A stretch of DNA of 64,000 nucleotides from a virus. The notes under the pieces were generated by a model. It ran no database searches and was not told where the DNA came from. It saw only the letters and a list, made by a program, of their open reading frames with translations. Below, one piece after another: positions 1-64,000 of the stretch. Location: positions 1 to 64,000 of IMG/VR virus record IMGVR_UViG_3300034071_001414; one strand, given 5' to 3'. The translations under genes were made by a program, and so were the position numbers. How positions within the stretch are numbered: the first letter of the stretch is position 1; every line of letters starts with the position of its first letter.

Positions 1-427
1 ATGAGTTTCTCAAAGGTTCTAAAGCAAATCTACTTGCGGTAGGTAAAGAACGCATCTTGGAAGCAAGACGACTTGCGTTTAATCATATTGACGAACTACC
101 ACCTCATACATTAGAATGGGGACTTGCGTATATCTTTAGTTTTGCTGAATGGATACCTTATGATTGAACCAACCGACGAACAACTTGATGAACTTTGGGA
201 TGAGATTGGAGGTTATTACAATCTTTATCCCGAAGTTAGAAATACTATTCGTGAAGCACTCAATCGTTGGGGAAATGTGGAGATTGAAGAATGATTGACT
301 ATACCCTAATGGAACTGGAACTTATCTGTGAGGAAGTCGCAAAACTTCCAACAACCACAGATACTTCCTATGTGCCCCCCGATGTGTTAGAATTGGTGGA
401 ACAACGGATTTGGGATTATTGCTACAA

Positions 428-3400
428 ATGACTGAACTCCTTAAAACTCCAGTAAAATATGTGGTAGATATTCAAAATAAAAAGATTTCTCTTCATCAAG
501 AAGAGGACTTTGAAGTATTATCTTTCAATACCGTTGATGAGTTTATGTATGCTCTAACAGATATTCGCAAAACAAACAACATTATCTGGTATGTAATTCC
601 ACCAGGATTGATTGACCCCCCTATTAAGGTGAACTGAAATGACTAAACACGAGATTGTTGAAACAATTGGATTTTATATTTTTGTGGGATTGATGGGTTG
701 GGCACTTGTGTCTTTATTTCCTCTTACTTGGGGGCAGGCACTCATAATCTCTTGGATGTTTAACAAACTTATTGATGTATTAGAATGACTTCTATTCTCC
801 AACAATACACTCTTGAAGATTTTGTAAAATGTCGTAATCAAAAAGAGTGGGTTTGTGATAATTGTATGAAATGTGGTGATAGAGATTGTTGCTCTGGAAA
901 TCACATTATGTTTAGAGTTCCTAAAACTGATGATTGTCCTTGTTCTATTTGTATGAGTGGATTGAAATGAAACCCTTTTTGGGATAAAAAATGACTTACG
1001 AAGTTCAAACTTGGGATGACGCAGATAAAACTGTGTATTATGAAACCGTAAAGGATGCTATTGATTATGAGAGTGCTCGTGATATAATTGTAGAGAAGTA
1101 TCCAAATCGTAAAGTAATTGCTGTGATTAGAAAATGACTGAAAAAATAGGATATAAACTCAATCCAAAGAAACTCAAAGGAGCCCCTCAAGGTATTCTTC
1201 CTTATGTTGTTGGTGCTTTTTATTACACCGAAGATTTTGAGTATTTTGATGTAATCAAACCATACTTGGATATTCCAGAGAAACCCAAAACTCTGGATGA
1301 AATCACACAAGAATTTGATGAGAAGATTGATAAACTGATTGAGACAACAAAAGAAAAGTTTGAGTGCTCCAAATATTTTGCTGGAAAAAGGTACAATCAA
1401 AAGTTTGATAAGATTATTGAGAACTTTGAGTATGCTCGTAAAAATGAATGTTTTCCACAAAAACTTACTCTTGATTACTCCAAGTTTTGTGCGACTGGTA
1501 GTTCTGTGGAAACCTCTTTTGTAATCAAACAAGGAAATAACCACGAAGGTTATTATACGATTGGAAATGGTTATTTAAGGTTCTATATGCCGACTAAACC
1601 AAATGCTATTACTCGTTGGTTTATGAATAAATGTCTTTCTATTAGATGGGTGGATGAGAAAAATGACTAAACTATCAGCAGCAGACCTTATGGTAATTCA
1701 TAACACTCTTTATAAAAGTTTGAGTGTCGTTGGAAATAGTATTTGGACACAAGAAACCAGAGAAAGAGTTATGGATAAGGTGTCTATTATTATGGAACAA
1801 ATGAACGCAGAAGTTGTCTGTGGTGATGTAGAACCTATTGTAGTGAGTGGAGATTTGGGAGGATGACCCACCCATCTTATTGTTGTCCTAAATGTGGAGA
1901 TATGATAGGATGGACTGGAAGGTTCTTTCAGTTTCTTCGTATTCCATTACATCGGTGTAAGGACACTTGACGAACTGGCACAGGGGACGCTCTGGGTGCC
2001 TCTGTGGGTGGTATGATACTCTCATACACAAAGGAACTCCAAATGTTTGATGCCTTTACTGATTATCCCATTCCATCTTATGGTGATGTTGCGGGAGAAA
2101 AAGCACCTATTCGTAGAGCAAAAATCCTGACTTATGATGGAAATAAGTATTGTGATGTGCTTGTCTATCAAGTAGATGAAGATGGAGATTTGAGGGGAAC
2201 TGTTGTTAATTTTAAGCAGTTTTATCTTTATAAAAATGAAGCACGACTTGATGATGGCATTCCATTCACCTATGCAGAACTGGAAACTCTTCCTTTGACT
2301 GAAATAAGTTCTCCTCATTCCATTTGATATAATACTCTCATACACACAGATACCTGATGACTGAACAAGAACTTATTGAACTCTGGGGTGATGGAACCCA
2401 GTTTGGAATGAATACTCTTGGTGCTGGTGTTATGACTGGTGCTATGAATAATGCCTTTCGTGAGGTTGCTGTAAAGTTTGCTCTTGTAGTTGCTGATAAA
2501 GCATATGGTATTGGTTATGATATTGGGGCAGGTGATGAGTATGATAGGGGATATGTTGATGGTGTGGAAAGTGTAAGGTCTGGTGTTCTTGGAGATTGAA
2601 ATGACTGAACTTGAACTTGGGCAAATGTTATGTGGAAATGCCACAGAGGAATATAGTGTTCCTCGTGAGAAGTGGATGGGTGGTCCATTCCAAATCCTGA
2701 TTGATGCGATCACAGAAAATACAGGAGAAAAAGATTATGGATACACTCCACATTTCTCCAACGACTTCTTTATCATCCGTCCTTATTATTGGGGTGATGA
2801 AGAAGATGAAATGGATAAACCTAACTTTCAAATCCCAAGTGAAAACTTCCGTTTGACTTGGTATAAGTATCCTTTTAGGAGTTCTTATGCGAGTGAGAAA
2901 CTTACTCCAAAGAGGTGGAATGACCTGATTCAAAAATGTATTAAAAGTTTGGAAGAATGACTAACAAACTAAAATTCACACAAGTATCCAGAGTCATCTG
3001 CCCCAAGACTGGTGTTCATTATCTTGATGCGATTGATGAAAATGGAATACACTGGGTTGCTCAACAAGAAATTGGTGTGGAACGGTGGATTACTTATAAG
3101 GAAACTTGGAAAAGAGACCCTCAACAACCTTTGGACTTATGACTCATCCTACGAAAGATTGGGACTTTGATGATACAATTGAAGAAGCATTTCAGGAATG
3201 GTTTAATGACCTTAATGGTGGTTTTGCATTTTGTAGTGAATATTTTTTCGGTGATTGTGAAGTTGAGGATGTGAATACTCGTAAGGATTTGATGTATAAG
3301 TGGTTGCACTCTGCGTTTGTTGTGGGGTATAATATGGGAAGAATGGAAGGACTTGAAGTAGGACTGACGAACAATGACTGAAATTGAACTGGTAAAACAA

Positions 3401-3874
3401 GAAATCAAAATGCTCCAATCCAAACTCTCATTTTTGGAAGAACTGGAAAAGACAAAAACACCAGTAGAAGAAGCATACAAAGATTGGTGGGGACAATATC
3501 CTGAATTGGAAACTGATTCCAAGTATGATGATATGAGATGGAGGGGTTTCCAAGCAGGTTTTCAGGCAGCATACGAAGAGAAGGTAAGAGAAGATGATTA
3601 TTATAATGAAGTAAAGTGTGATGAGAAAGATAATCCAAAACCTTTGGATGATGTGGTGAATAGGTTGGTGAAAAAATATCAAGCACAAAAGCTTTTTAAT
3701 AGATTGGTAGATGAACTTGTTTTTGATTTTGATACCTGTAATGATATTGTAGATTTGGTGGAGGACTGGATTTTGGATGAACAAAATTCTGACGGTTCAC
3801 AGAATGTGAACACTGAACTTCTTGTGGAGGGATTTAATGATGCAATACGCAAAATGAAGGAGATGTTGAGGTAA
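428..3874 (+). CDS. Cluster of ~11 short hypothetical early phage genes (e.g. 428-637, 785-970, 1134-1670, 1663-1866, 2043-2327, 2357-2599, 2601-2960, 2957-3142, 3139-3381, 3374-3874)
   Basis: Tightly packed co-oriented ORFs, many with overlapping stop/start (ATGA); no recognisable functional motifs. Confidence 0.7.
1961..2030 (+). promoter_or_regulatory. Early promoter, family B (GGACACTT-N4-AACTGGCAC box, hairpin, TG-extended TATGAT, leader ACTCTCATACACA)
   Basis: GGACACTTGACGAACTGGCAC at 1961; -10 TATGAT 2012-2017; same leader after TATAAT at 2328 and 4733. Confidence 0.65.
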
Positions 3875-3981
3875 TAAATAATAGTGTCTGTTTGGACGGC
3901 AATCTCTACAGACAAAAGATTAGGTGCTCTTATGGGCACCTTTTCTACTATAAATAATAATGCCGTCCAAATAGAATAGAA
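3873..3981 (+). ncRNA. Putative antisense sRNA cassette 1 (late promoter, stem-loop, terminator, late promoter)
   Basis: AATAAATA 3873-3880; stem TGTCTGT/ACAGACA; TTTGGACGGCA 3891-3901 complementary to TGCCGTCCAAA 3961-3971; terminator AGGTGCTC-ttat-GGGCACCT-TTT; TATAAATA 3949-3956. Confidence 0.6.
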
Positions 3982-4680
3982 ATGAATTATCTAAAGGTTT
4001 ATTGTAACCTCATAAGGAAAGCGGAGAATAGAACTCTTCCTGAAGGTTACACGGAAAAACACCATACCTTTCCAGTAAGTATATTTGGAAAAAATAAAAG
4101 AATTGTAGTTCTTTCTGGTAGAGAACACTATATTGCTCACGCATTATTAGAAAAGATTTGTATAAAAAGGTATGGATTACATCATTATAAAACACACAAA
4201 ATGATAAAAGCATTTTGGTGTATGAATAATCAAATGAAAGAAAGTAGATATGTTAATTCTCATTTATATGAAAGTTCTAAAAAAATATATACTGAAACTA
4301 TAAAAGGTGAAAATCATCATTTTTATGGTAAAAAACATTCATTAGAAACTAAAAGAAAGATTAGTAGACGAGGAGAAAAAAGTCCAAATTATGGTAGAAA
4401 GGCATCAATAGAAACAAGGCAAAAATTAAGTGAAATGCGTAAAGGAAGACCTGGAACATTTGGATTTAGAGGAAAACAACATACAGAAGAACATAAACAA
4501 AAAATGAGAGAACAAAGAGAAGTTAAATCTTTTTGTGTGATTAGTCCTACTGGGGAAATTATTTTTGATAAAAATATGAAGGAATTTTGTAGAAAAAATA
4601 ATTTAGATAGAGGGCATTTTTCTTGTGTTTTAAGTGGAAAAAGAAAATCGCATAAAGGATTTCGTCTTTATCCTGGTTAA
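3982..4680 (+). CDS. HNH homing endonuclease (MobE-like N-terminus, NUMOD3-type repeats)
   Basis: YTEKHH...LSGREHYIAH motif; HHFYGKKHSLETKRKIS and GKQHTEEHKQKM repeats; C-terminal SGKRKSHKGF; AT-rich, late promoter upstream. Confidence 0.85.
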   Translation: MNYLKVYCNLIRKAENRTLPEGYTEKHHTFPVSIFGKNKRIVVLSGREHYIAHALLEKICIKRYGLHHYKTHKMIKAFWCMNNQMKESRYVNSHLYESSKKIYTETIKGENHHFYGKKHSLETKRKISRRGEKSPNYGRKASIETRQKLSEMRKGRPGTFGFRGKQHTEEHKQKMREQREVKSFCVISPTGEIIFDKNMKEFCRKNNLDRGHFSCVLSGKRKSHKGFRLYPG

Positions 4681-4751
4681 GGACACTTAAAGAACTGGTA
4701 CAGAGGCACTTGAAACAGAGTGCCTTTTGTTGTATAATACTCTCATACACA
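4681..4751 (+). promoter_or_regulatory. Early promoter, family B, with -35 inside a hairpin
   Basis: GGACACTTAAAGAACTGGTAC, then AGGCACT/AGTGCCT stem containing TTGAAA, 17-nt spacer, TATAAT. Confidence 0.75.
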
Positions 4752-4764
4752 AAGACACCTCTTG

Positions 4765-7700
4765 ATGACTGAAGACCAAATCAAAATGCTTCGTTTCTTA
4801 ATTCAACAAGAAATTGAAATTGCTCAAATTGATGGTATGGAACACGGTGTTTGGGGTTGGGCAGAAAAACAAGCAGATGAAAATTGGAAGAAGTTTCGGG
4901 AGAGTTTTAATGACTGAAGAAGATAAGTATGCTCTCAAAGAGTTTCTCCGTGCTGTTGGTGTTACTGCTGGTGTCTTTGTTGTCTTTGGTATAATCTTTC
5001 TTGTGATTATTAATCTTTCCACAGGTGGTGATAAACCACTGAATTCTTCATCATTTGAAGTGGTTGATAAGTACAAAGAATGCGATGTAGTAAGATATGC
5101 ACCGCACCAAGTTGCCGAGTACAAGTATTTCCTGTATTGTGAGAAGAACAAATGAACGATGATATGCCTTGGGTTAATCTCACACAAGAGGAAGTAGAAG
5201 AACTCCGCAAACAAAAATACGAACTGACTGAATACGCCAAAGAGAAACTGAGGAAACTTATGAACAAACCTATTGAAGCAAAAGTATCTGAAGAAGATTA
5301 CCAGAAAGTTCTGGATCTCATGAACAATCAAGAACCTTATCCAGATGCAATGTTTGAGGAAGCAGAGCGTCGTGAAAAGAGTAATCGTGTTCTTCAACGA
5401 TATAATGACTTTCACAATCTTGAAACTTCTGGACTTCCTCACGGCACACCAATCACACCAGAGCATCAACAGATTATTGCAATGGAAAGTATGATTGATG
5501 CTATTCGTTGTGAATATCTCAATCGGGAGTATAATCATATTGCGATTGAGATATTGAGGATTTGATTGAACGACTTCGTGAGCAAGCAGATGAGTATCTT
5601 GAAAGAGTGAGGAAGAATAATGAGCGATAAACCATTCTATCGTTTCTTTGCGATTGATTATTGTGCAACTGGTGAAGGTCGTTCATTCTGGTTGAAGATC
5701 TGTCGCAACTATCAAAGAGTTGATGATAGAGACCGTGAATATGAAAAGTTCGTAAAGTTTGTTGATTGTGATCATTATATGCACGGATTTGATGAACTGA
5801 CGGAGAGAGAGTTTCTGGACAAATATACAAGGTTCATTCCCTATTTTGTCGCAGAAATGATGCAAAGGAAAGACCAACCAGCATTCACTTGGGAAACTCA
5901 TTTACACTTCAATTACTCATGAACCTCACATACAGACAACTGATTTTCTTGACAACGGCACTCACAGTGTTTTATGATGAGGTCGCAAAGACTTCTACTC
6001 CTGAAATGAAACAGGAACTCATGGAACTTGGTGAGATTATTCAATCTGCTGCGATGAAAGCAAAATGAAACTCTGTAAAGATTGTAAGTATTATCGTAAG
6101 GATTGGGGATCTCATATTTTCCATAGAACTGATTATTGGGATGTTTGTGTTCGTCCCGACCAGGAAAATCCTGTGAGTGGAGGAACAAAAGCACATCGTT
6201 GTGGATATGAAAGAATGTATGATATGTGTTGTGGTCCTGATGGTAAGTTCTGGGAGGCAAAATGAAAGCATTTAAAATATGTTTTGAGTTGTGGAAACAA
6301 CTGATGACTTATGATGGTCGTGACCCTGAATGGGACTTTGAAGATTATCAAGGTATTTTTTGGGATTATCTAAACTACTCTTACATTAGAACAGAGTGGA
6401 GTATCAAGAGTGAATGGAAGTGGAAAAAATGACTAAACTAATAAGGTGGGAAGAAAACCCTGATGAAATTGTGCTGGAAGAAGTGAAGTTGTTTCACCTG
6501 GAGAGTATGAATGAACGAGCACTGTGGATTGGTGTTTATGGCAAGGATGGTAAGATCTACCACTTGAATATTTCTGCAGATGGTGATAGACTGAGGTACT
6601 ATTGGAGCGATGAAACAGTATGACCTGGAAAGAATACTGGCAGATGACAAAATGGGAATGGTTTATTGAGGGTTTCCGCAATATTGAGTATATCATTGAT
6701 TGTCGTGTTACTATGAATCATTTTGGATATGATGACTTCTGGGAGGCACTTTCTTGGGGTTGGTGTTGCGAATACATCTATCCTTATGATGATCCATACA
6801 ATCCATACATATCAAAAGAACGCAAACTACGATTGGGAAGATGGTCTTAATAAACAAATTGATAATCTCCAATAGATTTCTCCGTTATCGTCCCATATGG
6901 TGGTGGTATAGGTTGATTTCTCACGAAGGATTTAGATTTGATGATTACCATATTTGGGGAGAGTTTTGGAGTTCTCTGAATGGTGGATGGTTGGATATGA
7001 ACTATCAGTGGGAGTTTGAAAAGTTCTGGGGTAAGGGAGCAAAACCTGAGCGTATTGTACTTCCTGCAAAGGACTTTGATGCTCTTGTAGAACGATTGAA
7101 TCAACCACCAGACCCTAAAGTAGTGGAAAGATTGAAAGAGATTATGTCCAAAAAAGCACCTTGGGATGATGACAGAGAAATCTAAAATCTTTTATAACAT
7201 CTGGTGTTGTGCATATCAGCGCCGATATTTGTATAGGGGGACACCAAGAGAACAGAGAGAGCATAGCACAATTCGTATGTGCCTAGATATGAAAGACGTT
7301 AAGTTCTACCAGTTTGATAAGGAGAAACCGCGATATGTTTAGCAAGCCACTTCTGGGAACAAATGCAAAGAAAACCAAACTGTCTTGGTTTGAATACATT
7401 TGGCACTCCTGTATCATTCAGGGGTGGTATAATTGTTGGTATGCTTTCAAGAATTGGGGAGACTTGATGGGAGACAACTATCAAGAGTATGCTCTTCTTG
7501 TATCTGATGATCCATTGGAACAGTGTATTCTTTACTTCTGGGATAGTTTGGAAGATGAGATTTATCCCAAACATTTCTTAGAAAGTTTACTTCAAATGGT
7601 TGATGATATTGAAACTGGTAAAGAAAAAGTAGTCCCACTTGATAAGGATTTCTTTGATAGAATGAAAGAACTTGTTAGGGATATTGAAGTAGATCTTGAC

Positions 7701-9735
7701 GAAAAGTTAGAGGAAGACGATGGGACTTTATGATGAAATTCGTTCTTCTTATGACCTGGGAGAACAATTTACCAATGTAGAAATGCAAACCAAAGGCCTT
7801 GCTTGTGCAATGTGTCGTTATTGGATTTCTCCTGATGGTTCTTTGTATGAAATAACCCATAGGGAAACTCATACATTTGAAACTATTGAAGAGGACGATG
7901 AACGTTATGATCCCAAAAAGTTATTCTTGAATTTTGAGTGGATTCCAACAGGAAAACATGGTAAAGTAGAGCCGTGCTATATTACTGATTATGTTGAGGT
8001 TTATCCTACAACTGGCCAGTGGGAGGATTGGCCTCGATTGAAATTACACTTCAAACTTGGAAAACTTATTGATTATGAAGACATCACAGGACAACATTGA
8101 ACTATTTCCTTATGAGTCTTTTGGTGTAAGACTAGAACACATAAATGAAAAAAGAGTCTGTTGGTTTAAGGATGATTATGACTTGCAAAAATATCTAGAA
8201 AGATATAAACTGGACAAGAGAACTATTAAGATTGATTATCGTGATGGACAACCCACTCAACCCAGTAAAAAACACAAGAGAGATTTGGAGCAAAAACCTG
8301 AACCAAAAAGTAACAGAGGTTCAGGTACAAGTAAAGGACGAACCACCCGCTTGGATTCCTCTTCAAACTCTGCTGGCGCTACAAAACGCAAGAAAAAATG
8401 ACATCTAAAACTAATTTAATCTTTGCTCTCATGCAAATTGATAATCTCACAAGTCTTCTAGAGGGGAATGAGTACCAAGACTTTCTGTATAGCAAACTGA
8501 TCTCTGCGAGAATAGAATTACAAAGACAATTAAATCATTATGGAACAACAACTAATTGATGAAGCATTTTATGTGGAAGAAAAAAAATATGGATTGTGGC
8601 AATCACATTATCCTGACGGTAAAGGTATTATCACTTCACTGACTGAAGAAGAATGCGTGAGAGCAACACGTTGGTATTTAAAACAAAAACAAGAGGGTGC
8701 ATTTGACAACGCATCCGAAAAAACTTACGATTCATTTGTTGGAGGAAAACTTTAATGACACTACGCACTTTTACTGACAAAAATGGAAATGTTTGGAATT
8801 GGGAAGAATCTGCAGCAACTGTAGAAGCACTTAAAAACTTTCATGCAGGAAATTATGAGGGACCTCTATATGCTCCACACCCAGATTTGAATAATGAAAA
8901 TAAAACTAACACCCAATCAACAGATGTGGGCTAATATCTTTCAGTGTGCTGTTGAAAGGTCTAATCTTTATTTTCAAGATAAAGACCTTGATAGACATGC
9001 AAGAGAGCATACAACTGTTGTATTAGCACTTCAAAAAGGAGAGCAATTTTGGAAAGAACTACTCTAGAATATCCATATCATGTTCTTGATAAAACTACTC
9101 CTTGGTATGAGTGGTTATGTTATTGTGAAGTGTGCCATCAACTAAATGCTCCAAGACAACCATCTCTGGGGCGTTTTATGTCATATAGACGTTACTTAAA
9201 ATCTGTTGGACTTCTTGATAATGATTAGAAATTTTATTGAATGGTTTATTTCTCCCTCGGAAAAATTTGCAATTGAAGATGACGATGTTTATTCAAAATT
9301 GGTTGAATTGCAAGAACGTATTGAAATTCTTGAAGCAGAAAATATAGAGACAAGTAACTGTCTTTATGAACTTTCTAATTCTATCGATGCAGTTGATACT
9401 CGTATAGATATTCTAACTCTTGAAAAATGGAAAGATGGGAATGTATGAATTAGACTCATTTGAAACTGCTCTTGCACATTTTGGAACAAGAGTGGACATT
9501 ATCATAGCGATGGAAATGGGAGGCAAATTAGATGCTGACGCTGCTTACAAAAATATTAAAATGGAACTTAAAGAACTCAAGCGAGTTCGAAAGTCCATCA
9601 AGAAAGATAAGGATTTGTGATAAATGTGGAGTGAAAAAACCACTTGACAAAGACCACTATCAGGTTGTAAAATACTTCCGTGATGGTTTCTCCTATTATT
9701 GTCACGATTGTTCTAAACCTAAACCCAGAGATTGA
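4765..9735 (+). CDS. Cluster of short hypothetical early genes (e.g. 4765-4917, 4910-5155, 5152-5565, 5620-5922, 6065-6265, 6620-6850, 6841-7185, 7720-8100, 8540-8755)
   Basis: Contiguous co-oriented ORFs with overlapping stop/start codons. Confidence 0.65.
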
Positions 9736-9737
9736 TT

Positions 9738-10259
9738 ATGAACTTTGATTATAAAAAGTATTCGCTTGAAAATCTTGAGAATTGGATTCACGACGCAATC
9801 TCTTGTAGTGAAGCATCGCCGCAAGAGATTTATGATGTAATTAAAGGTGTGGTGGATGAAAACTATTACATTCATAAACTACATGCAAGTCGTTGTTATG
9901 AACTTCTTGCTCTTTTGAACGGTAATGGTAAAGGGCATATTCAAGCATATGATGACTATTTGAAGTCAGAAAATAAACTTGAATGTGATAAAGATGACCC
10001 ATCACCTGAATGTAAAAATGCTTGGGCAGATTTTTGGGAAGACGAACCTTATTCACTTCATGTGAGTGAAGATGGTGACATTTATCCAGTAAAAGATAAA
10101 GTTGTAAAGTGGCAACTTCCTGTAGAAGTTGATGGATCGAGTGGTGAATATTTCGTCACTTTCCCCGATGATCTTCTGGGAGCAGTAAATCTAAAAGAAG
10201 GTGACCAAGTAGAGTGGGTGGAACAAGGTGATGGTTCATACCTTTTGCGTAAAGTATGA
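9738..10259 (+). CDS. Hypothetical protein with C-terminal AbrB/MazE-like DNA-binding domain
   Basis: C-terminal GEYFVTFPDDLLGAVNLKEGDQVEWVEQGDGSYLLRKV fits the swapped-hairpin pattern. Confidence 0.6.
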   Translation: MNFDYKKYSLENLENWIHDAISCSEASPQEIYDVIKGVVDENYYIHKLHASRCYELLALLNGNGKGHIQAYDDYLKSENKLECDKDDPSPECKNAWADFWEDEPYSLHVSEDGDIYPVKDKVVKWQLPVEVDGSSGEYFVTFPDDLLGAVNLKEGDQVEWVEQGDGSYLLRKV

Positions 10260-10449
10260 TTGATTTTTTAGTTTGTGGATATAACATATTTTGCCATCTT
10301 GGCAATATTAATGATAATATGGTAAAATCTAAGTATCCACAAGATGTTGTTCAACTCTGTACTTACTTTGAGGAACAAAAAACACAATTACCAGATTATT
10401 GTTTTTATAAATCATCAATCAAACCACCAAGACATAGGAATGAATACTA

Positions 10450-10674
10450 ATGGCACTTTCTAAACAAACACTTGACAACTTATTGGAAGCAGAATCACAT
10501 CTTCGTGCTGCGATTAAGTCTGCTGCCACAAATGAAAAACCATTAGTAGTTAAACAACTGTCACAACTTCTTCTTGATATTGAACAATGTAAGAAGTTTG
10601 AGGAGATTATGGATATGCTAGAAGATAGGAAACCTGGAAGTCGTGGTAACTTTGGTCCCTTCTTTAATGATTAA
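10450..10674 (+). CDS. Hypothetical protein
   Basis: Clean 74-aa ORF coupled to the upstream stop. Confidence 0.6.
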   Translation: MALSKQTLDNLLEAESHLRAAIKSAATNEKPLVVKQLSQLLLDIEQCKKFEEIMDMLEDRKPGSRGNFGPFFND

Positions 10675-10925
10675 GAAGTGTAAAGCAATTCCAAAGACAT
10701 TCTTAAGAAGTCTTCACTTTGATAGATAAGATGTTAGGATAGCAACACAATAATTGTGAATTATGACTCTTTCATCGGGAAAACAAAATAAACTTAGTGA
10801 CGAAGAATGGAAAGAAATGGTAGCACTCAAAAATGCTATCAATGAAAGACCTGAGACAGTAATTCCTGAGAAGATGGAACAGTTTACTGAGTATCTTGTA
10901 AGAAGTATTAAGGAGATGGGCGGTT

Positions 10926-10975
10926 GATAAACTGTCACAAGGATGCTTGACTAGCATCCTTTTTTCATATATAAT
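10926..10975 (+). promoter_or_regulatory. Early promoter, family B / terminator-like hairpin
   Basis: AACTGTCAC box; GGATGCT/AGCATCC stem overlapping TTGACT, 17-nt spacer, TATAAT. Confidence 0.7.
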
Positions 10976-10997
10976 CTCTTAAGAATCAAAAAAATCA

Positions 10998-11405
10998 ATG
11001 TCTATCAAAGCAGTTTTACTTGCTAGTTTGATTGTAGCACCTATTCCTGCTTTTTCTCAACAAACAAATATCTATTCAGTTTGCACTAATTATCAAGAAA
11101 ACTACACTCCTGGATATTATGACCAATATGGCAATTATGTACAAGGGAGAGTAAATACTGAAAGATATAATGTTGAGTGTGGAACTGGTACATATTATCG
11201 ACCAAATGGTGGGGTACTATATCAGTCTCCAGTAAATACTCCTGTTCAACAACCTGGAAGATATTGTTCTCCCGCAAGAACAACTCTTGGTGGTCTTTTG
11301 GGGGGAGGAATTGCTGCTGCAGTATCTAAGAAAAATTCTTGGAGTTGGGCAATTCCTTTAGGTGCAGTTCTTGGAACTGGTGCTGCACAAGTAGGTTGTT
11401 ATTGA
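10998..11405 (+). CDS. Signal-peptide protein with C-terminal glycine-zipper membrane segments
   Basis: MSIKAVLLASLIVAPIPAFS signal-like; LGGLLGGGIAAAV...IPLGAVLGTG. Confidence 0.65.
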   Translation: MSIKAVLLASLIVAPIPAFSQQTNIYSVCTNYQENYTPGYYDQYGNYVQGRVNTERYNVECGTGTYYRPNGGVLYQSPVNTPVQQPGRYCSPARTTLGGLLGGGIAAAVSKKNSWSWAIPLGAVLGTGAAQVGCY

Positions 11406-11408
11406 TAG

Positions 11409-11503
11409 TTGACAATTTTATTTTTTTAGTTTATACTAAATATGCTCTGATAAAGCAAACCATTACACGCTTTATCACTCCAAACCATTATTCGGAGCAA
11501 ATT
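11409..11503 (+). promoter_or_regulatory. Sigma70 promoter overlapping a late-type box, followed by a twin-hairpin 5' leader
   Basis: TTGACA 11409-11414, 17 nt, TATACT 11432-11437; CTAAATA 11436-11442; two hairpins with AAACCATTA loops. Confidence 0.7.
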
Positions 11504-12886
11504 ATGACTACTTATGCTTTTACCCAGGTTAAAACTTGGCAGGAAAAACTTATTGACAAAGTTCTAAAATCTGATAAAAAATCTTTTAGGACTTCTCTTA
11601 AAGTTCGTGGAGAACTTATTGTTCGCAAAGGAAATCGGTGGACAAAAAATACGAACCCAGTTACTATGCAACGCCTTTCAGAAGAAAGGGCCCTGACTGA
11701 TGTATTAAAAGCATACTATTTTAAGAAGAATCCAGATACTGGGAGGTGTCGTGGATATGATACTATTGCTGCAAATCGGGGAAATACTTTAATTGTTACC
11801 ACAAAGGATATTGTAGATATTTTTGGTACTCTAATTCCAGCATATAGTATTCTTCAGTTGGATGGAAACACTAATATTGTCGCACAATGTCAACTCTTGA
11901 ATGGGGATGTGAAAATTCCAAATGATTATACTTTGGATGACTTTGTAGCACCTGAAGATGAAGTTTTGGACTTTGATGTTATCCTTGTATCAACTCAAGC
12001 ACAGTTGAACTTCTACTACGATACGATTGATAACACCACAAGTGCAAAATCTAAAGATGATAATTATTCATCTTGTCTTGTGGGTCATGGTCTTTTGAAC
12101 TATGAAACTGGAGAAACGAATCTTATTGATTGGACCGTAAAGGATATGGATCGCCCCCTCTCCTATTTGAGTGGTGTAACGATTCCCAAAGACATTCCAA
12201 GTATGAATTTTATCGTCACTGACTATCTTTCCACTATAAAAAATGTCAGAGAAGAAACTACTCCTATTATTAACAATGGTGGAAGTAATAAAGCAATTTG
12301 GAAAGCATTCTGCCTTGATATTACACAACTTGAATCGTGCGGAAAGTTTCCAGAAATGCAAGTTGTTTCTTTTCTTGACAACATTGGTAAGCAAATTAAA
12401 ATTGCTTCTGATTGTAATGTAGAAGAATATTGGAATAATAGGTTTTTTAGTGTCAAGAAATCAAAAGGTTTTTCTAAAATTGACACAAAACTTGATTCAT
12501 TCAAGAAGTTTGTTTGTTCTCCAAAGTCAAGTTGGACTCAACTATATTTCACTGCGGAAGATTGGATTCTTTGGGAACTTTTTTCTGTGAATAGGGATGA
12601 TGTAAGAGATGTTCAAGATCACCGTCTTTATGGTCACGGAGGTTCCGATATTCTTGGTGGGAAAGATAGGGCAGATTCTGCACATCAGGCACTTAATTAC
12701 TTGAGAATTATGCTTTTGTTTGGAATTTCTATTAACTTTAGTCGTCGTTTTAGTGCTATTGAAGCATTTGAATGGGCAGCAGAAAATATTGCTATAAAAT
12801 GTGCTGCTATTGACCAAATTGATCGTCTTGACATTCTTTCTGATAAGAAAGTAAAGTTGGCACTAAAGTCTTACATTTACTCTTGA
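11504..12886 (+). CDS. 460-aa orphan protein, possible ParB/DGQHR-like N-terminal domain
   Basis: Start reassigned to ATG 11504 (GGAG upstream, after promoter); NPVTMQR...LQLDGNT motif; stop overlaps dam start. Confidence 0.55.
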   Translation: MTTYAFTQVKTWQEKLIDKVLKSDKKSFRTSLKVRGELIVRKGNRWTKNTNPVTMQRLSEERALTDVLKAYYFKKNPDTGRCRGYDTIAANRGNTLIVTTKDIVDIFGTLIPAYSILQLDGNTNIVAQCQLLNGDVKIPNDYTLDDFVAPEDEVLDFDVILVSTQAQLNFYYDTIDNTTSAKSKDDNYSSCLVGHGLLNYETGETNLIDWTVKDMDRPLSYLSGVTIPKDIPSMNFIVTDYLSTIKNVREETTPIINNGGSNKAIWKAFCLDITQLESCGKFPEMQVVSFLDNIGKQIKIASDCNVEEYWNNRFFSVKKSKGFSKIDTKLDSFKKFVCSPKSSWTQLYFTAEDWILWELFSVNRDDVRDVQDHRLYGHGGSDILGGKDRADSAHQALNYLRIMLLFGISINFSRRFSAIEAFEWAAENIAIKCAAIDQIDRLDILSDKKVKLALKSYIYS

Positions 12887-13704
12887 TGAATCGCACATTT
12901 CTTAAGTGGGCAGGAAACAAAACAAGGGTCCTGCCCCATCTTATTCCACATATCGGTTATCCAAAACGATATTGTGAACCATTTAGTGGCAGTCTATCTG
13001 TTGCACTAAACACATCAGCAGAGCAATACATTCTGAATGATATCAATAAAGATTTGGTTGCAATCTATCTGAACTTGGTGAATCCAAATGATGATAGTTT
13101 TATTAAATATTGTGAAGAACTGTTTATTCCCGAAAACAATACAAAAGAAGCATATCTAGAGTTTAGGGAATACTTCAATAAATGCGCAAATAGCATAGAG
13201 AGAGCAAGACTGTTTATCTACTTAAATCGTCATTGCTTTAATGGGTTATCACGATATAATAGTAAAGGAATGTTTAATGTTCCCTTTGGTAAGTATGATA
13301 AACCATCGTGCCCATCAGAGGAAATGTGGAACTTCCGTATGTTCTTCTTATCAAAGAAACTTGTGAGATTTACATCACTTTCCTTTGAAGATTCATCTCT
13401 TTATGATGAACTTGAAGCAGGTGATACTGTCTATATGGACCCACCCTATGTTCCTGCCTCTGATACTGCAAACTTTACAAGTTATGCAACAGAAGGATTT
13501 ACTCATCAGCAGCAAGTTCAATTAGTAGAATTGGCAGAATCTCTTGCATCCAGAGGTATTAAAGTAATCGTATCAAATCATAATGTTCCAATCACACAGG
13601 AACTTTATAAAAATGCAACGATATATCCGATTCAAGTGACTAGAACTATTGCTGCCAAGGGTGGAAGTAGAAAGAAAGCAAATGAACTTATTGCTGTTTA
13701 CTAA
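12886..13704 (+). CDS. dam: DNA adenine methyltransferase, Dam family
   Basis: FLKWAGNK, EPFSGS (SAM motif I), RYNSKGMFNVPFG, DPPY (motif IV). Confidence 0.95.
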   Translation: MNRTFLKWAGNKTRVLPHLIPHIGYPKRYCEPFSGSLSVALNTSAEQYILNDINKDLVAIYLNLVNPNDDSFIKYCEELFIPENNTKEAYLEFREYFNKCANSIERARLFIYLNRHCFNGLSRYNSKGMFNVPFGKYDKPSCPSEEMWNFRMFFLSKKLVRFTSLSFEDSSLYDELEAGDTVYMDPPYVPASDTANFTSYATEGFTHQQQVQLVELAESLASRGIKVIVSNHNVPITQELYKNATIYPIQVTRTIAAKGGSRKKANELIAVY

Positions 13705-13748
13705 CTTGGATCCTCTAAAGTGTTCCAGTAATGTAAGCAACACTTCAA

Positions 13749-14162
13749 ATGGCAACTCGCTCACGAATCGGTCTTGAACTTGCAGACGGTTCTATTCTCT
13801 CCATCTACTGCCATTATGATGGTTATCCTGAGTTCAATGGTGCAAAACTTGTAGAAAACTTTAACTCCTACGAAAAAGCATCTGAACTGGTTGATCTTGG
13901 AGATATTTCTTGTCTTTGGACTAACGCTGGTTGGAATAATGAAACTCTCCCAGAAACTGGTCCTCTTCCTTACTCTCAGCGTGGTGATAATTGTCCTCCT
14001 CGCCTTGATGCTGACCTGTGTGAGTATCTTCTGCCTGATAATAGCGAAGAGTTTGCATATGTCTTCCGCAATGGTGAGTGGGTGTGCTATAATATGAATC
14101 AGTTTGATGATGCCAAACTGCCCGAAATTGTTGAAATCCCCTCTGCTGCTCTTGCTGTTTGA
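13749..14162 (+). CDS. Conserved-looking phage hypothetical protein
   Basis: MATRSRIG...SIYCHYDGYP; first gene after repeat copy 1. Confidence 0.7.
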   Translation: MATRSRIGLELADGSILSIYCHYDGYPEFNGAKLVENFNSYEKASELVDLGDISCLWTNAGWNNETLPETGPLPYSQRGDNCPPRLDADLCEYLLPDNSEEFAYVFRNGEWVCYNMNQFDDAKLPEIVEIPSAALAV

Positions 14163-14353
14163 TATATGAAAACTTCTACTACTCTTGCTGCTGCCTTTGT
14201 TGTTATTGTCCTTGCTACTGCTGGACTTTTCTTTGAAGCGTGGTTACTTGGACTCATTCTGTCTTGGTTCAATGTATCGTTGACCTTCTGGCAGAACTTT
14301 GCTATCATTGCTCTTGCTAATCTGATTTTTAAAAATACTGGAGTTTCTTCTAA

Positions 14354-14773
14354 ATGAACAAACAAAACGGATTTATTGACCCCAGTGTTGCTGTTGTTGG
14401 TCTTGCTGGTGTAGTTATTATTTTTGGTCTTGCTTTTGGTCTTCCACAGTATGGCGTTTATACCAAATCTCTAAATGGTAAAGCGCAACTTATGGAGGCG
14501 GAGTACACACGTCAAACTGCCGTATTGGAAGCACAAGCAAAGAAAGATTCTGCACAACAACTTGCTGATGCTGAAGTGATTCGTGCTCAAGGTGTAGCAA
14601 AAGCGAACTCCATTATCGGAGATAGTCTAAAAGGTAATCCTGCTTATCTTCAGTACCTATGGATTACTCAAGGAGAAGAAAACACCAGTCGAACTGTTTA
14701 TATGGTTCCCAGTAATGGTGGCGCACCTGTACCTACTTTTGATATTCAACAAGCACCTGTTATCAAGAAATGA
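14354..14773 (+). CDS. Membrane-anchored protein resembling SPFH/band-7 C-terminal region
   Basis: N-terminal TM helix; AEVIRAQGVAKANSIIGDSL...YLQYLWI coiled-coil signature. Confidence 0.6.
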   Translation: MNKQNGFIDPSVAVVGLAGVVIIFGLAFGLPQYGVYTKSLNGKAQLMEAEYTRQTAVLEAQAKKDSAQQLADAEVIRAQGVAKANSIIGDSLKGNPAYLQYLWITQGEENTSRTVYMVPSNGGAPVPTFDIQQAPVIKK

Positions 14774-15420
14774 CCAAAAAGCACATTGTCGCTGGATTGA
14801 TTGGTTTTGCAGTCATTCTTGGTTGGAATGTCTTTCTAATCCAGCGTGATGATAAGATGTATGATGCTTACTATCGTCAACAAGCAGTTCAACAACAAAA
14901 ATGACACTCCCATTTGGTATTGTACTTTACTTGTTAATTACTGCACTTGTGTTAGGATTGATTACATACTATTTCAAAGTGATTAGACCTAATGATGAAA
15001 GACGATTTGACACCTGAAGAGAAAAAGATTATCTTTCATGCTGTCAGGTATTGGCAAATGCACAAAGCAGCATTGAACGGCAAGGAATATCAAACCTGTG
15101 AGAACATTCTAAATCGCTGGTTTGATGATGTCTACACTCAACGAAAGGAGCAACAACGATGATTGAATACAACGAAGAACGCAAAGATCTGCAAATTGAT
15201 CGTAATGCTGATGACTTTTGTATGTGGGTAGAGGAGCAAGCAGCAAAACTGGAAATTACTTGCGACTATTATCTTGCGGAGTTTATGTGACATTCATCTT
15301 TGGATTTGCACTTGGAGTTCTTGCAACACTGGGAGTAGCACTTATTCTTGCTGCCGAATAAAACCCACTTGACGAAGACGACAACAACAACTAAAATAAA
15401 GAGGTAATTTACAACAGACG

Positions 15421-15651
15421 ATGAAGCATTTTTACATTGTTGACTACTGGGTTCCGTTTCCTTCTTCCGAATATGGTGGAGTAATCAATGTTATCGCAGA
15501 AAATGACATTGAATGTCACGATATTCTACGAGACTCAGATGATTATGATGCTAGGTATCACTCAAAGATTATGGAACGAGTAGTTGCTGCTCCTCGCTTC
15601 ACTCTTGTAGATGAAGAAGAGTCCCGTATTGTTGAATCCTTTACCACCTGA
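15421..15651 (+). CDS. Hypothetical protein
   Basis: ORF after TTGACG-17-TAAAAT promoter (15369-15397) and GAGG. Confidence 0.6.
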   Translation: MKHFYIVDYWVPFPSSEYGGVINVIAENDIECHDILRDSDDYDARYHSKIMERVVAAPRFTLVDEEESRIVESFTT

Positions 15652-15820
15652 TTATGACTCATCACGTTGCACACACAAACAAAATGCTTTTTGACTTGAA
15701 AGAACAGTATCAGGCACAAATTCAACGTCTGCAATCTAAAATTGATGATCAAGAGCAAGAGATTGCTAAACTCAAAACTATGATTACTCTTTTGTCTACA
15801 GAACGTGATTATGACTGCTG

Positions 15821-16120
15821 ATGAAACTCTCCATTGATTTGATACCTCAATTCAAGCATAAACCACCTGAAGGTTATTCTTATGAAGTTGAAGAGTTCAA
15901 GCGTAACGTGTTTTCTATTTGGTTGCGTTGTCACCGCCAGTTTGATTACAATAATGGAAAATCTACACGCACCATCTGGGGGTGGTACGACTACAAAAAG
16001 TGTAAGTTCTTTAGTCCTGTAAATAGTACCACAGTTGGCAAAGAAGTGAAGTTCAGTGATACTCGTTGCTGGACTTCTATGCCCATTAACTATCAAGGAT
16101 TGGAGGCATTTTTCGTATGA
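15821..16120 (+). CDS. Hypothetical phage protein
   Basis: Clean 99-aa ORF in operon. Confidence 0.6.
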   Translation: MKLSIDLIPQFKHKPPEGYSYEVEEFKRNVFSIWLRCHRQFDYNNGKSTRTIWGWYDYKKCKFFSPVNSTTVGKEVKFSDTRCWTSMPINYQGLEAFFV

Positions 16121-16521
16121 TTTTCAGCGAAGGAACAGAAGTGATTTACAAAACTATCTCTGGAGTGGTAGCATTTGCCTCTGAGCAATCTATCTCAATT
16201 CTAGTCAGTGAGGGAAATCACAAATCACAAGATGTTCGCGTAGTTGTCTATCAATCTGATTTCAATCAAGTTGTTTTTGCAGATGGGAAATGAAGAAGAA
16301 TAGCAACTGGTGGAGATGGTGGGCAAAGTCAATTGGAGAGAAAGCATCCAAATGCGATAAAGAAAGCGACACGGTTGCGGTCATTCGCACCGTGATTTTT
16401 GCTACTTACTTGATTACAAACTGTTTTATCATTTATGGTGTACTGAGAACTCATCACTTTCCAACACAACCTAAAGTTGTTAGATGTTCGATAAAATAAA
16501 TATCTAAAAAGTATAAGTAAA

Positions 16522-16920
16522 ATGCTGACATTTAGAGAGTTTTATACTATTTGCGAAGGGAAAAAACCAAATGTTCACCCCTATGCAGTTCCTGGTACTT
16601 ATCAAGAAAAAGATGGTGTAAAGACATATACTCTCAAGAGAGATGATGCACCAAAGAGAGAACCAATCAAGTCTGCAAAGAAAATAACCAAAATGCTTGA
16701 TAAGCAGGGTGGAATTGGTGGTAAAGCAATCAAGAAAGCAAAGAAGATTGAAGAACAACATCCAATAATGCAACCTAATGAGTATAACAAGCAAATTGCG
16801 CGTCAATCTGTTCGTTGGAAGGGAATGCAGATCCGTCAGGCACACGGAGAAATGGAGCACGAAGCAGGAGCACAACTAGCAGCAAAGAAAGCAAGAATGA
16901 AAGCAATTATGAGTCGTTGA
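16522..16920 (+). CDS. Basic late protein, probable internal head protein
   Basis: AATAAATA upstream; N-terminus MLTFREFYTICE resembles T4 capsid-targeting sequence. Confidence 0.5.
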   Translation: MLTFREFYTICEGKKPNVHPYAVPGTYQEKDGVKTYTLKRDDAPKREPIKSAKKITKMLDKQGGIGGKAIKKAKKIEEQHPIMQPNEYNKQIARQSVRWKGMQIRQAHGEMEHEAGAQLAAKKARMKAIMSR

Positions 16921-17560
16921 TACTTACTTGGATCCTCTAAAGTGTTCTAGTAATGTAAGCACAAAACAAATTATGGACCGTTTCGACGATATTCAAATTG
17001 AAGAGTTTTCTTCTTTTGATTTTGTTGAGGAAATGAATGAAGGTCTCTTTGATGAAGATGAAGAAGGTGAACAACCTTCAAAGTTTAACCTGAATGAGTA
17101 CATCAACGGCAATTATGATTATTGATTATGACTGCTGATACTTATACTTTTACTGGTGATGCTGTTACCTTCCTTGGTTTGGTTGGTGTTATCTCAGCGT
17201 TTTTTATTGTTGTTACTTCTTTTCGCAGGTTTTTCAACAGTCCTTATAACATTCGTATAACTCCTAAAGTTAATCAAAAAACCACTACTGAAACTACTGA
17301 ATCCTGAACTAATGACTCAAACTGTAAATGTTCTGCCTCATCTTAACGAACTGAAAGATGCTTGGCGTAAGCAAGATTTCAAATTCACTGCATCACAACA
17401 AGAGCAATATGATATTTTGATTGCTGCTCGTCGTGAGCGTGTTCATTACTTCTATGAGAACAATCTAGTGTTCAAAGGTTCTAAAGCAGCAGCAGATAAG
17501 GCACTTGGTCTACTTGAGGATGCTGACTGATAAATAACTCAAAGTAGTTTTTAGATACAG

Positions 17561-18145
17561 ATGAAAACCTTTCAGGAGTTTATTGTCGAAGCATACGATA
17601 AGGAGGTTATGGGTTCTTCTCAAATTAGAAGAACTGGTGAAGGTGGACGTATCGGTGCGGATCGTCGTAAATCAACTCCTGAAAGGCGTAGGGTTAAGGC
17701 AGTTGGTGGTGGTAAAACTGAACCAGTTGCCTATAAAGATAGAAAGGATATTGGTACTCAAAGACAAGCATCCACAAGAGTTCAACAACCAACACAAGAA
17801 CGTGGAAGTGCTGATGTAAAAGCAAAGGCAGCAGAAGCAGCAAAAGAAGAAAGAAAGAAAGCAGCATTAGCAAGAATTGCTGCTAAGAAAGCAGGTGGAT
17901 CTGCACCAGCAGCATCTCAACCTAAAGCAAAGGAAGCATCTGCAACTGCAAGCAAACTTCTATCCAAAAAGAAAGAAGAAAAACCTGTAAGTCCTGATTA
18001 TAAACCAGCAAAAGCATCTGGTTTAAGCAGACAAGAAAGATTGAAAGTAACCAGACAAGGTGAAGCAAAACTGAGAGATTTGGTTCTTAAATCAACAGGC
18101 AAGACATCTGAAAAGCAATTAAAGCATCGCTACACTTCTCGCTGA
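17561..18145 (+). CDS. Lys/Ala-rich late protein, probable internal head protein
   Basis: GATAAATA upstream; N-terminus MKTFQEFIVEA vs T4 capsid-targeting sequence MKTYQEFIAE. Confidence 0.6.
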   Translation: MKTFQEFIVEAYDKEVMGSSQIRRTGEGGRIGADRRKSTPERRRVKAVGGGKTEPVAYKDRKDIGTQRQASTRVQQPTQERGSADVKAKAAEAAKEERKKAALARIAAKKAGGSAPAASQPKAKEASATASKLLSKKKEEKPVSPDYKPAKASGLSRQERLKVTRQGEAKLRDLVLKSTGKTSEKQLKHRYTSR

Positions 18146-18734
18146 TACCTACTTGGATCCTCTAAAGTGTCTCAGTAGTATAAGCACTGAGCACTAAATG
18201 ACCTTCACTGTTACTGACAAACCCCAAATCATTAACGGCATTGAGCACACTGTCACTGCAGTTAATGGTTTGGACCGTGTTGAAATCAATAACAAACTGC
18301 ATGACATTGGCGACCAAATTATGAAACTGCGGATGCAACAAGATGCACTCGTTCAGATGCGTAACCTGATTGACCGACAATGTGAAATCAGTGAAATGGA
18401 TTCCTTGTTTGATGAGATGTTTGGTAGTTGATATAGTGTCGCCAGAGCAGTCTAGATGCCTCTAGAAGTGCTCTATTTTAGTCTTTAGATACCAAACCAC
18501 TTGAACTGATGAAATACATTAAAGTCCCCGAAACTGCACTTGAAAGGCTAATTGAAGGACTTGAAAGTGCAGTGAATGTGTGCTATACTGCTCCTAACAA
18601 TCCTGGTATTGAAGGGTATCCTTATGCGACTGGATATTCTCGCTCTGCGATGCAACAAGTTATCAAAGACCTTCAATCGCTGAAGACTCAGGCAAAGTGA
18701 CTGTAACTTGGATCCTCTAAAGTGTCCTTATAAT

Positions 18735-19982
18735 ATGATGATGAACCAAATGCAAATCCAACTCCGTCCGCATCAGGAACGTGGCGTTGCTGCGATGGCA
18801 AAGTATAACAAAGGTCAGGTGATTGTCCCCACTGGTGGTGGCAAGACTCTGAAGATGATCTATGATGCTCTGCGTGAGTTGCAGTCTGAAACTCCCCAGA
18901 CTATTGTAGTGGTTGCTCCTCGCATTCTGCTGGCAGAGCAACTCTCTGCAGAGTTCCTTGAGTTTATCACCAATGCTGCGGTGCTTCACATTCACAGCGG
19001 TGAAACTCATCACGAATCCTCTACTCATCCTCGTGTAATCCGTAAGTGGGTTGATGCCAATGCTGACAATCACAAACTGATTGTAACCACCTATCACTCT
19101 CTGTCTCGCCTTCAAGCAGCAGAGATTGATGTGGATACGATTTACTTTGACGAGGCACATAACAGCGTTCAGCGTCACTTCTTCCCTGCAACAGAGCACT
19201 TTGCTGCTAATGCACGACGCTGCTACTTCCTGACGGCAACCCCGAAACATTCCCTTGCTATGGGTAAACCTGGGATGAATGATGCGTCTGTTTATGGTCA
19301 GGTAATCTGCAAAGTTCCTGCTCCTGAACTTGTTGAGGGTGGATACATTGTGCCCCCTAAAGTTATCGTCAAGCAACTGGAGATGGTGAAGGGCAAGCAG
19401 ACCAACTTTGACCGCGATGCAGAGAATCTGCTGGAAACGATTGATGAGAACAGCGTTGGTAAGATTCTGATTTGTGCTAAGGCAACCAAGCAAATCGTGT
19501 CTCTGGTGTCTGAAACTGACTTCTGCCACGAACTACAGCAGCGTGGTTACTCTTGGATGTATATCACTGCCAAGACTGGTGCAGTGATTGATGGCAAGAA
19601 AGTGAACCGTGAGGTATTCTTTGACACTCTCTCTGCCTGGGGTAAGGATAACGACAAGAAGTTTGTTGTTCTACACCATAGCATCCTAAGTGAGGGCATC
19701 AATGTGTCTGGACTTGAGGCAGTGTTGTTTATGCGGAATATGGACTTTATTGGCATTTCCCAAACTATCGGACGCTGCATCAGGTTGCATCACGATGATG
19801 CTCGTAATCTTGCTGCTGGCAATATCCAACCAGGCGCTCTGGATTCCTATACCAAATCGTTCGGTCTTGTGTGTATTCCAGTTTACTCAAAAGTAGGAAT
19901 TGCTACTGCTCGCTCGGTGCAGGCAGTTGTTGATACGATTTTTGAAAAGGGAGAACCTGCTGTGTCGGTGGTGAGGCGGTGA
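18735..19982 (+). CDS. Superfamily 2 (DEAH) helicase
   Basis: LRPHQ, PTGGGKT (Walker A), DEAH, TAT, QTIGRCIR; start 18735 or 18750. Confidence 0.9.
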   Translation: MMMNQMQIQLRPHQERGVAAMAKYNKGQVIVPTGGGKTLKMIYDALRELQSETPQTIVVVAPRILLAEQLSAEFLEFITNAAVLHIHSGETHHESSTHPRVIRKWVDANADNHKLIVTTYHSLSRLQAAEIDVDTIYFDEAHNSVQRHFFPATEHFAANARRCYFLTATPKHSLAMGKPGMNDASVYGQVICKVPAPELVEGGYIVPPKVIVKQLEMVKGKQTNFDRDAENLLETIDENSVGKILICAKATKQIVSLVSETDFCHELQQRGYSWMYITAKTGAVIDGKKVNREVFFDTLSAWGKDNDKKFVVLHHSILSEGINVSGLEAVLFMRNMDFIGISQTIGRCIRLHHDDARNLAAGNIQPGALDSYTKSFGLVCIPVYSKVGIATARSVQAVVDTIFEKGEPAVSVVRR

Positions 19983-20016
19983 GTCTCACCCCAGTCTCAC
20001 TGAGACCTCAGTGTTC

Positions 20017-20040
20017 ATCGGGGTCAAAACCCCGATTTTT
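20017..20040 (+). terminator. Rho-independent terminator after helicase
   Basis: ATCGGGGT-caaa-ACCCCGAT-TTTT. Confidence 0.7.
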
Positions 20041-20296
20041 CTTCAATTCTACTGCAGAGGTGTCATAGGTCATCCGCTGCAATCAAATCACCGATTTTTT
20101 AGAAAGTGTAACTATGAAACAAGGATTCACGATGTTCAAAGACACATATGCTGCAATTCCTTACGGGAATCAGTATCTCATCATCTATAATGGTCAGCAA
20201 CTTGATAAACTTTGTAGGACTGAGAGTTCTGCCCGCAAATATATCACAGACCACAGAAAAAATTGTTCTAATGCAAAATTACCTATTGAGTAATTA

Positions 20297-20405
20297 AATA
20301 AATAATAGTGCCTGAAGTTGACTGACATCTCTACAGGTGAGAGGGGAGCAGAGATGCTCCTTTTCTTGTATAAATACTTAAGTCAGTCAACTTAAGAGCA
20401 GAACT
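20297..20405 (+). ncRNA. Putative antisense sRNA cassette 2
   Basis: AATAAATA 20297-20304; AAGTTGACTGAC 20315-20326 complementary to GTCAGTCAACTT 20382-20393; terminator GGAGCA-gaga-TGCTCC-TTTT; TATAAATA 20369-20376. Confidence 0.6.
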
Positions 20406-21080
20406 ATGGTAAATCCATACAGATTTTATACTTATGCTTATTTGCGTGAGGATAGAACTCCTTATTATATTGGGAAGGGAACTAATAAAAGATTATATGT
20501 TAGGGGAAAAACAGATATAAAACCACCAAAAGATAAGTATAGAATAATCTATCTCAAACAAAATCTAACTGAAGAAGAAGCATTTAAACACGAAACTTAT
20601 ATGATTGCGGTATTCGGTAGAAAAGATTTAGGAACTGGTATTCTTCATAACAGAACTAATGGTGGTGATGGATCTTCGGGAGTGGTAGTAAGTGAGGAAA
20701 CTAAATTGAAAATGAGCAAAACAAGAAAAGGAAAATCTTTTAGTGGGGAGCATAAAAGGAAAATAAGTGAGGCAAAGAAACAACAAACAGAAGAAACGAG
20801 AAAGAAGATAAGTCAGGCAAATAGGGGCAAAAAACGTAGTGAAGAACAAAGGAAGTTAATGAGTGAAAGAGTAAAGGGGAGAAAACACTCTGAAGAAACT
20901 AAAAAGAAAATGAGTGAAAAAAGAAAGGGAAGAGTTTTTTCTGAAGAACATAAACAAAAAATAAGAGAAGCACTTTCTGGTATAAAACGTTCAGAAGAAA
21001 CTAAGAAAAAGATTAGTGAAGCATCAAAGGGAAGAACTCCTTGGAATAAAGGTGTATCAATGGGCAAACTTCCTTTGTGA
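20406..21080 (+). CDS. GIY-YIG-type homing endonuclease with NUMOD3 repeats
   Basis: FYTYAYLREDRTPYYIGKG; LHNRTNGGDG; repeated (K/H)SEETKKK(M/I)SE. Confidence 0.85.
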   Translation: MVNPYRFYTYAYLREDRTPYYIGKGTNKRLYVRGKTDIKPPKDKYRIIYLKQNLTEEEAFKHETYMIAVFGRKDLGTGILHNRTNGGDGSSGVVVSEETKLKMSKTRKGKSFSGEHKRKISEAKKQQTEETRKKISQANRGKKRSEEQRKLMSERVKGRKHSEETKKKMSEKRKGRVFSEEHKQKIREALSGIKRSEETKKKISEASKGRTPWNKGVSMGKLPL

Positions 21081-21373
21081 TACTAACTTGGATCGTCCAA
21101 AGTGTCCTTGTAGTATAACCACTCATCTCTGAATGACTTTTTACTGGAAGTTCTTTGATACTCTTGTCTATAATGTTGCTACTATCTGTGCATTTGTTGT
21201 TGCAGTGAGTCAGTTCCTGATTCGCTCTTTCAATGAGAACGATGGAAGCAATAAAGTTCGCAAGTTTATCAACCAAACTCTTCTGTTTGTGAATCGTTCT
21301 ACCTCTACAGTGTATAACTTCGTTAATGAAGATACTCTGCCTGAAGTAAAGAAACCCAAGCGTAGTGCCGCTT

Positions 21374-21424
21374 GATAAACTAGCACAGGAGCACTTGCAA
21401 TTTAGCGTGTGCTCCTTTATTGTA
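21374..21424 (+). promoter_or_regulatory. Early promoter, family B
   Basis: AACTAGCAC box; AGGAGCAC/GTGCTCCT stem with TTGCAA, 17 nt, TATTGT. Confidence 0.55.
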
Positions 21425-21652
21425 CCTTTGTTCTTGAAACTCCAATGATTTTTCTCACTGTTCCTGGTCACGGTTGCGTTTATACTCTCTCGCAAGAAGA
21501 TGGAGATGAGTTGTACTATGCACCCATTATGCAAGATGGTAGTGTAAATCTAGAGGAGTTTGCACCTGTAGATCTTGACGCTGCAGATATGGACGAAATG
21601 GAACTGTTTGACATTCGCAATCGTCTTCAAAAACTGGTTGAGGTTTGATTAT

Positions 21653-21751
21653 AATAAATAATGATGCTTATGTTTGGTCGCACAAGCACATTGGAGGGGC
21701 AGAAATGTCCCTCTTTTGATATAAATAATCAAGACCAAACATAAAGCAGTT
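21653..21751 (+). ncRNA. Putative antisense sRNA cassette 3
   Basis: AATAAATA 21653-21660; stem TGCTT/AAGCA; TTATGTTTGGTC 21668-21679 complementary to GACCAAACATAA 21733-21744; terminator GAGGGGCA-gaaa-TGTCCCTC-TTTT; TATAAATA 21720-21727. Confidence 0.6.
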
Positions 21752-22378
21752 ATGAATAAAATTATCCTTTTACGGGATGAAATAATTTCCGTATACAAAC
21801 AAACTTACTCTGTTATTCAAGTTTTAGAGCATTTTGGTTATTCTCGAAAGAGTGTAGAAGGAAGAAAACAAATAACTGACATTCTAAAAGAAGAAGGTAT
21901 ATTTGAGGGATTGACTGGTCCTAATGTCATAAAAATGAAGCATCAAAGGGCAAAGAAAACTATGCTCGAAAAATATGGTGTAGACAACTACTCTCACACT
22001 GAATGTGGATCTAAAAATCTACATAATCACAGACAAAAAAGTTATTTTCCTGTAATAGAAGAGTTTAGAAAATATCAGAGTGAAGTTAATAAAGAAACAA
22101 AAAAGGCAATGAGAAAGATAAAAGATAAACCAACTCATTGTGAATACCTTGGTATCAAGTTTGTAGATGATAAAATAGCAAATCCTAACGACCAATTAAA
22201 AAGGACAATAGACCATAAGAAGTCGGTTTATAATTGTTGGTTAGAGGGAATATCTGCAAAAGAAGCATCTTCGCCAGATAATCTTGCTTGGGTTTGTAGA
22301 TACATCAACAGTATAAAAGGAAATGCTGATTATGATGACATTAAACACATTTTTCCCAAAATAAAAGACAAATTGTGA
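21752..22378 (+). CDS. Putative HNH-like free-standing endonuclease
   Basis: KTMLEKYGVDN segment; C-terminal RTIDHKKS...DNLAWVCRYINSIKG (H-N-N); AT-rich. Confidence 0.6.
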   Translation: MNKIILLRDEIISVYKQTYSVIQVLEHFGYSRKSVEGRKQITDILKEEGIFEGLTGPNVIKMKHQRAKKTMLEKYGVDNYSHTECGSKNLHNHRQKSYFPVIEEFRKYQSEVNKETKKAMRKIKDKPTHCEYLGIKFVDDKIANPNDQLKRTIDHKKSVYNCWLEGISAKEASSPDNLAWVCRYINSIKGNADYDDIKHIFPKIKDKL

Positions 22379-22441
22379 CACTTTAACAACTGACCACCCC
22401 TTCTTAACTTTAACTTGGATCCTCTAAAGTGTCCTTATAGT

Positions 22442-23353
22442 ATGAGCAAGACAACCACTAAAAACCTGCACCTTGAGCACCCTGAAGATATGGTGCTGAC
22501 TGGAAATCTTGAGGTTCTTGATTGGTTCTCCGAACCTGATAGTTTTATCTCTGTAAAACTTGATGGTGCGCCTGCTGTGTGTTGGGGCACTAATCCTGCC
22601 AATGGCAAGTTCTTTGTGGGCACCAAATCTGTGTTCAACAAAGTTAAAATCAAAATCAATCATTCTCACGATGAAATTGATTTGAACCATCAGGGCAAGG
22701 TTGCTGATATTCTTCACGCTTGCCTTGATTATCTCCCTCGCATCGCAGGTATTGTTCAGGGTGACTTTATTGGTTTTGGTGGTTCTGATACTTATTGCCC
22801 CAATACTATCACCTATAAGTTTCCTGAGGTAATCACCCAAAAGATTATCATTGCTCCGCATACTTGCTACACTGCAAAGAATGATTTGCGTGATGCAGTT
22901 GCTCAACCCGACTTCTATTTGTGGGTGGATACTGCAGATGTGATGTTTGTCAAACCTGAAGCATCACTGAGTCCTTATCGTGAGGATTTGGAGGATGTGT
23001 GTAAGTTTGCCAAGCAAATGAGCACTCTATGTGAGTTTGTGAGCGATAAGAAGGCAACACAAATCAAAAAAGAGATTAACTCCTGCATCAGGGAGCAACG
23101 GGTCATCTGTGAGGATGAAATTGCAGAAAAATGTAATTGTGATAAGAACCTGATTCGTTTGTGGAAGTTGGTTGCATCTATTAAAGCAGATTTGTTCCTG
23201 TTCATTCACGAAGAGGATGAGATTGAATGTTATCTGTGGGATGTGCAATCCTTTCACGAGGGTTATGTCATCACCAACAAGTTTGGCACCTATAAAGTAG
23301 TTGACCGCGAGACATTCTCTCACGCAAACTTTACTGCTGCCAAGAGTTGGTAA
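22442..23353 (+). CDS. Conserved phage protein with ligase-like nucleotidyltransferase motifs
   Basis: KNLHLEHPED; SVKLDGAP (KxDG), VQGDF, HEGYV, YKVV. Confidence 0.55.
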   Translation: MSKTTTKNLHLEHPEDMVLTGNLEVLDWFSEPDSFISVKLDGAPAVCWGTNPANGKFFVGTKSVFNKVKIKINHSHDEIDLNHQGKVADILHACLDYLPRIAGIVQGDFIGFGGSDTYCPNTITYKFPEVITQKIIIAPHTCYTAKNDLRDAVAQPDFYLWVDTADVMFVKPEASLSPYREDLEDVCKFAKQMSTLCEFVSDKKATQIKKEINSCIREQRVICEDEIAEKCNCDKNLIRLWKLVASIKADLFLFIHEEDEIECYLWDVQSFHEGYVITNKFGTYKVVDRETFSHANFTAAKSW

Positions 23354-23387
23354 TGCTTACTTGGATCCTCTAAAGTGTCCCAGTAGT

Positions 23388-25556
23388 ATGAGAAAAACAC
23401 ATCGCTTCCAAACTTTCAAAGAGGCACTCAACTTTCTGATGAGTGAGTTGAAGATGAGCAATCAACAGGCAACTCATTTCATTTGGGACAATCAGTTTAC
23501 TGTGGGAACTGACCGTGCAATTTGGATTACTGAACCTGCAAACTGATTATGACTGACTTCTACGATTATGTTTTGAGTTTTTATGGTGCTGATGGATTGT
23601 ATCCTATGGGAGCAACTCTGAAACTCATCAAACAAGCAACTTCCACTCACATTAAGATACTTAAACTGAAAGGTGATGAGTTTGCTGGTGACAGTATTGA
23701 CCGCGAATGTGTAAGGGATTTGTTGATTAGTAAGTATAATCTTAAGTTTCCACGATGACTTACTCTAACCTCTCCAAGATTAAACCTAAACTTCGCACTG
23801 AAGGTAGGGTTTCTGGTAATTTCGGCAAATTGAAAGTTAAAGCAGGTTCTTCACTTAATGAGATTGGAATGAGCAACAAAGAGACTATCAAATGTGCCAC
23901 ACCTGATGAGTATCTGGCACGGCTTCATTATGCCTTTGACAATACTGAAGACAAGAAATTGAAACAGTTTCTTTACACTGAGATTCGCAAGATTCATGTT
24001 CAGCGTGGCACTTGGTAGGGGTTAGTAACTTGGATCCTCTAAAGTGTCCTAGTAGTATGAACAACACCATCGTTTCCGAAATCTACTCTTACCACACCGA
24101 TTGGAAGGAAGGTAAAGTCAATCAAATGTGGATTGAACAAATTGGTAATGCTGATTGTGGCAACAAATATGTCGCTGTTGCACACAATCCTCGCAATGGT
24201 TCTACAATGGAGATGAGCAACCCTCGCACATCTTACCACGAAACTCTCAACTGGGTTCGCGGTTTCTGTGGCACTTTCTGTATCCTCCCTGCCTGATTAT
24301 GACTAATCCAACTTGGGAAGAACTCAAACAAGAGGCACTCACTGAAGCATTAGAGTTCTACATCTATCGACTCAAAGAGGACAACTGCAATCAAGCAGCA
24401 ATAGATTTATTCACTCAAGTTCTCAAGGAAGTTAATCCTAACGATGATTAACAATATCAGTCGCCAACACTGGGACACTCTTTATACCAAACTCTACGAG
24501 GCATATGAAGAATGTTCTAAGAACTATGATGAGACTTATCGCCAAATGATTGGTCAGGTTCTTGACCATATGATTTACAATCAACCCTACCTGAACATCA
24601 AATGAAATACGAAGTTAAACTCTACGTCGGTGGCAAAGTCTTCAAAGAGGAAGTATATGCTAACTCTCCAAAGGATGCCGGCGAAACAGCAACAGCACGA
24701 AATCCTACAGCAAAAGTAATCGGAGTGAATGTGAAGTTTCTGTGATAGAAACTTGGATCGTCCAAATTGTCCCTATAGTATGAGCACTTCCCAAACGATG
24801 ATTGAGTTCCCTACACTTCAGTCTAAAGACGGCACAATGCTGGTAGGTTTCTATCCTATCGCTGATTCCTCTAATCACACTCTCAAGGTTCTATCTTGGA
24901 AGGGTGTTGATACTATCTCCCGCAAGTGCATCAGCAAAAAAGATGCAATCCGTGAGATTGATGAGCGTCTCGCAATGGATTATCTTATCACTGGTGATAA
25001 CATTGATCTGGTGCAAGAATACAACATTATGCAAGGTGCAGTTTGATGACGAAAACCACTCTTACTTTCAAAGAGATTGATGCACTTCTCAAGTTCATTG
25101 AATTTCACACTGATTCATTCTCCGATGAAGAATCTGCAGAAGAATTGAATGAACTTGTGGGGTGTGATGTTGATGCACTCTACAACAAACTTTCTGAAAT
25201 GCAGGATGAAGTCTGATGCGAATTGCCTTTTTGATTGTTACTCTTGCTCTTGGACTTCGCGTAGGTAATGCAGCATATGCAACCGTAAATGAGTATCAAG
25301 AACAACAAGCAGACAATTTCTGTCAAATAGACCCCAACTATTGCAAATGATTGCCCTTCCTAATCCTACAAGCAAAATGACATTCAACCGCGAACAACTC
25401 ATCGCTGATTATGCTCAGCAAATCCTAGATGGGATGGATATGAAAACAATGGAGTGTTTCGTTTATGACACTTTGAAAGACAATCTTATGCCATATACTG
25501 ATGAGGAACTGATTGAAGAGGTTAGAGAATACAATCCCGAATTGCTGGATGATTGA
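23388..25556 (+). CDS. Short hypothetical cassette genes (23388-23546, 23549-23758, 23755-24018, 24057-24296, 24602-24745, 24780-25046, 25377-25556 and others)
   Basis: Co-oriented small ORFs between repeat copies 7-10. Confidence 0.65.
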
Positions 25557-25602
25557 AACTTGGATCGTCCAAATTGTCCCTATAGTGTAAGACTCAACCA
25601 CA

Positions 25603-26193
25603 ATGCCAAAACTTACCACTCTGCAGGTATCTGCCAAACTGAAAGTAACTGATTTCAGTGCATTTGGCAAACCAGCAAAGAACAAAGGTGCTCGCGGGCA
25701 ACTGTTAGAAACTGCTCTGGGAGTTCCTAACTCATCTGACCTCAAAGATCTGGAGGATGGTGAGATTAAGACTTTCACTGTTGGTGAGAGCATCGCAGCA
25801 ACACAATTGAAGCACTGTTTGTCTGAAATCATCGAAGATTCTGTGTCATTTGATGAGAGTAAGGTTGGACAGAAACTACAACAAACTGTGTATGTTGGAT
25901 TCACACGTTCCAACGATTATGTGGGTTCTGCTATTCTGAATGAGGAAACTCACCCTGAACATTATCAGGAACTGCGTGAGGATTACGATTTCATTTGTAA
26001 CAGCATCCGCACACTTTTTGATGCTGGTAAACAACTTTCTACCATCACTGGACCTAACGGATTGCTGCAGATTCGCACAAAAGCATCTAAAACCAATGGT
26101 TGCTATGTACCTCTGACCTTTGCAGGTGTGACGCTTAAGGATAAGGGAATGGCATTCTATCTGTGTGGTCAATTTGGACGCAACCTGTTCTGA
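25603..26193 (+). CDS. mutH: MutH/Sau3AI-family endonuclease
   Basis: NKGARGQLLETALG..D..GEIKT, ELREDYD, LQIRTKA, AFYL parallel E. coli MutH DKGWIGVLLE..D..ELKT, LREDWE, LQIRPKA, GFYL. Confidence 0.8.
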   Translation: MPKLTTLQVSAKLKVTDFSAFGKPAKNKGARGQLLETALGVPNSSDLKDLEDGEIKTFTVGESIAATQLKHCLSEIIEDSVSFDESKVGQKLQQTVYVGFTRSNDYVGSAILNEETHPEHYQELREDYDFICNSIRTLFDAGKQLSTITGPNGLLQIRTKASKTNGCYVPLTFAGVTLKDKGMAFYLCGQFGRNLF

Positions 26194-26228
26194 ACAGTAA
26201 CTTGGATCCTCTAAAGTGTCCTAGTAGT

Positions 26229-28943
26229 ATGAACACCAATCAAATCGACTTTCAAACCGACATCACTCCTACACTTTTGGAGTTTATGTGCAACAATCAC
26301 ACTGACTTGAATGACTGTGTAGACTTTGTTTGCTGTCTCTTTGATCTCAATGCAACTGATGAATTGATCGATCAGATTGCAGATGAGTTTGATGCTTTCT
26401 TCGGCAACTGATTCACACTAACTGTTTTCCCACTAAATTACACTGAAATGACAAACAAAAACCCTTACGTTCAAACCCTAATTGAGATGGGTTATGATGA
26501 AGCAGACTGCCAAATGGTTGCTGATGCTGGAAGAGTAAATGTAACCTATCCGCGTAACATTTACGGTCGCATCTTTGAGACTGAAGCAGAGTACAAAGAT
26601 GCTCTTGCTGATTATATCAACGGTCTCTGACTGATAAGCATCAGTAACTTGGATCCTCTAAAGTGTCCTAGTAGTATGAACGCTTCCCAAATGCAAAACA
26701 CTTACACTTCACCCGATACAAACAAAGTTTATACCATCATCGAATCGCAATCTGAGCGTGGTGCATGGGATGAAAATGGCAATTATGCTCCGAAAGTTGT
26801 CACTCAGTACAGCATCTATGATAATACTCAGATGGTACAATTTGCATTCGATGTAGATGGAATTGCCAAATCTGTGAGGCATTATGAAGGTTTCACTGAT
26901 GGTTGGACTTCCTCACGATTTGACTGATAGTAACTTGGATCCTCTAAAGTGTCCTAGTAGTATGAGCACTAACCAAATGATTCAAGATAACATCGACCGC
27001 ATTCAAGATAGCATCAATCTCACGTCTAAACTTGCCCGAGACAATTATGATGCTCGCAATGGCATTATTGACCACATGAGAATTGATTGGTCTGAACATG
27101 CTCATCGTTTGACTTATATTGCAGGTGAGTGTTCTTATTACTTTCCTCTGCACAATCAGAACGGTGATAAGATTAACGAGGTAAAACTCTATTGTCGTTG
27201 CTCTCCTACTGTAAAAGGTGGAGTTCGCTTCTCTTATACTCTGAACGGTAAGACTATTGCTCGTTCTAAGATTGTAAATCGGATGATTGAATTGGGAGTC
27301 TGAATGTCACGCAAGACTCTAACATTCAAATCCCCAGATAGAATGAAAGTTGTCACATTAGTTTTCATTGTTGCACTTGTCTTTTCACCATCAGTAAGAC
27401 AAACAACCGCATCCATTCTTCATACCACTGCCGACATTCTTTCCCCACAACAATGAAGCAAACTCTAATCGATTCGATGTCGTCTACACTTATGGAGCGT
27501 CTTGAGTTCTTTGTAAGTCAAGATGATTATGCCACCTCAGATGCACTTTACTCTGAGTTTATTGTGAATGGAGTAGATCCAGAAGATGGAGAGTATGAGT
27601 GGTTTTTTATGAAATCCCTTTGCTGTTAGAAACTTGGATCCTCTAAAGTGTCCTAGTAGTATGAGCACCAACGAAACCAAGAAAATGAATCTGTATATCA
27701 TCAACAACGTCCTGTCTGATTATACCTCTGGAATGGCAGTGATTGCTGCTGAATCTAAAGAACAGTGCCGTGAGTTCTTTATAGCAGAGTTCAGCGAATA
27801 TCATGCTGATGAGTTCGATAAGTGTGCAAAGTTCACTGTGATTGAAGGTGTGAATCATTCTGCTGGTATGGTAGACTATGTGTACGGTGGAGGTTAATCA
27901 AACTTATTCCTTCAGTAACAGAAACTAGGATCCTCTAAAGTGTCCTAGTAGTATAAGCACTCAACCCCAAACAAATGACCCGCCTAATCGAACAACAAAT
28001 GAACATTGCAATCAATCAAGAGGTTGATTGGAAGAAGGATAACACTCAAGTGATTAACATTGAAGGCGTAAGTTTCGTCTATCTGTTTGACAATCTGATT
28101 GCAATGATTGGTGATACTTGGATGGAATTGTTTGATGGTGGTTATAAGTCAGTAACCACAAAGTCGCGTCTCAATGCTATTCTCCAAGCACACGGAAATG
28201 GAGAGTATGTGTATCAAAAGAACTTCAACTGGTTTGTATCAACCAAGGATGGAGAAGTTGCTTTCAACAATGGTATCAAACTGAACTAAGTTATGAACAA
28301 TCAAGTCTTCGGAGTCTTTGCCCGTGATAATGATTATTACGCACAACTTGAACTTCACAAACTATTCTTCAACGAACAAGATGCAGAGGTTTATGCACAA
28401 CAACTTCGTGAAATGAATTATACTGATGATGATGCTAATGCTAATGATGAGATGATATATGAAGAAGTTGAAGTCTGCAAACTGAAGGTGAATTAACTGA
28501 TGAAAAAGTATATTTTCCAACACTGCAATAGTAACAAGATTAAGACCATACTTGCAAGGTCAGAGTATAAAGCAACGACTCAAAACTTTGGCAATCTTGC
28601 TGGTTACAAGTTCGTTCAATCATTCTCTCTTAACTGATGACTAACGAACAAAAGATTGATGCACTCGTTGAACTTCTCAATGACGTAATGCACACTCTGA
28701 ATATGAAACAGTATTGTATTGATGATGCAACTGAATCTCATCAATGTGAGGTAGAAGCAGACAACTATCACCAACAAATGCTGAACATTCTTCACTCTCA
28801 AGAAAACAACTAAATGACATTCACGATTCGTTATTTTACTCCCTATCAACAAGTCTGGAGAACGCAATCATTCTCTACACTTGATGAAGCAAAACGTATG
28901 GTTGAGTTTTATCGTTCTTGTGGTAGTCCTGCAGAGTTAGTAT
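26229..28943 (+). CDS. Short hypothetical cassette genes (26229-26411, 26448-26630, 26676-26927, 26962-27303, 27661-27897, 27975-28289, 28293-28496 and others)
   Basis: Small ORFs following repeat copies 11-15. Confidence 0.65.
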
Positions 28944-29037
28944 AATCATAAGAGGAAAGGAGTTTGCCTCTATTAAGTAAAGAAAGTGACTTCCGTAGAG
29001 TATAGATAATTCAACTAATTGGTGGATGGGTGTATAG

Positions 29038-29068
29038 AGAGAGGGACTGGTTATCCCTCTCTTTTTTT
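29038..29068 (+). terminator. Rho-independent terminator at the convergent junction
   Basis: AGAGAGGGA-ctggtta-TCCCTCTCT-TTTTTT. Confidence 0.75.
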
Positions 29069-29074
29069 ATGCTT

Positions 29075-29614
29075 TTATGGATGAGGTAAAGTATTCATTA
29101 CCTTACGCAATCCGTATTGGTTGATATATTGTTCTAATGCACCTTCAATTATACTATTTGTGAACTCATAAGAGTTAGGAACTGGTAATCCTTTACGATG
29201 AGAAGCAGCGTGAACTTCTTTAATCTTATTCGTTACATAATTATCCAGAACAAATCCCTTAGTTTGTGATAAATGTTCCATATTTTGTTTTCTACTTATC
29301 CACTCAAGATTCTCAATTCTGTTATCACATTGGTTGCGATTGATATGATTAACTTCCAGTGTGAAATCGTCACAGGGTAAGTATGCCATAGCAACTAACC
29401 TATGAACATACAAATTACGCTTGTTTCCCTTGTCATCAGATAGTCTAACGAACAAATAGTTGCCCCTTTTCTTTGCCCATCCTGGACGTAGTTTCTTTAC
29501 CTTGTTATACTTGAAAGACCAAACATTGCCATTTACATCTATAGCATAATCACCAAACTTCTCTAAACCTTTGATTTCATTCAGGTTCTTAAGTCTAACT
29601 GTTGGGACTTCCAT
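29075..29614 (-). CDS. NUMOD4-HNH-type endonuclease; the only convincing minus-strand gene
   Basis: YAIDVNGNVWS, YVHRLVAMAYL, EVNHINRNQCDNRIENLEWISRKQN. Confidence 0.85.
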   Translation of the reverse strand: MEVPTVRLKNLNEIKGLEKFGDYAIDVNGNVWSFKYNKVKKLRPGWAKKRGNYLFVRLSDDKGNKRNLYVHRLVAMAYLPCDDFTLEVNHINRNQCDNRIENLEWISRKQNMEHLSQTKGFVLDNYVTNKIKEVHAASHRKGLPVPNSYEFTNSIIEGALEQYINQYGLRKVMNTLPHP

Positions 29615-29619
29615 TTCAT

Positions 29620-29655
29620 AGTATTTTCTACTAAATCTATGTAGTAGAAAATACT
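29620..29655. repeat. Perfect 14-bp inverted repeat just upstream of the HNH gene
   Basis: AGTATTTTCTACTA-aatctatg-TAGTAGAAAATACT. Confidence 0.9.
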
Positions 29656-29929
29656 TTTTAGAGAGTGGATAATGTATGATTAAATTATAGTGAGTAAATG
29701 ATAAAAAGGTATAATAGTTGTGTAATCTCTCTGTGTGCTTATAAATGTGCTGAGGTCTTGTTAGCTAAGACAGCATAACATAAGGACCGCACTTTTGTCA
29801 ACTCCGGGGTCACAAAATCCTCACAATCCCCTGCCAAAATGTCACACCCCGAGCATAAATACCCCCAACACCCTTGACATTAACCCCACAGCATCTTATA
29901 GTAGTTCCATAACACCAAGGAGAACACTT

Positions 29930-30103
29930 ATGTCGGTTGCATATCAACAAGCACAGAAGCAGCGTTATAGGGTCACTCTGGATTTGGCAGTGTTCGGTGA
30001 CTTCGATCCACATCAAATCGACTGGGAGCGGTTATTTAAGTTGGAACCTGCTGAACACTGTGAGGCATATGTTGAGGACTTAAATACACCTGATAGTTGG
30101 TGA
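29930..30103 (+). CDS. Hypothetical protein
   Basis: TTGACA(29874)-17-TATAGT promoter, AAGGAG SD, ATG 29930. Confidence 0.7.
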   Translation: MSVAYQQAQKQRYRVTLDLAVFGDFDPHQIDWERLFKLEPAEHCEAYVEDLNTPDSW

Positions 30104-30137
30104 GTTGGTATCATTTTATACCAAAAGTAGGGGTTTT

Positions 30138-30186
30138 ATTTTGTTAACATAAAGCATACATATTAGGTCCTTTATGTTAACAAAAT
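30138..30186. repeat. Perfect 17-bp inverted repeat overlapping a start codon
   Basis: ATTTTGTTAACATAAAG-15 nt-CTTTATGTTAACAAAAT. Confidence 0.9.
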
Positions 30187-30364
30187 GAGAACTCTAAAAT
30201 ATAGTCATTTGGGTGAAATGGTCATCATAAGAGTAGCACAGAAAACGACCAAAGTGCTACCTTACCTGCAAGACCTTATGCAACAATTAGAGGAGAACGG
30301 TAGGGATAGTGATGAGGTGATACTGCAGGTCCTCGGAGAACTTGAAGAACGCTTGAGTAACTGA
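30185..30364 (+). CDS. 59-aa hypothetical protein, possibly ribbon-helix-helix-like
   Basis: Own translation: MRTLKYSHLGEMVIIRVAQKTTKVLPYLQDLMQQLEENGRDSDEVILQVLGELEERLSN. Confidence 0.5.
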   Translation: MRTLKYSHLGEMVIIRVAQKTTKVLPYLQDLMQQLEENGRDSDEVILQVLGELEERLSN

Positions 30365-30394
30365 AACTTGGATCCTCTAAAGTGTCCTAGTAGT

Positions 30395-30670
30395 ATGAGC
30401 ACAACCAGCACCCGCAAGATGACAACCTACCAAACCAATTTTCTGGAAACTGGTTATAATGGATGGAGTACTTATGAGACCTGGAACGTTGCTCTCTGGA
30501 TCAACAATGATGAGGGTCTTTATCACCTTGCTGCTGAGTGTGGTGATTACGAAACCCTTGTAAATCGTCTGTATGATGATTATGGGGTGCGTGAAACTAA
30601 GGACGGTGTAAAGTTCAATGACCCCAAAGTGAACGTGATTCAGATTAACTCTGATGTCTTTGATTTCTAG
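30395..30670 (+). CDS. Conserved-looking phage hypothetical protein
   Basis: YNGWSTYETWNVALWINNDEGLY; follows repeat copy 16. Confidence 0.7.
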   Translation: MSTTSTRKMTTYQTNFLETGYNGWSTYETWNVALWINNDEGLYHLAAECGDYETLVNRLYDDYGVRETKDGVKFNDPKVNVIQINSDVFDF

Positions 30671-31592
30671 TCCTAAGTAACACTCACTGAACACACACTA
30701 CATAACACACAATGCGTTACATTGCTTCCAGTCGTTATACTCTTGATGAGATTGCTGAGCAGTGTCGTCTGGCAGTATTGAGAGTACAAGGTAACAACAA
30801 CTGTCAGACAGTAGATTACACTGAGGTTCGCAAGTTCTTCCGCTATGATAATGCTCTGCTAGTCGCACAGTAGGCATCAGTCAATGGGAATGAGATGCTG
30901 CCCTATAAAGACACTCACTGTTCACACACTAACTAACACACTTTTCCTGATTATGTCCAAGTCCGTGATGCTTTCTCTGCTTGCTCAAGGTAACACTGGC
31001 AGCGAGATTCTGTCTATTCTGGATACACTTGCATCTGATAATGTTTCGGAGTCTGATGATAACGGTCCTACGCTGAATGCGATTGAATTCTGATAGTTAA
31101 CTGTGTGCCCCTTGGATGTCAATCTGAGCGTCAGCGATGTTGACACTGGGGGGCACTTATGTTATGCTTGGTGATTATAGTGATTCGACAGTATTTTGCC
31201 GCCGATTGTTGATGTCGCGGCGCGGCGGTGCGGTTTATAAAAACCCCTAACTACCCTAACCTACAGAGGTGACAAATCGACCGATAGATATCATTATCAT
31301 AAAAATTTTCCGGAGGTAAAAAATGGGTGTGAAATGGATTCATAATGGTGGTAAGTCTCGCCCTGATAAAAGAACCTTGAAGAAGGGTGGAAAGAAATAA
31401 ACAATGATTAGTCCTGTGAACCCCCTCCGATATACTCGAAGGCGCCCTTATTGGAATTTTTGGAAAGTAGTATTAGCGGGCTGGATGATTCGTTATCCAC
31501 GCCCTTTCTTTTTAGCACTAGGATTTTGTGTGGTTGTGATATATAATGCAGTAACAAAATGAAATAGAAAAAAAATTCCGGAGAAATTTTTT

Positions 31593-31787
31593 ATGACTAG
31601 CAAGATATATCACATATATGCAAAGGACAGGTGTTTATTTCATTCAATCAAAGAAGAAGAATTTAAGACGACTTGGAACACTTTGAGAAATATGGTTGGA
31701 TTAATGAAAACAGATTATACTGTAGATGATTTGTCATATGAAGAGTTGACTGTAAATAAAGAAATAATTCTAAATTCTTCACATTGA
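31593..31787 (+). CDS. Hypothetical protein
   Basis: GGAG upstream; clean ORF. Confidence 0.6.
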   Translation: MTSKIYHIYAKDRCLFHSIKEEEFKTTWNTLRNMVGLMKTDYTVDDLSYEELTVNKEIILNSSH

Positions 31788-31837
31788 CAAAACATATATA
31801 GACTGTTAAAATTGATATTGAAGGTTATTTTTAACTT

Positions 31838-32605
31838 ATGGCAAAAGGATTTACCGTTAAAGCTACTGCACCAAAACCCAAGGAACATGAATGGGATATT
31901 GATGCAATTAAAGAAAGAATGCGAGGCAAATCAATTGTATTCTGTCTTCCTGGAAGAGGATGTTCATTTATTTTCTTAAAAGCATTTGTACAACTTTGTT
32001 TTGATTTAGTTCAAAATGGAATGAGTATTCAAATTTCACAAGATTACTCATCAATGGTCAATTTTGCACGTTGTAAATGTTTGGGTGCTAATGTTCTTCG
32101 TGGACCTAAACAAGTCCCTTGGGATGGCAAACTCGAATATGATTATCAACTCTGGATTGACTCGGATATTGTCTTTGACTCTACCAAATTCTGGCAACTC
32201 TGTGACCTGGCTTTACCTGCTGAGGAAGAAGAGAAGGAAATTGTTGCTGGATGGTATGCAACTGAAGATGGTCACACAACCTCTGTCGCACACTGGTTGG
32301 AAGAAGATGATTTCCGCAAAAATGGTGGAGTCATGAATCATGAGACTGTAGAATCAATCAGCAAGCGCCGCAAGCCATTCACTGTAGATTACACAGGTTT
32401 TGGATGGGTTCTGATTAAGAAAGGAGTATTTGAGAATCTTGAATATCCTTGGTTTGCTCCGAAGATGCAACAATTTGAATCTGGCAACGTTCAAGATATG
32501 TGTGGAGAGGATGTTTCATTCTGCCTTGATGCAAAAGAGGCTGGGTTTGAGATTTGGTGCGATCCTCGTATTAGAGTTGGGCATGAGAAAACTCGTATTA
32601 TCTGA
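31838..32605 (+). CDS. Glycosyltransferase-like (GT-A fold) protein
   Basis: LWIDSD (DxD), TGFGWVLIKKGVFE, GEDVSFC, VGHEK; TTGACA-17-TAAAAT upstream. Confidence 0.7.
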   Translation: MAKGFTVKATAPKPKEHEWDIDAIKERMRGKSIVFCLPGRGCSFIFLKAFVQLCFDLVQNGMSIQISQDYSSMVNFARCKCLGANVLRGPKQVPWDGKLEYDYQLWIDSDIVFDSTKFWQLCDLALPAEEEEKEIVAGWYATEDGHTTSVAHWLEEDDFRKNGGVMNHETVESISKRRKPFTVDYTGFGWVLIKKGVFENLEYPWFAPKMQQFESGNVQDMCGEDVSFCLDAKEAGFEIWCDPRIRVGHEKTRII

Positions 32606-32752
32606 TGAACTACAACGTACTTTACAAAGGACGTAAAATTTATATGAATCTCACTGCAGATGAATGCAGTGAGATTCTTCAAGACTTTGCTGAGCGTTTT
32701 TACTCGGATGAAGATATTGATCCTAATTTAATTGAACTGGAGGAAATTAACA

Positions 32753-32893
32753 ATGGCTAAAGGTGGAAGTAATAAAACCGTGTTCGAACCAGGAACACCT
32801 AAAAAGACTCGTCAGGGACGTTCGGCAAGAACTCTTCTAAGTGCGACTTCTCGTAATGGTAAAAAGAAACGATATCGTGGACAAGGTAAATAG
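32753..32893 (+). CDS. 46-aa basic peptide
   Basis: GAGG upstream; MAKGGSNK...KKKRYRGQGK. Confidence 0.55.
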   Translation: MAKGGSNKTVFEPGTPKKTRQGRSARTLLSATSRNGKKKRYRGQGK

Positions 32894-32936
32894 ATTTAAC
32901 AGCATGTAGAAATACATGCTTTTTTAATGGAATTTT

Positions 32937-33644
32937 ATGGCATATCTTAATCACAACCTACCAACAATCACTTGTTATATTCGTAATGAATTTCTCTACA
33001 ATCATAAAAAAGGTCATGGTGAGGTAACTTTATGCGACGTACACTCTGTAGCGTCCTTAGAGAAGCATGTACCCCTCTTTGAGGCATTTCTAGAGAATGG
33101 GGTCAATTGGACACGTAGACCAATTCATGCGTTCTGTTGGAAACCAGATGCTCCAGTTCCAGAGTTAGAAGAGTGTATGTGGTGGGATTGCTTTTCTCCT
33201 TATATTGATGTTCAAGTTCGTTCAAGATTATCTAACTTACGTGCTGAACTTATCAATTATAAGGGAAAGAAGAATGAAGGAACTTATATGTTCACTCTTG
33301 ATTGGTCATGGGAGTCAAAATCTACGTTGAATACTAATTTTAGTGAGACTCCAGAGCATAAATGTGCTCATTTTTTTAAGATGGATAATGGAAATTTCTA
33401 TGCATACCCTAATAATAAGATATTATGGTATGATGATGCGTGGACAAAGAATAGAATTACCAAAAATCCAGGTTATGAAATTGATTTAACCGAATATTCT
33501 GTCGAAAATCGTCGAAAAATAGAAACATCGGACGATTTTATGTACGAAATCAAAGAAATTCGGGATAGCAACCCCGTAAAAAGTTCTGATTTAACAGATC
33601 AGGAGCAAAAAAATGGAAGAAAAGATGCTGAGGGAAATCGCTAA
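32937..33644 (+). CDS. Hypothetical phage protein
   Basis: 235-aa ORF. Confidence 0.7.
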   Translation: MAYLNHNLPTITCYIRNEFLYNHKKGHGEVTLCDVHSVASLEKHVPLFEAFLENGVNWTRRPIHAFCWKPDAPVPELEECMWWDCFSPYIDVQVRSRLSNLRAELINYKGKKNEGTYMFTLDWSWESKSTLNTNFSETPEHKCAHFFKMDNGNFYAYPNNKILWYDDAWTKNRITKNPGYEIDLTEYSVENRRKIETSDDFMYEIKEIRDSNPVKSSDLTDQEQKNGRKDAEGNR

Positions 33645-33777
33645 TGACGATTTAACTCCCAAAAAACATGATTTTAAGGTTCAAAATGAAATTCATGAGA
33701 AAATTCGTAATGATGAAGACTATGATGACTGGGAATACGGCACAGAACCTCTTTATGAATCGAAAAAAGGCGAATAA
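33613..33777 (+). CDS. 54-aa acidic hypothetical protein
   Basis: AGGAG SD; MEEKMLREIANDD...YESKKGE. Confidence 0.55.
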   Translation: MEEKMLREIANDDLTPKKHDFKVQNEIHEKIRNDEDYDDWEYGTEPLYESKKGE

Positions 33778-33800
33778 ATAAAGTAGATTTAAAATAATTC

Positions 33801-34202
33801 ATGCCTCTAGAGCGGGTAAGTCAAAGTTTTAAGGACGTTAGTATGACTTTTCAGACTAATCCTCTGAATAGTGATCTTATTGCATTGAAAAATGAAACTG
33901 CCATCTCCCGCTCTATTAAAAATATTGTCTTTACTCTCCCTGGAGAAAAGTTCTTTAATGAAAATTTTGGTTCCAATATTTCAAGAGTTCTTTTTGAAAA
34001 TGTAGACGAAATTTCAGCATCAATCATTGCAGATGAAATCAGACAGTCAATAATAAACTATGAGCCAAGAGTTAGACTGATTGATATTCAAATTTTTCCA
34101 GATTATGATAATGGTTCTTTTGATGTAATTATCATATATGAGATTATAGGAGTGGACGTTGCTCCACAACAATTACAATTTGTATTGCAACCTACTAGGT
34201 AA
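33801..34202 (+). CDS. gp25: Baseplate wedge subunit gp25
   Basis: SIKNIVFTLPGEKFFNENFGS...INYEPRV; late promoter AATAAATA upstream. Confidence 0.9.
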   Translation: MPLERVSQSFKDVSMTFQTNPLNSDLIALKNETAISRSIKNIVFTLPGEKFFNENFGSNISRVLFENVDEISASIIADEIRQSIINYEPRVRLIDIQIFPDYDNGSFDVIIIYEIIGVDVAPQQLQFVLQPTR

Positions 34203-36128
34203 ATGCCATTAGTAAATTTTTCAAATCTGGACTTCGACCAGATTAAAACAACACTTAAAGATTACTTAAAAGCGAATTCTAATTTTACTGATTATGATTT
34301 TGAAGGGTCTAACCTTTCATCAATTCTTGATGTTTTGGCATACAATACCTATATAACCTCATATAATGCAAATATGGTTGCAAATGAGGTTTTTATAGAT
34401 AGTGCAACTCTTAGAGAAAATGTAGTTGCCCTTGCTAGGAATATAGGATATGTGCCAAGATCTAGGGAGGCAGCAACTGCAACAATAAGTTTCTTTGTTG
34501 ATGTATCGAATGTCTTTCCAAAACTATCTTCTCTTACATTAAAAAAAGGACCTATTGCAACATCATTTGGATCTTTTGGTAATCAATCATTTATTTTTTC
34601 AATATTAGATGATATTACAGTCCCAGTTTTTAACGGAATTGCTTCATTTGACAACATAATAGTTTACGAAGGAATTCTTTTATCAAATAATTTTACGTAT
34701 TCTTCAAGGAATCCGAATCAAAGATTTATTTTACCAAATTCTGGTGTAGACACAGATTTGATATCAGTAAATGTTAAGAATAATGAACAATCATCAATAG
34801 TTCAAAAATATACGTCTCAAGATAGTCTTTTCGATATTGATAAAGAGTCTAGAGTTTATTTTTTACAAGAAATAGAAGATGAGAGATATGAAATTATTTT
34901 TGGTGATGGAGTGTTTGGAAAAAAACTTGATGAGGGAAATTACATAACTATCAATTATATTACTTCAAACGGTGATAGTGCAAATGGAGTTTCTCAGTTC
35001 ACTTTTTCTGGGAGATTAACATATACAAGAAATTCTATAGAATATACTGTATCGACAGGAATTTCTCTAGTAACCACCATTTTATCATCTTCTGGTGGCG
35101 AAAATATAGAATCAGTAGAATCAATAAAAAAATATGCACCTAGAATATATTCCTCTCAGAATAGAGCTGTCACGGTAAATGATTTTGAAACTCTAATACC
35201 TTCCAAAATTTACAAAGAAACAGAATCCATATCAGTTTTTGGTGGAGAAGATTTAGTACCACCACAATATGGAAAGGTTTTTATAAGCATTAAACCAAGA
35301 TTTGGAGATTTTATTCCAAATTTAATAAAAGAGGATATTAAGTTAAAATTAAAAAAATATGCAATATCTGGTATAGTTCCAGAAATACTCGATCTTAAGT
35401 ATCTTTATCTTGAGGTAAACTCTAAAGTATACTATAACACAAACTTATCACCATCCTCAGAATATGTGTCAAGCATTGTTCAACAAAATGCATTGAAATA
35501 TTCAGAGTCTACTGAGTTAAATCAATATGGAGCAAGATTTAAATATAGTAAATTTTTGAAAATAATAGATGATAGTCATGAATCAGTCACCTCAAATATA
35601 ACAACACTTCAAATGAGAAGAGATTTGAGAGTAACTTTAAATACTTATGCAGAATATCAAATTGGATTTGGAAATGAATTTCATATAAAAAATACAAATG
35701 GTTATAACATTAAAACATCTGGATTTAGAATTGATGGATCAACTCAGACAGTTTACATAGGAGATGTTCCTAATGCAGACGGAATAACGGGTTCTTTATT
35801 TTTGTTCACCCTAGATTCAATAAATTCAACTTCTCCAACAATTTTAAGAAGAAATATTGGAAATATTGATTATATAAAAGGTGTACTTACAATAAATCCG
35901 ATTAATATTTTATCTGGAAAGGTAAAAGATGGTCAAACTATCATTGAAATATCTGCTATCCCAAAATCAAATGATGTTGTCGGAAAACAAGATCTTTATT
36001 TGCAACTAGATATTAATAACAGTATTTTTGATATGGTTATTGATAACATTTCAACTGGATTAGACCCTTCAGCATCAAATTATATTGTATCATCAAGTTA
36101 TAACAACGGAAATTTAGTAAGATCATAA
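34203..36128 (+). CDS. gp6: Baseplate wedge subunit gp6
   Basis: LDFDQIK...FTDYDFEGS, FIDSATLRENVV, FGDGVFGK, QNRAVT. Confidence 0.95.
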   Translation: MPLVNFSNLDFDQIKTTLKDYLKANSNFTDYDFEGSNLSSILDVLAYNTYITSYNANMVANEVFIDSATLRENVVALARNIGYVPRSREAATATISFFVDVSNVFPKLSSLTLKKGPIATSFGSFGNQSFIFSILDDITVPVFNGIASFDNIIVYEGILLSNNFTYSSRNPNQRFILPNSGVDTDLISVNVKNNEQSSIVQKYTSQDSLFDIDKESRVYFLQEIEDERYEIIFGDGVFGKKLDEGNYITINYITSNGDSANGVSQFTFSGRLTYTRNSIEYTVSTGISLVTTILSSSGGENIESVESIKKYAPRIYSSQNRAVTVNDFETLIPSKIYKETESISVFGGEDLVPPQYGKVFISIKPRFGDFIPNLIKEDIKLKLKKYAISGIVPEILDLKYLYLEVNSKVYYNTNLSPSSEYVSSIVQQNALKYSESTELNQYGARFKYSKFLKIIDDSHESVTSNITTLQMRRDLRVTLNTYAEYQIGFGNEFHIKNTNGYNIKTSGFRIDGSTQTVYIGDVPNADGITGSLFLFTLDSINSTSPTILRRNIGNIDYIKGVLTINPINILSGKVKDGQTIIEISAIPKSNDVVGKQDLYLQLDINNSIFDMVIDNISTGLDPSASNYIVSSSYNNGNLVRS

Positions 36129-36132
36129 TAAA

Positions 36133-39100
36133 ATGACAGAAAAAAGAATTCAAATTAAAGACATTGTAAATAACCAACTTCCACAATATGTGAAGGAAGA
36201 TTATCCTCTTGTTGCTGAATTTCTTAAACAGTACTATTTGTCTCAGGAATTTCCAGGTGGTCCTGCTGATTTAATACAAAATATTGATAGGTATGTAAAA
36301 GTAGATAGCACAACAGAACTGGTAGATTTTGTTCTTTTACAATCTGATATTTCTAGTATAGATGAAAACATATCAGTAGATTTTTTAAATTTTGAGCAAA
36401 ATCAAATTGATTTTCCAGATAATTACGGTTTAATATCAATAGATGATGAATTAATTTTATATGAAAATAAAACTACATTTGGATTTGAAAATTGTCACAG
36501 AGGATTTAGTGGCATAATATCTCACAAAAATATAAACGTTGGAATAGCTTCTACTTATATTCTTCGTCCTTCCGATGAATTAATTTTTAAAAAATCAGAC
36601 TCTTCTTCACATAAATCTGGTACAAAAATTTATAATTTAAGTTCTTTATTTTTAAAAGAATTTTTACTTAAATTAAAATATCAATTAACACCAGGATTTG
36701 AGGGTAGAAGTTTTGTCGAAAAAGCGAACGAAGCAACTATCATTAAACAAATAAAAGATTTTTATAAAAGTAAAGGTACAGATCAATCGTTTGAAATTTT
36801 ATTTAGATCTTTATATGGCGAAGACGTAGAAGTATTACGCCCAAAAAATTTCCTTTTTAGACCATCAGACGCTCAGTATAAAATAACAAATGATTTTATT
36901 GTAGAAAAAATATCTGGTCCAATAGAAAAAATTAGAAATCTGACATTATTTCAGAATGAATATTTAAATATTACAAAAGCTTATGGTACAATAACTGAAC
37001 CTCTTGAAGAGATAGTTACAAGCGATGGTAAAATATTTTATAAGTTAAAAATTGATGGTGGATATAATAGGGATATTATATCTGATGGTGCCATTTATGG
37101 AGGTTTTTCCGTACATCCAAAAACTAGAGTTATTGGAGATTATAATACGCAATCTACTACAATAGATGTTGATTCCACTGTAGGGTTCCCAAATAAAGGT
37201 GAATTTTTAGTAAATTATGAGGATGGTACACAGGGCGTAGTTTCATACAATTCCAAAAGTTTAACCCAGTTTATTGAATGCTCTGGCATTACAAAAAATA
37301 TTTTAGATAATTCTATAATTGGGGTTAACACTTACGCATATGCTAATACAGAAGATGGTGAAGAAATTAGAGTAAGAATTGTTTCTACTTTAAATGATTT
37401 GGATATTCCGGATGATAATATTTTGTTTACTGAAGGTGATACTATAAAAATAAAAACACTTGGTTTTGAAGATGGTGATACAAGATTAAACGAGTGGTTA
37501 TTTAACTTACCTATTGTTTATGATGTAGAGTCTTATGGTATAGTTGACAATTTTGATAATACTTATTCATTATCTTTAAAAGATACCCACAATTTAAAAG
37601 TTGGTGATGTATTGCAAATTATTGATAATTTGGGTAATAGGAAGCAATCTACTATAATTGACGTAATTTCAAATAAAACAATTATTATTTCTGGACAGGG
37701 ATTTTTGCCCGAAAGTTTATACAAAGTAAAGAGAAATATTTTAAAAGGAAATTCATCAAAATATTCATATATTGGAGAAATTTCAACAGATATTCAAAAT
37801 GTTTATACAAACAAAAATAATGATATATTAATATCTTCCCCATCTATTCCATATTATCCAAATGCCCAATTAAATTTAAATAATAGAACTATTTCTTTTT
37901 CTGGATCTTACAGTGCAGGATCTACAATATTTAAATTAACATCTACCATCGATCACGGATTTTATACGGGAGATTGCGTTTATTATACACCAGAAAAGGA
38001 AACAATTCAATCTAGAGACATTGATGGAAATATAAACAATCTTGAAATAATATCAACTTCTTTATTTGATGAAGGAATTTATTTCATTAAAAGAATTGAT
38101 AAAAACAATGTTAAATTATCAAAAAGTAAATCTGATATTCTATATGAAAAGTATGTATCTCCGGAAGATGACGTTGTAATTAATAATAATAAGATAGAAC
38201 CTATAGAATTTAGAGGTAAAGCGATAAAATCGCAAAAATTACTAAGAGAAATTTCTACACCAATTATATCAGAAAAATTAGAAAAAACATCTCCTGGATT
38301 TACTGGTATTTTAATCAATGGCACAGAAATTTTAAATTATAAATCAAAGGACAAAATTATCTTTGGTCCTTTAGAACAAATTGATGTAGTTTCGGGTGGA
38401 TCTGATTATGATGTAATAAATCCACCTAGAGTAATAATTTCAGATTCGGTAGGGAGTGGAGCCACTGGACATTGTTCAGTTTCTGGTTCTTTAAAAGAAA
38501 TTCGCATACTAGATCCTGGTTTTGACTATTTGGAAGATCCAATTGTACAAATTACCGGAGGTAATGGAATTGGTGCTATAGCCAAATGTAACACTAAATT
38601 GATTACACACAAATCCACATTTAATTCAGAAAAAGGTTCTGGATTGGTTGGGATTGGCAGCACTATCTCTACTATTGGATTCTCTACTTATCATAAATTT
38701 AGAAATGGAGAAGAGGTAATATATAAAACCAACTCTCATATCTCAGTTGGTGGATTGTCTACAGATTCAAAGTATTACGTTTCTACAGTTTCTGCAACAA
38801 AAATAAAATTACACAAAACACTAGGTGATTCTATTTCAGGAATAAACACAGTAACATTAACTGATTATGGAGTAGGAAATCACGATTTTGAATCTGTAAA
38901 TCTGAAAAGAATCCTATCATCTATAAATGTAGAAAATTCCGGAAGTGGATATCAAAATAAAAAAAGAACGGTTTCATATTCAGGTATTAATATTGCTTCA
39001 GATATAATAACAATAGAAAATCATGGTTTTCTTTCTAAAGAAATTGTAAAATATAGCACAATAGGGACTGTTATTGGTGGATTGGTAGAAGATAAAAATT

Positions 39101-42100
39101 ATTATGTATTAAAAATAGATGATAATCAATTTAAACTCTGCGAAATTGGAACTGGTATCTATACCCAAGATTATTTTTATAATACAGGACAGTTTATAAA
39201 TTTAACATCAAGAAATTCTGACATTCATGCATTCAATTATCCAGATATTGAAGTTGAAATAATTGGAACTGTTGGATTATCGTCATATTACAAAGCAAAA
39301 ATTGATCCTATTTTTAGAGGAGAAATAACTTCATTTCATTTAGAATCAAAAGGTTCTTCGTATGGTGTTGAAGAAGTATTTAATATAGAAAGACAACCTT
39401 CACTCAGCATTTTATCTGGATCTGGGTCAGAATTTGATGTAATAGTTTCAAATGGACGTATACAAAAAGTTCTCATAAATTCTGTTGGTGAAAATTATAC
39501 ATGCTCTCCAGATTTAATCGTAGTCGGAGATGGAAATGGTGCAGTATTAACTCCAGTAGTTTTAAATAATCAAATTGTTGACGTTAAAGTTATTGAACCA
39601 GGTGCCGGATATTCTTCTAATAATACGCAAATAATTGTTTCTCATCCAGGAAGTGGAGTTAAATTTACTTCCAAAATTAAAACTTGGACCGTAAATTTAT
39701 TTGCAAAATATTTAAATATATTTGCAGAAGATGATGGATGTTTAAGTCCAGGACTAAATGAACAGTATGAAATTCAATATTGCCATATATACGCACCAAG
39801 AAAATTAAGACAAATCTTATATTCTAGAGATCAATCAGGAAAAATTTTATTTTCAAATCCAGATTTAAAATTTTCTAGAAACAAAGAAATAAAATCAACG
39901 GATCATTCTCCAATAATTGGATGGTCTTACGATGGACATCCAATTTATGGACCATATGGATATTCCAAAAAATCTGGTGGAGGTGTTTCTCAAATAAAAA
40001 GTGGATATAATTTAATTATTGAACAAAATAGACCATCTACAAATTATTTTCCACTTGGATTTTTTGTTGAAGATTACAAATATCAAAAATCAAACGACGA
40101 ATCTATATTAGATGAAAATAATGGAAGATTTTGTATAACTCCAGAATTTCCAAATGGAACTTATGCATATTTTGCAACATTTAATGAATCTTCAGTAGAT
40201 TCTTCAGGACCATTTAAAGGATACTATAGACCAAAATTCCCATACTTAATAGGAAATTTTTTCAATTCAAAACCAAATGATTTTAATTTTAAGAAAAAAT
40301 CTAATCAAGATGACATAGATCTTAATGAAACTGATTGGATTAGAAATACTTATGCTTATAATATAACAAAAACTAATTCTAGATATGAATATATAACTTT
40401 ACCAAATAATTTAAATCAATCTATAGATGTTAGTGGAGTTTCTCCAGGTTCAATTGATAATATTGGAATATCTACTGGAGGAAATGATTATAAAGTAAAT
40501 GATAAATTGATATTTAATAATGTAGATTTTGAGGGCAATTCTAGAACTTTAGGAAGTTCTGCATCAGCAGTTGTTTCTGAATTGGTTGGAAAATCAATTT
40601 CTACAGTGAGCACCGCAAGTACTTATTTTTATGATGTTTCAATATATCCATCAAGTAATAAAGGAGAATATGTTTTATATAACAGTTCCCCACATAATAT
40701 TACTGCTTATGATTTGATTAAAATATCCGGATTAAATACAACTTCAAATATAATTAATGGAAATTATGTAGCTGGAGTTACAACAACCAGATTAGTTTTA
40801 GTTGGTTTGGGATCTACAGCGGTAGGAATTCCATCTGCAAATATAACCGGAATAGTTACTTACATATCGGTTAGAGGAAATTTAGATTTTCCAAATATAA
40901 GAGAAAATGATATTTTTCAGATTGATAGCGAAAAAATAAAAATTCTAAACGTTGATAAAAAATCTTCAAGATTAAGAATTTTAAGGCAAATTGAGGGAAC
41001 ACTTGGATTGTCCCATAGTGTTACAACATTTTTATATGAAGACCCTAGAAAGTTATTTGTAAATATTTCTAAAGAAAATGATATAACAAATTACAGTTCA
41101 TATTTAGAAAATAAGCAAATTTATTTCAATCCAAAAGAATCATTGGGAATAGGAACTAATATTAATGTTGGAATAGGGACAACAATTTATTTTTCTAATC
41201 CGGGGGCGGGGGAGACACAGGTATTCATACCTCTTAGAACAATTTATTTACCAGATCATGGACTAAGCACCGGAGATTTATTGACTTATGAAGTTAACAA
41301 TGGAAGCCCTATTGTCATTTCTTCCACTGGAATAGGAACTACAACTTTATCAAATAATTCATCGGTATATGTTGCAAAAATAAACGAGAATTTGATAGGC
41401 ATTTCCACAATACAAGTTGGTTTAGGAAGTACTGGATTTTTCTCTGGTATAACACCATCCACACAAAATATTGGATTGCTATTTTTTGCAGGAATAGGCA
41501 CAGGAACCTATCATAGTTTCAAAACAAATTATCCAGAAGTTAAAGGTGATTTATCAAAACATGTTGTCACAGTTTCTACCGCACAAACTCATGGATTGAT
41601 AACTGATGATATTGTTAATGTAATGGTAAGTGTATCATCTACAACTATTGTCATAAAATATAATGATTCTAATAGAAGGATTATAGTAAATCCTAGAGAT
41701 TTTATCGGGGCAAATATAAGTACATCAAACAGTACGATTACTATTCCAAATCATGGGTATGTCAATGGTCAAAAAGTGATTTATACTTCAGATTCTCCTT
41801 CTGGAGGATTAGTCAATAATCAAATCTATTATGTTGTTCCAATCAATAAAGATATTATTAAACTTTCAAATTCTTATTATGATTCTACTATAGAAAGACC
41901 CAATACTATTGATATTACAAGTGCGTCAAACGGAATTATATCACCAATAAATCCACCAATAGATCTTTATAGAAACTCAACAGTAACATTTGATTTATCT
42001 GATTCATCTCTTTCATATGTTAACGCTTTTAAAACATATCCATCCTTTAAATTTGAATTATATGTAGATGAACAATTTAGAAAAGTTTTTGATTCTGATC

Positions 42101-45100
42101 AAAGAGATAATAGTTTTAATGTGCAAAGAGTAGGAGTAGTTGGAACTCCTGGTGCTATTTTGACTTTAAAAATTAATGAATTTATACCAAATACTTTGTA
42201 TTACGATTTAATTCCATTAGATTCTAATGGTCTTTTCTTACCTGAAGTGCAGAAAGAAATTATAAAAGATAATATTGTAAATTCTTATAATCAACTTAGG
42301 ATAAAAAATAGCATTTATAATGGCACTTATAAAATAAGAGTTTCCAATCCAAACTCTTTCGAATATTTTCTTCCAACAATTCCAGAAGTCCAATCATATA
42401 CATCTGAAATTTCTACCACATCTACCTTATCATCATATTTGAAATATACTACAAAATCTTTAACTGCATCTGGTGCAATTTCTAACATAAGAGTAACAAA
42501 TAAAGGTACTAATTATTATTCTTTACCAGGAATAACTTCGGTAAGTTCTTTAAATGGTAGGGGGTGTATATTAAATGCAGAAAGTAATACAATAGGAAAA
42601 ATTAAAAAAATAAAAATAGTAGATGGTGGTTTTGATTTTACGTCAGATAAAACTTTAAGACCATATGCAGAATTTCCAAAAAATATAAAAATTGATAATT
42701 TATATTCCATTGATAACATTGGAATATCTTCTCAAGGAAGAGGATATACAACCACACCAAAACTTGTAGTTTTGGATGGGAAAACTAAAAAAGCAATACC
42801 ATCCGATTTGAGTTATAAACTTGGAGATAGTAAAGTAACAATCAAAACCAATGCCAAAGGTTTAACTGACTCTATTCCAACGATAATTCCCACACAAAAT
42901 TCAAATGGTATAGGAATAACAGATATAACATATAATCCAACTACTAAAGAAGTAAAAGTTTATCTACCATTTTCTTTCAGTGATATTGGAAACTTTGACG
43001 CTAATACATACCCAATTAGAGTCAATGATAGAGTTTTAATTGAAAATATCAGCGTGGGTGTAAATTCTACATATAAAGGATTTAATTCTTCAAACTACGG
43101 GTATTCTTTATTCGCAATAACAAATGTAGACTTGAACATAGGTGGTGTTAGTGCTGTAACTTATAGTTTAGATGGATACCTCTTAGATTCCGAATTGCCA
43201 GGTACATATGACCCAGTTAATTCTTCAGGAAGAGTAGTTCCAGAAAGAAATTTCCCCACGTTTGAAACAACAATTAAACAGGATGGATATAAAAAGGGAG
43301 AAACTGTAATATCTAATGGCTCTTTTGGAGTTGTCGAAAATTGGGATGCTATTACCAAATATTTAAAAATATCATCAAAAAGTGACTTTGAAATTGGTAA
43401 CATTGTAGAGGGATTATCTTCAAAAACAGTAGGAACTGCATCATCAATAATTGATTTAAATTCTTATGCAAAAACTGATTTTTCGATCAAAGTACTAGGT
43501 GGGTGGGAGTCTAATGCCGGATTTTTAAATGACAATGCACAAAGAATTCAAGATAGTTTATACTATCAAAATTTTTCATATTCATTGAAATCAAGAGTTG
43601 ACTATGATACTTGGAATGATGCTGTCAGTGCTTTAAATCACACTGTTGGATTTAAAAAATACTCAGATTTCCAAATGGAGTCCAAATTAGACAATGACTT
43701 CAGTAATTTGTTTGTAGGTCTTTCTACAGATACAACTGCCACTAATGTTAAAGTAGAAATGACCAGTTATGGTGATTTAAATTGCGTTTCTGATTTTGAT
43801 TTGGGAAAAGAAAATTATTTGAATTTGAATTCAAGAATTGTAAGTAATAAAATATATTTTGATAATATACCTCTTACCGATTATTATGAGGCAAGAGGAA
43901 ATAGAGTTTTACTAATAGATGATATTAGCTCTAATTTTAATAGTGGAGAAAGACCAGAAAAATATTCAGATGTTTACAAGTTTAATATTAACACAAATAG
44001 ATCTCTAAAGTTTCTTTCATATATCAGAGATAAAAAATTTACTGGACAAAGACAGGTAATGTTGACATCTATGATTCATAATGATTCATATGGTGTCGTA
44101 AACCAATATGGAAGAATTGAAACTGCATATGATTTGGGTTCTTTTGATTTTGTAGTCGATCAACCATTTGGAATTATTCGTTTTTATCCAACAAGATATA
44201 CTATTAATAATTATGACGTTGCTTTATTATCATATAATTTAGACGATGCTTTTACTGGAGTCGGAACAACAACAATTGGTTCAATTGCTAAAGTAGATAC
44301 AAAAAATATATCTTCATCCGCTTCTACAATAAATGTTGTTAGTTTGGCAACTACATACACCTCAGCTAAAATTTTAGTACAGATATACAGAGATAGTTTA
44401 AATTATCAATTTAATGAATTAAATGTAGTTCATAATGGAACAAATATTGATTTTATTGAATATGGTGAATTGTCAACAAAAACAAGGACTGTAGAGTCAT
44501 CTGGATATGGAACATATTATCCATATATTTCTGGTGGAAATCTAAAAATAGATTTTATACCAAATGTTTCTGTTGGAAATACTTTTTATATAAACACTGC
44601 CAATGTCGCTCTTGGTGATACAAATTCATCCGGAATTGGAACTATTGAATTAGAATATGGTGAAATAAGAGCAAATAGCGTTTCTATACCTAGTTCGCCA
44701 ACACCATCTGCATCAGCAATTTTAAGTTTTACGGGAGAGCATGATTGTGCATATTGTTTAGTTCAAGTTTCCGATATTACAAATAATCGTTGTGCTTTTT
44801 CAGAGGTTATTTTGATAGTTGACGATGTAACTTCAGAACCTCTAATAACAGAATATGGTAATGTTAATACTTTTGCTGGTCTGGGTACAATTGGTGCATC
44901 AGTAACTGGAATTGGATCGACAACTCAACTAGTATTTACTCCATTACCAAATATTCAAGTCCAGGTAAAAGTATATGCCAATTTACTTGGACTTGAAGGT
45001 AATGATATAAAATCATACCAATTAAGTAACCTAAATATTAATTCTCAGTACGGATCTTACAGTGGTACTGAAGTTGACCAAGTAAGAACATTCAATTTAA

Positions 45101-48100
45101 CACACAAAGGATATCCACTTTTCGAAAGATATTTTTCAGGATCCGATTCTTCCGTTGTAGATTTATCAAGAAACACTATAAAAATTCCATCTCATTTTTA
45201 TTCAACAGGGGAAAAAATAACATATGATTCTAACTTTGGAAATCCGATAGGAATAGCAACAACAACTATTACGGGAATAGGTTCTACAGATATACTCCCA
45301 AGCACGTTATATGTTGTAAGTTTGAACAACAACAAAATTAGAGTTGCGGCTTCTGCTTCCGAAGCATTGAGACCAATCCCCAACGTATTAAACCTAACTT
45401 CACTTGGCAGTGGAACACAACATAAATTTTTAGCTCAAAATAAAAATTCTAGAGTGGTAATTGCTATTGATAATATTATTCAATCACCAATAGTAGCAAC
45501 CGGATTAACTGCAGCATTGACATCTTCGGTATTTTTAACTGACGAAAGTATTGTATTAGATAATTCAACCTCTTTCTATGGTGGAGATTTGATAAAAATT
45601 GATGATGAGGTCATGCGAATCACTTCTATTCAAAAAAACAATGTAGTTAATGTTAGAAGATCATGGATGGGAACGGATATTGCAAATCATTCTGGTGGTT
45701 CGTTAGTCAACACGGTGGTTGGTTCTTATAATATTGTTGACAATAATCTTAGTTTTGCGGAATCACCTTACGGCAATGTTCCACAGACATATTCGACAAG
45801 TCCTCCCGATGAACAAGATTGGGTTGGAATATCTACAGGTTCTAGTTTTTCTGGTAGATGTTTTATGAGGTCTGGAATACAAGGTTCCTCAAATGATACT
45901 TATTCTAAAAACTACATTTTTGATGACATATCAACAGGATTTAATGGAATAACTTCTACTTTTACACTAAAATCTTCACAATCAAATATTACAGGAATTT
46001 CTGAAGAGGGAGCCTTGATATTGATTAATGATATAGTTCAAGCAAGAGGTTTATCTGGTGATTTGGAAAATGTGAGAAAAGGTATAAATTTCATTCTTTC
46101 AGAATCAAGTGGAATAACATCCACTACTTTCATTGGTTCAGCAACCTCAGTTTCGTATGATATAAATTCATCTGGATTGCCTAAGGGTGGAATCATAGTT
46201 TCTGTTGGGTCTACTGAAGGTCTTGGATATCAACCTTTAATTTCTGCCGGTGGTACTGCTATTGTTTCTTTAGCAGGAACAATCCAATCAATTTCTATAG
46301 GAAATACTGGTTCTGGATATAGAGCAAGTGCTTATTATGATATTCCTACAAATATTTCATCAGTGGTTGGAGTAGGTTCAACTTCAATTTTTATTGAAAA
46401 TAAAAATAGCGTTTTTGGATTGCTAAATCTACTTAACACCGGTTCAAATTGTTCTATTGGAGTTGGCACATTTATTTTAACAACAAATATAGTATCTATC
46501 GGTTCATCTTTTGTGAGAATTGGTATCGCAAGTACGAGTTCTAAGCAAATCCCAGTTGGAACTCCTGTAAATATTAAGATTTCAAATCCACAAATTGGAA
46601 TAGTAAATGTTGGCATTTCTAGCACTTCTGCAGAAAATTCTACAGAAACTCATATTGGATTTACCACAATTATAAAAGGAAAAATCTCAGAATCTGTTAC
46701 AATAACAAAAGTTGCTTCTGGATACACTTCAACAAATCCACCACAAGTTATAATTGACGATCCTTTATCATACTCGGATATTCCTTTAGTATACAGTTCA
46801 TCCTCTATTTCTGGAGTGGGAACAGCAGCTACTATTGATATAGTTGTTGGTCAAGGATCTAGTGTTATTGATTTTGAGATAAAAAATACAGGTTATAATT
46901 ATAGAGCAGGTCAAACACTAACTGTTCCTATCGGAGGACTAACTGGTATTCCAACAACATCTTTATTCAAAGAGTTTCAAATATCAATTCAAGAAGTTTT
47001 TAACGATAAATTTACAGGATGGGCTTTTGGTGAATTACAAATACTTGATGACATTTCAAATTTATTTGATGGCGAAAGAGTTGCATTTCCACTCAAATAT
47101 TTTGGTGAATTTGTTTCAATTAGATCTGCAAGAGGATCTAATATCAATCCACAGGAATTATTGCTGGTCTTTATAAACGATGTTTTACAGGAACCAGGAA
47201 AAGGTTATACTTTTAGGGGTGGTAGTAACATTTTCTTCACAGAACCACCAAAACCACCAGTTTTAGAAATTCCTAATACTGGAGATTCTTGCAAAATACT
47301 ATTCTATAAAGGTACTGCGTCAGTTGACGTTGTTTATAAGAACATAATAGAAACTGTTAAACCAGGAGATGGACTAACACTCGGATTCGATTCAACATTA
47401 AACCAATCATATGGTCTTCAAGAAGATGAAAGAATTGTTGATGCAATTTTATCCTCAGATTCAGTATCTACAAATCCATATTATGGACCAGGAAACACTA
47501 AAGATGAAACATTAACAAGACCAATTACTTGGTGCAGACAAACTGAAGATAAAATTATTGATGAGCAAGAAGTTTCAAAAGATAGAATGTTATATGAACC
47601 AGTTATTAATCCATCATCATACCTTATAAAATCTGTTGGGATAGGTTCCACCGTAGTTTTCGTTGACAATTTAAAGCCAATCTTTAATCAGGTTAATGAA
47701 AATAAATCACAAATTCCAGCATTCCAAGATGAATTTTTGAGTTTCCAAAAACAAATTACATTTATTCCACAAGAAACAAAAAGAAATGCATTTGCTACTG
47801 CTATTGTTTCTGTAGCAGGTACAATAAATTCTATAGCAATTTCTACAGGAGGATTTGGATATCTCTCGGTTCCCGATGTAGTCATTCAAAACCCAATTGG
47901 ATTTGGAACTACGTATAGAGCAGAAGCAACTGCTTCTATTTCGTCCGGAATTGTAACATCAATAACAATAACGGGTCCTGGAACAGAATATTCACAAGAT
48001 AACCCCCCTATTGTTTTAATTTCTCCACCATCATTTGAATCTGAAACTAATACTGTTATTCAGTATGAAGGAGATTTTGGAATTATTTCTGGTATTTCAA

Positions 48101-48615
48101 CAACTTCTGTTGGAATTGCTTCAACTGGCATTGTTTTTGATTTTGCTATAGAAAAAGATTCCATTCTTAGGGTTGTTGGTATTGCATCAACTTCAATAAC
48201 TGGGGTAACTACAATTAGTGGCATACAAACTGGATATTATTTTACAGTATATAATTCTAGAGTTGGTAATGGTGTTACTTCTTTAGATGAAAATCGACAA
48301 ATTATTGGTATAGGAACTACGGGGTTAGATAACATTTATAGAGTTGCAAGTGTTTCCTTGGCACAAACTGCAGTTCCGGGATTAGGTGTAACTTATGTTG
48401 CTAGAGTTACTGTTAGTGTTTCCGGGTATAATGGCCTGAGTGGCATTGGATACAGTTCTTTATTTGCAGAATATAGTTGGGGTAAAATTATATTAAAAAC
48501 CAGAACAAAAGATAACGAATATAATTCATATACAAGGTCTGGTTTTTCTGGAATATCAACTGGAACTATGATAATGAGAACTAACCCACTCAAATATTAT
48601 AACTATGGTATATGA
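36133..48615 (+). CDS. gp7: Giant baseplate wedge initiator, gp7-like (4160 aa)
   Basis: Between gp6 and gp8; FYKSKGTDQSFEILFRSLYG, IQDSLYYQNFSYSLKS; internal HSPIIGWSYDGHPIYGPYG. Confidence 0.8.
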   Translation: MTEKRIQIKDIVNNQLPQYVKEDYPLVAEFLKQYYLSQEFPGGPADLIQNIDRYVKVDSTTELVDFVLLQSDISSIDENISVDFLNFEQNQIDFPDNYGLISIDDELILYENKTTFGFENCHRGFSGIISHKNINVGIASTYILRPSDELIFKKSDSSSHKSGTKIYNLSSLFLKEFLLKLKYQLTPGFEGRSFVEKANEATIIKQIKDFYKSKGTDQSFEILFRSLYGEDVEVLRPKNFLFRPSDAQYKITNDFIVEKISGPIEKIRNLTLFQNEYLNITKAYGTITEPLEEIVTSDGKIFYKLKIDGGYNRDIISDGAIYGGFSVHPKTRVIGDYNTQSTTIDVDSTVGFPNKGEFLVNYEDGTQGVVSYNSKSLTQFIECSGITKNILDNSIIGVNTYAYANTEDGEEIRVRIVSTLNDLDIPDDNILFTEGDTIKIKTLGFEDGDTRLNEWLFNLPIVYDVESYGIVDNFDNTYSLSLKDTHNLKVGDVLQIIDNLGNRKQSTIIDVISNKTIIISGQGFLPESLYKVKRNILKGNSSKYSYIGEISTDIQNVYTNKNNDILISSPSIPYYPNAQLNLNNRTISFSGSYSAGSTIFKLTSTIDHGFYTGDCVYYTPEKETIQSRDIDGNINNLEIISTSLFDEGIYFIKRIDKNNVKLSKSKSDILYEKYVSPEDDVVINNNKIEPIEFRGKAIKSQKLLREISTPIISEKLEKTSPGFTGILINGTEILNYKSKDKIIFGPLEQIDVVSGGSDYDVINPPRVIISDSVGSGATGHCSVSGSLKEIRILDPGFDYLEDPIVQITGGNGIGAIAKCNTKLITHKSTFNSEKGSGLVGIGSTISTIGFSTYHKFRNGEEVIYKTNSHISVGGLSTDSKYYVSTVSATKIKLHKTLGDSISGINTVTLTDYGVGNHDFESVNLKRILSSINVENSGSGYQNKKRTVSYSGINIASDIITIENHGFLSKEIVKYSTIGTVIGGLVEDKNYYVLKIDDNQFKLCEIGTGIYTQDYFYNTGQFINLTSRNSDIHAFNYPDIEVEIIGTVGLSSYYKAKIDPIFRGEITSFHLESKGSSYGVEEVFNIERQPSLSILSGSGSEFDVIVSNGRIQKVLINSVGENYTCSPDLIVVGDGNGAVLTPVVLNNQIVDVKVIEPGAGYSSNNTQIIVSHPGSGVKFTSKIKTWTVNLFAKYLNIFAEDDGCLSPGLNEQYEIQYCHIYAPRKLRQILYSRDQSGKILFSNPDLKFSRNKEIKSTDHSPIIGWSYDGHPIYGPYGYSKKSGGGVSQIKSGYNLIIEQNRPSTNYFPLGFFVEDYKYQKSNDESILDENNGRFCITPEFPNGTYAYFATFNESSVDSSGPFKGYYRPKFPYLIGNFFNSKPNDFNFKKKSNQDDIDLNETDWIRNTYAYNITKTNSRYEYITLPNNLNQSIDVSGVSPGSIDNIGISTGGNDYKVNDKLIFNNVDFEGNSRTLGSSASAVVSELVGKSISTVSTASTYFYDVSIYPSSNKGEYVLYNSSPHNITAYDLIKISGLNTTSNIINGNYVAGVTTTRLVLVGLGSTAVGIPSANITGIVTYISVRGNLDFPNIRENDIFQIDSEKIKILNVDKKSSRLRILRQIEGTLGLSHSVTTFLYEDPRKLFVNISKENDITNYSSYLENKQIYFNPKESLGIGTNINVGIGTTIYFSNPGAGETQVFIPLRTIYLPDHGLSTGDLLTYEVNNGSPIVISSTGIGTTTLSNNSSVYVAKINENLIGISTIQVGLGSTGFFSGITPSTQNIGLLFFAGIGTGTYHSFKTNYPEVKGDLSKHVVTVSTAQTHGLITDDIVNVMVSVSSTTIVIKYNDSNRRIIVNPRDFIGANISTSNSTITIPNHGYVNGQKVIYTSDSPSGGLVNNQIYYVVPINKDIIKLSNSYYDSTIERPNTIDITSASNGIISPINPPIDLYRNSTVTFDLSDSSLSYVNAFKTYPSFKFELYVDEQFRKVFDSDQRDNSFNVQRVGVVGTPGAILTLKINEFIPNTLYYDLIPLDSNGLFLPEVQKEIIKDNIVNSYNQLRIKNSIYNGTYKIRVSNPNSFEYFLPTIPEVQSYTSEISTTSTLSSYLKYTTKSLTASGAISNIRVTNKGTNYYSLPGITSVSSLNGRGCILNAESNTIGKIKKIKIVDGGFDFTSDKTLRPYAEFPKNIKIDNLYSIDNIGISSQGRGYTTTPKLVVLDGKTKKAIPSDLSYKLGDSKVTIKTNAKGLTDSIPTIIPTQNSNGIGITDITYNPTTKEVKVYLPFSFSDIGNFDANTYPIRVNDRVLIENISVGVNSTYKGFNSSNYGYSLFAITNVDLNIGGVSAVTYSLDGYLLDSELPGTYDPVNSSGRVVPERNFPTFETTIKQDGYKKGETVISNGSFGVVENWDAITKYLKISSKSDFEIGNIVEGLSSKTVGTASSIIDLNSYAKTDFSIKVLGGWESNAGFLNDNAQRIQDSLYYQNFSYSLKSRVDYDTWNDAVSALNHTVGFKKYSDFQMESKLDNDFSNLFVGLSTDTTATNVKVEMTSYGDLNCVSDFDLGKENYLNLNSRIVSNKIYFDNIPLTDYYEARGNRVLLIDDISSNFNSGERPEKYSDVYKFNINTNRSLKFLSYIRDKKFTGQRQVMLTSMIHNDSYGVVNQYGRIETAYDLGSFDFVVDQPFGIIRFYPTRYTINNYDVALLSYNLDDAFTGVGTTTIGSIAKVDTKNISSSASTINVVSLATTYTSAKILVQIYRDSLNYQFNELNVVHNGTNIDFIEYGELSTKTRTVESSGYGTYYPYISGGNLKIDFIPNVSVGNTFYINTANVALGDTNSSGIGTIELEYGEIRANSVSIPSSPTPSASAILSFTGEHDCAYCLVQVSDITNNRCAFSEVILIVDDVTSEPLITEYGNVNTFAGLGTIGASVTGIGSTTQLVFTPLPNIQVQVKVYANLLGLEGNDIKSYQLSNLNINSQYGSYSGTEVDQVRTFNLTHKGYPLFERYFSGSDSSVVDLSRNTIKIPSHFYSTGEKITYDSNFGNPIGIATTTITGIGSTDILPSTLYVVSLNNNKIRVAASASEALRPIPNVLNLTSLGSGTQHKFLAQNKNSRVVIAIDNIIQSPIVATGLTAALTSSVFLTDESIVLDNSTSFYGGDLIKIDDEVMRITSIQKNNVVNVRRSWMGTDIANHSGGSLVNTVVGSYNIVDNNLSFAESPYGNVPQTYSTSPPDEQDWVGISTGSSFSGRCFMRSGIQGSSNDTYSKNYIFDDISTGFNGITSTFTLKSSQSNITGISEEGALILINDIVQARGLSGDLENVRKGINFILSESSGITSTTFIGSATSVSYDINSSGLPKGGIIVSVGSTEGLGYQPLISAGGTAIVSLAGTIQSISIGNTGSGYRASAYYDIPTNISSVVGVGSTSIFIENKNSVFGLLNLLNTGSNCSIGVGTFILTTNIVSIGSSFVRIGIASTSSKQIPVGTPVNIKISNPQIGIVNVGISSTSAENSTETHIGFTTIIKGKISESVTITKVASGYTSTNPPQVIIDDPLSYSDIPLVYSSSSISGVGTAATIDIVVGQGSSVIDFEIKNTGYNYRAGQTLTVPIGGLTGIPTTSLFKEFQISIQEVFNDKFTGWAFGELQILDDISNLFDGERVAFPLKYFGEFVSIRSARGSNINPQELLLVFINDVLQEPGKGYTFRGGSNIFFTEPPKPPVLEIPNTGDSCKILFYKGTASVDVVYKNIIETVKPGDGLTLGFDSTLNQSYGLQEDERIVDAILSSDSVSTNPYYGPGNTKDETLTRPITWCRQTEDKIIDEQEVSKDRMLYEPVINPSSYLIKSVGIGSTVVFVDNLKPIFNQVNENKSQIPAFQDEFLSFQKQITFIPQETKRNAFATAIVSVAGTINSIAISTGGFGYLSVPDVVIQNPIGFGTTYRAEATASISSGIVTSITITGPGTEYSQDNPPIVLISPPSFESETNTVIQYEGDFGIISGISTTSVGIASTGIVFDFAIEKDSILRVVGIASTSITGVTTISGIQTGYYFTVYNSRVGNGVTSLDENRQIIGIGTTGLDNIYRVASVSLAQTAVPGLGVTYVARVTVSVSGYNGLSGIGYSSLFAEYSWGKIILKTRTKDNEYNSYTRSGFSGISTGTMIMRTNPLKYYNYGI

Positions 48616-48642
48616 CTAATAAATAAATAAAAAACCAAAAAA

Positions 48643-50190
48643 ATGGCTGCAATTGTAACTGATCAACTTAGAATATTAAATGCTAAAAATTTTGTAGAGA
48701 AAGTTTCATCTGAGGATAATTCATATTATTCATTTATTGGGTTACCCAATCCTTACGATTATCAAACTGACTGGGACGAGTCTCCACCTGTACCTAAAGA
48801 TAACTTTACGCAAGAAGATGATTATTGGGATACAATGATCGCTTTGAAGAAAATAAACTCCGATGATATTCGTCAAGTTGTTCCAAAAAGAGTTTGGACT
48901 TCTGGATTAATCTATGACATGTATAGGCATGATTATAGTAGAACAAACGTATCTCCAGTTGCTGGTGCAACAAATTTATATTCATCATCGTATTTTGTTA
49001 TCAATAGTGAGTATAGAGTTTATATTTGTTTGCAAAACAATTCAAATCCAGATACTCCGGGAGGTGGTCCTTCATTAGACGAACCCCTTTTTACTGATTT
49101 GGAACCAAGAGCAGCTGGAGATAGTGGAGATGGATATATCTGGAAATATCTTTATACTATAAAACCGGCAGATGTTATAAAATTTGAAACAACTGATTTT
49201 ATTCCCGTACCTAAAAATTGGGCAACATCTGCAGATTCTTCATTGATAAGAAATAATGCAGTAGATGGTTCAATAAAAACTATAGTAATTAAAAATAGAG
49301 GGAGTGGACTAGGCGAAGCAAATACATATGTTAATGTTCCAATAAGAGGAAATGGGTTCGGTTCCACATGCACTATTGTAGTAGATGAGAATGGTGAAGT
49401 AAGTACAGTAACAGTTTCAAATCAAGGTTCTGGATATACTTTTGGTAGTGTCGATTTATCTGGGGGAAATTTTCCGACAGGCGATACTATACCAACTTTT
49501 GATGTAATTATTTCACCAAAAGGTGGACATGGATATGACATTTATAGAGAACTTGGTGCGTTTAATGTTTTAATGTATTCTAGAATTGAAAATGATAATG
49601 AAAATCCAGATTTTATTACAGGAAACCAAATTGCCAGAATTGGAATAGTAGAAAATCCAGAAGTAAGTACCGGTACTATTTTAACATCAGACAAATCTAG
49701 TTCCGTTTATGCTATAAGATTGACTGGAACTGGGTATAGTAGTTCAAATTTTGACTACGATTCTTATATAACACAGACTATATCTACTGGAACAACTGCT
49801 GTTGGTAGAGTTATTAGTTATAATTCAACGACTGGTGTTTTAAAATATTGGCAAGATAGAAATTTATCTGGATTTAATACAGTAGGAACTGCACAAACTA
49901 ATCCAACTTATGGATTTAATCTCAATAGATTTACAAGTTCTCCATCTACCGGAGGAAATTTAGTTATATCTGGAAATATCGGTGGAACTTTATCTATAGA
50001 TACAACCTTTACAGGCATATCTACTACAATAAATAATAGAACATATTATCTAGGACAAACTTTTACAAATGGAATTTCCTCTCCAGAAGTAAAAAAATAT
50101 TCCGGAAATATTATTTACATCGATAATAGACCGGCAATAACTAGATCATCGAACCAAAAAGAAGATATTAAAGTCATTTTGCAGTTTTAA
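48643..50190 (+). CDS. gp8: Baseplate wedge subunit gp8
   Basis: YDMYRHDY, YRVYICLQN, DGYIWKYLYTI, GGHG..ELGA, EDIKVILQF. Confidence 0.9.
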   Translation: MAAIVTDQLRILNAKNFVEKVSSEDNSYYSFIGLPNPYDYQTDWDESPPVPKDNFTQEDDYWDTMIALKKINSDDIRQVVPKRVWTSGLIYDMYRHDYSRTNVSPVAGATNLYSSSYFVINSEYRVYICLQNNSNPDTPGGGPSLDEPLFTDLEPRAAGDSGDGYIWKYLYTIKPADVIKFETTDFIPVPKNWATSADSSLIRNNAVDGSIKTIVIKNRGSGLGEANTYVNVPIRGNGFGSTCTIVVDENGEVSTVTVSNQGSGYTFGSVDLSGGNFPTGDTIPTFDVIISPKGGHGYDIYRELGAFNVLMYSRIENDNENPDFITGNQIARIGIVENPEVSTGTILTSDKSSSVYAIRLTGTGYSSSNFDYDSYITQTISTGTTAVGRVISYNSTTGVLKYWQDRNLSGFNTVGTAQTNPTYGFNLNRFTSSPSTGGNLVISGNIGGTLSIDTTFTGISTTINNRTYYLGQTFTNGISSPEVKKYSGNIIYIDNRPAITRSSNQKEDIKVILQF

Positions 50191-50196
50191 CGAATT

Positions 50197-53100
50197 ATGT
50201 CTCAGAAAACTAATCTAAACGTAGCACCATATTTTGACGACTTTAATCCAAATAATGATTACCATAGGGTTCTTTTTAAACCAGGATATCCCGTTCAGGC
50301 TAGGGAATTAACCACTCTTCAATCGATACTGCAAAATCAAATTGAAAAATTTGGTCAACATTTTTTCAAAGAAGGTGCAAAAGTAATACCGGGAAATACT
50401 GGGTACAGTAGATTATATTATTGTGTTCAATTAGAAAATAATTATCTAGGAGTTCCGATTGCAGCGTATATTGATCAACTTGTTGGTGCAAAAATAACCG
50501 GTCAAACATCTGGTGTTACTGCGGTAGTCGATAAGGTATTATTGCCACAGGACTCGGAAAGAGGAAATCTTACTTTATACATAAATTATTTGAGTTCTAG
50601 TACTCAAAATAACTCCACTCAACAATTTTCAGATGGAGAGGTATTAACTTCAAATATTATAATCACATCAGGTCTCCTAGGAAATACTTCTATTGCAGTA
50701 GGAGAACCTTTTGCATCAACAATTTCAACCAATAGCACTACTATTGCATCATGTTTTAATATTTCTGAAGGTGTTTATTTTATAAGAGGGCAATTTGTTA
50801 ATGTAAAGACTGAGACTTTGATACTTGATCAATATACAAATAATCCCAACTATAGAGTTGGACTTTATATTGATGAACAAATAGTAAATTCAAATACAGA
50901 CGAAACATTAAACGATAATTCTCAAGGATTTAATAATTATGCTGCTCCTGGAGCAGATAGATTAAAAATATCAGCATATTTATTTAAAAAATCATTAACG
51001 GATTTTGATGATGGCAACTTCGTAGAACTTGCCACTATTGTTGATGGAATAATTCGTTCAAAAACGGAAGATGATAAATATTCGTTCATAAAAGATGAGT
51101 TTGCAAGAAGAACTTATGCAGAATCGGGAAACTATTTGGTTTCTCCATTTGACATTTCAGTAGAAGAATCTCTGAACAATCAAAAGGGAAATAATGGCAC
51201 ATTTACTAAAACTCAAATTACTTACGGTGGAAATACTCCAAGTGAAAGTAAAGCAGTTTATAAAATATCTCCAGGAAAAGCATTTATCAGGGGATATGAA
51301 GTAGAAACAATTTCCAGTACATTTTTGGATGTAGATAAACCAAGAACTACACAGATTTTAGAAAATCAATCAATTAACTATAGCACAGGACCAACTTTAA
51401 AACTAAACAGAGTTTATGGTTCCTCTCCAGTTGGTTTAGGAAATACATTTATTTTGAGTTTAAGAAATGAAAGAGTAGGTTCTTCGGGCACATTAAGTGC
51501 AGGAAAAGAAATAGGTCTTGCTAGAGTTTATGATTTTTCATTAGACTCTGGTTCATATAGCACATCAAATTCTAATTTAAATGAGTGGAATATTTCATTA
51601 TTTGATATTCAAACTTTTACGAATATCACTTTAAATAATTCTGTCACTCTTTCGACTCCAACTTTCGTTAAAGGAAATAATAGTGGAGCAACAGCATTTT
51701 TAAAAGATAATATTGTTGGAACAGATTTAACTCTATATGATGTAAAAGGTTCTTTTATTCCATTTGAATCATTTTCATTTGACGGAATTGATTCCGGAAT
51801 CATAGGCATTGCGGTTACATCATATGGAATTTCTGATATAAAATCTGTTTATGGTAATGTAAGTTCTGCATCAACATTTTCTGCAGATGTAATACAATCA
51901 ACTGCTTTTAATGTGGGAATTGCAACAATAAGTGCGGTGTCTAGTGGAGTAAGCACTGTAAGAAGTTCTAACATTCTTTTCCCCGGAAATATTGTTAAAG
52001 TTGGGAATTTAGTTAAGTATTCAGACTCAACAAAAACTACTCCAGTTGTAGCAAAAGTAATTGGAGTGGGAGCATCGACTATTTCTATAACTGGAGTAAC
52101 TACGGTAAGTGGAATAGTGGATGGTTCTTTGCCGACATCTTCTTTAAATGTGACTGATTTTGCTGTTCTTAAAACAGATTTGGAAAAATCAACAGATAAT
52201 ACACTTTACTCAAGACTTCCAAAAACTAATATATCTAATGTCGATCTCTCAAATTCTACTCTTAATGTAAGAAAAACATTTACTGTTAATATTTCCAATA
52301 ATAAACTATCTACTGCAGTAACTTCTGGTACAAATGAAACTTTCTTACCATTTACAGAAAAAAGATATTCTTTAGTTAGATCTAATGGAACTACTGAGGT
52401 TTTAACTCCAGACAAATTTGAATTTACTTCTGGCGGGACAGAATTGCAAATTTATAATCTTGGTTCAAATGATACAAACGCTACTTTGGTAGCAACTTTA
52501 CAAAAAATAAAACCAAAAGCAAAAGTCAAGAGAAAAAATAGAGTAAATTCTATAATTATTGAAAATTCAAAATACGAAGGATCGGGAATTGGGGGAACTA
52601 CTTTAAATGATGGATTAGTATATGGAGAATATCCATATGGAACCAGAGTTCAGGATGAAAATATATGCTTAAATGTTGCAGATATTATAGAAATTCATGG
52701 AATTTATGAGTCAGAGGACACATCAAACCCTTCTGCACCCAAAGCAGTTCTTGCATCAATTACAAGTCAATCTTCTACAACTTCAGAACTAATAGTTGGA
52801 GAAGAAATTTTAGGGACAACTAGTGGTGCTGTAGCTATTGTTGCAGAAAAACTAACTTCATCACAAATATCATTATTGTACAAAAATCAAAATATATTTA
52901 ATGAGGGAGAAGTAATTACTTTCTCCGAGTCAAATATTCAAGCACAAATAGTAACCTTAGATACTCCTAGTTTTGAAATCTCATTTAATTACACCTTTAA
53001 CCGAGGTCAAAATGGAAGTTTTTATGATTATGGATATTTAACAAGAAAGGTGAATGTAAGTGAACCAACCAAAAAATTAAAAATATATTTTTCAAATGGA

Positions 53101-56100
53101 TATTACGAATCAACTGATGATGGAGATATTACCACAGTAAATTCATACAATTCTTTTGATTATATTTCTGATATTGGTAGTGTAAATGGAATTAGAAATA
53201 CTGATATTATTGATATTAGACCTGTAGTAAATAATTATTCTGTTTCAGTAGGTTCTCGTTCTCCTTTAGAATTTTATGGAAGAACTTTTAATTCTGTTTC
53301 AAATTCATCAAATACTATACTATCTTCCGACGAAAGTTTAATTACATCATTCTCATTTTATTTGGGAAGAATTGATTCAATTTATTTATCAAAAGATGGA
53401 AAGTTTCAAGTAAAATATGGAACTCCTTCGGAGAGACCAGAAAGACCAGTATCGGTAGATGATTCTTTAGAAATAGCAACAATTTCTTTACCCCCATATC
53501 TGTATTCTAATCGTCAAGCATCTATAAGATTTTTAGAATATAAAAGATATAGAATGAGTGATATAAAAAATCTTGAGAATAGAATTAAAAATCTAGAATA
53601 TTATACTTCTCTTTCATTATTAGAAACAAATACTTCTAATTTATTCATTTCCGATTCTGAAGGATTTAATAGATTTAAATCTGGATTTTTTGTGGATAAT
53701 TTTACCTCATATTTACCACAAGAATCTAGTACAGATATCAACAATTCTATCGATATTGAATTTAAAGAACTAAGACCAAAAGCTTATACGTCTTCAATAG
53801 ATTTAAAACCTGGATATTCTTCAGTAAACGCATCTACTGCAGATTTGGCATTTGAATCTCCAGATGGAATTAATATTAGAAAATCTGGTGATATCATAAC
53901 TTTGGATTATGCCGAAGTTGAATGGTTAAAACAATCTTTTGCAACAAGATCAGAAAGTGTAACACCATTCCTTATTAGTTTTTGGCAAGGAACTGTAGAA
54001 CTTACTCCAGCTTCAGATACCTGGATGGATACTGTTAGAATTGAAGCAAAAATCATTGATGTTGAAGGAAATTATTCAACAACTTTAGCAGATGCAACAA
54101 GAAGATTAAATGTTGACCCACAAACTGGTTTTGCACCAACTGTTTGGAATGCATGGACAACAAATTGGACAGGAAGATCAGTGTCCACAAGCACTAGAAA
54201 TGTAACTTCTTCTTCAATTAGTTCCTTTTGGTCAGGCGCTCAACTAATTGAACAGGTAGATAATGTTGTAATTCAGCAAACACTACAAAACATAACAGAG
54301 ACTGGAGTTGAATCAAGAACTGGAACTAGAACAGTAATCACTGAGCAATTTGATAGGACTTCTGTTGGTGATAGAGTTGTAAGTAGAGATATTATTCCGT
54401 ACATGAGGTCTAGAAACGTTCAATTTGTTTCCAAAAAACTTAAACCACTTACTCAAATTTATACATTTTTCGACGGAAAAGACGTAACAAAATACTGTGT
54501 TCCCAAACTTCTTGAAATTACTATGTCATCCGGAGTATTTCAAGTTGGAGAAACGATAACAGGATATATTCAACAAACTGGAACAGGTGTAAATGCAAAT
54601 AATATGTTAGCAAAGATTACTTTTAGAGTCGCACAAACTAATCATAGAGAAGGAGCATATAACTCACCCACAGTAACATATCCAAGAAATCCATACAATT
54701 CCCAAATTCTTCCTCCAACATATTCATCGACTTCAACGATATTGAACGTTGACACATTTTCTCTTTCAAATTCAACTCAAGGAGAATTTGGTGGATGGGT
54801 AGAAACCGGTATGATTTTAATAGGTAATACTAGCAAAGCACAAGCAACTATTACAAATTTAAGACTAATATCAGATTTATCTGCCACACTAATAGGAAGT
54901 TTTTATATTCCAAACCCAAATGCAAATATTCATCCAAGATTTGAGTCTGGAACAAAAACTTTCACTTTAGTCAATAGTGCAACTAATGATCAAAATGCAG
55001 CAACTACTATTGCAGAGGAGGCATTTACTTCCAGCGGAACTATTGAGACTGTTCAAGAAAATATTGTTTCAGTAAGAAACGCTAGAATTGAAAATAAGCA
55101 AGAATTTGATTCCAGAGCAGTTTCTAGGACAACTGGCACTCAAGTAGTAAATAGCAGAGTCATAGCATCATCATCCTCTAGCAGAGTTATAGGGTGGTAT
55201 GACCCATTAGCACAATCATTCTTAGTTGATAATGAAGATGGTGTTTTCTTGACTAGTTGTGATGTATTCTTCAAAACAAAGGATGATACAGATATTCCAG
55301 TTACTTTTCAATTGAGAACTATGAAGGGTGGATTTCCCACTCAATATGTTCTTCCACTATCAGAAATTATACTCAGTCCAGAACAGGTTAATGTTTCTGG
55401 CGATGGATCTGTATCAACTAGGGTAACATTTAAAGCACCAGTTTATTTACAGGGAGGAGGTGAATATTGCATTTGTCTTGCATCAAATTCTACAAAATAT
55501 AGTGTTTATATATCTAGAATAGGCGAAAATGATTTGTTGACGCAGACATTCATATCCAATCAACCATATCTAGGTTCATTATTTAAGTCGCAAAATGCTT
55601 CTACATGGGAAGCAAGTCAGTGGGAAGACCTCAAATTTACTTTATACAGAGCGGATTTTATTGAAAATGGTTCTATAGATTTTTACAATCCAGATTTAAC
55701 TGAAGGTAATGCGCAAATTGCAAAGTTAATGCCAAATTCTCTGCAATTCAATTCTAAAAAAATTAGAGTAAGTCTTTCATCTACTATTTCAGACTCTGAC
55801 ATAAGACTTGGAAATACAATAATCCAAGCAAATACTAGTGGAAGAGGAAATTATGTAGGAAGTGCTGGAAGTGCAACTGGGACTCTTTCAGTAAGCAATT
55901 CTGGTATTGGATACACTCCAGGCCCAGGTTCTGGTGGATATACATTCAATAATGTAAGTTTAACTACAATTACAGGTAAAGGTGCGGGAGCTACAGCAAA
56001 TATAACTATTTCAAATGGAGTTGCTGCAGCTGCCACGATTGTTAGTGGTGGAAGTGGATATCAATCTGGCGATGTTTTGGGGATTAGTAGTATTGGAAAT

Positions 56101-57657
56101 ACTCCAGTGGGAACAAATGCAAGATTAACTATAGTTTCCATAGGCAATACGAACCAAATTATTATAGATAATGTCCAAGGAGAATTTGAAACTGGTGTAG
56201 GAAAGACTATTAGATATATTAATAGTTCTGGAATTTCCACCAATTTAAATGCATCTTTTGGTGGAAATATTCTTGCAAATGAAATTATTACTGAAAGTGA
56301 CGGTTTGCATGTGAGAATAAATCATAAAAATCATGGAATGTATTTTGATAACAATTTTGTTAATATATTTGGAGTTGAATCTGATGTAAAGCCAACTAAA
56401 TTATCCGTACCATACTCATCAGACTCTACTGGAGAAATAACTGTTGAAGATGCATCACAATTTACAAATTTTGAAGGTGTGGGAGTTGGAACAACAAATC
56501 CAGGATATCTTCTAATAGGAAATGAATTAATAGAATATACTTCAGTTGTTGGTAATACTATTGGTGGAGATATAGTTAGAGGTTTACCATATGGACCAAA
56601 TACAGTCGCAGTAACTCATCCAACAAGTTCTGCAGTTTATAAGTATGAAATTAATAATGTTTCTCTCAGAAGAATTAATAAAACTCATGATTTAAATGAT
56701 GTAACATCAGAAAATCCTATTGGATTTGACTATTATAATATTAAATTGGATATGTCTTCGGATGGTGTTGACAGATCTGCTGGTATAGGTTTTAGCAACT
56801 TATATCAAAATTTAACTAAATCAGATGGTGGTTTTAATATAAGAGCATCTCAAAATATTCCATATGAAATTATTTTACCAAATGTTCATAATGTTACAGT
56901 AAATGGAACTTCATTGAGTGCAGAATTAAGAACTGTTACAGGAAAGAGTATAAGTGGAAATGAAATACCATTTATTGATAATGGATTTGAACCTGTCGCA
57001 ATAAGACAAAATAATTATCTTTCTTCACCAAGAATTGTTTGCTCTAAGGTTAATGAGAGAAATCTATTATCAACTTTACCGGAAAACAAATCTTTAACTC
57101 TAAGACTTACTTTAGGAACAACAAATCCATATCTTTCTCCGGTGATAGATACCCAAAGAATAAGTGCTCAGTTTGTTTCAAATAGGGTTAACAACGTTAT
57201 AACAAATTATGCAACCGACAATAGAGTCAATTCTATTTCAGATGATCCAACATCTTTCCAATACATTTCAAAAGAAATAAACTTAGAAAATTCAGCAACT
57301 TCACTTAAAATAATTTTAGAAGCTTATATTAATTCATATTCTGATATAAGATCTTTCTATTCTATTGGAGAAAATCCTGGATTTTCTCCAATATTCACGC
57401 CATTCCCCGGATATGATAATCTAAACGAAAAATCTCAAATTATTTCTTTGGAAGACAATAATGGAAGATCAGATTCATTTGTAACTCCAACAAGTTCTCT
57501 GGAATATATTTTAAATGATAGTGACTTTAAGGAATATGTTTTTACAGTTGACAACTTACCATCATTTAAGAATTTTAGAATTAAATTGTTGGGAACATCG
57601 ACAAATCAAGTTTTTGTTCCTAGAATAAGAAATTTAAGAGTTATTTCTCTTGCATAA
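50197..57657 (+). CDS. VrlC-like large structural protein (2486 aa)
   Basis: NLNVAPYFDDF...VLFKPGYPVQARELTTLQSILQ, APGADRLK, FKSGFFVDNF, DPLAQSF. Confidence 0.85.
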   Translation: MSQKTNLNVAPYFDDFNPNNDYHRVLFKPGYPVQARELTTLQSILQNQIEKFGQHFFKEGAKVIPGNTGYSRLYYCVQLENNYLGVPIAAYIDQLVGAKITGQTSGVTAVVDKVLLPQDSERGNLTLYINYLSSSTQNNSTQQFSDGEVLTSNIIITSGLLGNTSIAVGEPFASTISTNSTTIASCFNISEGVYFIRGQFVNVKTETLILDQYTNNPNYRVGLYIDEQIVNSNTDETLNDNSQGFNNYAAPGADRLKISAYLFKKSLTDFDDGNFVELATIVDGIIRSKTEDDKYSFIKDEFARRTYAESGNYLVSPFDISVEESLNNQKGNNGTFTKTQITYGGNTPSESKAVYKISPGKAFIRGYEVETISSTFLDVDKPRTTQILENQSINYSTGPTLKLNRVYGSSPVGLGNTFILSLRNERVGSSGTLSAGKEIGLARVYDFSLDSGSYSTSNSNLNEWNISLFDIQTFTNITLNNSVTLSTPTFVKGNNSGATAFLKDNIVGTDLTLYDVKGSFIPFESFSFDGIDSGIIGIAVTSYGISDIKSVYGNVSSASTFSADVIQSTAFNVGIATISAVSSGVSTVRSSNILFPGNIVKVGNLVKYSDSTKTTPVVAKVIGVGASTISITGVTTVSGIVDGSLPTSSLNVTDFAVLKTDLEKSTDNTLYSRLPKTNISNVDLSNSTLNVRKTFTVNISNNKLSTAVTSGTNETFLPFTEKRYSLVRSNGTTEVLTPDKFEFTSGGTELQIYNLGSNDTNATLVATLQKIKPKAKVKRKNRVNSIIIENSKYEGSGIGGTTLNDGLVYGEYPYGTRVQDENICLNVADIIEIHGIYESEDTSNPSAPKAVLASITSQSSTTSELIVGEEILGTTSGAVAIVAEKLTSSQISLLYKNQNIFNEGEVITFSESNIQAQIVTLDTPSFEISFNYTFNRGQNGSFYDYGYLTRKVNVSEPTKKLKIYFSNGYYESTDDGDITTVNSYNSFDYISDIGSVNGIRNTDIIDIRPVVNNYSVSVGSRSPLEFYGRTFNSVSNSSNTILSSDESLITSFSFYLGRIDSIYLSKDGKFQVKYGTPSERPERPVSVDDSLEIATISLPPYLYSNRQASIRFLEYKRYRMSDIKNLENRIKNLEYYTSLSLLETNTSNLFISDSEGFNRFKSGFFVDNFTSYLPQESSTDINNSIDIEFKELRPKAYTSSIDLKPGYSSVNASTADLAFESPDGINIRKSGDIITLDYAEVEWLKQSFATRSESVTPFLISFWQGTVELTPASDTWMDTVRIEAKIIDVEGNYSTTLADATRRLNVDPQTGFAPTVWNAWTTNWTGRSVSTSTRNVTSSSISSFWSGAQLIEQVDNVVIQQTLQNITETGVESRTGTRTVITEQFDRTSVGDRVVSRDIIPYMRSRNVQFVSKKLKPLTQIYTFFDGKDVTKYCVPKLLEITMSSGVFQVGETITGYIQQTGTGVNANNMLAKITFRVAQTNHREGAYNSPTVTYPRNPYNSQILPPTYSSTSTILNVDTFSLSNSTQGEFGGWVETGMILIGNTSKAQATITNLRLISDLSATLIGSFYIPNPNANIHPRFESGTKTFTLVNSATNDQNAATTIAEEAFTSSGTIETVQENIVSVRNARIENKQEFDSRAVSRTTGTQVVNSRVIASSSSSRVIGWYDPLAQSFLVDNEDGVFLTSCDVFFKTKDDTDIPVTFQLRTMKGGFPTQYVLPLSEIILSPEQVNVSGDGSVSTRVTFKAPVYLQGGGEYCICLASNSTKYSVYISRIGENDLLTQTFISNQPYLGSLFKSQNASTWEASQWEDLKFTLYRADFIENGSIDFYNPDLTEGNAQIAKLMPNSLQFNSKKIRVSLSSTISDSDIRLGNTIIQANTSGRGNYVGSAGSATGTLSVSNSGIGYTPGPGSGGYTFNNVSLTTITGKGAGATANITISNGVAAAATIVSGGSGYQSGDVLGISSIGNTPVGTNARLTIVSIGNTNQIIIDNVQGEFETGVGKTIRYINSSGISTNLNASFGGNILANEIITESDGLHVRINHKNHGMYFDNNFVNIFGVESDVKPTKLSVPYSSDSTGEITVEDASQFTNFEGVGVGTTNPGYLLIGNELIEYTSVVGNTIGGDIVRGLPYGPNTVAVTHPTSSAVYKYEINNVSLRRINKTHDLNDVTSENPIGFDYYNIKLDMSSDGVDRSAGIGFSNLYQNLTKSDGGFNIRASQNIPYEIILPNVHNVTVNGTSLSAELRTVTGKSISGNEIPFIDNGFEPVAIRQNNYLSSPRIVCSKVNERNLLSTLPENKSLTLRLTLGTTNPYLSPVIDTQRISAQFVSNRVNNVITNYATDNRVNSISDDPTSFQYISKEINLENSATSLKIILEAYINSYSDIRSFYSIGENPGFSPIFTPFPGYDNLNEKSQIISLEDNNGRSDSFVTPTSSLEYILNDSDFKEYVFTVDNLPSFKNFRIKLLGTSTNQVFVPRIRNLRVISLA

Positions 57658-57658
57658 T

Positions 57659-57886
57659 ATGGATTATATAAAAGTGAGGGGTCATGAAGGTCTATTTCGT
57701 GACCCAAATACAAATTCAATTATTAATACAAACATGGCAGATTATCAAGAATACATCTCCAGAAAAAAATTGAAAGGCGAAGAAAATGATAAAATGAAAA
57801 TATTGGAATCTGAAGTTTCCAATATAAAAAATGATCTCGATGAGATTAAATCCATGTTAAGGAGTTTTATAAATGAACCCAAATGA
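57659..57886 (+). CDS. Small hypothetical protein
   Basis: KVRGHEGLFRDPNTNSIIN plus coiled coil. Confidence 0.65.
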   Translation: MDYIKVRGHEGLFRDPNTNSIINTNMADYQEYISRKKLKGEENDKMKILESEVSNIKNDLDEIKSMLRSFINEPK

Positions 57887-58055
57887 TATAGAATTAGAAA
57901 ATTTGACAAAAAACTTTGAGTATGCAAAGGCATGTTTAGAAATAGATTCAATAGAAGATATTGAATCTCTGAAACAAATTTCAAAAGCATATATGAAATT
58001 ATATATGAAACAGCAAGAAGTTTTAATTCAGATGGGCACATCTGGTGTGCTATAA
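57873..58055 (+). CDS. Small hypothetical protein
   Basis: 60-aa ORF overlapping upstream gene. Confidence 0.6.
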   Translation: MNPNDIELENLTKNFEYAKACLEIDSIEDIESLKQISKAYMKLYMKQQEVLIQMGTSGVL

Positions 58056-58079
58056 ATATTTTTAGGAATAAAACTAGAT

Positions 58080-58925
58080 ATGGCGCAACCTACTACTAGA
58101 CAAGAACTAATAAATTATTGCAAAAGAAAACTGGGGGCGCCAGTTTTAGAAATTAATGTTGCAGATGAACAAATAGAAGACTTAGTTGATGATGCAATCC
58201 AATTCTTCCAAGAAAGACATTTTGATGGGGTATATCCAACATTTTACAAATACAAAATAACCCAAAATGATATTGATAGAGGAAGATCTAGGGGTAATAA
58301 TGTAGCAGTAGGAATAGCAACAACAACTGCAACTGCAAATATTGTGGGAGATAGTACCACTTTTACATATGAAGAAAATAGCAATTACTTACAAGTACCA
58401 CCTTCAGTAATTGGTGTAACTAAAATATTTCACTTTGATGGTTCAAATGCCATCACTCATAATATGTTTAGTGTAAAATATCAATTATTTTTAAATGATA
58501 TTTATTACTGGGGAACTACAGAATTGTTGAGTTATGCTATGGTTAAAACTTATTTGGAAGATATTAATTTTTTATTAACAACACAAAAACAAATACGATT
58601 TAATAAGAGGCAAGATAGATTATACTTAGATATAGATTGGAGTTCCATTTCAGTTAACGATTATATAATCATCGATTGCTATTCTACTTTAGATCCAAAT
58701 GACTATTCTAGAGTTTGGAATGATTCATTTTTAAAACCATATCTAACCTCTCTAATTAAACGTCAATGGGGTCAAAATCTCATAAAATTTCAGGGTGTTA
58801 AACTTCCAGGTGGCGTTGAATTAAATGGCAGACAAATATATGATGATGCCCAAAGGGAGATAGACATTTTAATGGAAAAAATGTCAAGTAATTATGAACT
58901 ACCCCCTTACGACATGATAGGTTAA
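58080..58925 (+). CDS. gp13: Neck protein gp13
   Basis: RKLGAPVLEINVADEQ, KRQWGQNLIKF..LPGGVELNG; TATAAATA 58051. Confidence 0.95.
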   Translation: MAQPTTRQELINYCKRKLGAPVLEINVADEQIEDLVDDAIQFFQERHFDGVYPTFYKYKITQNDIDRGRSRGNNVAVGIATTTATANIVGDSTTFTYEENSNYLQVPPSVIGVTKIFHFDGSNAITHNMFSVKYQLFLNDIYYWGTTELLSYAMVKTYLEDINFLLTTQKQIRFNKRQDRLYLDIDWSSISVNDYIIIDCYSTLDPNDYSRVWNDSFLKPYLTSLIKRQWGQNLIKFQGVKLPGGVELNGRQIYDDAQREIDILMEKMSSNYELPPYDMIG

Positions 58926-58930
58926 ATCAC

Positions 58931-60346
58931 ATGCTAAATCCTTTTTTTCAACAAGGAACTCCACTGGAGCAAGGATTAATACAAGATTTAATTAATGAAC
59001 AATTGAGGATGTATGGCGTAGAAGTACATTACTTACCAAGAAGATTCATAACTGAAAAAAAAGTCATAAAAGAAGTCATAGAATCTGCCTTTGATTCAGC
59101 ATATCCAATAGAAGCATATGTGAATAGTTATGAAGGTTATGCAGATAATTCAACTATTTTGTCAAAATTTGGAATACAAGCATTGAATGAAATAGTTTTA
59201 ACTATTTCTAGAGAAAGATTTTCAAATTATATTTCCCCACTTATAAAAAATAAAAGTAATATAAAATTATCATCAAGACCAAAGGAGGGAGATCTAATTT
59301 ATTTTCCTCTTGGAGATAGGTTATTTGAAATAAAGTACGTGGAGCATGAAAAACCTTTTTATCAATTGCAAGGAAATTACACTTATGAATTAAGATGCGA
59401 ACTATTCAGATATGAAGATGAAGTTATCGACACTGGTATTGAAGAAATAGATGATGTCCTTTCCGGAATAGGAACAGACTTGGATTCTGGATTTGTTGCA
59501 GTGGGTCCAATACAAACACTTACTATGATTGGTATTGGTATAACCGCAACAGCTAGTACTACTTTAGTAAATGGTGGAATAAGATTTATTACGGTGTCAA
59601 ATAGAGGAGGTGGATATACCAGTACTCCCAGGGTTGGAATATCATCTGCACCATCTGGCGGATTTGCGGGAATTGCAACAGCAATTATGATTGGTGGGGT
59701 TGTTGCATGTAACTCCAATGTAAATCCATCGGCAAAATCAGTTCAAGCAGTTGGTTTAATAAATCCGGGATATGGATATACGGTGGCACCAGGAATTAGA
59801 TTTATTGGTGGAGGCGGCGCTGGCGCTGGTGCGACAGCAACCATAGGAAATGGTATTATAGGCAGTATAACAATTTCAAATGCAGGTTCTGGTTACACAT
59901 CTTCTCCCACAATAACTTTTATAGGAGTATCTTCTGTCTCTGCTGCAGCGACTGCAATAATAAATGATGCAGGATCAATTACATCTATACAGATAACAAA
60001 TTCTGGACTAGGTTATACTCAGGCACCGTCAATAACTATTTCTTCACCTTTTATGTCGGGAATTGGAACATATCAATTTAACGAAGTGATAACTGGTTCC
60101 GCAAGTGGAACTACCGCAAGGGTTCGTTCTTGGAATTCAGTAACTAAAAAGTTGGAGGTTGCCACAATAGATGGAGAATTTATTGTTGGTGAAAACATAG
60201 TAGGAACTGCATCATCAGCTTCCTATAAGTTGAGAATAGTAAATAGTAACGTTGTTGATGATGGATATTCTGATAACACTAATATTGAGATAGAATCTGA
60301 TAAAATTATTGATTTTTCGGAAATTAATCCATTCGGTATGCCATAA
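58931..60346 (+). CDS. gp14: Neck protein gp14 with Gly-rich insertion
   Basis: RMYGVEVHYLPR, SKFG, RPKEGDLIYFP, PFYQL, FSEINPFG. Confidence 0.9.
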   Translation: MLNPFFQQGTPLEQGLIQDLINEQLRMYGVEVHYLPRRFITEKKVIKEVIESAFDSAYPIEAYVNSYEGYADNSTILSKFGIQALNEIVLTISRERFSNYISPLIKNKSNIKLSSRPKEGDLIYFPLGDRLFEIKYVEHEKPFYQLQGNYTYELRCELFRYEDEVIDTGIEEIDDVLSGIGTDLDSGFVAVGPIQTLTMIGIGITATASTTLVNGGIRFITVSNRGGGYTSTPRVGISSAPSGGFAGIATAIMIGGVVACNSNVNPSAKSVQAVGLINPGYGYTVAPGIRFIGGGGAGAGATATIGNGIIGSITISNAGSGYTSSPTITFIGVSSVSAAATAIINDAGSITSIQITNSGLGYTQAPSITISSPFMSGIGTYQFNEVITGSASGTTARVRSWNSVTKKLEVATIDGEFIVGENIVGTASSASYKLRIVNSNVVDDGYSDNTNIEIESDKIIDFSEINPFGMP

Positions 60347-60397
60347 ATATATTTTATTATACATATACATAAAAAACTAACATTAGATATTAGAAAG

Positions 60398-61399
60398 ATG
60401 TTTGAATATTTTTATCACGAAATATTAAGAAAAACTGTTATAGCTTTTGGTTCTTTATTCAATAACATTACAATCAAACATTTTGATTCCAATGGAAATG
60501 TATCTAGTGTTATTAAAGTTCCTCTCGCTTACGGACCATCACAAAAATTCTTGGCAAGATTAGAACAATCTCCAGATTTAAGTAAACCAGTTCAAATGAC
60601 CTTACCAAGAATGTCATTTGAACTTACGGGATTGACCTATGACACTTCCAGAAAAGTTTCAACAACTCAGTCATTTACAGTAAAAGATTCCAATGATGGT
60701 TCAATAATAAGAAAGTCATACATGCCTGTTCCATATAATTTACAGTTTGAACTTTCAATTATGGCAAAATTGAATGATGATGCTCTCCAAATAACCGAAC
60801 AAATATTACCATATTTTCAACCATCATACAATATAACAGTAGAATTGGTAGATTCAATCAACGAAAAGAAAGATATACCAATAGTTTTAGAAAACATTAC
60901 AATGCAGGATGATTATGAAGGCAATTTCACAACCAGACGTGTTTTAGTTTATACATTAAGATTTACTGCAAAAACATATCTATTTGGTCCAATATCGACT
61001 GCAACCAAAGATATCATCAAAAAAACTACTATCAGTTATATCACCGGAGAATCTACGGATACTCCAACCAGAAATGTTGTTTACTCTTCAACTCCAAGAG
61101 CTATCAAAAATTATACAGGGACAGTTCTCACAAACTTGACAAAAGATATTACAACAGAAGATATTTTAGTAACTGTAAATGATGCAAGTTCAATTTCAAT
61201 TAATACTTATCTAGATATTGAAGGAGAAGAACTATATGTTCGAGCAAAAAATGGAAATATATTAACTGTCGATAGAGGAAGAGATGATACTACGATAACT
61301 TCTCATTTATCTGGCGCTGAGGTCAAATCTATAACTACAGCAGATAATCTTTTGGTTGAGGAAGGTGATGATTTTGGATTTAGTGGTACAACCTTATAA
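60398..61399 (+). CDS. gp15: Tail sheath stabiliser/terminator gp15
   Basis: YFYHEILRK..FGSLFNNI, VPLAYGP, LPRMSFE, EQILPYFQP. Confidence 0.95.
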   Translation: MFEYFYHEILRKTVIAFGSLFNNITIKHFDSNGNVSSVIKVPLAYGPSQKFLARLEQSPDLSKPVQMTLPRMSFELTGLTYDTSRKVSTTQSFTVKDSNDGSIIRKSYMPVPYNLQFELSIMAKLNDDALQITEQILPYFQPSYNITVELVDSINEKKDIPIVLENITMQDDYEGNFTTRRVLVYTLRFTAKTYLFGPISTATKDIIKKTTISYITGESTDTPTRNVVYSSTPRAIKNYTGTVLTNLTKDITTEDILVTVNDASSISINTYLDIEGEELYVRAKNGNILTVDRGRDDTTITSHLSGAEVKSITTADNLLVEEGDDFGFSGTTL

Positions 61400-61401
61400 T
61401 T

Positions 61402-61839
61402 ATGAAAATGACAAAAAAATTCGATGAATTGAATAATACATTTAACGTCAATGGAGATATAGTTTCAACTACAGAGTCTGTAGAGATAGTAGAAAAAATT
61501 GAAAAAATATCGTCATCATTTGACGATGTTAAAAAGGATTATGATTATACAAGAGGAAATTTATACTCTCTTATAGAGAAAGGTCAAGAAGCAATCAATG
61601 GCATTCTTGAACTTGCACAAGAGAGTGAAATGCCAAGAGCATATGAAGTAGCGGGTCAACTTATAAAAAATGTTGCAGATGCTACAGATAAATTAATGGA
61701 CCTCCAAAAGAAACTCAAAGAAATTGAAGAAGAAAAAGTTGGTAAAGGTCCTACCACAGTTAACAATGCATTATTTGTTGGTTCCACTGCAGAATTAGCA
61801 AAACTTTTAAAGCAACAAAATCAGGATAGTTTAGAATAA
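61402..61839 (+). CDS. gp16: Terminase small subunit gp16
   Basis: DYDYTRGNL, PRAYEV, NNALFVGSTAEL. Confidence 0.9.
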   Translation: MKMTKKFDELNNTFNVNGDIVSTTESVEIVEKIEKISSSFDDVKKDYDYTRGNLYSLIEKGQEAINGILELAQESEMPRAYEVAGQLIKNVADATDKLMDLQKKLKEIEEEKVGKGPTTVNNALFVGSTAELAKLLKQQNQDSLE

Positions 61840-61867
61840 TAAATATAAAAAGGTATTCCACAATTAA

Positions 61868-63595
61868 ATGCCAAGATTGAAGTCACATAAAACAGTTGAG
61901 CAGATTGCTAAGAAGCATCGTCTTGATGTGTCTTTTATACAAAAGCAGCTTGATATTGGAGAACCTATTGAACATGAACATACAAAGGATCATGAACTTG
62001 CAATGGATATTGCTCTTCAACATTTAGATGAAATTCCAGATTATTACACTCGTTTGAAGAAGATGGAATCAGATGCTAAAAAACATCATAAAAAATTTAA
62101 GGATGTAACGGAAGAAACTAAATCCGGAGATGAAGGTTTACATGATTGGTTTGGCAAATCAAAATCATCCGATGGTAAAAGTGGATGGGTCCAACTAGGA
62201 GGAAAATGGGCAGGTAAACCATGTGCTCGTCAACCTGGTCAAACTTCAACTCCAAAATGTGGAAGTTCTAAAATGAAGAGAGCACTTTCTAAAGACGAAG
62301 AAGAAGCAGCGAGACGTAGAAAAAATATTCAAGATCCTAATCAACCACAAAAAACTGGTGGATCAAAACCAACTAACGTAAGAACTGAAGAAATGGATTT
62401 ACAAGAAGTCAAAGACAAACCAGGAAAAGGTAGTGGTAAAAAAGATGCCTGCTACCACAAAGTGAAATCTCGTTATGACGTTTGGCCAAGTGCATATGCA
62501 TCTGGCGCACTTGTTAAATGTCGTAAAGTTGGTGCTGACAATTGGGGTACTAAATCTGAGGCAACTATGCATGAAGAAGAAAGATATTGTCCCCTATGTG
62601 ATAAAAGAGAAACTAGATCTCAGTGTTCTTATGGAGAAAAAGCGTGGGATAAAGTTTCTGTTAAAGATCAAGAGTATTCTATGGCAAGATCTGAACTAAA
62701 AAATATTATTGATGCAGCCAAAAGACTTGAAAAAAAGGTAGGAAAGGGAGAAGGATCATTAGAAGCGTGGGTGCAGTCAAAAATTACAAAAGCTGCCGAT
62801 TATATTGATACTGCAGCAGATTATGTTGCAAGCGGAGAAATGCAAGAACAAAAATTGGTAGATAAAATAATTGGAGAAATGAAGTGTTGGCCAGGATATG
62901 AAAAAAGGGGGACTCAAAAACTTTTTGGTAAAAAGTATAATAGATGCATAAAGGCAGAAGATGTAACCATTGAGGATGCTGATGGCAATACTTTTGCTGA
63001 AGTTGTTGATTTGATTAAACCAGAACCAATAAAAGGATTTAAGTCTCAAGTTCAAGAAGCAATAAGACTCCAAGCACAAACTGGAAATGTCATTGCAGTA
63101 ACTCTTTCCTGGAGAGGAAAGTATTATTCTCTTAAAATGTTCTTTCCTCAAATTAAAACACCAACAAAAAAAGAAATAAATGATGAACTCCAAAAAGTTT
63201 ATCCAGGTTCAATGGTTTTATATCATTCAATCTCAGAAATTCAACCAGGACAGCCTCTTATTCAGATGATTGGACCACAAGGTGGTTCAATGGCATCTCC
63301 CGGTCCATCTAAAAGATATATTAAGCCAATGGGAGAAGAAACTGAAACTGAAATTGATGAAGATTGGCAAAAAGTAAATCGCCAAGATAAAACTGATGGA
63401 TTAAGTCCAGCAGCAGTAAAGGCATATCGCAGAGAGAATCCAGGTTCAAAACTCAAATCCGCTGTTACCACACCACCTTCAGAATTAAAACCAGGTTCGG
63501 CAGATTGGAAAAGAAGAAAAAATTTCTGTAGTCGTTCTAGAAGTTGGACTGGAGAAAGAGGTAAAGCAGCACGTAAACGTTGGAATTGTAATTAA
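61868..63595 (+). CDS. Mosaic multi-module late protein between gp16 and gp17
   Basis: AATAAATA upstream; modules EHEHT..ALQHLDEIPDYYTRL, KDACYHKVKSRYDVWPSAYASG, WVQSKIT, KCWPGY, RRKNFCSR..ARKRWNC. Confidence 0.7.
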   Translation: MPRLKSHKTVEQIAKKHRLDVSFIQKQLDIGEPIEHEHTKDHELAMDIALQHLDEIPDYYTRLKKMESDAKKHHKKFKDVTEETKSGDEGLHDWFGKSKSSDGKSGWVQLGGKWAGKPCARQPGQTSTPKCGSSKMKRALSKDEEEAARRRKNIQDPNQPQKTGGSKPTNVRTEEMDLQEVKDKPGKGSGKKDACYHKVKSRYDVWPSAYASGALVKCRKVGADNWGTKSEATMHEEERYCPLCDKRETRSQCSYGEKAWDKVSVKDQEYSMARSELKNIIDAAKRLEKKVGKGEGSLEAWVQSKITKAADYIDTAADYVASGEMQEQKLVDKIIGEMKCWPGYEKRGTQKLFGKKYNRCIKAEDVTIEDADGNTFAEVVDLIKPEPIKGFKSQVQEAIRLQAQTGNVIAVTLSWRGKYYSLKMFFPQIKTPTKKEINDELQKVYPGSMVLYHSISEIQPGQPLIQMIGPQGGSMASPGPSKRYIKPMGEETETEIDEDWQKVNRQDKTDGLSPAAVKAYRRENPGSKLKSAVTTPPSELKPGSADWKRRKNFCSRSRSWTGERGKAARKRWNCN

Positions 63596-63611
63596 TTAAT
63601 AGGTCTTTGTT

Positions 63612-64000
63612 ATGCCAAATAATGATGTATATCTTGGTAATCCTTTATTAAAAAAGGCGAACACCCCTATTGAATTCACACAAGAACAAATTCTTGAATT
63701 TGTTAAGTGTAAAGACGATCCGGTTTACTTCGCAAATAATTACGTAAAGATTGTAACTCTAGATCATGGATTACAAACTTTTAAACCATATCATTTTCAA
63801 GAAAAGTTAATTAATAACTTCCACAATCACAGATTCAATATTTGCAAGATGCCACGGCAAACTGGTAAGTCTACTACTGTGGTATCTTTTTTGCTGCATT
63901 ATGCTGTATTTAATGATAATGTAAATATTGGTATCCTAGCAAACAAAGCAGCGACAGCCAGGGAACTCCTAGATAGGTTACAGACCGCATATGAGAATCT
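63612..64000 (+). CDS. gp17: Terminase large subunit gp17 (5' part, runs off window)
   Basis: Own translation: YLGNPLLKKAN, DPVYFANNY, KMPRQTGKST (Walker A), ILANKAATARE. Confidence 0.95.
   Translation, partial: MPNNDVYLGNPLLKKANTPIEFTQEQILEFVKCKDDPVYFANNYVKIVTLDHGLQTFKPYHFQEKLINNFHNHRFNICKMPRQTGKSTTVVSFLLHYAVFNDNVNIGILANKAATARELLDRLQTAYEN

Follow-up and report, generated by a model that had tools for sequence, protein, structure and literature searches.

A portable leader module of cyanophage homing endonuclease genes: a probable, covarying RNA mask that may also encode a late antisense RNA

A module of about 110 bases directly upstream of a homing endonuclease gene in a T4-like cyanomyovirus holds two complementary arms on either side of a late promoter, and the same arrangement, with exchangeable arms, recurs in dozens of relatives. 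Masking of the nuclease leader through pairing of these arms is very probably what the module does. We propose that it is the control head of a mobile homing-endonuclease element, in which RNA-RNA pairing would keep nuclease output low. The cassette may further constitute a family of late small RNAs of ~50-65 nt, with a fixed two-hairpin scaffold and an exchangeable loop targeting the 5' end of the neighbouring homing-endonuclease mRNA, a reading for which we find the case for and against evenly balanced. Expression of homing endonucleases must suffice for their spread yet stay low enough to spare the phage, and T4 strikes this balance with cis-acting RNA masks. The window analysed here, 64,000 nt, covers the initial 64 kb of a contig of 98.5 kb recovered from lake-water metagenomes.

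All elements that the initial annotation had listed for the first copy (two late boxes, a hairpin, a terminator and a complementary leader) are found in the sequence, and the layout is as observed there (Table 1). Box 1 is followed by a 5-nt spacer, the hairpin P1, a G+C-rich terminator with its T-run, box 2, the leader and the ATG at 3982. The strands of the P1 stem are TGTCTGT and ACAGACA; most of the 5' arm sits in the P1 loop and part of it in the 5' stem. A terminator scan of P2 gave eight pairs, five of them G-C, a loop of four and a T tail. Box 2 is located between the two arms, and its predicted start is the second base of the 3' arm. The pairing had been put at 14 nt with one G-U; a single G-T pair is indeed included, but the paired length is 15 nt (3887-3901 with 3961-3975). 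The ATG follows 10 nt past the exact-complement core of the 3' arm.

Table 1. Features of the first module, its host element and the two further copies (positions in the window)
Feature	Position	Strand	Remarks
Upstream gene, 166 aa	3374-3874	+	stop TAA 3872-3874
Mobile homing-endonuclease element, 893 bp	3872-4764	+	inserted at gene junction; module at 5' end
Module copy 1	3873-3981	+	~110 nt, directly 5' of HNH-type nuclease gene
Box 1, AATAAATA, late-promoter-like	3873-3880	+	first bases shared with upstream TAA stop (3872-3874)
P1 hairpin	3885-3914	+	stem 3885-3891 / 3908-3914, 7-bp perfect inverted repeat; 16-nt loop
Candidate ~60-nt late RNA (P1 + terminator)	3886-3946	+	predicted start G3886; 61 nt in copy 1
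5' arm (antisense segment)	3887-3901	+	15 nt, 93% complementary to 3961-3975, single G-T exception
Exact-complement core of 5' arm, TTTGGACGGCA	3891-3901	+	
P2, intrinsic-terminator-like hairpin with T-rich tail	3922-3948	+	hairpin 3922-3941
Box 2, TATAAATA, canonical late promoter for nuclease mRNA	3949-3956	+	predicted +1 = G3962
3' arm	3961-3975	+	first ~14 nt of late nuclease mRNA leader; ends 6 nt before ATG
Exact-complement core of 3' arm, TGCCGTCCAAA	3961-3971	+	starts at 5th nt after box 2
Homing endonuclease gene, 232 aa	3982-4680	+	HHxxP...H HNH-type N-terminus, two NUMOD3 motifs, I-HmuI NUMOD-like C-terminus
Element 3' end	4702-4738	+	terminator-like hairpin 4702-4727 overlapping sigma-70-like promoter 4710-4738; consensus scans only
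Module copy 2	20298-20405	+	5' of GIY-YIG-like/NUMOD3 nuclease (20406-21080)
Module copy 3	21654-21751	+	5' of endonuclease-VII/HNH-like gene (21752-22378)

The product of the gene behind the first copy matches PHROG 655, homing endonuclease (E 2e-32), and the Pfam family NUMOD3 (E 1e-18); a PDB sequence search with this 232-aa protein returned no match. Two further copies with the same layout had been reported in the window and are confirmed; their arms are unrelated in sequence to those of the first and pair over 15 nt (93%) in copy 2 and 12 nt (100%) in copy 3. The 98.5-kb contig has 33 ATAAATA heptamers on its + strand and four on the - strand, mostly 15-30 nt 5' of open reading frames. 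An inverted repeat of at least 9 nt surrounds the heptamer at three of the 33 + strand sites and at none of the four others, and all three precede nuclease genes, so that the arrangement exceeds chance. Rfam gave no match over 3700-4100 at E values up to 1.

The module travels as part of an inserted unit. The upstream gene has 20 homologues that end in ...CGATGA, their stop overlapped by the ATG of the next gene (ATGACTGAA), and in the window a junction of this type is interrupted by the element; the upstream genes are small and tightly packed, with ATGA overlaps. The insert opens with a stop codon and box 1 at its extreme 5' end, continues with the remainder of the module and then the nuclease gene, and closes with a terminator-like hairpin and a sigma-70-like promoter. 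The last (TTGAAA-17-TATAAT) matches the consensus at 11 of 12 positions and is predicted to be capable of driving the displaced downstream gene (ATG 4765). Lake contigs without 21649-22410 (copy 3) and without 20256-21047 (copy 2) were also recovered, which confirms that the module belongs to the inserted unit and moves with the gene. In other metagenome contigs the match to the window breaks off precisely at the ATG (loose ends at 3985) and 5' of the terminator (3917), and module and open reading frame have therefore also been shuffled independently. The module is abundant in lake cyanophages: the summed contig depth over the scaffold was ~680-750 in one lake metagenome as against at most 200 in the flanks.

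Between 81 and 96 modules were found, in uncultured cyanophage contigs and in the cultured phages S-SRM01 (freshwater) and S-B68 (marine). In S-SRM01 the module precedes the gene at 62515; in S-B68 it is situated at about 44329-44426, flanked by the genes for DNA polymerase and uvsX. Three patterns were searched. The first, in viral contigs, consisted of box 1, a gap and box 2 only, and yielded 41 real modules, every one with a different yet matching pair of arms. The second consisted of the T-run and box 2 and did not require box 1; it yielded ~54 real modules, all with box 1 in the same place (41 ATAAATA, 13 CTAAATA). The third, box 1 with an anchored stem and a terminator, yielded 96 modules, each with box 2 within 25 nt and a complementary leader. 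A pooled set defined by inverted repeats comprised 81 modules at 68 loci with 49 distinct arms, each matching its own leader, and to this set the phrase "scaffold plus variable loop" applies accurately. Of the 81 downstream open reading frames, 73 start with GIY-YIG-like or HNH motifs, the others being decayed or unknown small frames. BLAST of the 110-nt module against cultured phages matched only S-SRM01, B3 and B23. The type-1 module, as in the window, is absent from Syn9, S-PM2, P-SSM2 and P-HM2, cyanophages with published transcriptomes. A simpler type-2 module, with the arm in a hairpin loop and no box 1, occurs in phage Sf-CH5 and at two further loci (L123 and L142).

The pairing of arm and leader is real and specific to each module, and the patterns of substitution indicate that it is selected at the RNA level on the + strand. 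Cognate arm/leader duplexes have predicted energies of -22.5 +/- 1.8 kcal/mol, non-cognate ones -10.1 +/- 4.3 kcal/mol. Complementarity to the target is kept through compensatory change across the 49 arm variants, with covarying pairs. In flanking positions outside the exact seeds we counted 66 G-U-type against 17 A-C-type pairs, an asymmetry that places selection on + strand RNA and not on DNA or the opposite strand. Eleven of the 96 modules have no exact 8-mer match, and all 11, as read from the sequences, keep the pairing through G-U. Modules resident on the same contig cross-react at -15 kcal/mol or below in none of ~20 within-contig unordered pairs, compared with 12% of all non-cognate pairs (p ~0.07, the pairs being few and non-independent).

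RNAalifold, run on 80 aligned modules, returned a covarying helix that joins the 5' strand of P1 to the leader just before the ATG. Columns 16 and 117 pair as C-G in 43 modules and as U-A in 37, with none broken, and the full helix thus extends between the bases that immediately follow the two spacers, of box 1 and of box 2. Variation in loop length puts the arms and the 3' strand of P1 out of register in the MAFFT alignment, for which reason per-sequence analyses were used in place of column pair counts.

Folding predictions for the read-through RNA make the cis structure, set aside in the initial annotation, thermodynamically dominant. In 73 of 81 modules the minimum free energy fold includes the arm/leader helix, whose formation brings the energy down by ~13 kcal/mol; in 63 of 81 the helix overlaps the ATG or comes within 3 nt of it, the distance usually being 0-3 nt. 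For copy 1 the read-through RNA folds at -41.4 kcal/mol (z -7.7), and the leader of the box-2 mRNA by itself is unstructured (-5.1 kcal/mol, z 0.09). Two features expected of a T4-type mask are present. The upstream strand forms a stable helix with the initiation region (15 bp in copy 1, ending 6 nt before the ATG), and the late promoter is so placed in all aligned modules that late transcripts are predicted to lack the 5' strand.

The best explanation as a whole, which could equally prove right or wrong, adds a separate trans-acting RNA to this mask. The first step would work as is known from T4: most transcripts arriving from the early genes upstream would end at the nested terminator, those reading through would fold the arm onto the leader and be untranslatable, and transcripts from box 2, starting at the beginning of the 3' arm and lacking the 5' arm, would be translatable late in infection. 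The second step, new and preferred by us, would have box 1 act as a gp55-type late promoter firing 6 nt downstream at G3886. Together with the terminator it would yield an RNA of ~60 nt made up of P1 and P2, with the arm presented in the loop of P1. Pairing would begin between the arm and the free 5' end of the nuclease's late mRNA and then extend through the P1 stem toward the start codon, blocking 30S binding and possibly inviting RNase III, so that late expression would be capped at a low level.

That the antisense arm comes with its own promoter-like box, stem and terminator, as first asserted, holds across the family. The hexamer TAAATA of box 1 is invariant in 80 of 80 aligned modules, as is ATAAATA of box 2. 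The base before the hexamer in box 1 is A in 65 and C in 16 of 81 modules. The spacer behind box 1 is always 5 nt long and variable in sequence, and the base after it, the first of P1, is always a purine. Box 1 fits NATAAATA, the late-promoter consensus of cyanomyoviruses (PMC2984593). The variant CTAAATA that also occurs there constitutes box 2 itself in S-B68 and stands before open reading frames in the 98.5-kb contig as well.

The hairpin and the terminator show similar constancy. A P1-type stem of at least 5 bp anchored at the predicted +1 is found in 67 of 73 distinct modules, compared with 41% of shuffled sequences, and many types of compensatory change are seen among the stems of these 73; the counts indicate that P1 is selected in its own right. 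P1 and the long arm/leader helix have one strand in common and are consequently mutually exclusive. An intrinsic terminator of its own, as expected for a separate small RNA, is predicted in copy 1 (P2) and in all 96 modules found from box 1 and P1. The candidate RNA of copy 1 has a two-hairpin fold (-26.7 kcal/mol, z -5.8), and the predicted short RNAs of relatives adopt the same fold at 48-65 nt with the arm exposed in the loop. Exposure of an arm in a loop is the design of many antisense RNAs for nucleating pairing. The invariant box 1 set 5 nt before a purine, the covarying arm-presenting hairpin and the nested terminator are all consistent with a separate RNA, and on these features we give the existence of a late RNA of ~60 nt acting in trans an even chance.

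Several observations point the other way. No module lies away from its target: a search for orphan short-RNA modules with a distant target found none in 2.2 Mb of loci, all 96 being adjacent to theirs. The pairing often takes in the T just 5' of each predicted start, which would be unusable for a duplex in trans unless the transcripts start 1 nt earlier. The single match to the pattern in Syn9 is an ordinary gene end without complementary arms, in which a stop-overlapping ATAAATA is followed by a terminator, and this too counts against a separate RNA. Type-2 modules dispense with box 1, so a loop-presented arm does not in itself imply one.

It is possible, if on the doubtful side, that the module is a translational mask in cis and nothing more, with the arm acting within read-through transcripts as in T4 I-TevI, segB and gene e and in Aeh1 mobE. 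The terminator would then be an extra limit on read-through, P1 would keep the arm accessible or aid termination, and box 1, inactive as a promoter, would be kept as a portable stop codon, as an A/U-rich element or otherwise. Of all the elements, box 1 alone is left unexplained by a mask of this kind. The read-through fold is dominated by a helix that extends to the start codon, and the position of the late promoter between the arms is precisely that of the T4 paradigm (PMC2988022, PMC3014915). Cyanophage-like nuclease leaders were noted in 2009 to have hairpins with TATAAATA, which the text describing them read in this way (PMC2677866). Type-2 modules work without box 1, and the module always stands beside its target. 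Box 1 contains the stop codon of the upstream gene in 38 of 81 modules, about half. In the other 43 the stop lies elsewhere and TAAATA is nonetheless fully conserved, so a role as stop codon fails to explain the invariant hexamer. The fixed 5-nt spacing to the purine at the base of the helix is likewise left without explanation, as is the agreement of box 1 with the phage's own late consensus, a heptamer with a 33:4 strand bias in the contig.

A transcriptional role, in which polymerases that start at box 1 and stop at the terminator occlude initiation at box 2 and the short RNA is a by-product without a function in trans, appears improbable. Two late boxes in tandem on the same strand ~75 bp apart would suit such interference, and the T-run abuts box 2 in all modules, the terminator ending 3-8 nt before it. 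However, interference requires neither P1 nor a helix that starts exactly at the predicted start of the short RNA, and an RNA that is abundant and matches a co-expressed mRNA at -22 kcal/mol should pair with it regardless.

Least credible of all, and very unlikely, is that the variable segment acts at the protein or DNA level, as an autorepression operator, a nuclease RNA guide or a recombination inverted repeat: I-TevI does bind an operator overlapping its own late promoter (PMC2988022) and the arms adjoin both late boxes, but identical arms precede different nuclease families, the 66 to 17 wobble asymmetry and the 11 of 11 wobble rescues speak for + strand RNA pairing and not for the symmetry of duplex DNA, and the nucleases have NUMOD3 DNA-binding modules of their own. 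The arm of copy 1, TGCCGTCCA, stands before an HNH gene in the window and before a GIY-YIG-like gene at another locus (L110), and the arm TGCGAACCA precedes three classes, GIY-YIG-like ones and an HNH. An arm shared by unrelated nucleases can be neither guide nor operator, and both roles were ruled out. The suggestion that the RNA guides the nuclease fails for the same reason, and also on the finding, in 96 of 96 modules, that the only conserved match of the loop is the module's own leader, so the locus was rejected as an RNA-guided nuclease pair.

The combination of mask and candidate RNA may be set beside several known systems. In type I toxin-antitoxin pairs such as IstR-1/tisB and Orz/zor, an adjacent short RNA with ~18-21 nt complementary to the 5' UTR of the mRNA of a harmful protein represses its translation. 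The candidate RNA would likewise be encoded beside its target and complementary to the 5' UTR of that target. However, the toxin of such pairs is a small, usually membrane-active peptide, encoded by an mRNA that outlives the antitoxin RNA, and what the selfish element encodes here is a site-specific nuclease, a NUMOD3 homing endonuclease of 232 aa; membership in the class was rejected on this ground. The candidate RNA moreover lies in tandem with its target on the same strand, with no evident addiction or differential-stability logic. The likening to a type I antitoxin made in the initial annotation thus stands as a functional analogy only.

A close parallel is the established translational-mask logic of T4 gene e, I-TevI/II/III and segB and of Aeh1 mobE (PMC3014915, PMC2988022). 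In the T4-family masks (T4 gene e, soc, 49, I-TevI/II/III and segB; Aeromonas phage Aeh1 mobE), as here, the translation initiation region is paired with RNA from further upstream, late transcripts escape because a TATAAATA late promoter lies between the two strands (PMC3014915, PMC2988022), and the purpose is restraint of a homing endonuclease. In contrast to those masks, the 5' strand of the present module occupies the loop and 5' stem of a covarying hairpin of its own, an intrinsic terminator is nested between the strands, and a further late box, likewise invariant, is found 5 nt upstream of the hairpin. What is masked is an A/C-rich leader instead of a Shine-Dalgarno site, and the unit as a whole is portable, a cassette that has been shuffled and occurs in about 50 arm variants.

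Dassa et al. (2009, NAR 37:2560; PMC2677866) described hairpins in the 5' UTRs of free-standing endonucleases at 'fractured gene' loci and, in the text concerning these hairpins, read them as masks of the ribosome-binding site. The loci are cyanophage-like, the hairpins precede GIY-YIG/Vsr-like nuclease genes, and 10 of them contain TATAAATA according to that text (PMC2677866). Its two conserved, mutually complementary motifs would fit the type-2 module (L123, L142, Sf-CH5), to judge from the wording of the same passages (PMC2677866), which describe no first late box, nested terminator, variable arms or separate RNA. An antisense RNA at a homing endonuclease gene has been seen experimentally in cyanophage S-PM2, namely CfrI (Millard et al. 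2010, as related in PMC2984593). As summarized there, CfrI is ~225 nt long and runs on the opposite strand across the nuclease gene and psbA (PMC2984593); it has neither twin late boxes nor a loop/leader design. According to a 2010 review, no trans-acting regulatory RNA had been characterised in T4.

Set against these systems, the module elaborates the known T4 mask and, by its sequence, bears every mark of a dedicated small-RNA gene fused to a classical mask. If this reading is true, its RNAs would be the first to act in trans as regulators in T4-like phages, and the cassette a naturally modular, 'reprogrammable' antisense repressor by which selfish elements cap the dose of their own nuclease. 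A real RNA would also mean that about 50 matched arm/leader pairs exist naturally on a single scaffold, and would make the element a clear case of mobile DNA that brings along its stop codon, its repressor, a late promoter and a terminator, together with a replacement early promoter for the downstream host gene. Were the RNA not real, the module would still surpass every version of the T4 mask described to date in both elaboration and spread.

The part of the control module made up of the terminator and the second late-promoter-like box (box 2) is common to many genomes of the community and has been recombined with differing arms (the variable segments complementary to the nuclease mRNA leader) and ORFs. 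In one lake metagenome, this scaffold (window 3917-3985) has a summed contig depth of ~680-750 and its flanks one of 200 or less, with divergence points at 3917 and 3985 in many contigs. Intact modules also precede shortened nuclease ORFs at two loci (table), and the control head can therefore outlast its nuclease gene.

Features by location
Feature	Sequence or locus	Coordinates	Strand or position
Intact module, nuclease ORF shortened to 22 codons	L074	4270-4335	(-)
Intact module, nuclease ORF shortened to 5 codons	L199	6744-6758	(-)
Simpler module type	L123	~3100-3230	(-)
Simpler module type	L142	~1980-2110	(+)
Simpler module type	L222 (Synechococcus phage Sf-CH5)	before 156271
Region holding a terminator-like hairpin that overlaps a near-consensus sigma-70 promoter (TTGAAA-17-TATAAT)	Window	4702-4764	3' end of copy-1 element

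For the copy-2 region (window 20256-21080), in lake contigs 'AG' alone separates 20255 from 21048. Read in frame, this nuclease-free allele of the 59-aa ORF upstream of copy 2 has the C-terminus KKGVSMGKLPL*, whereas the window allele ends in RKNCSNAKLPIE*, a difference which, at the sequence level, indicates that the copy-2 element brings a recoded substitute for the final ~12 codons of the gene it targets. This gene's former end makes up the final 11 codons of the GIY-YIG-like ORF of copy 2 as an in-frame fusion. Window 21124-21430 is a further presence/absence cassette, flanked by two copies of a TTGGAT...TAGTAT linker repeat; in lake contigs, 21123 is followed by 'GATT' and then by 21431, so that an 80-aa ORF (21133-21375) and its terminator are absent.

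Window 2357-5565 holds a series of small genes beginning MTE..., coupled via overlapping stop/start ATGA (ATGACTGAA). Because another gene stands behind the same ATGA junction in homologous contigs, the junction motif looks like a hotspot for recombination or insertion. The gene downstream of the copy-1 element is no longer coupled through ATGA to the gene upstream, and is faced by the sigma-70-like promoter at the 3' end of the element; this predicted promoter looks like a built-in polarity repair.

Judging by the motifs found, C is apparently allowed as the second base of the late-promoter consensus in these phages: CTAAATA occurs at promoter-like sites before ORFs at contig positions 11436 (in the window), 76564, and 91161, and constitutes box 2 of phage S-B68 (L219).

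A second, simpler module type, present at three loci (table), carries its arm in the loop of a conserved hairpin (GGGCAGCA.../...TGCGTAAGTCCCA), followed by a short T-run and late box and then by the 3' arm adjoining the ATG; at these three loci it is without the first late box. The hairpins that Dassa et al. described in 2009 (PMC2677866) are probably of this type.

Follow-up and report, generated by a model that had tools for sequence, protein, structure and literature searches.

The 64,000-nt window analysed here, part of the 98.5-kb record (G000) of a freshwater T4-like cyanomyovirus (a lake cyanophage), represents an early, hyperplastic region in which a ~31-nt element, ACTTGGATC(C/G)TC(T/C)AAA(G/T)TGTCC-N3-TAGTAT, occurs in 16 copies on the same strand, together with genes for a Dam methylase, an SF2 helicase and a MutH-like nuclease (Table 1). 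A scan with ACTTGGATCCTCTAAAGTGTCC (22 nt, at most 3 mismatches) returned 16 matches, every one on the + strand, where 100 shuffles predict 0.00. All are confined to 13704-30396 (13.7-30.4 kb), and the same scan found zero further copies outside this interval in the full record. Thirteen copies are of the GGATCCTCT class, one of them reading ACTAGGATCC, and three are GGATCGTCC; GATC is present at an identical offset in 16/16. The three GGATCGTCC copies have the dyad TTGGA-TCS-TCYAA in perfect form; in the remainder it contains one G.T pair.

Stop codons of upstream genes adjoin the element. The final gene ahead of the array is dam, with a likely ATG start at 12886; copy 1 begins on the last base of its TAA stop (13702-13704). 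The MutH-like gene falls between copies 10 (25558) and 11 (26200). A first-pass annotation had described the 16 GATC-bearing repeats, the dyad, the overlap of dam with copy 1 (one common base, 13704), the nuclease gene between copies 10 and 11 and the helicase after copy 4, and the scan and ORF coordinates agree with it throughout. The helicase is a conserved marker of T4-like cyanophages, with a homologue in 419 cyanophage records and no clear relative among solved structures.

Table 1. Genes and repeat copies at the locus, with the GATC site of each copy
Feature	Position	Strand	GATC	Remarks
dam, D12-class N6-adenine DNA methyltransferase	12883..13704	+		PF02086, E 5.9e-60
Repeat copy 1	13704..13734	+	13709	GGATCCTCT; -10-like TAATGT; ORF start 13749
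Repeat copy 2	16926..16956	+	16931	GGATCCTCT; TAATGT; ORF start 16973
Repeat copy 3	18151..18181	+	18156	ORF start 18198
Repeat copy 4	18706..18736	+	18711	Upstream of helicase
SF2 helicase	18735..19982	+		ResIII/DEAD + Helicase_C (Pfam); after copy 4
Repeat copy 5	21086..21116	+	21091	GGATCGTCC variant
Repeat copy 6	22413..22443	+	22418	Upstream of DUF6267 gene (22442-23353)
Repeat copy 7	23359..23389	+	23364	
Repeat copy 8	24028..24058	+	24033	
Repeat copy 9	24751..24781	+	24756	GGATCGTCC, AAATTGT variant
Repeat copy 10	25558..25588	+	25563	GGATCGTCC, AAATTGT variant; upstream of MutH-like gene
MutH/Sau3AI-family PD-(D/E)XK nuclease (predicted), 196 aa	25603..26193	+		D49, E54, K56, K91
Repeat copy 11	26200..26230	+	26205	
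Repeat copy 12	26647..26677	+	26652	
Repeat copy 13	26933..26963	+	26938	
Repeat copy 14	27632..27662	+	27637	
Repeat copy 15	27924..27954	+	27929	ACTAGGATCC variant
Repeat copy 16	30366..30396	+	30371	

Promoter-like features of the repeat

The conserved half of the repeat, AAAGTGTCC-N3-TAGTAT, has a TAnnnT -10 box, kept in all copies, with a start codon 10-20 nt downstream. The swappable upstream half spans 9-13 nt and reads (T)GGATC(C/G)TC in this lineage. Marine relatives carry classical PeSL-type elements (described in PMC4122927 and PMC2839356) upstream of mutH, in which a G-run/C-run stem-loop with TTGAC in its loop is followed by TATAAT or TATACT. The most probable role of the repeats is that of promoter cassettes for early genes.

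We also considered an RNA-level role, in which the repeats are stop-to-start linkers within a long early transcript made by read-through, signalling translation initiation or processing, and translation begins at the ATG of their 3' end. An ATG overlaps the -10 box in 10/16 copies and shares the frame of the ORF that follows in 10/10, four of which have no other ATG nearby; the six ATG-less copies have a stop there, and their ORFs start 48-54 nt into the element. Such ATGs fit poorly with a transcript start downstream of TAGTAT, unless read-through transcripts are translated. The abutting upstream stop codons also favour linkers, as does a sigma-70 consensus scan that did not call the repeats (TTGGAT + TAGTAT match 7/12 positions). 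However, marine relatives have near-consensus TTGAC-N17/18-TATAAT promoters at the same position before mutH, and TAnnnT is invariably kept. In addition, 6/10 ATG-bearing copies offer another in-frame ATG at the offset where the ORFs of the ATG-less copies start, consistent with an upstream ATG in the same frame being tolerated on read-through RNA. We therefore regard the linker reading as distinctly unlikely.

Repeats with and without GATC in related phages

That all copies retain GATC is unremarkable within the repeat, given that most of its 22 positions are equally invariant; CTAG, another palindrome, is found in about half of the copies. The downstream half is common to many phage lineages (>117 IMG/VR stretches) and the upstream half, the site of GATC, is a lineage-specific module. 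GATC lies upstream in only 71/301 copies of the downstream half, other cores including CTCACC, GGGCCC, GAGCCA and GTAGCT, and 128/129 loci are uniform for the trait.

The complete 222.5-kb genome G025 encodes Dam and MutH-like proteins 84% and 91% identical to those described here and has a syntenic array, in which 14/14 repeats are GATC-free with a CTCACC core. Eight cassettes are common to the two genomes, six of them immediately preceded by a repeat copy in each; the upstream module is unlike in 6/6 of these pairs, and the first two pairs both have the unusual TAATGT -10. The 8/16 cassettes without a counterpart in G025 point to turnover at the repeats, and in two lake metagenomes the cassette right behind copy 11 is replaced. 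The complete genome of the cultured phage SynMITS9220M01 has at least nine copies of the same repeat family and neither dam nor mutH, and G005 combines GATC-type repeats and dam with no mutH within 145 kb. A GATC-type promoter is present at only 16/80 mutH loci, and the trait requires at least seven changes on the mutH tree.

Relatives of the phage keep the repeat without GATC regardless of dam and mutH, and so speak against the first-pass view of the methylase, the nuclease and the repeats as one locus with one logic: the two enzymes are coupled (see below) and the repeats are probably not part of their system. Because close relatives positive for dam and mutH have GATC-free versions, the repeats would merely happen to contain GATC; the lineage's module reads (T)GGATC(C/G)TC, so that the site would be its by-product and not one kept for Dam or MutH. 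On one GATC-type contig, none of whose 20 kb encodes a D12 dam, the place of dam is taken by another methylase. Since an adenine methylase of some kind is found at the array start of every GATC-type contig in which that start could be inspected, a permissive link may exist, with GATC modules tolerated only by phages that methylate.

Two functions for the repeats proposed in the first-pass annotation lose support from this comparison. As a methylation switch, Dam methylation of the -35-region GATC in all 16 early promoters would alter RNA polymerase binding, such that fully methylated incoming and under-methylated replicated DNA are transcribed differently and an early-gene timer results. E. 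coli, IS10 and phage P1 provide examples of Dam-sensitive promoters in which GATC is part of the -35 or -10 box, and here the -35-like hexamer TTGGAT overlaps GATC in 16/16 copies, Dam can be counted as the first gene of the array, and 16 of the 34 GATC sites in 13.7-30.4 kb are in repeats despite genomic depletion of GATC. The -35 region is, however, not conserved across the repeat family and is therefore unlikely to be read by a host sigma factor; with close Dam- and MutH-positive relatives running the same array on GATC-free modules, and the trait flipping as often as it does, we find a switch improbable.

The second proposal, in which freshly replicated repeats are nicked at hemimethylated GATC by the MutH-like enzyme and these nicks seed recombination between copies and drive cassette shuffling, appears highly improbable. 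MutH proper does nick the unmethylated strand at GATC, and cassette content does differ at repeat boundaries, both relative to G025 and behind copy 11. Yet arrays showing the same turnover exist in G025 with its GATC-free repeats and in SynMITS9220M01 with neither enzyme, G005 has GATC-type repeats with dam only, and PeSL shuffling in coliphages requires no such nuclease (PMC2839356).

Dam and the MutH-like nuclease

Dam scores over the TIGR00571 cut-off (256 bits), and its nearest solved structure is E. coli Dam, matched over the full length (2g1p, E 2.5e-72), with DpnM and T4 Dam next. These closest three are all GATC methylases, and GATC is the predicted target of the phage enzyme; its motif I, FSGSL rather than FxGxG, counts against the best reading. 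The nuclease has no Pfam match and matches NCBIfam MutH at E 1.4e-9, its 37 bits falling far short of the equivalog cut-off of 243. Its profile (A1) matched MutH (1.4e-15), Sau3AI (4.6e-6) and BcnI (1e-3) in the PDB, and Foldseek with an AF2 model (pLDDT 95.7) returned MutH as best, then Sau3AI and MvaI. By profile and predicted fold it is thus a MutH/Sau3AI-family member, as the first-pass annotation had assigned it and, likewise correctly, Dam; its GATC specificity, methyl-sensitivity and targets are presumed.

The association of the two enzymes proved stronger than had been claimed. Dam is encoded in 25/25 MutH-positive phage records, and this Dam in only ~70/419 T4-like cyanophage records. 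The two genes often lie side by side, in one order or the other, as in the contiguous dam-mutH-helicase of S-RIM8 and in IMG/VR loci with mutH 33-89 nt upstream of dam. A single 492-aa ORF of phage S-8S29 is a Dam-MutH fusion, and a metagenomic cluster of fused proteins (P0273, 26 members) carries PF02086. These gene arrangements identify Dam and the MutH-like protein as a real, conserved, sometimes fused pair that is, by the same evidence, functionally coupled. Given strict co-occurrence, two-way adjacency and natural fusion, a restriction-like pair stays the best reading of the enzymes, which probably work like a restriction-modification system.

GATC is about two-fold under-represented in the genome (188 observed vs 422 expected), with observed/expected ratios of 0.42 in pooled mutH-positive loci and 0.60 and 0.78 in dam/mutH-negative relatives. 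The depletion is uneven, mutH-positive S-CAM7 standing at 0.75, which counts against a pair acting on GATC. MutH proper is latent without MutL, which weighs against stand-alone action of the phage nuclease, and neither MutL nor MutS was found in G000, G025 or G002. Cyanobacteria lack mutH, the hosts of cyanophages having MutS, and often MutL, without MutH (PMC5101192).

The pair could instead target hemimethylated DNA of the phage itself and spare foreign DNA, either in mismatch repair with host MutS/MutL or by nicks that prime recombination-dependent replication. True MutH proteins are the closest solved relatives of the nuclease, in alignments spanning almost the whole protein, including an FY motif aligned with what we take to be the methyl-group sensor of MutH, and the hosts would supply the missing partners. 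On the other side are the lack of MutL and MutS in the phages and the low MutH score, and we know of no evidence that host MutL activates a MutH-type enzyme. Fusion to the methylase and restriction-modification-like adjacency better fit a toxin/antidote-style pair, and we consider a repair or replication role unlikely.

Based on these observations, we favour, at a probability of roughly 0.6, PeSL-like early promoter cassettes alongside an independent restriction-modification-like pair acting on GATC. The 16 repeats would be stop-to-start regulatory cassettes, early promoters doubling as module boundaries, whose upstream module is swapped between lineages and whose downstream half is family-wide. 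Dam would mark the phage's own DNA, and the stand-alone MutH-like enzyme would nick or cut unmarked GATC in host or rival-phage DNA, working genome-wide, independently of the repeats, and without phage MutL/MutS or host MutH.

Comparison with known systems

The array most resembles the promoter-early stem-loop (PeSL) cassettes of T4-type phages (Arbiol et al. 2010, PMC2839356; Comeau et al. 2014, PMC4122927), nearly identical intergenic elements of ~50 nt that occur by the dozen in a hyperplastic early region, always on the coding strand. Each of them heads one or a few small ORFs, and they have a phage-group-specific sequence and are tied to cassette gain and loss between relatives. Unlike PeSLs, the present repeats match the -35 consensus weakly, have at most a 5-bp dyad in place of the G-run/C-run stem-loop, and combine a family-wide downstream half with a swapped upstream module (six syntenic copies vs G025). 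S-PM2 has no PeSL (PMC4503421), and we found no report of dense PeSL arrays in cyanophages in the searchable literature.

The phage nuclease is homologous in fold to MutH of E. coli and H. influenzae; it keeps the active site (D-x(n)-E-x-K) and the K116 equivalent, and its QIRxK and FY motifs can be aligned with theirs. The accompanying Dam shows about the closest similarity to E. coli Dam that phage genes reach. In contrast to bacterial MutH, the phage protein has 196 aa, scores far below the equivalog cut-off, lacks a MutL/MutS partner in the phage and a MutH in the hosts, and is linked or fused to Dam. Sau3AI, BcnI and MvaI are Type II restriction enzymes of the same fold family that act without MutL, and Sau3AI recognises GATC; Sau3AI has two MutH-like domains, whereas the phage nuclease has one, and the natural methylase partner of Sau3AI is a C5 methylase, not Dam.

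Dam-regulated promoters such as IS10 pIN, P1 cre and dnaA are similar in having GATC within a promoter hexamer in a Dam-encoding genome, but in our repeats the site is not kept in Dam-positive relatives. By analogy, the proposed pair recalls R.CviAI/M.CviAI of the chloroviruses, lytic viruses of phototrophs, in which a GATC adenine methylase is combined with a nuclease for unmethylated GATC and the pair serves host DNA degradation.

The repeats as putative early promoter cassettes

Nucleotide and protein searches place the window among the T4-like cyanomyoviruses (Kyanoviridae). Synechococcus phages account for all 14 megablast matches, the nearest cultured relative is S-CAM7 (~70% amino-acid identity), and this DNA occurs almost exclusively in lake-water metagenomes. 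The whole record is a 98.5-kb IMG/VR fragment with an estimated completeness of 46%. The repeats and enzyme genes lie in an early 'hyperplastic' region flanked by tail-fibre/structural genes and baseplate genes, a layout also seen in S-RIM8 and SynMITS9220M01. The repeat array is interrupted by a NUMOD3 gene and an HNH homing-endonuclease gene, and one ORF is possibly endonuclease VII-like. The helicase gave no significant match to solved UvsW and is named here only as an SF2 helicase.

Features of the locus and of the related sequences discussed in the text
Feature	Position	Strand	Remark
dam ORF	window 12883-13704	+	
Repeat array	window 13704-30396	+	16 copies
SF2 helicase ORF	window 18735-19982	+	
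NUMOD3 (GIY-YIG-type) gene	window 20406-21080	+	no repeat at its head
Possible endonuclease VII-like ORF	window 21752-22378		
MutH-like nuclease ORF	window 25603-26193	+	196 aa
Segment replaced in lake metagenomes	window 26232-26446		behind copy 11
HNH homing-endonuclease gene	window 29075-29614	-	no repeat at its head
In-frame ATG overlapping TAGTAT	window 18735, 22442, 23388, 24057, 24780, 26229, 26676, 26962, 27661, 30395		
Second D12-class adenine methyltransferase gene	whole record, G000:C1:91602-92399		beyond the window
Array syntenic with that of the window (L160)	G025:C1:43000-62500	reverse	
N6_Mtase/Eco57I-type methylase	L023:4051-5383 (IMGVR_UViG_3300005582_000163)	minus	dam's slot just before first repeat; two ORFs, 149 + 300 aa
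Fused Dam and MutH-like frame, S-8S29	OQ504979.1, L245:1610-3088		492 aa
GATC-poor stretch, S-RIM8 A.HR1	L001, 20885-45466		24.5 kb

The first-pass annotation had described 16 GATC-bearing repeats interleaved with the enzyme genes, and core searches, shuffles and ORF coordinates bear this out. A 22-mer core matched 16 times, always on the plus strand, against none in 100 shuffles; the dam stop codon and copy 1 have one base in common, the helicase follows copy 4 and the MutH-like ORF sits between copies 10 and 11. No further copy was found in the rest of the 98.5-kb record. The GATC offset is identical in 16/16 copies, an invariance matched by most other positions of the core.

Each copy starts at the stop codon that closes the gene before it, and 10–20 nt separate its end from the next start. 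Within the conserved downstream half, 16/16 copies carry TAnnnT, which is the chief promoter determinant in picocyanobacteria; the −35 region matches at 3/6 positions, and a scan with an E. coli-like sigma-70 consensus made no call at the repeats. The corresponding position in marine relatives holds near-consensus sigma-70 promoters set within stem-loops, the architecture described for the promoter-early stem-loop (PeSL) cassettes of T4-type phages (Arbiol et al., PMC2839356; Comeau et al., PMC4122927). A stem-loop test of the repeats found a 5-bp dyad only (TTGGA/TCYAA), and other lineage modules, for example CTCACC, have no dyad. The intergenic repeats of S-RIM8 carry a TGTGCCA...TGGCACA dyad upstream of a stem-loop promoter. 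As in PeSLs, clustering and cassette differences are evident, with 16/16 copies lying in a 17-kb stretch of small ORFs. From the stop-to-start placement, the TAnnnT box, the promoters of the marine relatives and the cassette turnover at the repeats, we infer that these elements are putative PeSL-like early promoter cassettes.

The ATG codons at the repeats leave room for a role at the RNA level. Ten of the 16 repeats have an ATG overlapping the −10-like box, and in 10/10 it is in frame with the downstream ORF; four of the ten have no other ATG nearby. In the six repeats that lack this ATG, the position reads ATA or GTA and a TAA stop comes next, with the start 48–54 nt into the element.

GATC as a lineage trait of the repeat family

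It had been proposed that Dam, the MutH-like nuclease and the GATC-bearing repeats form one system. We searched IMG/VR with the downstream half of the repeat only, AAAGTGTCC-N3-TAGTATGA, and recovered more than 117 stretches in which the 20 nt upstream form lineage-specific modules (TTGGATCCTCT, GTTACTCACCTCC, TAGCTCACCTCC, TGGGCCCTGT, GGGGGAGCCCCT, CTGAGCCACTT and others). GATC is present in only 71/301 copies, and 128/129 loci are uniform for this trait.

The three-part system is not real as a system, since relatives with both enzymes have GATC-free repeats. G025, a complete related genome of 222.5 kb with terminal repeats, encodes dam (84% identity) and mutH (91%) arranged as in the window, and 14/14 of its repeat copies have a CTCACC core; S-RIM8 and S-CAM7 also have both enzymes, and repeated promoters without GATC. 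The GATC-free repeat is likewise kept where neither enzyme is present, the complete genome of the cultured phage SynMITS9220M01 having at least nine CTCACC-type copies and no dam or mutH. Repeats kept GATC-free with or without the two enzymes are the result that the first-pass annotation had set as counting against its proposal. Another relative, G005, has GATC-type repeats and dam, with no mutH within 145 kb. We had considered that GATC-type repeats are confined to Dam-positive phages, and dropped this because the 20-kb contig IMGVR_UViG_3300005582_000163 has eight such repeats and no D12-class dam, a different methylase occupying its slot.

Among 80 mutH-carrying loci (mutH identity 77–98%), a GATC-type element precedes mutH in 16 and GATC-free versions of the same repeat family in 24; in the other 41 different elements stand there, many being stem-loop promoters of the classical kind with TTGAC...TATAAT. 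Promoter GATC is absent from 64/80 mutH loci as well as from G025, S-RIM8 and S-CAM7; contrary to what a Dam-controlled promoter set would require, it is not kept wherever Dam is kept. Placing the GATC trait on the mutH tree takes seven changes, at least two of them imposed by branches with good support. The enzymes are independent of the repeats, which form no part of the enzyme system.

The window array is syntenic with that of G025, with eight cassette genes common to both in the same order, and for six of them a repeat copy stands immediately upstream in the window and in G025 alike. At 6/6 such copies the upstream 9–13 nt module differs, being GGATCC in the window and CTCACC in G025. The first two copies retain their own −10 variant, the unusual TAATGT in both genomes, and their leader. 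The 6-nt module core is invariant within each genome. Across the repeat copies the swap is to the same module, a pattern for which simple drift and gene conversion over long tracts both fail to account; it may reflect a lineage-specific trans-acting reader. A cassette with a conserved core and a module that is replaced at the examined syntenic copies between close relatives represents unusually clean concerted regulatory evolution in a phage. It is conceivable, though we think it improbable, that the upstream 9–13 nt of each early promoter serve as a swappable 'address' for a lineage-specific trans-acting factor, possibly one that enters along with the DNA. In this lineage the reading would depend on whether Dam has methylated the address, so that early genes would fire from the phage's own methylated DNA, and unmethylated recombinant or rival DNA bearing these promoters would be silenced or else nicked at them by the MutH-like enzyme.

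The syntenic array of G025 lacks eight of the 16 cassettes of the window. We also compared four lake-water DNA runs with the window, for which the Logan contigs break at repeats. Most of the apparent joints in these contigs were rejected as recombination because their sides are only 20–33 nt long and lie in repeat sequence. Only the replacement behind copy 11 looks real: in lake metagenomes X2 and X3 a small ORF gives way to 168 unrelated letters, with the left edge at the repeat end.

A MutH-family nuclease paired with Dam

Single-sequence searches with the nuclease gave no usable match in PDB, Pfam or PADLOC, and its assignment therefore needed profiles and fold. NCBIfam MutH matched it over the full length (E 1.4e-9). 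Searched against the PDB, a profile of 48 homologues retrieved H. influenzae MutH (2aoq, E 1.4e-15), E. coli MutH (2azo, 7.9e-15), Sau3AI (4.6e-6) and then BcnI. The five top Foldseek matches of the AF2 model (pLDDT 95.7) were all MutH (probability 1.00, TM 0.51–0.62), followed by Sau3AI and MvaI. Three residues (D49, K56 and K91) never vary among the 48 sequences, and E54 is the consensus at its position; together the four align to the D, E-x-K and K of MutH, the PD-(D/E)XK catalytic residues. Profile, fold and catalytic residues thus agree with the MutH-like label of the first-pass annotation, and the nuclease is a member of the MutH/Sau3AI family. It is not a MutH equivalog, its score of 37 bits falling well short of the cut-off (243), and neither MutL nor MutS was found in the whole record, in G025 or in a further relative, G002. 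Since MutL and MutS are missing from the complete relatives, and mutH from cyanobacteria (PMC5101192), the nuclease must act on its own. It is widespread in T4-like cyanophages, with 783 close homologues found, and an alignment of 13 nuclease sequences was used to search for related loci.

Dam is a D12-class N6-adenine methyltransferase, as first annotated, exceeding the cut-offs of PF02086 (203 bits; cut-off 22) and TIGR00571 (256 bits; cut-off 115) and falling below that of the E. coli Dam equivalog NF008152 (271 vs 441 bits). Its best solved relatives are E. coli Dam, to which it aligns over the full length (E 2.5e-72), then DpnM and T4 Dam, and all three are GATC methylases. The alignment shows identity at K9, N120, L122, R124 and P134, which we take to be the base-contacting residues of E. 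coli Dam for GATC, and suggests that GATC is also the target here. The catalytic DPPY motif is present; the AdoMet motif I reads FSGSL instead of FxGxG, with its second glycine replaced, so that activity is presumed. S-8S29 likewise departs from the motif (FAGTC). A second, more divergent D12-class gene lies elsewhere in the record (TIGR00571 E 3.3e-25, below the cut-off). A contig search with Dam returned only two weak Acetivibrio matches and was uninformative on host GATC methylation.

Dam is present in 25/25 phage records with the nuclease (verified for S-8S29) and in only about 70/419 T4-like cyanophage records, and these records come from a small number of independent lineages. In the S-RIM8 group dam is followed by mutH and then by the helicase, with intergenic spacers of about 70–80 nt; at IMG/VR loci mutH lies 33–89 nt upstream of dam or within 1–5 kb of it on either side, and the window has 12 kb between the two. 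In the cultured phage S-8S29 both enzymes form a single open frame, and the 26 metagenomic members of protein cluster P0273 are 492-aa fusions of the same kind. Co-occurrence, adjacency in both orders and fusion uphold the grouping of the two enzymes: they are a linked, co-inherited pair.

Predicted role of the pair

Co-inheritance, adjacency in either order and fusion are what is expected if the nuclease is dangerous whenever its methylase is missing. In the most likely mode of action, Dam would methylate the phage's own GATC sites and the MutH-like enzyme, free of MutL control, would nick or cut incompletely methylated GATC in host DNA or in co-infecting phages that lack Dam. The main alternative is that the pair serves the phage's own repair or recombination-dependent replication.

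GATC frequencies bear on a methylation-gated nuclease as a possible signature of self-avoidance. Across the genome GATC occurs at about half its expected frequency, and most other 4-nt palindromes are likewise under-represented. Its observed/expected ratio is 0.42 in mutH-positive phages vs 0.60–0.78 in dam/mutH-negative relatives, with S-RIM8 at 0.09 and S-CAM7 at 0.75; this weak trend is compatible with restriction-modification-like logic and is not decisive. In S-RIM8 A.HR1, whose group has dam and mutH adjacent, one stretch holds 9 GATC against 99 expected. Avoidance of short palindromes is stronger in the early region of the window than in the rest of the genome (13701-30422, observed vs expected: AGCT 1 vs 42, GGCC 0 vs 7, CATG 7 vs 62, CCGG 2 vs 9).

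If the nuclease is gated by GATC methylation, these phages would carry a restriction-modification module that destroys host or rival DNA, which matters for how abundant aquatic phages shut off their hosts, exclude superinfection and avoid GATC. The searchable literature yielded no description of the Dam–MutH pair beyond automatic annotations; JGI and one GenBank record label the nuclease 'DNA mismatch repair protein MutH'.

The repeats can be thought of as a putative cyanophage version of a known type of element. MutH itself is a mismatch-repair nickase confined to some proteobacteria; in T4-like cyanophages a nuclease of its family comes with Dam in every case, in some as a fusion protein, and the two probably constitute a GATC restriction-modification-like module built on the MutH fold.

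Follow-up and report, generated by a model that had tools for sequence, protein, structure and literature searches.

A probable promoter-type repeat heading the small genes of one variable island in a T4-like freshwater cyanophage

The window, a stretch of 64,000 nucleotides from a 98.5-kb record, belongs to a T4-like cyanomyovirus (Kyanoviridae) from lake water and contains 16 direct copies of a repeat of approximately 38 nt, each of which is probably a promoter-type element of the phage's own, controlling the small non-structural ('early-type') genes of one island. The primary role of the repeat is most likely transcriptional, judging from its sequence, its position and its distribution among related phages. 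The switch-on of the first genes in T4-like cyanophages is poorly understood, and the early islands of these phages hold most of their unknown genes, probably for host takeover. To our knowledge, T4-like cyanophages do not have the MotA/AsiA system of T4. The array provides a clean, testable element, consisting of a core found throughout the family and a half which co-varies with lineage and could give a handle on whatever reads it.

The consensus of the repeat is AAC-TTGGATCCTCTAAAGTGTCC-N3-TAGTAT-(G/A)AGCAC. When the window was scanned with the 20-mer TTGGATCCTCTAAAGTGTCC, allowing up to 3 mismatches, 16 matches were found on the + strand and none on the - strand, with a chance expectation of 0.02. 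The full 98.5-kb record has the same 16 forward copies, no reverse copies and none beyond the array. The initial annotation had described 16 direct copies, all at gene boundaries and 286-3222 bp apart, and this was reproduced by both the repeat search and the 20-mer scan: the copies form one family on the same strand, and each sits between a + strand stop codon and the following + strand gene. The distances reported there between the stop codon and TTGGAT also agreed with our measurements, the gap being exactly 7 nt in seven copies (TTGGAT at 16928, 18153, 18708, 21088, 23361, 24753 and 26935) and at most 11 nt in 13 of the 16, with longer gaps at 22415 (36 nt), 26649 (18 nt) and 27926 (28 nt). 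Sequence identity was confirmed to span the full interval between two promoter-like hexamers, and was found to extend about 6 nt past the second (hereafter called the box). In this genome the hexamers read TTGGAT-N17-TAGTAT, with the ideal 17-bp spacing and with TTG and TA...T present. The start codon of the next gene lies in the box or 13-25 nt downstream of it; the leader is A/C-rich and a Shine-Dalgarno (GGAG-type) sequence was not found in the repeats of the window. The copies are as follows.

13703-13740, + strand: repeat copy 1, directly past the dam stop codon; box TAATGT, without a usable box ATG; gene start 13749
16925-16962, + strand: copy 2, box TAATGT; upstream stop 7 nt before; gene start 16973
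18150-18187, + strand: copy 3, TAGTATA; gene start 18198
18705-18742, + strand: copy 4, TAATATGATGATG; heads the SF2 helicase gene (18735-19982)
21085-21122, + strand: copy 5, variant GGATCGTCCAAAGTGT; gene start 21133
22412-22449, + strand: copy 6, box ATG at 22442; the DUF6267 gene (22442-23353) has no other start ahead of its conserved HLEHPED motif
23358-23395, + strand: copy 7, box ATG at 23388 the sole plausible start of its gene
24027-24064, + strand: copy 8, box ATG at 24057 the sole plausible start of its gene
24750-24787, + strand: copy 9, variant GGATCGTCCAAATTGT; left border of the slot-A cassette
25557-25594, + strand: copy 10, the variant of copy 9 with box TAGTGT; right border of the slot-A cassette; gene start 25603
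26199-26236, + strand: copy 11, box ATG at 26229 starting a gene absent from contigs L017 and L001, which have the following gene fused to the repeat
26646-26683, + strand: copy 12, box ATG, with another ATG in frame at codon 5
26932-26969, + strand: copy 13, slot B, the site of extra cassettes in relatives
27631-27668, + strand: copy 14, box ATG, with another ATG in frame at codon 8
27923-27960, + strand: copy 15, TAGGAT in place of TTGGAT; box TAGTATA; gene start 27975
30365-30402, + strand: copy 16, the last of the array; box ATG, with another ATG in frame at codon 8

The array occupies an island of small genes between the dam gene and the baseplate module. A complete relative of 284 kb has 14 copies, all of them in a single 18-kb island which starts right after dam, and the gene content of the island varies among approximately 15 relatives. 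GATC is present in every repeat of this lineage; its co-occurrence with the methyltransferase comes from a sample too small and too phylogenetically clustered to support a link. Two genes or inserts lie immediately upstream of repeats. The NUMOD3-type gene is absent from its position in L017, L027 and L007, and L001 has a family-22 homologue of it just upstream, together with an unrelated 1.1-kb insert inside the repeat.

12883-13704, + strand: D12-class N6-adenine (Dam-type, GATC) DNA methyltransferase gene, its stop codon abutting the first repeat
20406-21080, + strand: NUMOD3 homing-endonuclease-type gene, inserted immediately upstream of copy 5
21649-22410, + strand: 762-bp insert with an ORF at 21752-22378, immediately upstream of copy 6 and present only in this window

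The repeat consists of two halves which differ in their conservation. The right half, AAAG(T/C)GT-N5-TA(G/A)T(A/G)T-(G/A)AGCAC, contains the sole -10-like box and is common to distant cyanomyoviruses. In the form AAAG(T/C)GT-N5-TAGT(A/G)T it is also found in the marine Synechococcus phages SynMITS9220M01 (approximately 12 copies) and S-SM2 (approximately 11), in each case as a single-strand array in a syntenic island upstream of the baseplate genes. It is present in about 30 IMG/VR contigs, with weaker matches in the S-B05 and S-B43 group. Positions T1, A2 and T6 of the box TA(G/A)T(A/G)T are kept in 97 of 97 distinct instances, a figure partly imposed by the search pattern, and the (G/A)AGCAC which follows is retained whether it is coding or non-coding. 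The left half, here ACTTGGATCCTCT, is constant within each genome, varies between lineages and resembles a host -35 box in this lineage only: at the position of TTGGAT the sister lineages have AAGGAT, TAGGAT, TACTCA or GGGGGT, so that the -35-like hexamer is not conserved. The left half would probably be read by something different from the ordinary -35 contact of the host sigma factor. The motif of the window was not found in Syn9, which has a different five-copy repeat of 58 nt at 46.3-53.0 kb; the over-represented Syn9 word TGGTAATGTAA was rejected as a candidate element since it represents coding repeats. Three other registers read by eye were also rejected, namely TAAAGT as the -10 box (S-SM2 has TAAAGC), an ECF-type AAC...CGTC reading (the spacing fails in SynMITS9220M01) and a T7/SP6-like reading (the TATA part lies in the variable N5).

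Behind the right half, the cassettes of the distant marine cyanophages are unrelated to those of the window, and in SynMITS9220M01 and S-SM2 it heads genes at a variable distance of 0-71 nt, which argues for a role in expression. Where the box has no ATG, most genes have their first ATG 13-25 nt past it, most often at 16 nt and in a few cases as far as 43 nt away, a geometry resembling that of a promoter. The element is placed directly past the preceding stop codon and ends at the next start codon or 13-25 nt before it. In the 50 nt upstream of the 16 copies no stem-loop or terminator was found (fold against shuffled sequences, mean z +0.22); most of the stretches between copies lack terminators, so that transcripts would probably run through the later copies.

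The start codon embedded in the box constrains where transcription must begin. In copies with TAGTATG, the ATG can be read in frame, without a stop, into the downstream gene in 51 of 51 distinct cases, and about 25 of these have no other start nearby; in S-SM2 and SynMITS9220M01 the DUF6267 protein has its native start there. If TAGTAT were an ordinary -10 box, a transcript begun at that copy would lack the box start codon, and the 51 in-frame cases are at odds with such a box. Either these genes rely on read-through from upstream copies, or their transcripts begin before the ATG, in which case the box would be no classical -10. A more specific reading, which we offer tentatively and consider doubtful in its full form, is that the repeats represent a distinct class of T4-like cyanophage promoter, the left half of which would be read by a phage protein, brought in by the virion or made very early, or would in this lineage involve a GATC contact sensitive to Dam methylation. 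Transcription would then start just upstream of the embedded ATG and many early mRNAs would be nearly leaderless; such a start would explain why the ATG is in frame in all 51 copies and why, wherever the start of the gene is farther along, this ATG is mutated or directly followed by a stop codon.

Gain, loss and relocation of cassettes were assessed in a comparison set of approximately 15 related contigs. Gene order was collinear in all relatives, except for one cassette found in differing slots. Slot A of the window holds the following cassette.

24788-25556, + strand: slot-A cassette, gene families 34-37, with a repeat on each side

This cassette is absent from L017, L027, L046 and L001, while L008, L005 and L034 have a different cassette in slot A and L040 has a family-42 gene alone there. 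Slot B of L017, L027 and L046 holds an additional cassette of approximately 0.8 kb (42a-36-x3-37) between two repeats, and that of L001 holds 42-37. The position of the 42a-36-x-37 cassette depends on the genome: L008, L005 and L034 have it in slot A, and L017, L027 and L046 have it in slot B, the 42a protein being 79-91% identical across slots. For both the slot-A and slot-B cassettes, homology of the flanks stops inside the repeat at both ends. Gain, loss and relocation with breakpoints in the repeat occur at these two slots. When distant genomes are compared, identity is 72-80% for orthologous and non-orthologous repeats alike, against 82-91% for the paralogues of one genome, a pattern of concerted evolution within a genome.

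Repeat-bounded moves are thus real, but they provide a measure for the idea that promoter repeats drive shuffling, since they are not commoner than turnover at ordinary gene borders: 30 of 74 repeat junctions (41%) were broken, compared with 75 of 151 plain gene junctions (50%; Fisher p = 0.20). The crossover of the clearest recent recombination tract in the window falls on a plain gene border, 150 nt upstream of a repeat; there, 99% identity to L017 up to 24603 changes to 97-99% identity to L007 from 24602; the L007 contig ends at window position 25454, and the crossover is the left one of the L007-like tract only. The initial annotation had proposed cassette exchange analogous to that at PeSLs, organised by the repeat. 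The exchange itself was borne out by the events at slots A and B and by the concerted evolution, but its organisation by the repeat as a system was not, given the collinear order, the lack of enrichment and the crossover at a plain border. Its statement that no integrase was visible held in a wider search: neither PF00589 (integrase) nor PF00239 (resolvase) had a match in the 98.5-kb record, which is approximately 46% complete, and the sole recombinase seen there was of the RecA/UvsX type. With no enrichment at repeats and no stem-loop, integrase or resolvase, exchange at the repeats is therefore a side effect of homologous recombination and not the work of a dedicated system. The general recombination machinery (RecA/UvsX-type) would occasionally recombine the 38-nt copies because they are near-identical, and this could produce repeat-bounded deletion, insertion and relocation of gene groups as well as homogenised copies, as for PeSLs.

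That the repeat is instead a dedicated exchange site, either integron-like or a PeSL serving mainly for shuffling, with cassettes excised as circles and re-inserted at other copies, is quite unlikely. Such a site would account for the repeat-bounded events, the cassette in differing slots, the concerted evolution and an identity longer than a host promoter requires, but the collinearity, the junction counts, the plain-border switch between L017 and L007 and the lack of an integrase or resolvase in the incomplete record all speak against it, and the right half is kept in distant phages although their cassettes are unrelated, which suggests that it functions in expression.

We also regard it as unlikely that the repeat acts on RNA, as a standard translation-initiation region, a processing site or a RegA-type repressor operator in long early transcripts. 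Its length is about that of a ribosome footprint around the box AUG, which is always in frame where present and often the true start, and the A/C-rich stretch past the AUG and the missing Shine-Dalgarno sequence would suit such a role. Against this, 46 of the 97 boxes are without a usable AUG and their genes start 13-43 nt further on (71 nt past the box for the S-SM2 helicase), so that the geometry is not fixed, the element folds no better than shuffled sequence (mean z -0.33), and a -10 contact on DNA typically shows just such an invariant pattern, T-A-x-T-x-T. An ordinary host sigma-70-type promoter copied many times, with the extra conservation due to recent duplication or gene conversion, would fit the hexamers of this genome and their spacing, and concerted evolution is able to homogenise neutral positions. 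This explanation is nevertheless very unlikely, as the block between the hexamers, TCTAAAGTGT, is kept across marine and freshwater lineages despite their divergence in all other parts, the -35 position is not conserved, and the repeats are not among the best hits of a generic promoter scan. In addition, a search of approximately 185,000 prokaryote genomes with CTAAAGTGT-N5-TAGTAT gave, among the matches listed, scattered singles in unrelated taxa with no cyanobacterial enrichment and no host counterpart of the right half.

A phage-owned promoter-type element can be compared with several known systems. Like integron attC/attI sites, the repeat splits same-strand arrays of small gene cassettes, but no integrase and no folded attC-like palindrome were found here, and the repeat is promoter-like and lies upstream of each cassette. 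With T4 middle promoters (a MotA box at -30 and a sigma-70 -10) it shares a conserved -10-like box and a phage-specific upstream box in place of the host -35; the upstream box here is longer, nearly reaches the -10-like box and changes between lineages, and we know of no MotA/AsiA homologue here. A non-host-like conserved element upstream of the early genes of cyanomyoviruses, reportedly described by Doron et al. in 2016 (ISME J 10:1437), is said to be abundant and conserved among T4-like cyanophages. By this description it would belong to the same kind of island, and the right half shows such conservation here, though it is absent from Syn9. Full-text literature searches for the motif and for descriptions of cyanophage early elements gave nothing usable.

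The closest parallel is with the promoter-early stem-loops (PeSLs) of the T4-type phages RB49/phi1, T4/PST and KVP40/nt-1 (Arbiol et al. 2010, PMC2839356; Comeau et al. 2014, PMC4122927), although cyanophage S-PM2 was reported to be without dense PeSLs (Puxty et al. 2015, PMC4503421). The present repeat differs in having no upstream stem-loop or terminator and no Shine-Dalgarno sequence, in a -35 position which is not sigma-70-like in sister lineages, in a start codon often within the -10-like box, and in rearrangements which are not enriched at the unit. Both are repeated, highly conserved promoter-type units between small genes in a hyperplastic island of a T4-like phage, lineage-specific in sequence, adjoining insertions, deletions and replacements between close relatives and needing no dedicated recombinase. 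For the repeat-bounded events and the concerted evolution, the analogy with PeSLs appears fair.

The repeat search of the window placed 16 direct copies of one family between 13701 and 30422, spaced 286-3222 bp apart. With the 20-mer core and up to three mismatches, 16 matches were obtained on the + strand and none on the - strand (chance expectation 0.02), and the 98.5-kb record in full contained the same 16 forward copies and no reverse copy. The consensus is AAC-TTGGATCCTCTAAAGTGTCC-N3-TAGTAT-(G/A)AGCAC, with two internal variants, GGATCGTCCAAAGTGT and GGATCGTCCAAATTGT. The initial annotation gave exact distances between the preceding stop codon and the repeat: seven copies have a 7-nt gap, and the gap does not exceed 11 nt in 13 of the 16. 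Another intergenic repeat, weaker than the first, ACACT(A/C)ACTG...CACTAA..., precedes genes without the main repeat:

26415-26445, weaker repeat; loosely alignable to the main repeat, it may be a decayed copy of it or another promoter class
30680-30710, weaker repeat
30911-30941, weaker repeat

The nucleotide matches of the window are Synechococcus myoviruses. The array contains about 55 small + strand genes, among them those for an SF2 helicase, a DUF6267 protein, several PHROG families of unknown function and homing-endonuclease-type proteins. It is immediately preceded by a D12-class adenine methyltransferase gene and followed 3' by baseplate wedge, neck and sheath-stabiliser genes. Two giant ORFs, 36133-48615 (4160 aa) and 50197-57657 (2486 aa), lie amid the baseplate wedge genes. 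The same island with the same repeat type is found in SynMITS9220M01 and S-SM2, between tail-fibre or neck genes and baseplate genes, and a complete 284-kb relative has its 14 copies all within a single 18-kb island starting directly after dam.

An exact 16-mer of the repeat was found at 46 loci on about 30 IMG/VR contigs, mostly in multiple copies. Alignment of these loci with the repeat copies of SynMITS9220M01 and S-SM2 resolved the repeat into a right and a left half. The right one, AAAG(T/C)GT-N5-TA(G/A)T(A/G)T-(G/A)AG, is common to all lineages aligned; the left half is nearly uniform inside one genome but divergent between lineages, and TTGGAT, the apparent -35 box, is therefore peculiar to the lineage of the window.

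Table. Left half of the repeat by lineage
This window: ACTTGGATCCTCT
L040, a related locus: ACAGATAAGGATCCTCT
SynMITS9220M01: TTACTCACCTCT
S-SM2: AAGGGGGGTCGCCT

The block between the two apparent hexamers is conserved far beyond the requirements of a host sigma-70 promoter, as had been noted initially. No host counterpart was present among the matches listed in a scan of prokaryote genomes, and the motif of the window is absent from Syn9. Syn9 has an element of its own, of about 58 nt, (A/G)GTG(T/G)C(C/A)AC...CCCC...GT(A/G)TTCTATAAGAGTCAAAGG, which stops about 15-20 nt before the gene start in four of five copies and may be the published early element of Syn9. Doron et al. (2016) is the key work on cyanophage early elements.

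Table. Copies of the Syn9 element (locus L051; 46.3-53.0 kb of the record)
6303-6360
about 7220-7283
8572-8629
11014-11071
13010-13067

The description that suits the repeat best is a cyanomyovirus promoter-type element, family-wide in occurrence and here in a lineage-specific version, that heads early-type gene groups. Several observations make the promoter-type reading the best one. All copies lie on the coding strand, solely in front of genes. Their spacing from the gene start is variable, being 0 nt where an ATG embedded in the repeat is used, otherwise mostly 13-25 nt, and 71 nt in the case of the S-SM2 helicase. The -10-like box retains its T, A and final T, (G/A)AGCAC past the box is retained in coding and leader sequence alike, and no significant fold was found in the element. 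Promoter activity, early timing and read-through are what we infer from sequence.

The motif TAGTATG is present in 10 of the 16 copies in the window, and its ATG is in frame with, and open into, the downstream gene in all ten:

18735, 22442, 23388, 24057, 24780, 26229, 26676, 26962, 27661 and 30395, + strand, embedded ATG

The same was true of 51 of 51 distinct instances in the window and the related loci L001-L047, a count which takes in SynMITS9220M01 (L047) and leaves out the analogous S-SM2 copies (L063-L075), inspected by eye. The N-termini starting from the embedded ATG are often MSTNQ or MNTNQ, and in several genes it is the sole possible start. In about half of the 51 a second in-frame ATG occurs at codon 5-8, 13-22 nt past the box, which is the position of the gene start seen where the box has no ATG; about 25 instances have no nearby second ATG. 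Comparison of orthologues shows both ATGs in use as native starts. The DUF6267 protein begins at the embedded ATG with MKNTH(L/I)xHPED in S-SM2 and SynMITS9220M01, its N-terminus is MSTKP-MQNKHLEHPED in the related loci L001 and L017, and in the window only the embedded ATG is available. In L017 a deletion has joined the ATG of the repeat to the next gene at the native N-terminus of that gene. Boxes without a usable ATG read ATA, or GTG/ATG with TAA directly after.

Were TAGTAT a classical -10 box, a transcript from such a copy would start past the ATG, and the gene would need read-through from upstream copies. The ATG is missing in the first three to five array copies of the window, of the freshwater relative G004 and of SynMITS9220M01, which fits read-through; we consider the chances about even that the box is a classical -10 and that read-through serves the embedded-ATG genes. 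Transcription may alternatively start just upstream of the embedded ATG, giving nearly leaderless mRNAs, a possibility we consider somewhat less likely.

The initial annotation had proposed that cassettes are exchanged at the repeats. The + strand genes of the window and 15 related loci were called and clustered into families, and the repeats were placed on the gene maps. Two cassette positions, slots A and B, behave as predicted; gene order is otherwise collinear across the window and the 15 loci.

Table. Content of the two slots (numbered gene families)
Slot A (between families 33 and 38), window: 34-35-36-37
Slot A, L007: 34-35-36-x3, to contig end
Slot A, L008, L005 and L034: 42a-36-x18-37
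Slot A, L040: 42a alone
Slot A, L017, L027, L046 and L001: empty
Slot B (after family 41), window: empty
Slot B, L017, L027 and L046: 42a-36-x3-37
Slot B, L001: 42-37

At every junction of slots A and B the homology of the flank enters the repeat and ends there, which places the breakpoints in the repeat as anticipated. The 42a proteins of the two slots are 79-91 % identical. The slots are cases of repeat-bounded insertion or deletion with relocation, as would result if repeats recombined with each other or if a circle bearing a repeat re-inserted. The repeats evolve in concert, paralogous repeats within one genome being 82-91 % identical and orthologous repeats between distant genomes 72-80 %, equal to non-orthologous repeats.

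Each gene-to-gene junction of the window was also scored as kept or broken in each relative. Rearrangement was not enriched at the repeat: 30 of 74 comparisons had a repeat junction broken, against 75 of 151 for plain junctions (Fisher p = 0.20). Breakage in one lineage or more affected 8 of the 16 repeat junctions and 24 of the 44 plain ones. For many gains and losses of single genes, both ends fall at plain gene borders. Compared with other gene borders, the repeat is no hot spot. Over 23744-24603 the window shares 99 % identity with L017, and over 24602-25454 it shares 97-99 % with L007, a sharp mosaic switch; the adjoining segments are only about 70-87 % identical to either. The crossover that brought the slot-A cassette therefore lies 150 nt upstream from the repeat, where families 32 and 33 meet. 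Two of the inserts adjoining repeats are mobility of a different kind:

20406-21080, homing-endonuclease-type gene
21649-22410, 762-bp insert with an ORF without a Pfam match

In L001 a 1.1-kb insert (about 6020-7190, reverse strand as oriented in the alignment) lies within a repeat copy, directly after ...AAAGTGT. Both ends of the insert carry a duplicate of at least 36 nt of the preceding sequence, comprising the upstream gene end and the repeat's left part; the insert looks like a mobile gene landed in a putative promoter element. No integrase or resolvase was found in the 98.5-kb record, itself about 46 % complete; a RecA/UvsX-type gene occupies 97771-98514 of the record.

A Dam-type methyltransferase gene (12883-13704) adjoins the first repeat, and such a gene is also present in freshwater relatives with GGATCC-bearing repeats (G002, G004 and G005). 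No Dam-type homologue was found in SynMITS9220M01, S-SM2, S-B43 or Syn9, in which the elements lack GATC or the element is absent. GATC is under-represented overall (observed/expected 0.58), and 16 of the 34 sites in 13.7-30.4 kb are within repeats. A link between repeat and Dam is possible, judged by co-occurrence in a small, phylogenetically clustered sample. Most 4-bp palindromes are strongly under-represented in the whole window (observed/expected 0.12 for AGCT, 0.14 for GGCC, 0.24 for CGCG and 0.33 for TCGA), which suggests restriction avoidance; TGCA is over-represented (1.49).

Worth following up are an embedded start codon that is in frame every time, a left half that co-varies with lineage and a possible Dam link. 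The PeSL (promoter-early stem-loop) repeats of T4-type phages, to which the array had been likened, have a stem-loop and a Shine-Dalgarno sequence among their defining features; unlike them, the present repeat has no stem-loop upstream and does not include a Shine-Dalgarno sequence. It resembles PeSL repeats in that copies recombine with one another and in some cases form the borders of cassette changes.

Follow-up and report, generated by a model that had tools for sequence, protein, structure and literature searches.

A portable inverted-repeat cassette with a late-type promoter box between its arms precedes free-standing homing endonuclease genes in cyanophage DNA and probably represents a variant of the T4-family leader hairpin

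Homing endonucleases cut DNA and need tight control, and for the free-standing enzymes outside T4 this control is known from few cases. In the T4 family, an inverted repeat placed round a late promoter is an established cis device of homing endonuclease genes (PMC2988022, PMC3014915). For I-TevI, I-TevII, I-TevIII and segB of T4, as well as for mobE of Aeh1, long early and middle transcripts have the ribosome site buried in a hairpin, and the late promoter located inside this hairpin gives rise to late transcripts which are devoid of the 5′ arm and can be translated (PMC2988022). Closer to the phages considered here, Dassa et al. (2009) described TATAAATA-containing hairpins upstream of free-standing endonucleases at "fractured gene" loci of cyanophage-like ocean and lake metagenomes; in the accessible part of that paper, two mutually complementary conserved motifs are read as a cis hairpin (PMC2677866). 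A different type of RNA, CfrI of cyanophage S-PM2 (Millard 2010), is in the accessible text a true antisense transcript of ~225 nt, covering the 3′ end of F-CphI and psbA (PMC2984593).

Here we present the analysis of 64,000 nucleotides of viral DNA (the window), which constitute the first 64 kb of a 98.5-kb contig of a T4-like cyanomyovirus, whose closest isolates are Synechococcus phages. The window carries three cassettes, starting at 3873, 20297 and 21653. We consider the cassette to be the cyanophage version of the T4-family "late promoter inside leader hairpin" control of a homing endonuclease, and we put the probability of this reading at roughly 78%. The second copy and the gene following it are organized as listed below.

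20297..20304, plus strand: P1, late-promoter-like box AATAAATA, left edge of the cassette and putative promoter
after 20304, plus strand: P1 spacer ATAGT, the predicted P1 start being G20310
20310..20338, plus strand: local 5′ hairpin GCCTG...CAGGT, the loop and 5′ strand of which hold the antisense arm
20310-20314 and 20334-20338, plus strand: stem strands GCCTG and CAGGT, respectively
20315-20326, plus strand: perfect core AAGTTGACTGAC of the antisense arm (extended arm, 20310-20326)
20327-20333, plus strand: ATCTCTA, between the antisense core and CAGGT
20339..20368, plus strand: intrinsic-terminator-like GC hairpin GGAGCA-GAGA-TGCTCC with the tail TTTTCTTG, as found by RNA folding
20369..20376, plus strand: P2, perfect T4-type late box TATAAATA, with the spacer CTTAA and the predicted start G20382
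20382..20399, plus strand: 3′ (sense) arm, i.e. the 5′ end of the P2 mRNA leader (perfect core GTCAGTCAACTT, 20382-20393)
20406..21080, plus strand: free-standing homing endonuclease gene, 224 aa, with a GIY-YIG-like N-terminal domain and NUMOD3 repeats

The pairing continues beyond the cores over AAGAGC and ends 6 nt before ATG, and the stretch between GTCAGTCAACTT and the nuclease ATG at 20406 is purine-rich. The box, stem, arm, ATCTCTA and complement pointed out in the initial annotation of this locus are all found at 20297-20393, with two corrections. The complement, said to lie 6 nt after the box, is perfect over 12 nt but starts 5 nt after it, the first base being the sixth. The compensatory stem, given as CCTG/CAGG versus TCTG/CAGA, does covary between copies 2 and 1, but its full form is GCCTG/CAGGT in copy 2 and GTCTG/CAGAC in copy 1. 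The two other copies of the window have the following composition.

3873..4680, plus strand: copy 1, with P1 at 3873-3880, arm at 3887-3901, predicted terminator at 3922-3948, P2 at 3949-3956, sense arm at 3961-3975 and an HNH/NUMOD3 endonuclease ORF at 3982-4680 (232 aa)
21653..22378, plus strand: copy 3, with P1 at 21653-21660, arm core at 21668-21679, predicted terminator at 21693-21719, P2 at 21720-21727, sense arm at 21733-21744 and an HNH-like ORF at 21752-22378 (208 aa)

The cassette of copy 1 (3873-3981) is identical to that of copy 2 in a 14-nt P1 stretch and in ATCTCTACAG, while its own segment is unlike that of copy 2 and is likewise matched by a complement located downstream. Copy 3 (21653-21751) has the layout of copies 1 and 2 with another arm pair and a different loop. 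The ATCTCTA motif, regarded at first as a conserved site for a protein partner, occurs in a subfamily only and in part coincides with the 3′ strand of the local stem; elsewhere its position is occupied by TCTTTAAGG, TCTATCAGG, TTCAAGC or CTATAGAG, and we do not retain that proposal.

Throughout the 98.5-kb contig, an upstream complement of at least 9 nt was noticed at only 3 of the 37 NATAAATA sites (11, 12 and 12 nt). In 2000 shuffles of the upstream regions, the number of sites with a complement of at least 11 nt had a mean of 0.05 and a maximum of 2. Folding of the read-through RNA gave a long helix in all three copies of the window (z-scores from -4.7 to -6.9), which comprises 15-20 pairs and ends 0-6 nt before ATG. 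Duplex dG within the window amounts to -19 to -26 kcal/mol for cognate pairs, as compared with -3 to -10 kcal/mol for cross pairs, and the three arm pairs are orthogonal to each other. The terminator scan called the equivalent hairpins of copies 1 and 3 and did not call that of copy 2. The sigma-70 scan of the cassettes in the window detected nothing above shuffles, except for a match (TTCAAA-18-TATAAT, 10/12) at 21626-21655, overlapping P1 of copy 3; early transcription of this 5′ unit by the host polymerase might also be possible. Cassette 2 is preceded by a 59-aa ORF (20114-20293), and between this ORF and that of a 424-aa SF2 helicase there is a terminator-like hairpin (20017-20036), so that a short transcription unit may be the sole source of read-through into cassette 2.

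Viral metagenome contigs were scanned twice, using either P1 and P2 or the terminator tail and P2 only as the anchor. The pattern search proposed initially was too specific, as the exact scaffold including ATCTCTACAG gave 0 matches in viral metagenome contigs, and therefore these looser anchors were employed, which revealed the family. After de-duplication of both scans we obtained at least 140 unique cassettes, with at least 64 distinct perfect arm cores, each matched to its own partner, so the idea of a modular RNA with a constant layout and a swapped antisense segment in front of unrelated nucleases holds well beyond the window. In the scan which assumed neither P1 nor arms, a perfect complement of at least 9 nt occurs at 82 of the 110 sites among the matches listed; the remaining sites have mostly one G-U wobble, and about 12 of the 110 listed are non-members, i.e. 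ordinary junctions of a terminator and a late promoter with no P1 or arms. Scaffold matches checked for downstream complementarity thus contain the complement, and nearly all cassettes listed precede homing-endonuclease ORFs.

BLAST of the cassette against isolate phage genomes gave S-SRM01 as the only match. This freshwater phage from a Singapore reservoir has 7 cassettes, all with different arms and all (7/7) in front of endonuclease-like ORFs. One of these ORFs (MW015081.1, 62515-63273) is labelled "translation initiation factor 2", presumably owing to its lysine-rich NUMOD3 repeats, another is annotated merely as a NUMOD3 protein, and the cassettes themselves are unannotated. A variant cassette of S-SRM01 (77561-77670) follows the logic of the other cassettes on a different scaffold: the antisense stretch GTGTCAGGGGTGAT is located in the apical part of a nested hairpin ending in a T-run, where MFE folding of the predicted short RNA places half of it in the inner stem and half in the 4-nt loop, and its partner of 14-16 nt directly adjoins ATG.

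The cassette is portable: stop codons or a tRNA gene lie directly before it, and the nuclease ORFs that follow it are many and unrelated. Homology between cassettes in unrelated contexts begins exactly at the P1 box, and in two contigs a tRNA-Ala(UGC) gene ends directly at the left edge (TAAATA) or reaches 1 nt into it. Among the matches listed, a single arm core can precede as many as 7 nuclease clusters, both GIY-YIG-like and HNH, which means that the cassette recombines freely with nuclease ORFs.

The best supported explanation is masking in cis combined with a bypass from P2, given the layout of the T4 and Aeh1 genes (PMC2988022) and of the cyanophage-like loci as they are presented in the accessible text of Dassa et al. 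(PMC2677866). A transcript containing the upstream arm (20310-20326) would fold back so that this arm pairs with ~18 nt at the start of the nuclease leader (20382-20399), and the resulting helix of 15-24 bp, ending 0-6 nt from ATG, would block ribosome loading, while the predicted intrinsic terminator in the loop would stop most of the upstream-arm transcripts. Only transcripts from the inner TATAAATA (P2), the predicted +1 of which is the first base of the sense arm, would lack the upstream arm and be translatable, so that the nuclease would be made late only and from P2 only. The activity of the promoters and of the terminator, as well as translational masking, is deduced by analogy with I-TevI, segB and Aeh1 mobE. 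What can be read directly from the sequences is the anatomy of the cassette, its covariation, the pairing of the sense strand at the RNA level and the linkage to endonuclease genes. Masking would be partly redundant, because the internal terminator should already remove most of the read-through. Since the SD-like stretch of the leader is weak and purine-rich, the term "RBS sequestration" refers here to position and not to a clear SD.

As in the T4-family genes with a late promoter in a hairpin (I-TevI/II/III, segB, Aeh1 mobE, and also e and soc of T4), the 3′ arm covers the start region (PMC2988022). The two kinds of control also have in common that TATAAATA is situated between the arms, that late transcripts escape and that a homing endonuclease is the controlled product (PMC2988022), a likeness which for the cassette is drawn at the sequence level. 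Unlike its T4-family counterparts, the cassette has a strong predicted intrinsic terminator in the loop and a second late-type box at a fixed spacing before the 5′ arm, this arm also forms its own conserved hairpin, and the whole is a mobile unit that combines dozens of different arms with many nuclease ORFs. The loci of Dassa et al. are likewise cyanophage-like, with a hairpin and a late box before GIY-YIG or Vsr-like free-standing endonucleases, and their element, compared by its text description, is probably the same as the cassette or a sister of it; the outer promoter box, internal terminator, local hairpin and arm diversity are features of the cassette which do not appear in the accessible text (PMC2677866).

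A model limited to cis action leaves three features unexplained: the retention of P1, rigidly spaced, in 96% of cassettes among the matches listed, the start of both arms at a predicted late-box +1 and the conservation of the local 5′ hairpin. Of the 140 cassettes, 134 have the P1 box, N[A/C]TAAATA, which is followed by a rigid N4-T-R-C, and position -1 is A in 106 cases, C in 27, T in 1 and G in 0, all among the matches listed. Its form AATAAATA is the commonest box before the large late ORFs of this phage, which are also preceded by other N[A/C]TAAATA forms. Among the matches listed, TATAAATA is located between the arms of every cassette, the first base of the P2 box is T in 129/131 of them, and N4-T-R-C follows the box here as well; this layout, common to P1 and P2, places the first base of each arm at a predicted late-box +1. 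The RNA predicted to extend from P1 to the T-run has 50-71 nt (median 56) among the matches listed and 59 nt in copy 2 (G20310 to ~20368).

MFE folding of the 79 unbiased cassettes listed gave, in all 79, a hairpin starting from the predicted first nucleotide and a terminator hairpin, with ~60% of the antisense core unpaired in the predicted short RNA. The local 5′ hairpin is represented by 33 different covarying stems in these 79 cassettes, among the matches listed. A stem of at least 4 bp was formed in 78/79 cases with the own 3′ part versus 260/529 with swapped partners, again among the matches listed. A GC hairpin with a T-run is predicted in all cassettes listed, with a median hairpin dG of -11 kcal/mol and 6 T in the last 9 nt in 70 of 79.

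Such features point to a further reading, compatible with the cis model, according to which the cassette may be a two-transcript unit. P1, acting as a late or constitutive promoter, would then direct the synthesis of a ~56-nt co-directional antisense RNA, private to its own endonuclease mRNA; we regard this as a real possibility, falling somewhat short of even odds. The transcript of 50-71 nt would end at the terminator, present the antisense segment in its 5′ hairpin and pair with the whole P2 mRNA leader of 17-25 nt, thus limiting nuclease translation in trans, with a private arm pair for each cassette. The conservation of P1, its -1 position being mostly A or C, and the start of homology exactly at the box speak in favor of such an RNA, as do the use of the same box forms before the large late ORFs of this phage and the coincidence of both arms with a predicted +1. 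It is also in line with the two-hairpin folds with a largely unpaired antisense core, with the halved frequency of the local hairpin once 3′ halves are swapped, with the gap between cognate and cross duplexes in the window and with the apical antisense stretch of the S-SRM01 variant; in addition, cassettes abutting a tRNA gene, where no stop codon is needed, still have P1. On the other hand, in 25 of 63 cassettes among the matches listed the upstream gene uses TAA of the box as its stop codon, which gives a possible other reason for the conservation of the box, base pairs of the local stem take up the outer part of the arm, and the experimental precedent exists for the cis mechanism alone. Arm orthogonality within a genome was rejected as evidence of trans action, since orthologous insertions confound it. 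Comparable regulation is represented by RNA-OUT/RNA-IN of IS10 and by type I toxin-antitoxin pairs with limited complementarity (IstR-1/tisB). The cassette would share with them a selfish gene that limits its own harmful product and a hairpin-loop RNA that pairs with the mRNA 5′ end and ribosome site. Unlike RNA-OUT of IS10, which is transcribed from the opposite strand across its target, the candidate RNA of the cassette would be co-directional, encoded upstream and complementary by way of an inverted repeat.

It is less probable, and in our opinion unlikely, that P1 is not a promoter at all and that the AU-rich TAAATAAT either provides stop codons in two frames for the gene ahead of the cassette or marks a site of RNase E-type processing near the hairpin, in which case the 5′ arm would meet the leader only on read-through RNA from upstream genes. 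Such a role would suit the finding that in most cassettes among the matches listed the upstream ORF ends inside the P1 box or within 10 nt of it, and RNase E processing was reported for segB and segG of T4 and mobE of Aeh1 (PMC2988022). Stop codons, however, require neither an invariant ATA after TAA, nor A/C at -1, nor rigid spacing to the hairpin; moreover, in 60% of cassettes among the matches listed the upstream stop is located outside the box, and two cassettes lie behind a tRNA gene.

With regard to masking in cis, the arms pair at the RNA level, on the endonuclease-sense strand, and not as duplex DNA, because mismatches within paired arms are G-U and not A-C (G:T 18 versus A:C 1 among the matches listed, not all of them independent). 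In the outer helix, RNAalifold detected compensatory changes at 7/7 base pairs (for example CG 42 / UA 37). The MAFFT/RNAalifold alignment yielded only these outer 7 pairs because the variable cores were misaligned, and the covariation of the core was followed by anchored scripts instead. The arm pair evidently drifts by compensatory change, and the covarying stem of a modular RNA, as suggested in the initial annotation, agrees both with the type of mismatches and with one arm standing before up to 7 clusters among those listed. Median duplex dG between arm and leader, among the matches listed, equals -20.6 kcal/mol for cognate and -8.3 kcal/mol for non-cognate combinations. In the family the helix has 15-24 pairs, and its end is 0-6 nt from ATG or overlaps ATG in most cassettes listed. 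Pairing of the P1 spacer (ATRRT) with the bases before ATG was also considered and rejected as a conserved pairing; it shows a weak trend only, ATAGT occurring with CTAT in 8/23 cases versus 6/50 for ATAAT and ATGAT. Separately, a 14-nt exact complement of the copy-2 leader (TCAACTTAAGAGCA) was noticed inside the DNA polymerase gene (contig positions 96717-96730); it contains a CTTAAG palindrome and is probably a chance match, although it could be related to a nuclease target or operator.

That the inverted repeat around P2 functions at the DNA level, as an operator of a protein (nuclease autorepression), a cruciform or a recombination site, is highly improbable, even though I-TevI binds an operator overlapping its own late promoter (PMC2988022) and the cassette is clearly a recombination module with the same arms joined to different ORFs, since the mismatches, G:T and almost never A:C, are strand-specific and RNA-like, the arms are 52-58 bp apart around a second, independent hairpin, and the occurrence of one arm core before up to 7 protein clusters among those listed means that the arms are not a nuclease-specific operator.

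The copy-2 protein matches the Pfam model PF07460 NUMOD3 (E 1e-22, 80 bits versus the 20.4-bit cutoff, 3 repeats) and PHROG homing endonuclease families, and the Pfam GIY-YIG model gave no match to it. In the comparison with 30 relatives Y8, Y12, Y21, G23, E63 and N82 are invariant and R29 is kept in at least 90%; this pattern of Y..Y, YIG, R, E and N fits the GIY-YIG signature. All of the best 10 PDB matches of its AF2 model (pLDDT 84) are GIY-YIG domains, the matches being weak (best E 0.06, probability 0.93, TM 0.5 on the target). The GIY...YIG motifs, the Arg/Glu/Asn residues and the beta-beta-alpha-beta-alpha fold that characterize the family are present in the copy-2 ORF, the fold with weak structural matches. 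The original GIY-YIG label of this nuclease is reasonable on the basis of the residue pattern and the matches of the AF2 model. PDB sequence searches with the nucleases returned no useful match. Among the matches listed, the ORFs downstream of cassettes have 150-330 aa, and 41 of 72 representative ones match the homing-endonuclease PHROG 314; other representatives match HNH or GIY-YIG endonuclease PHROGs and the NUMOD3, I-HmuI-like and GIY-YIG Pfam models. The contig has a fourth GIY-YIG-like endonuclease gene (MENYYTYAYLRE..., 187 aa), located outside the window, with a TATAAATA box and no cassette at 83071-83125. The first 13 nt after this box are perfectly complementary to codons 3-7, and ATG is situated in the hairpin loop, so this leader appears to be of a different, self-contained hairpin design. 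Not every endonuclease gene carries the cassette, as this one, at 83.1 kb, has only TATAAATA and its own hairpin.

The cassette can also be set beside the PeSL cassettes of T4-like phages, with which, according to the accessible text of the respective papers, it shares short promoter/stem-loop motifs at gene boundaries that act as points of module shuffling (PMC2839356, PMC4122927). PeSL are defined by a sigma-70-type early promoter with a stem-loop, and the boxes of the cassette are late-type. Early promoters and ORFan flanks are described for PeSL, and no antisense arm pair is mentioned in the accessible text (PMC2839356, PMC4122927), in contrast to the late-type cassette. Directly 3′ of endonuclease gene 1, at 4702-4738, a terminator-like hairpin is followed by a near-consensus sigma-70-type promoter sequence (TTGAAA-17-TATAAT, 11/12), and this site has the appearance of a PeSL-like terminator-promoter junction, which would restart transcription for the next gene. 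Elsewhere in the window, identical pseudo-N-termini (MDPLKCPY...) are read from TTG at 18708-18735 and 22415-22442, indicating a repeated DNA element at gene boundaries.

Like CfrI, the candidate RNA of the cassette would be non-coding and associated with a homing endonuclease gene of a cyanophage; unlike CfrI, as far as the accessible text describes it, the cassette is an upstream leader element (PMC2984593). In our literature search CfrI was the only endonuclease-linked RNA of a cyanophage reported, again within the accessible text (PMC2984593), and the search brought up no account of a box outside the arms, a terminator between them, a local 5′ hairpin, diversity of the arms or a small RNA. 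Rfam gave no match in the whole window at the gathering threshold, and with E up to 1 the sole match was L20-leader on the minus strand (19.5 bits versus the 58.7-bit cutoff), a chance one, so no described family with another role corresponds to the window. The core principle is known, while the form of the cassette, its spread and the candidate sRNA are new.

In the cassette, the T4 solution takes the form of a compact, mobile and endlessly re-keyed module, widespread in freshwater cyanophage DNA, which constitutes a clean natural example of large-scale compensatory evolution. Its signature allows finding endonuclease genes and cassette borders that are missed by annotation. If P1 does drive a small RNA, the cassettes would represent a new class of phage-encoded co-directional antisense regulators and a source of ready-made orthogonal riboregulator pairs. 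These phages would then possess a natural collection of more than 60 sRNA-leader pairs, all orthogonal to one another and each setting a threshold on nuclease synthesis, and the selfish gene would bear an antitoxin-like brake, exchanged between nuclease ORFs by recombination.
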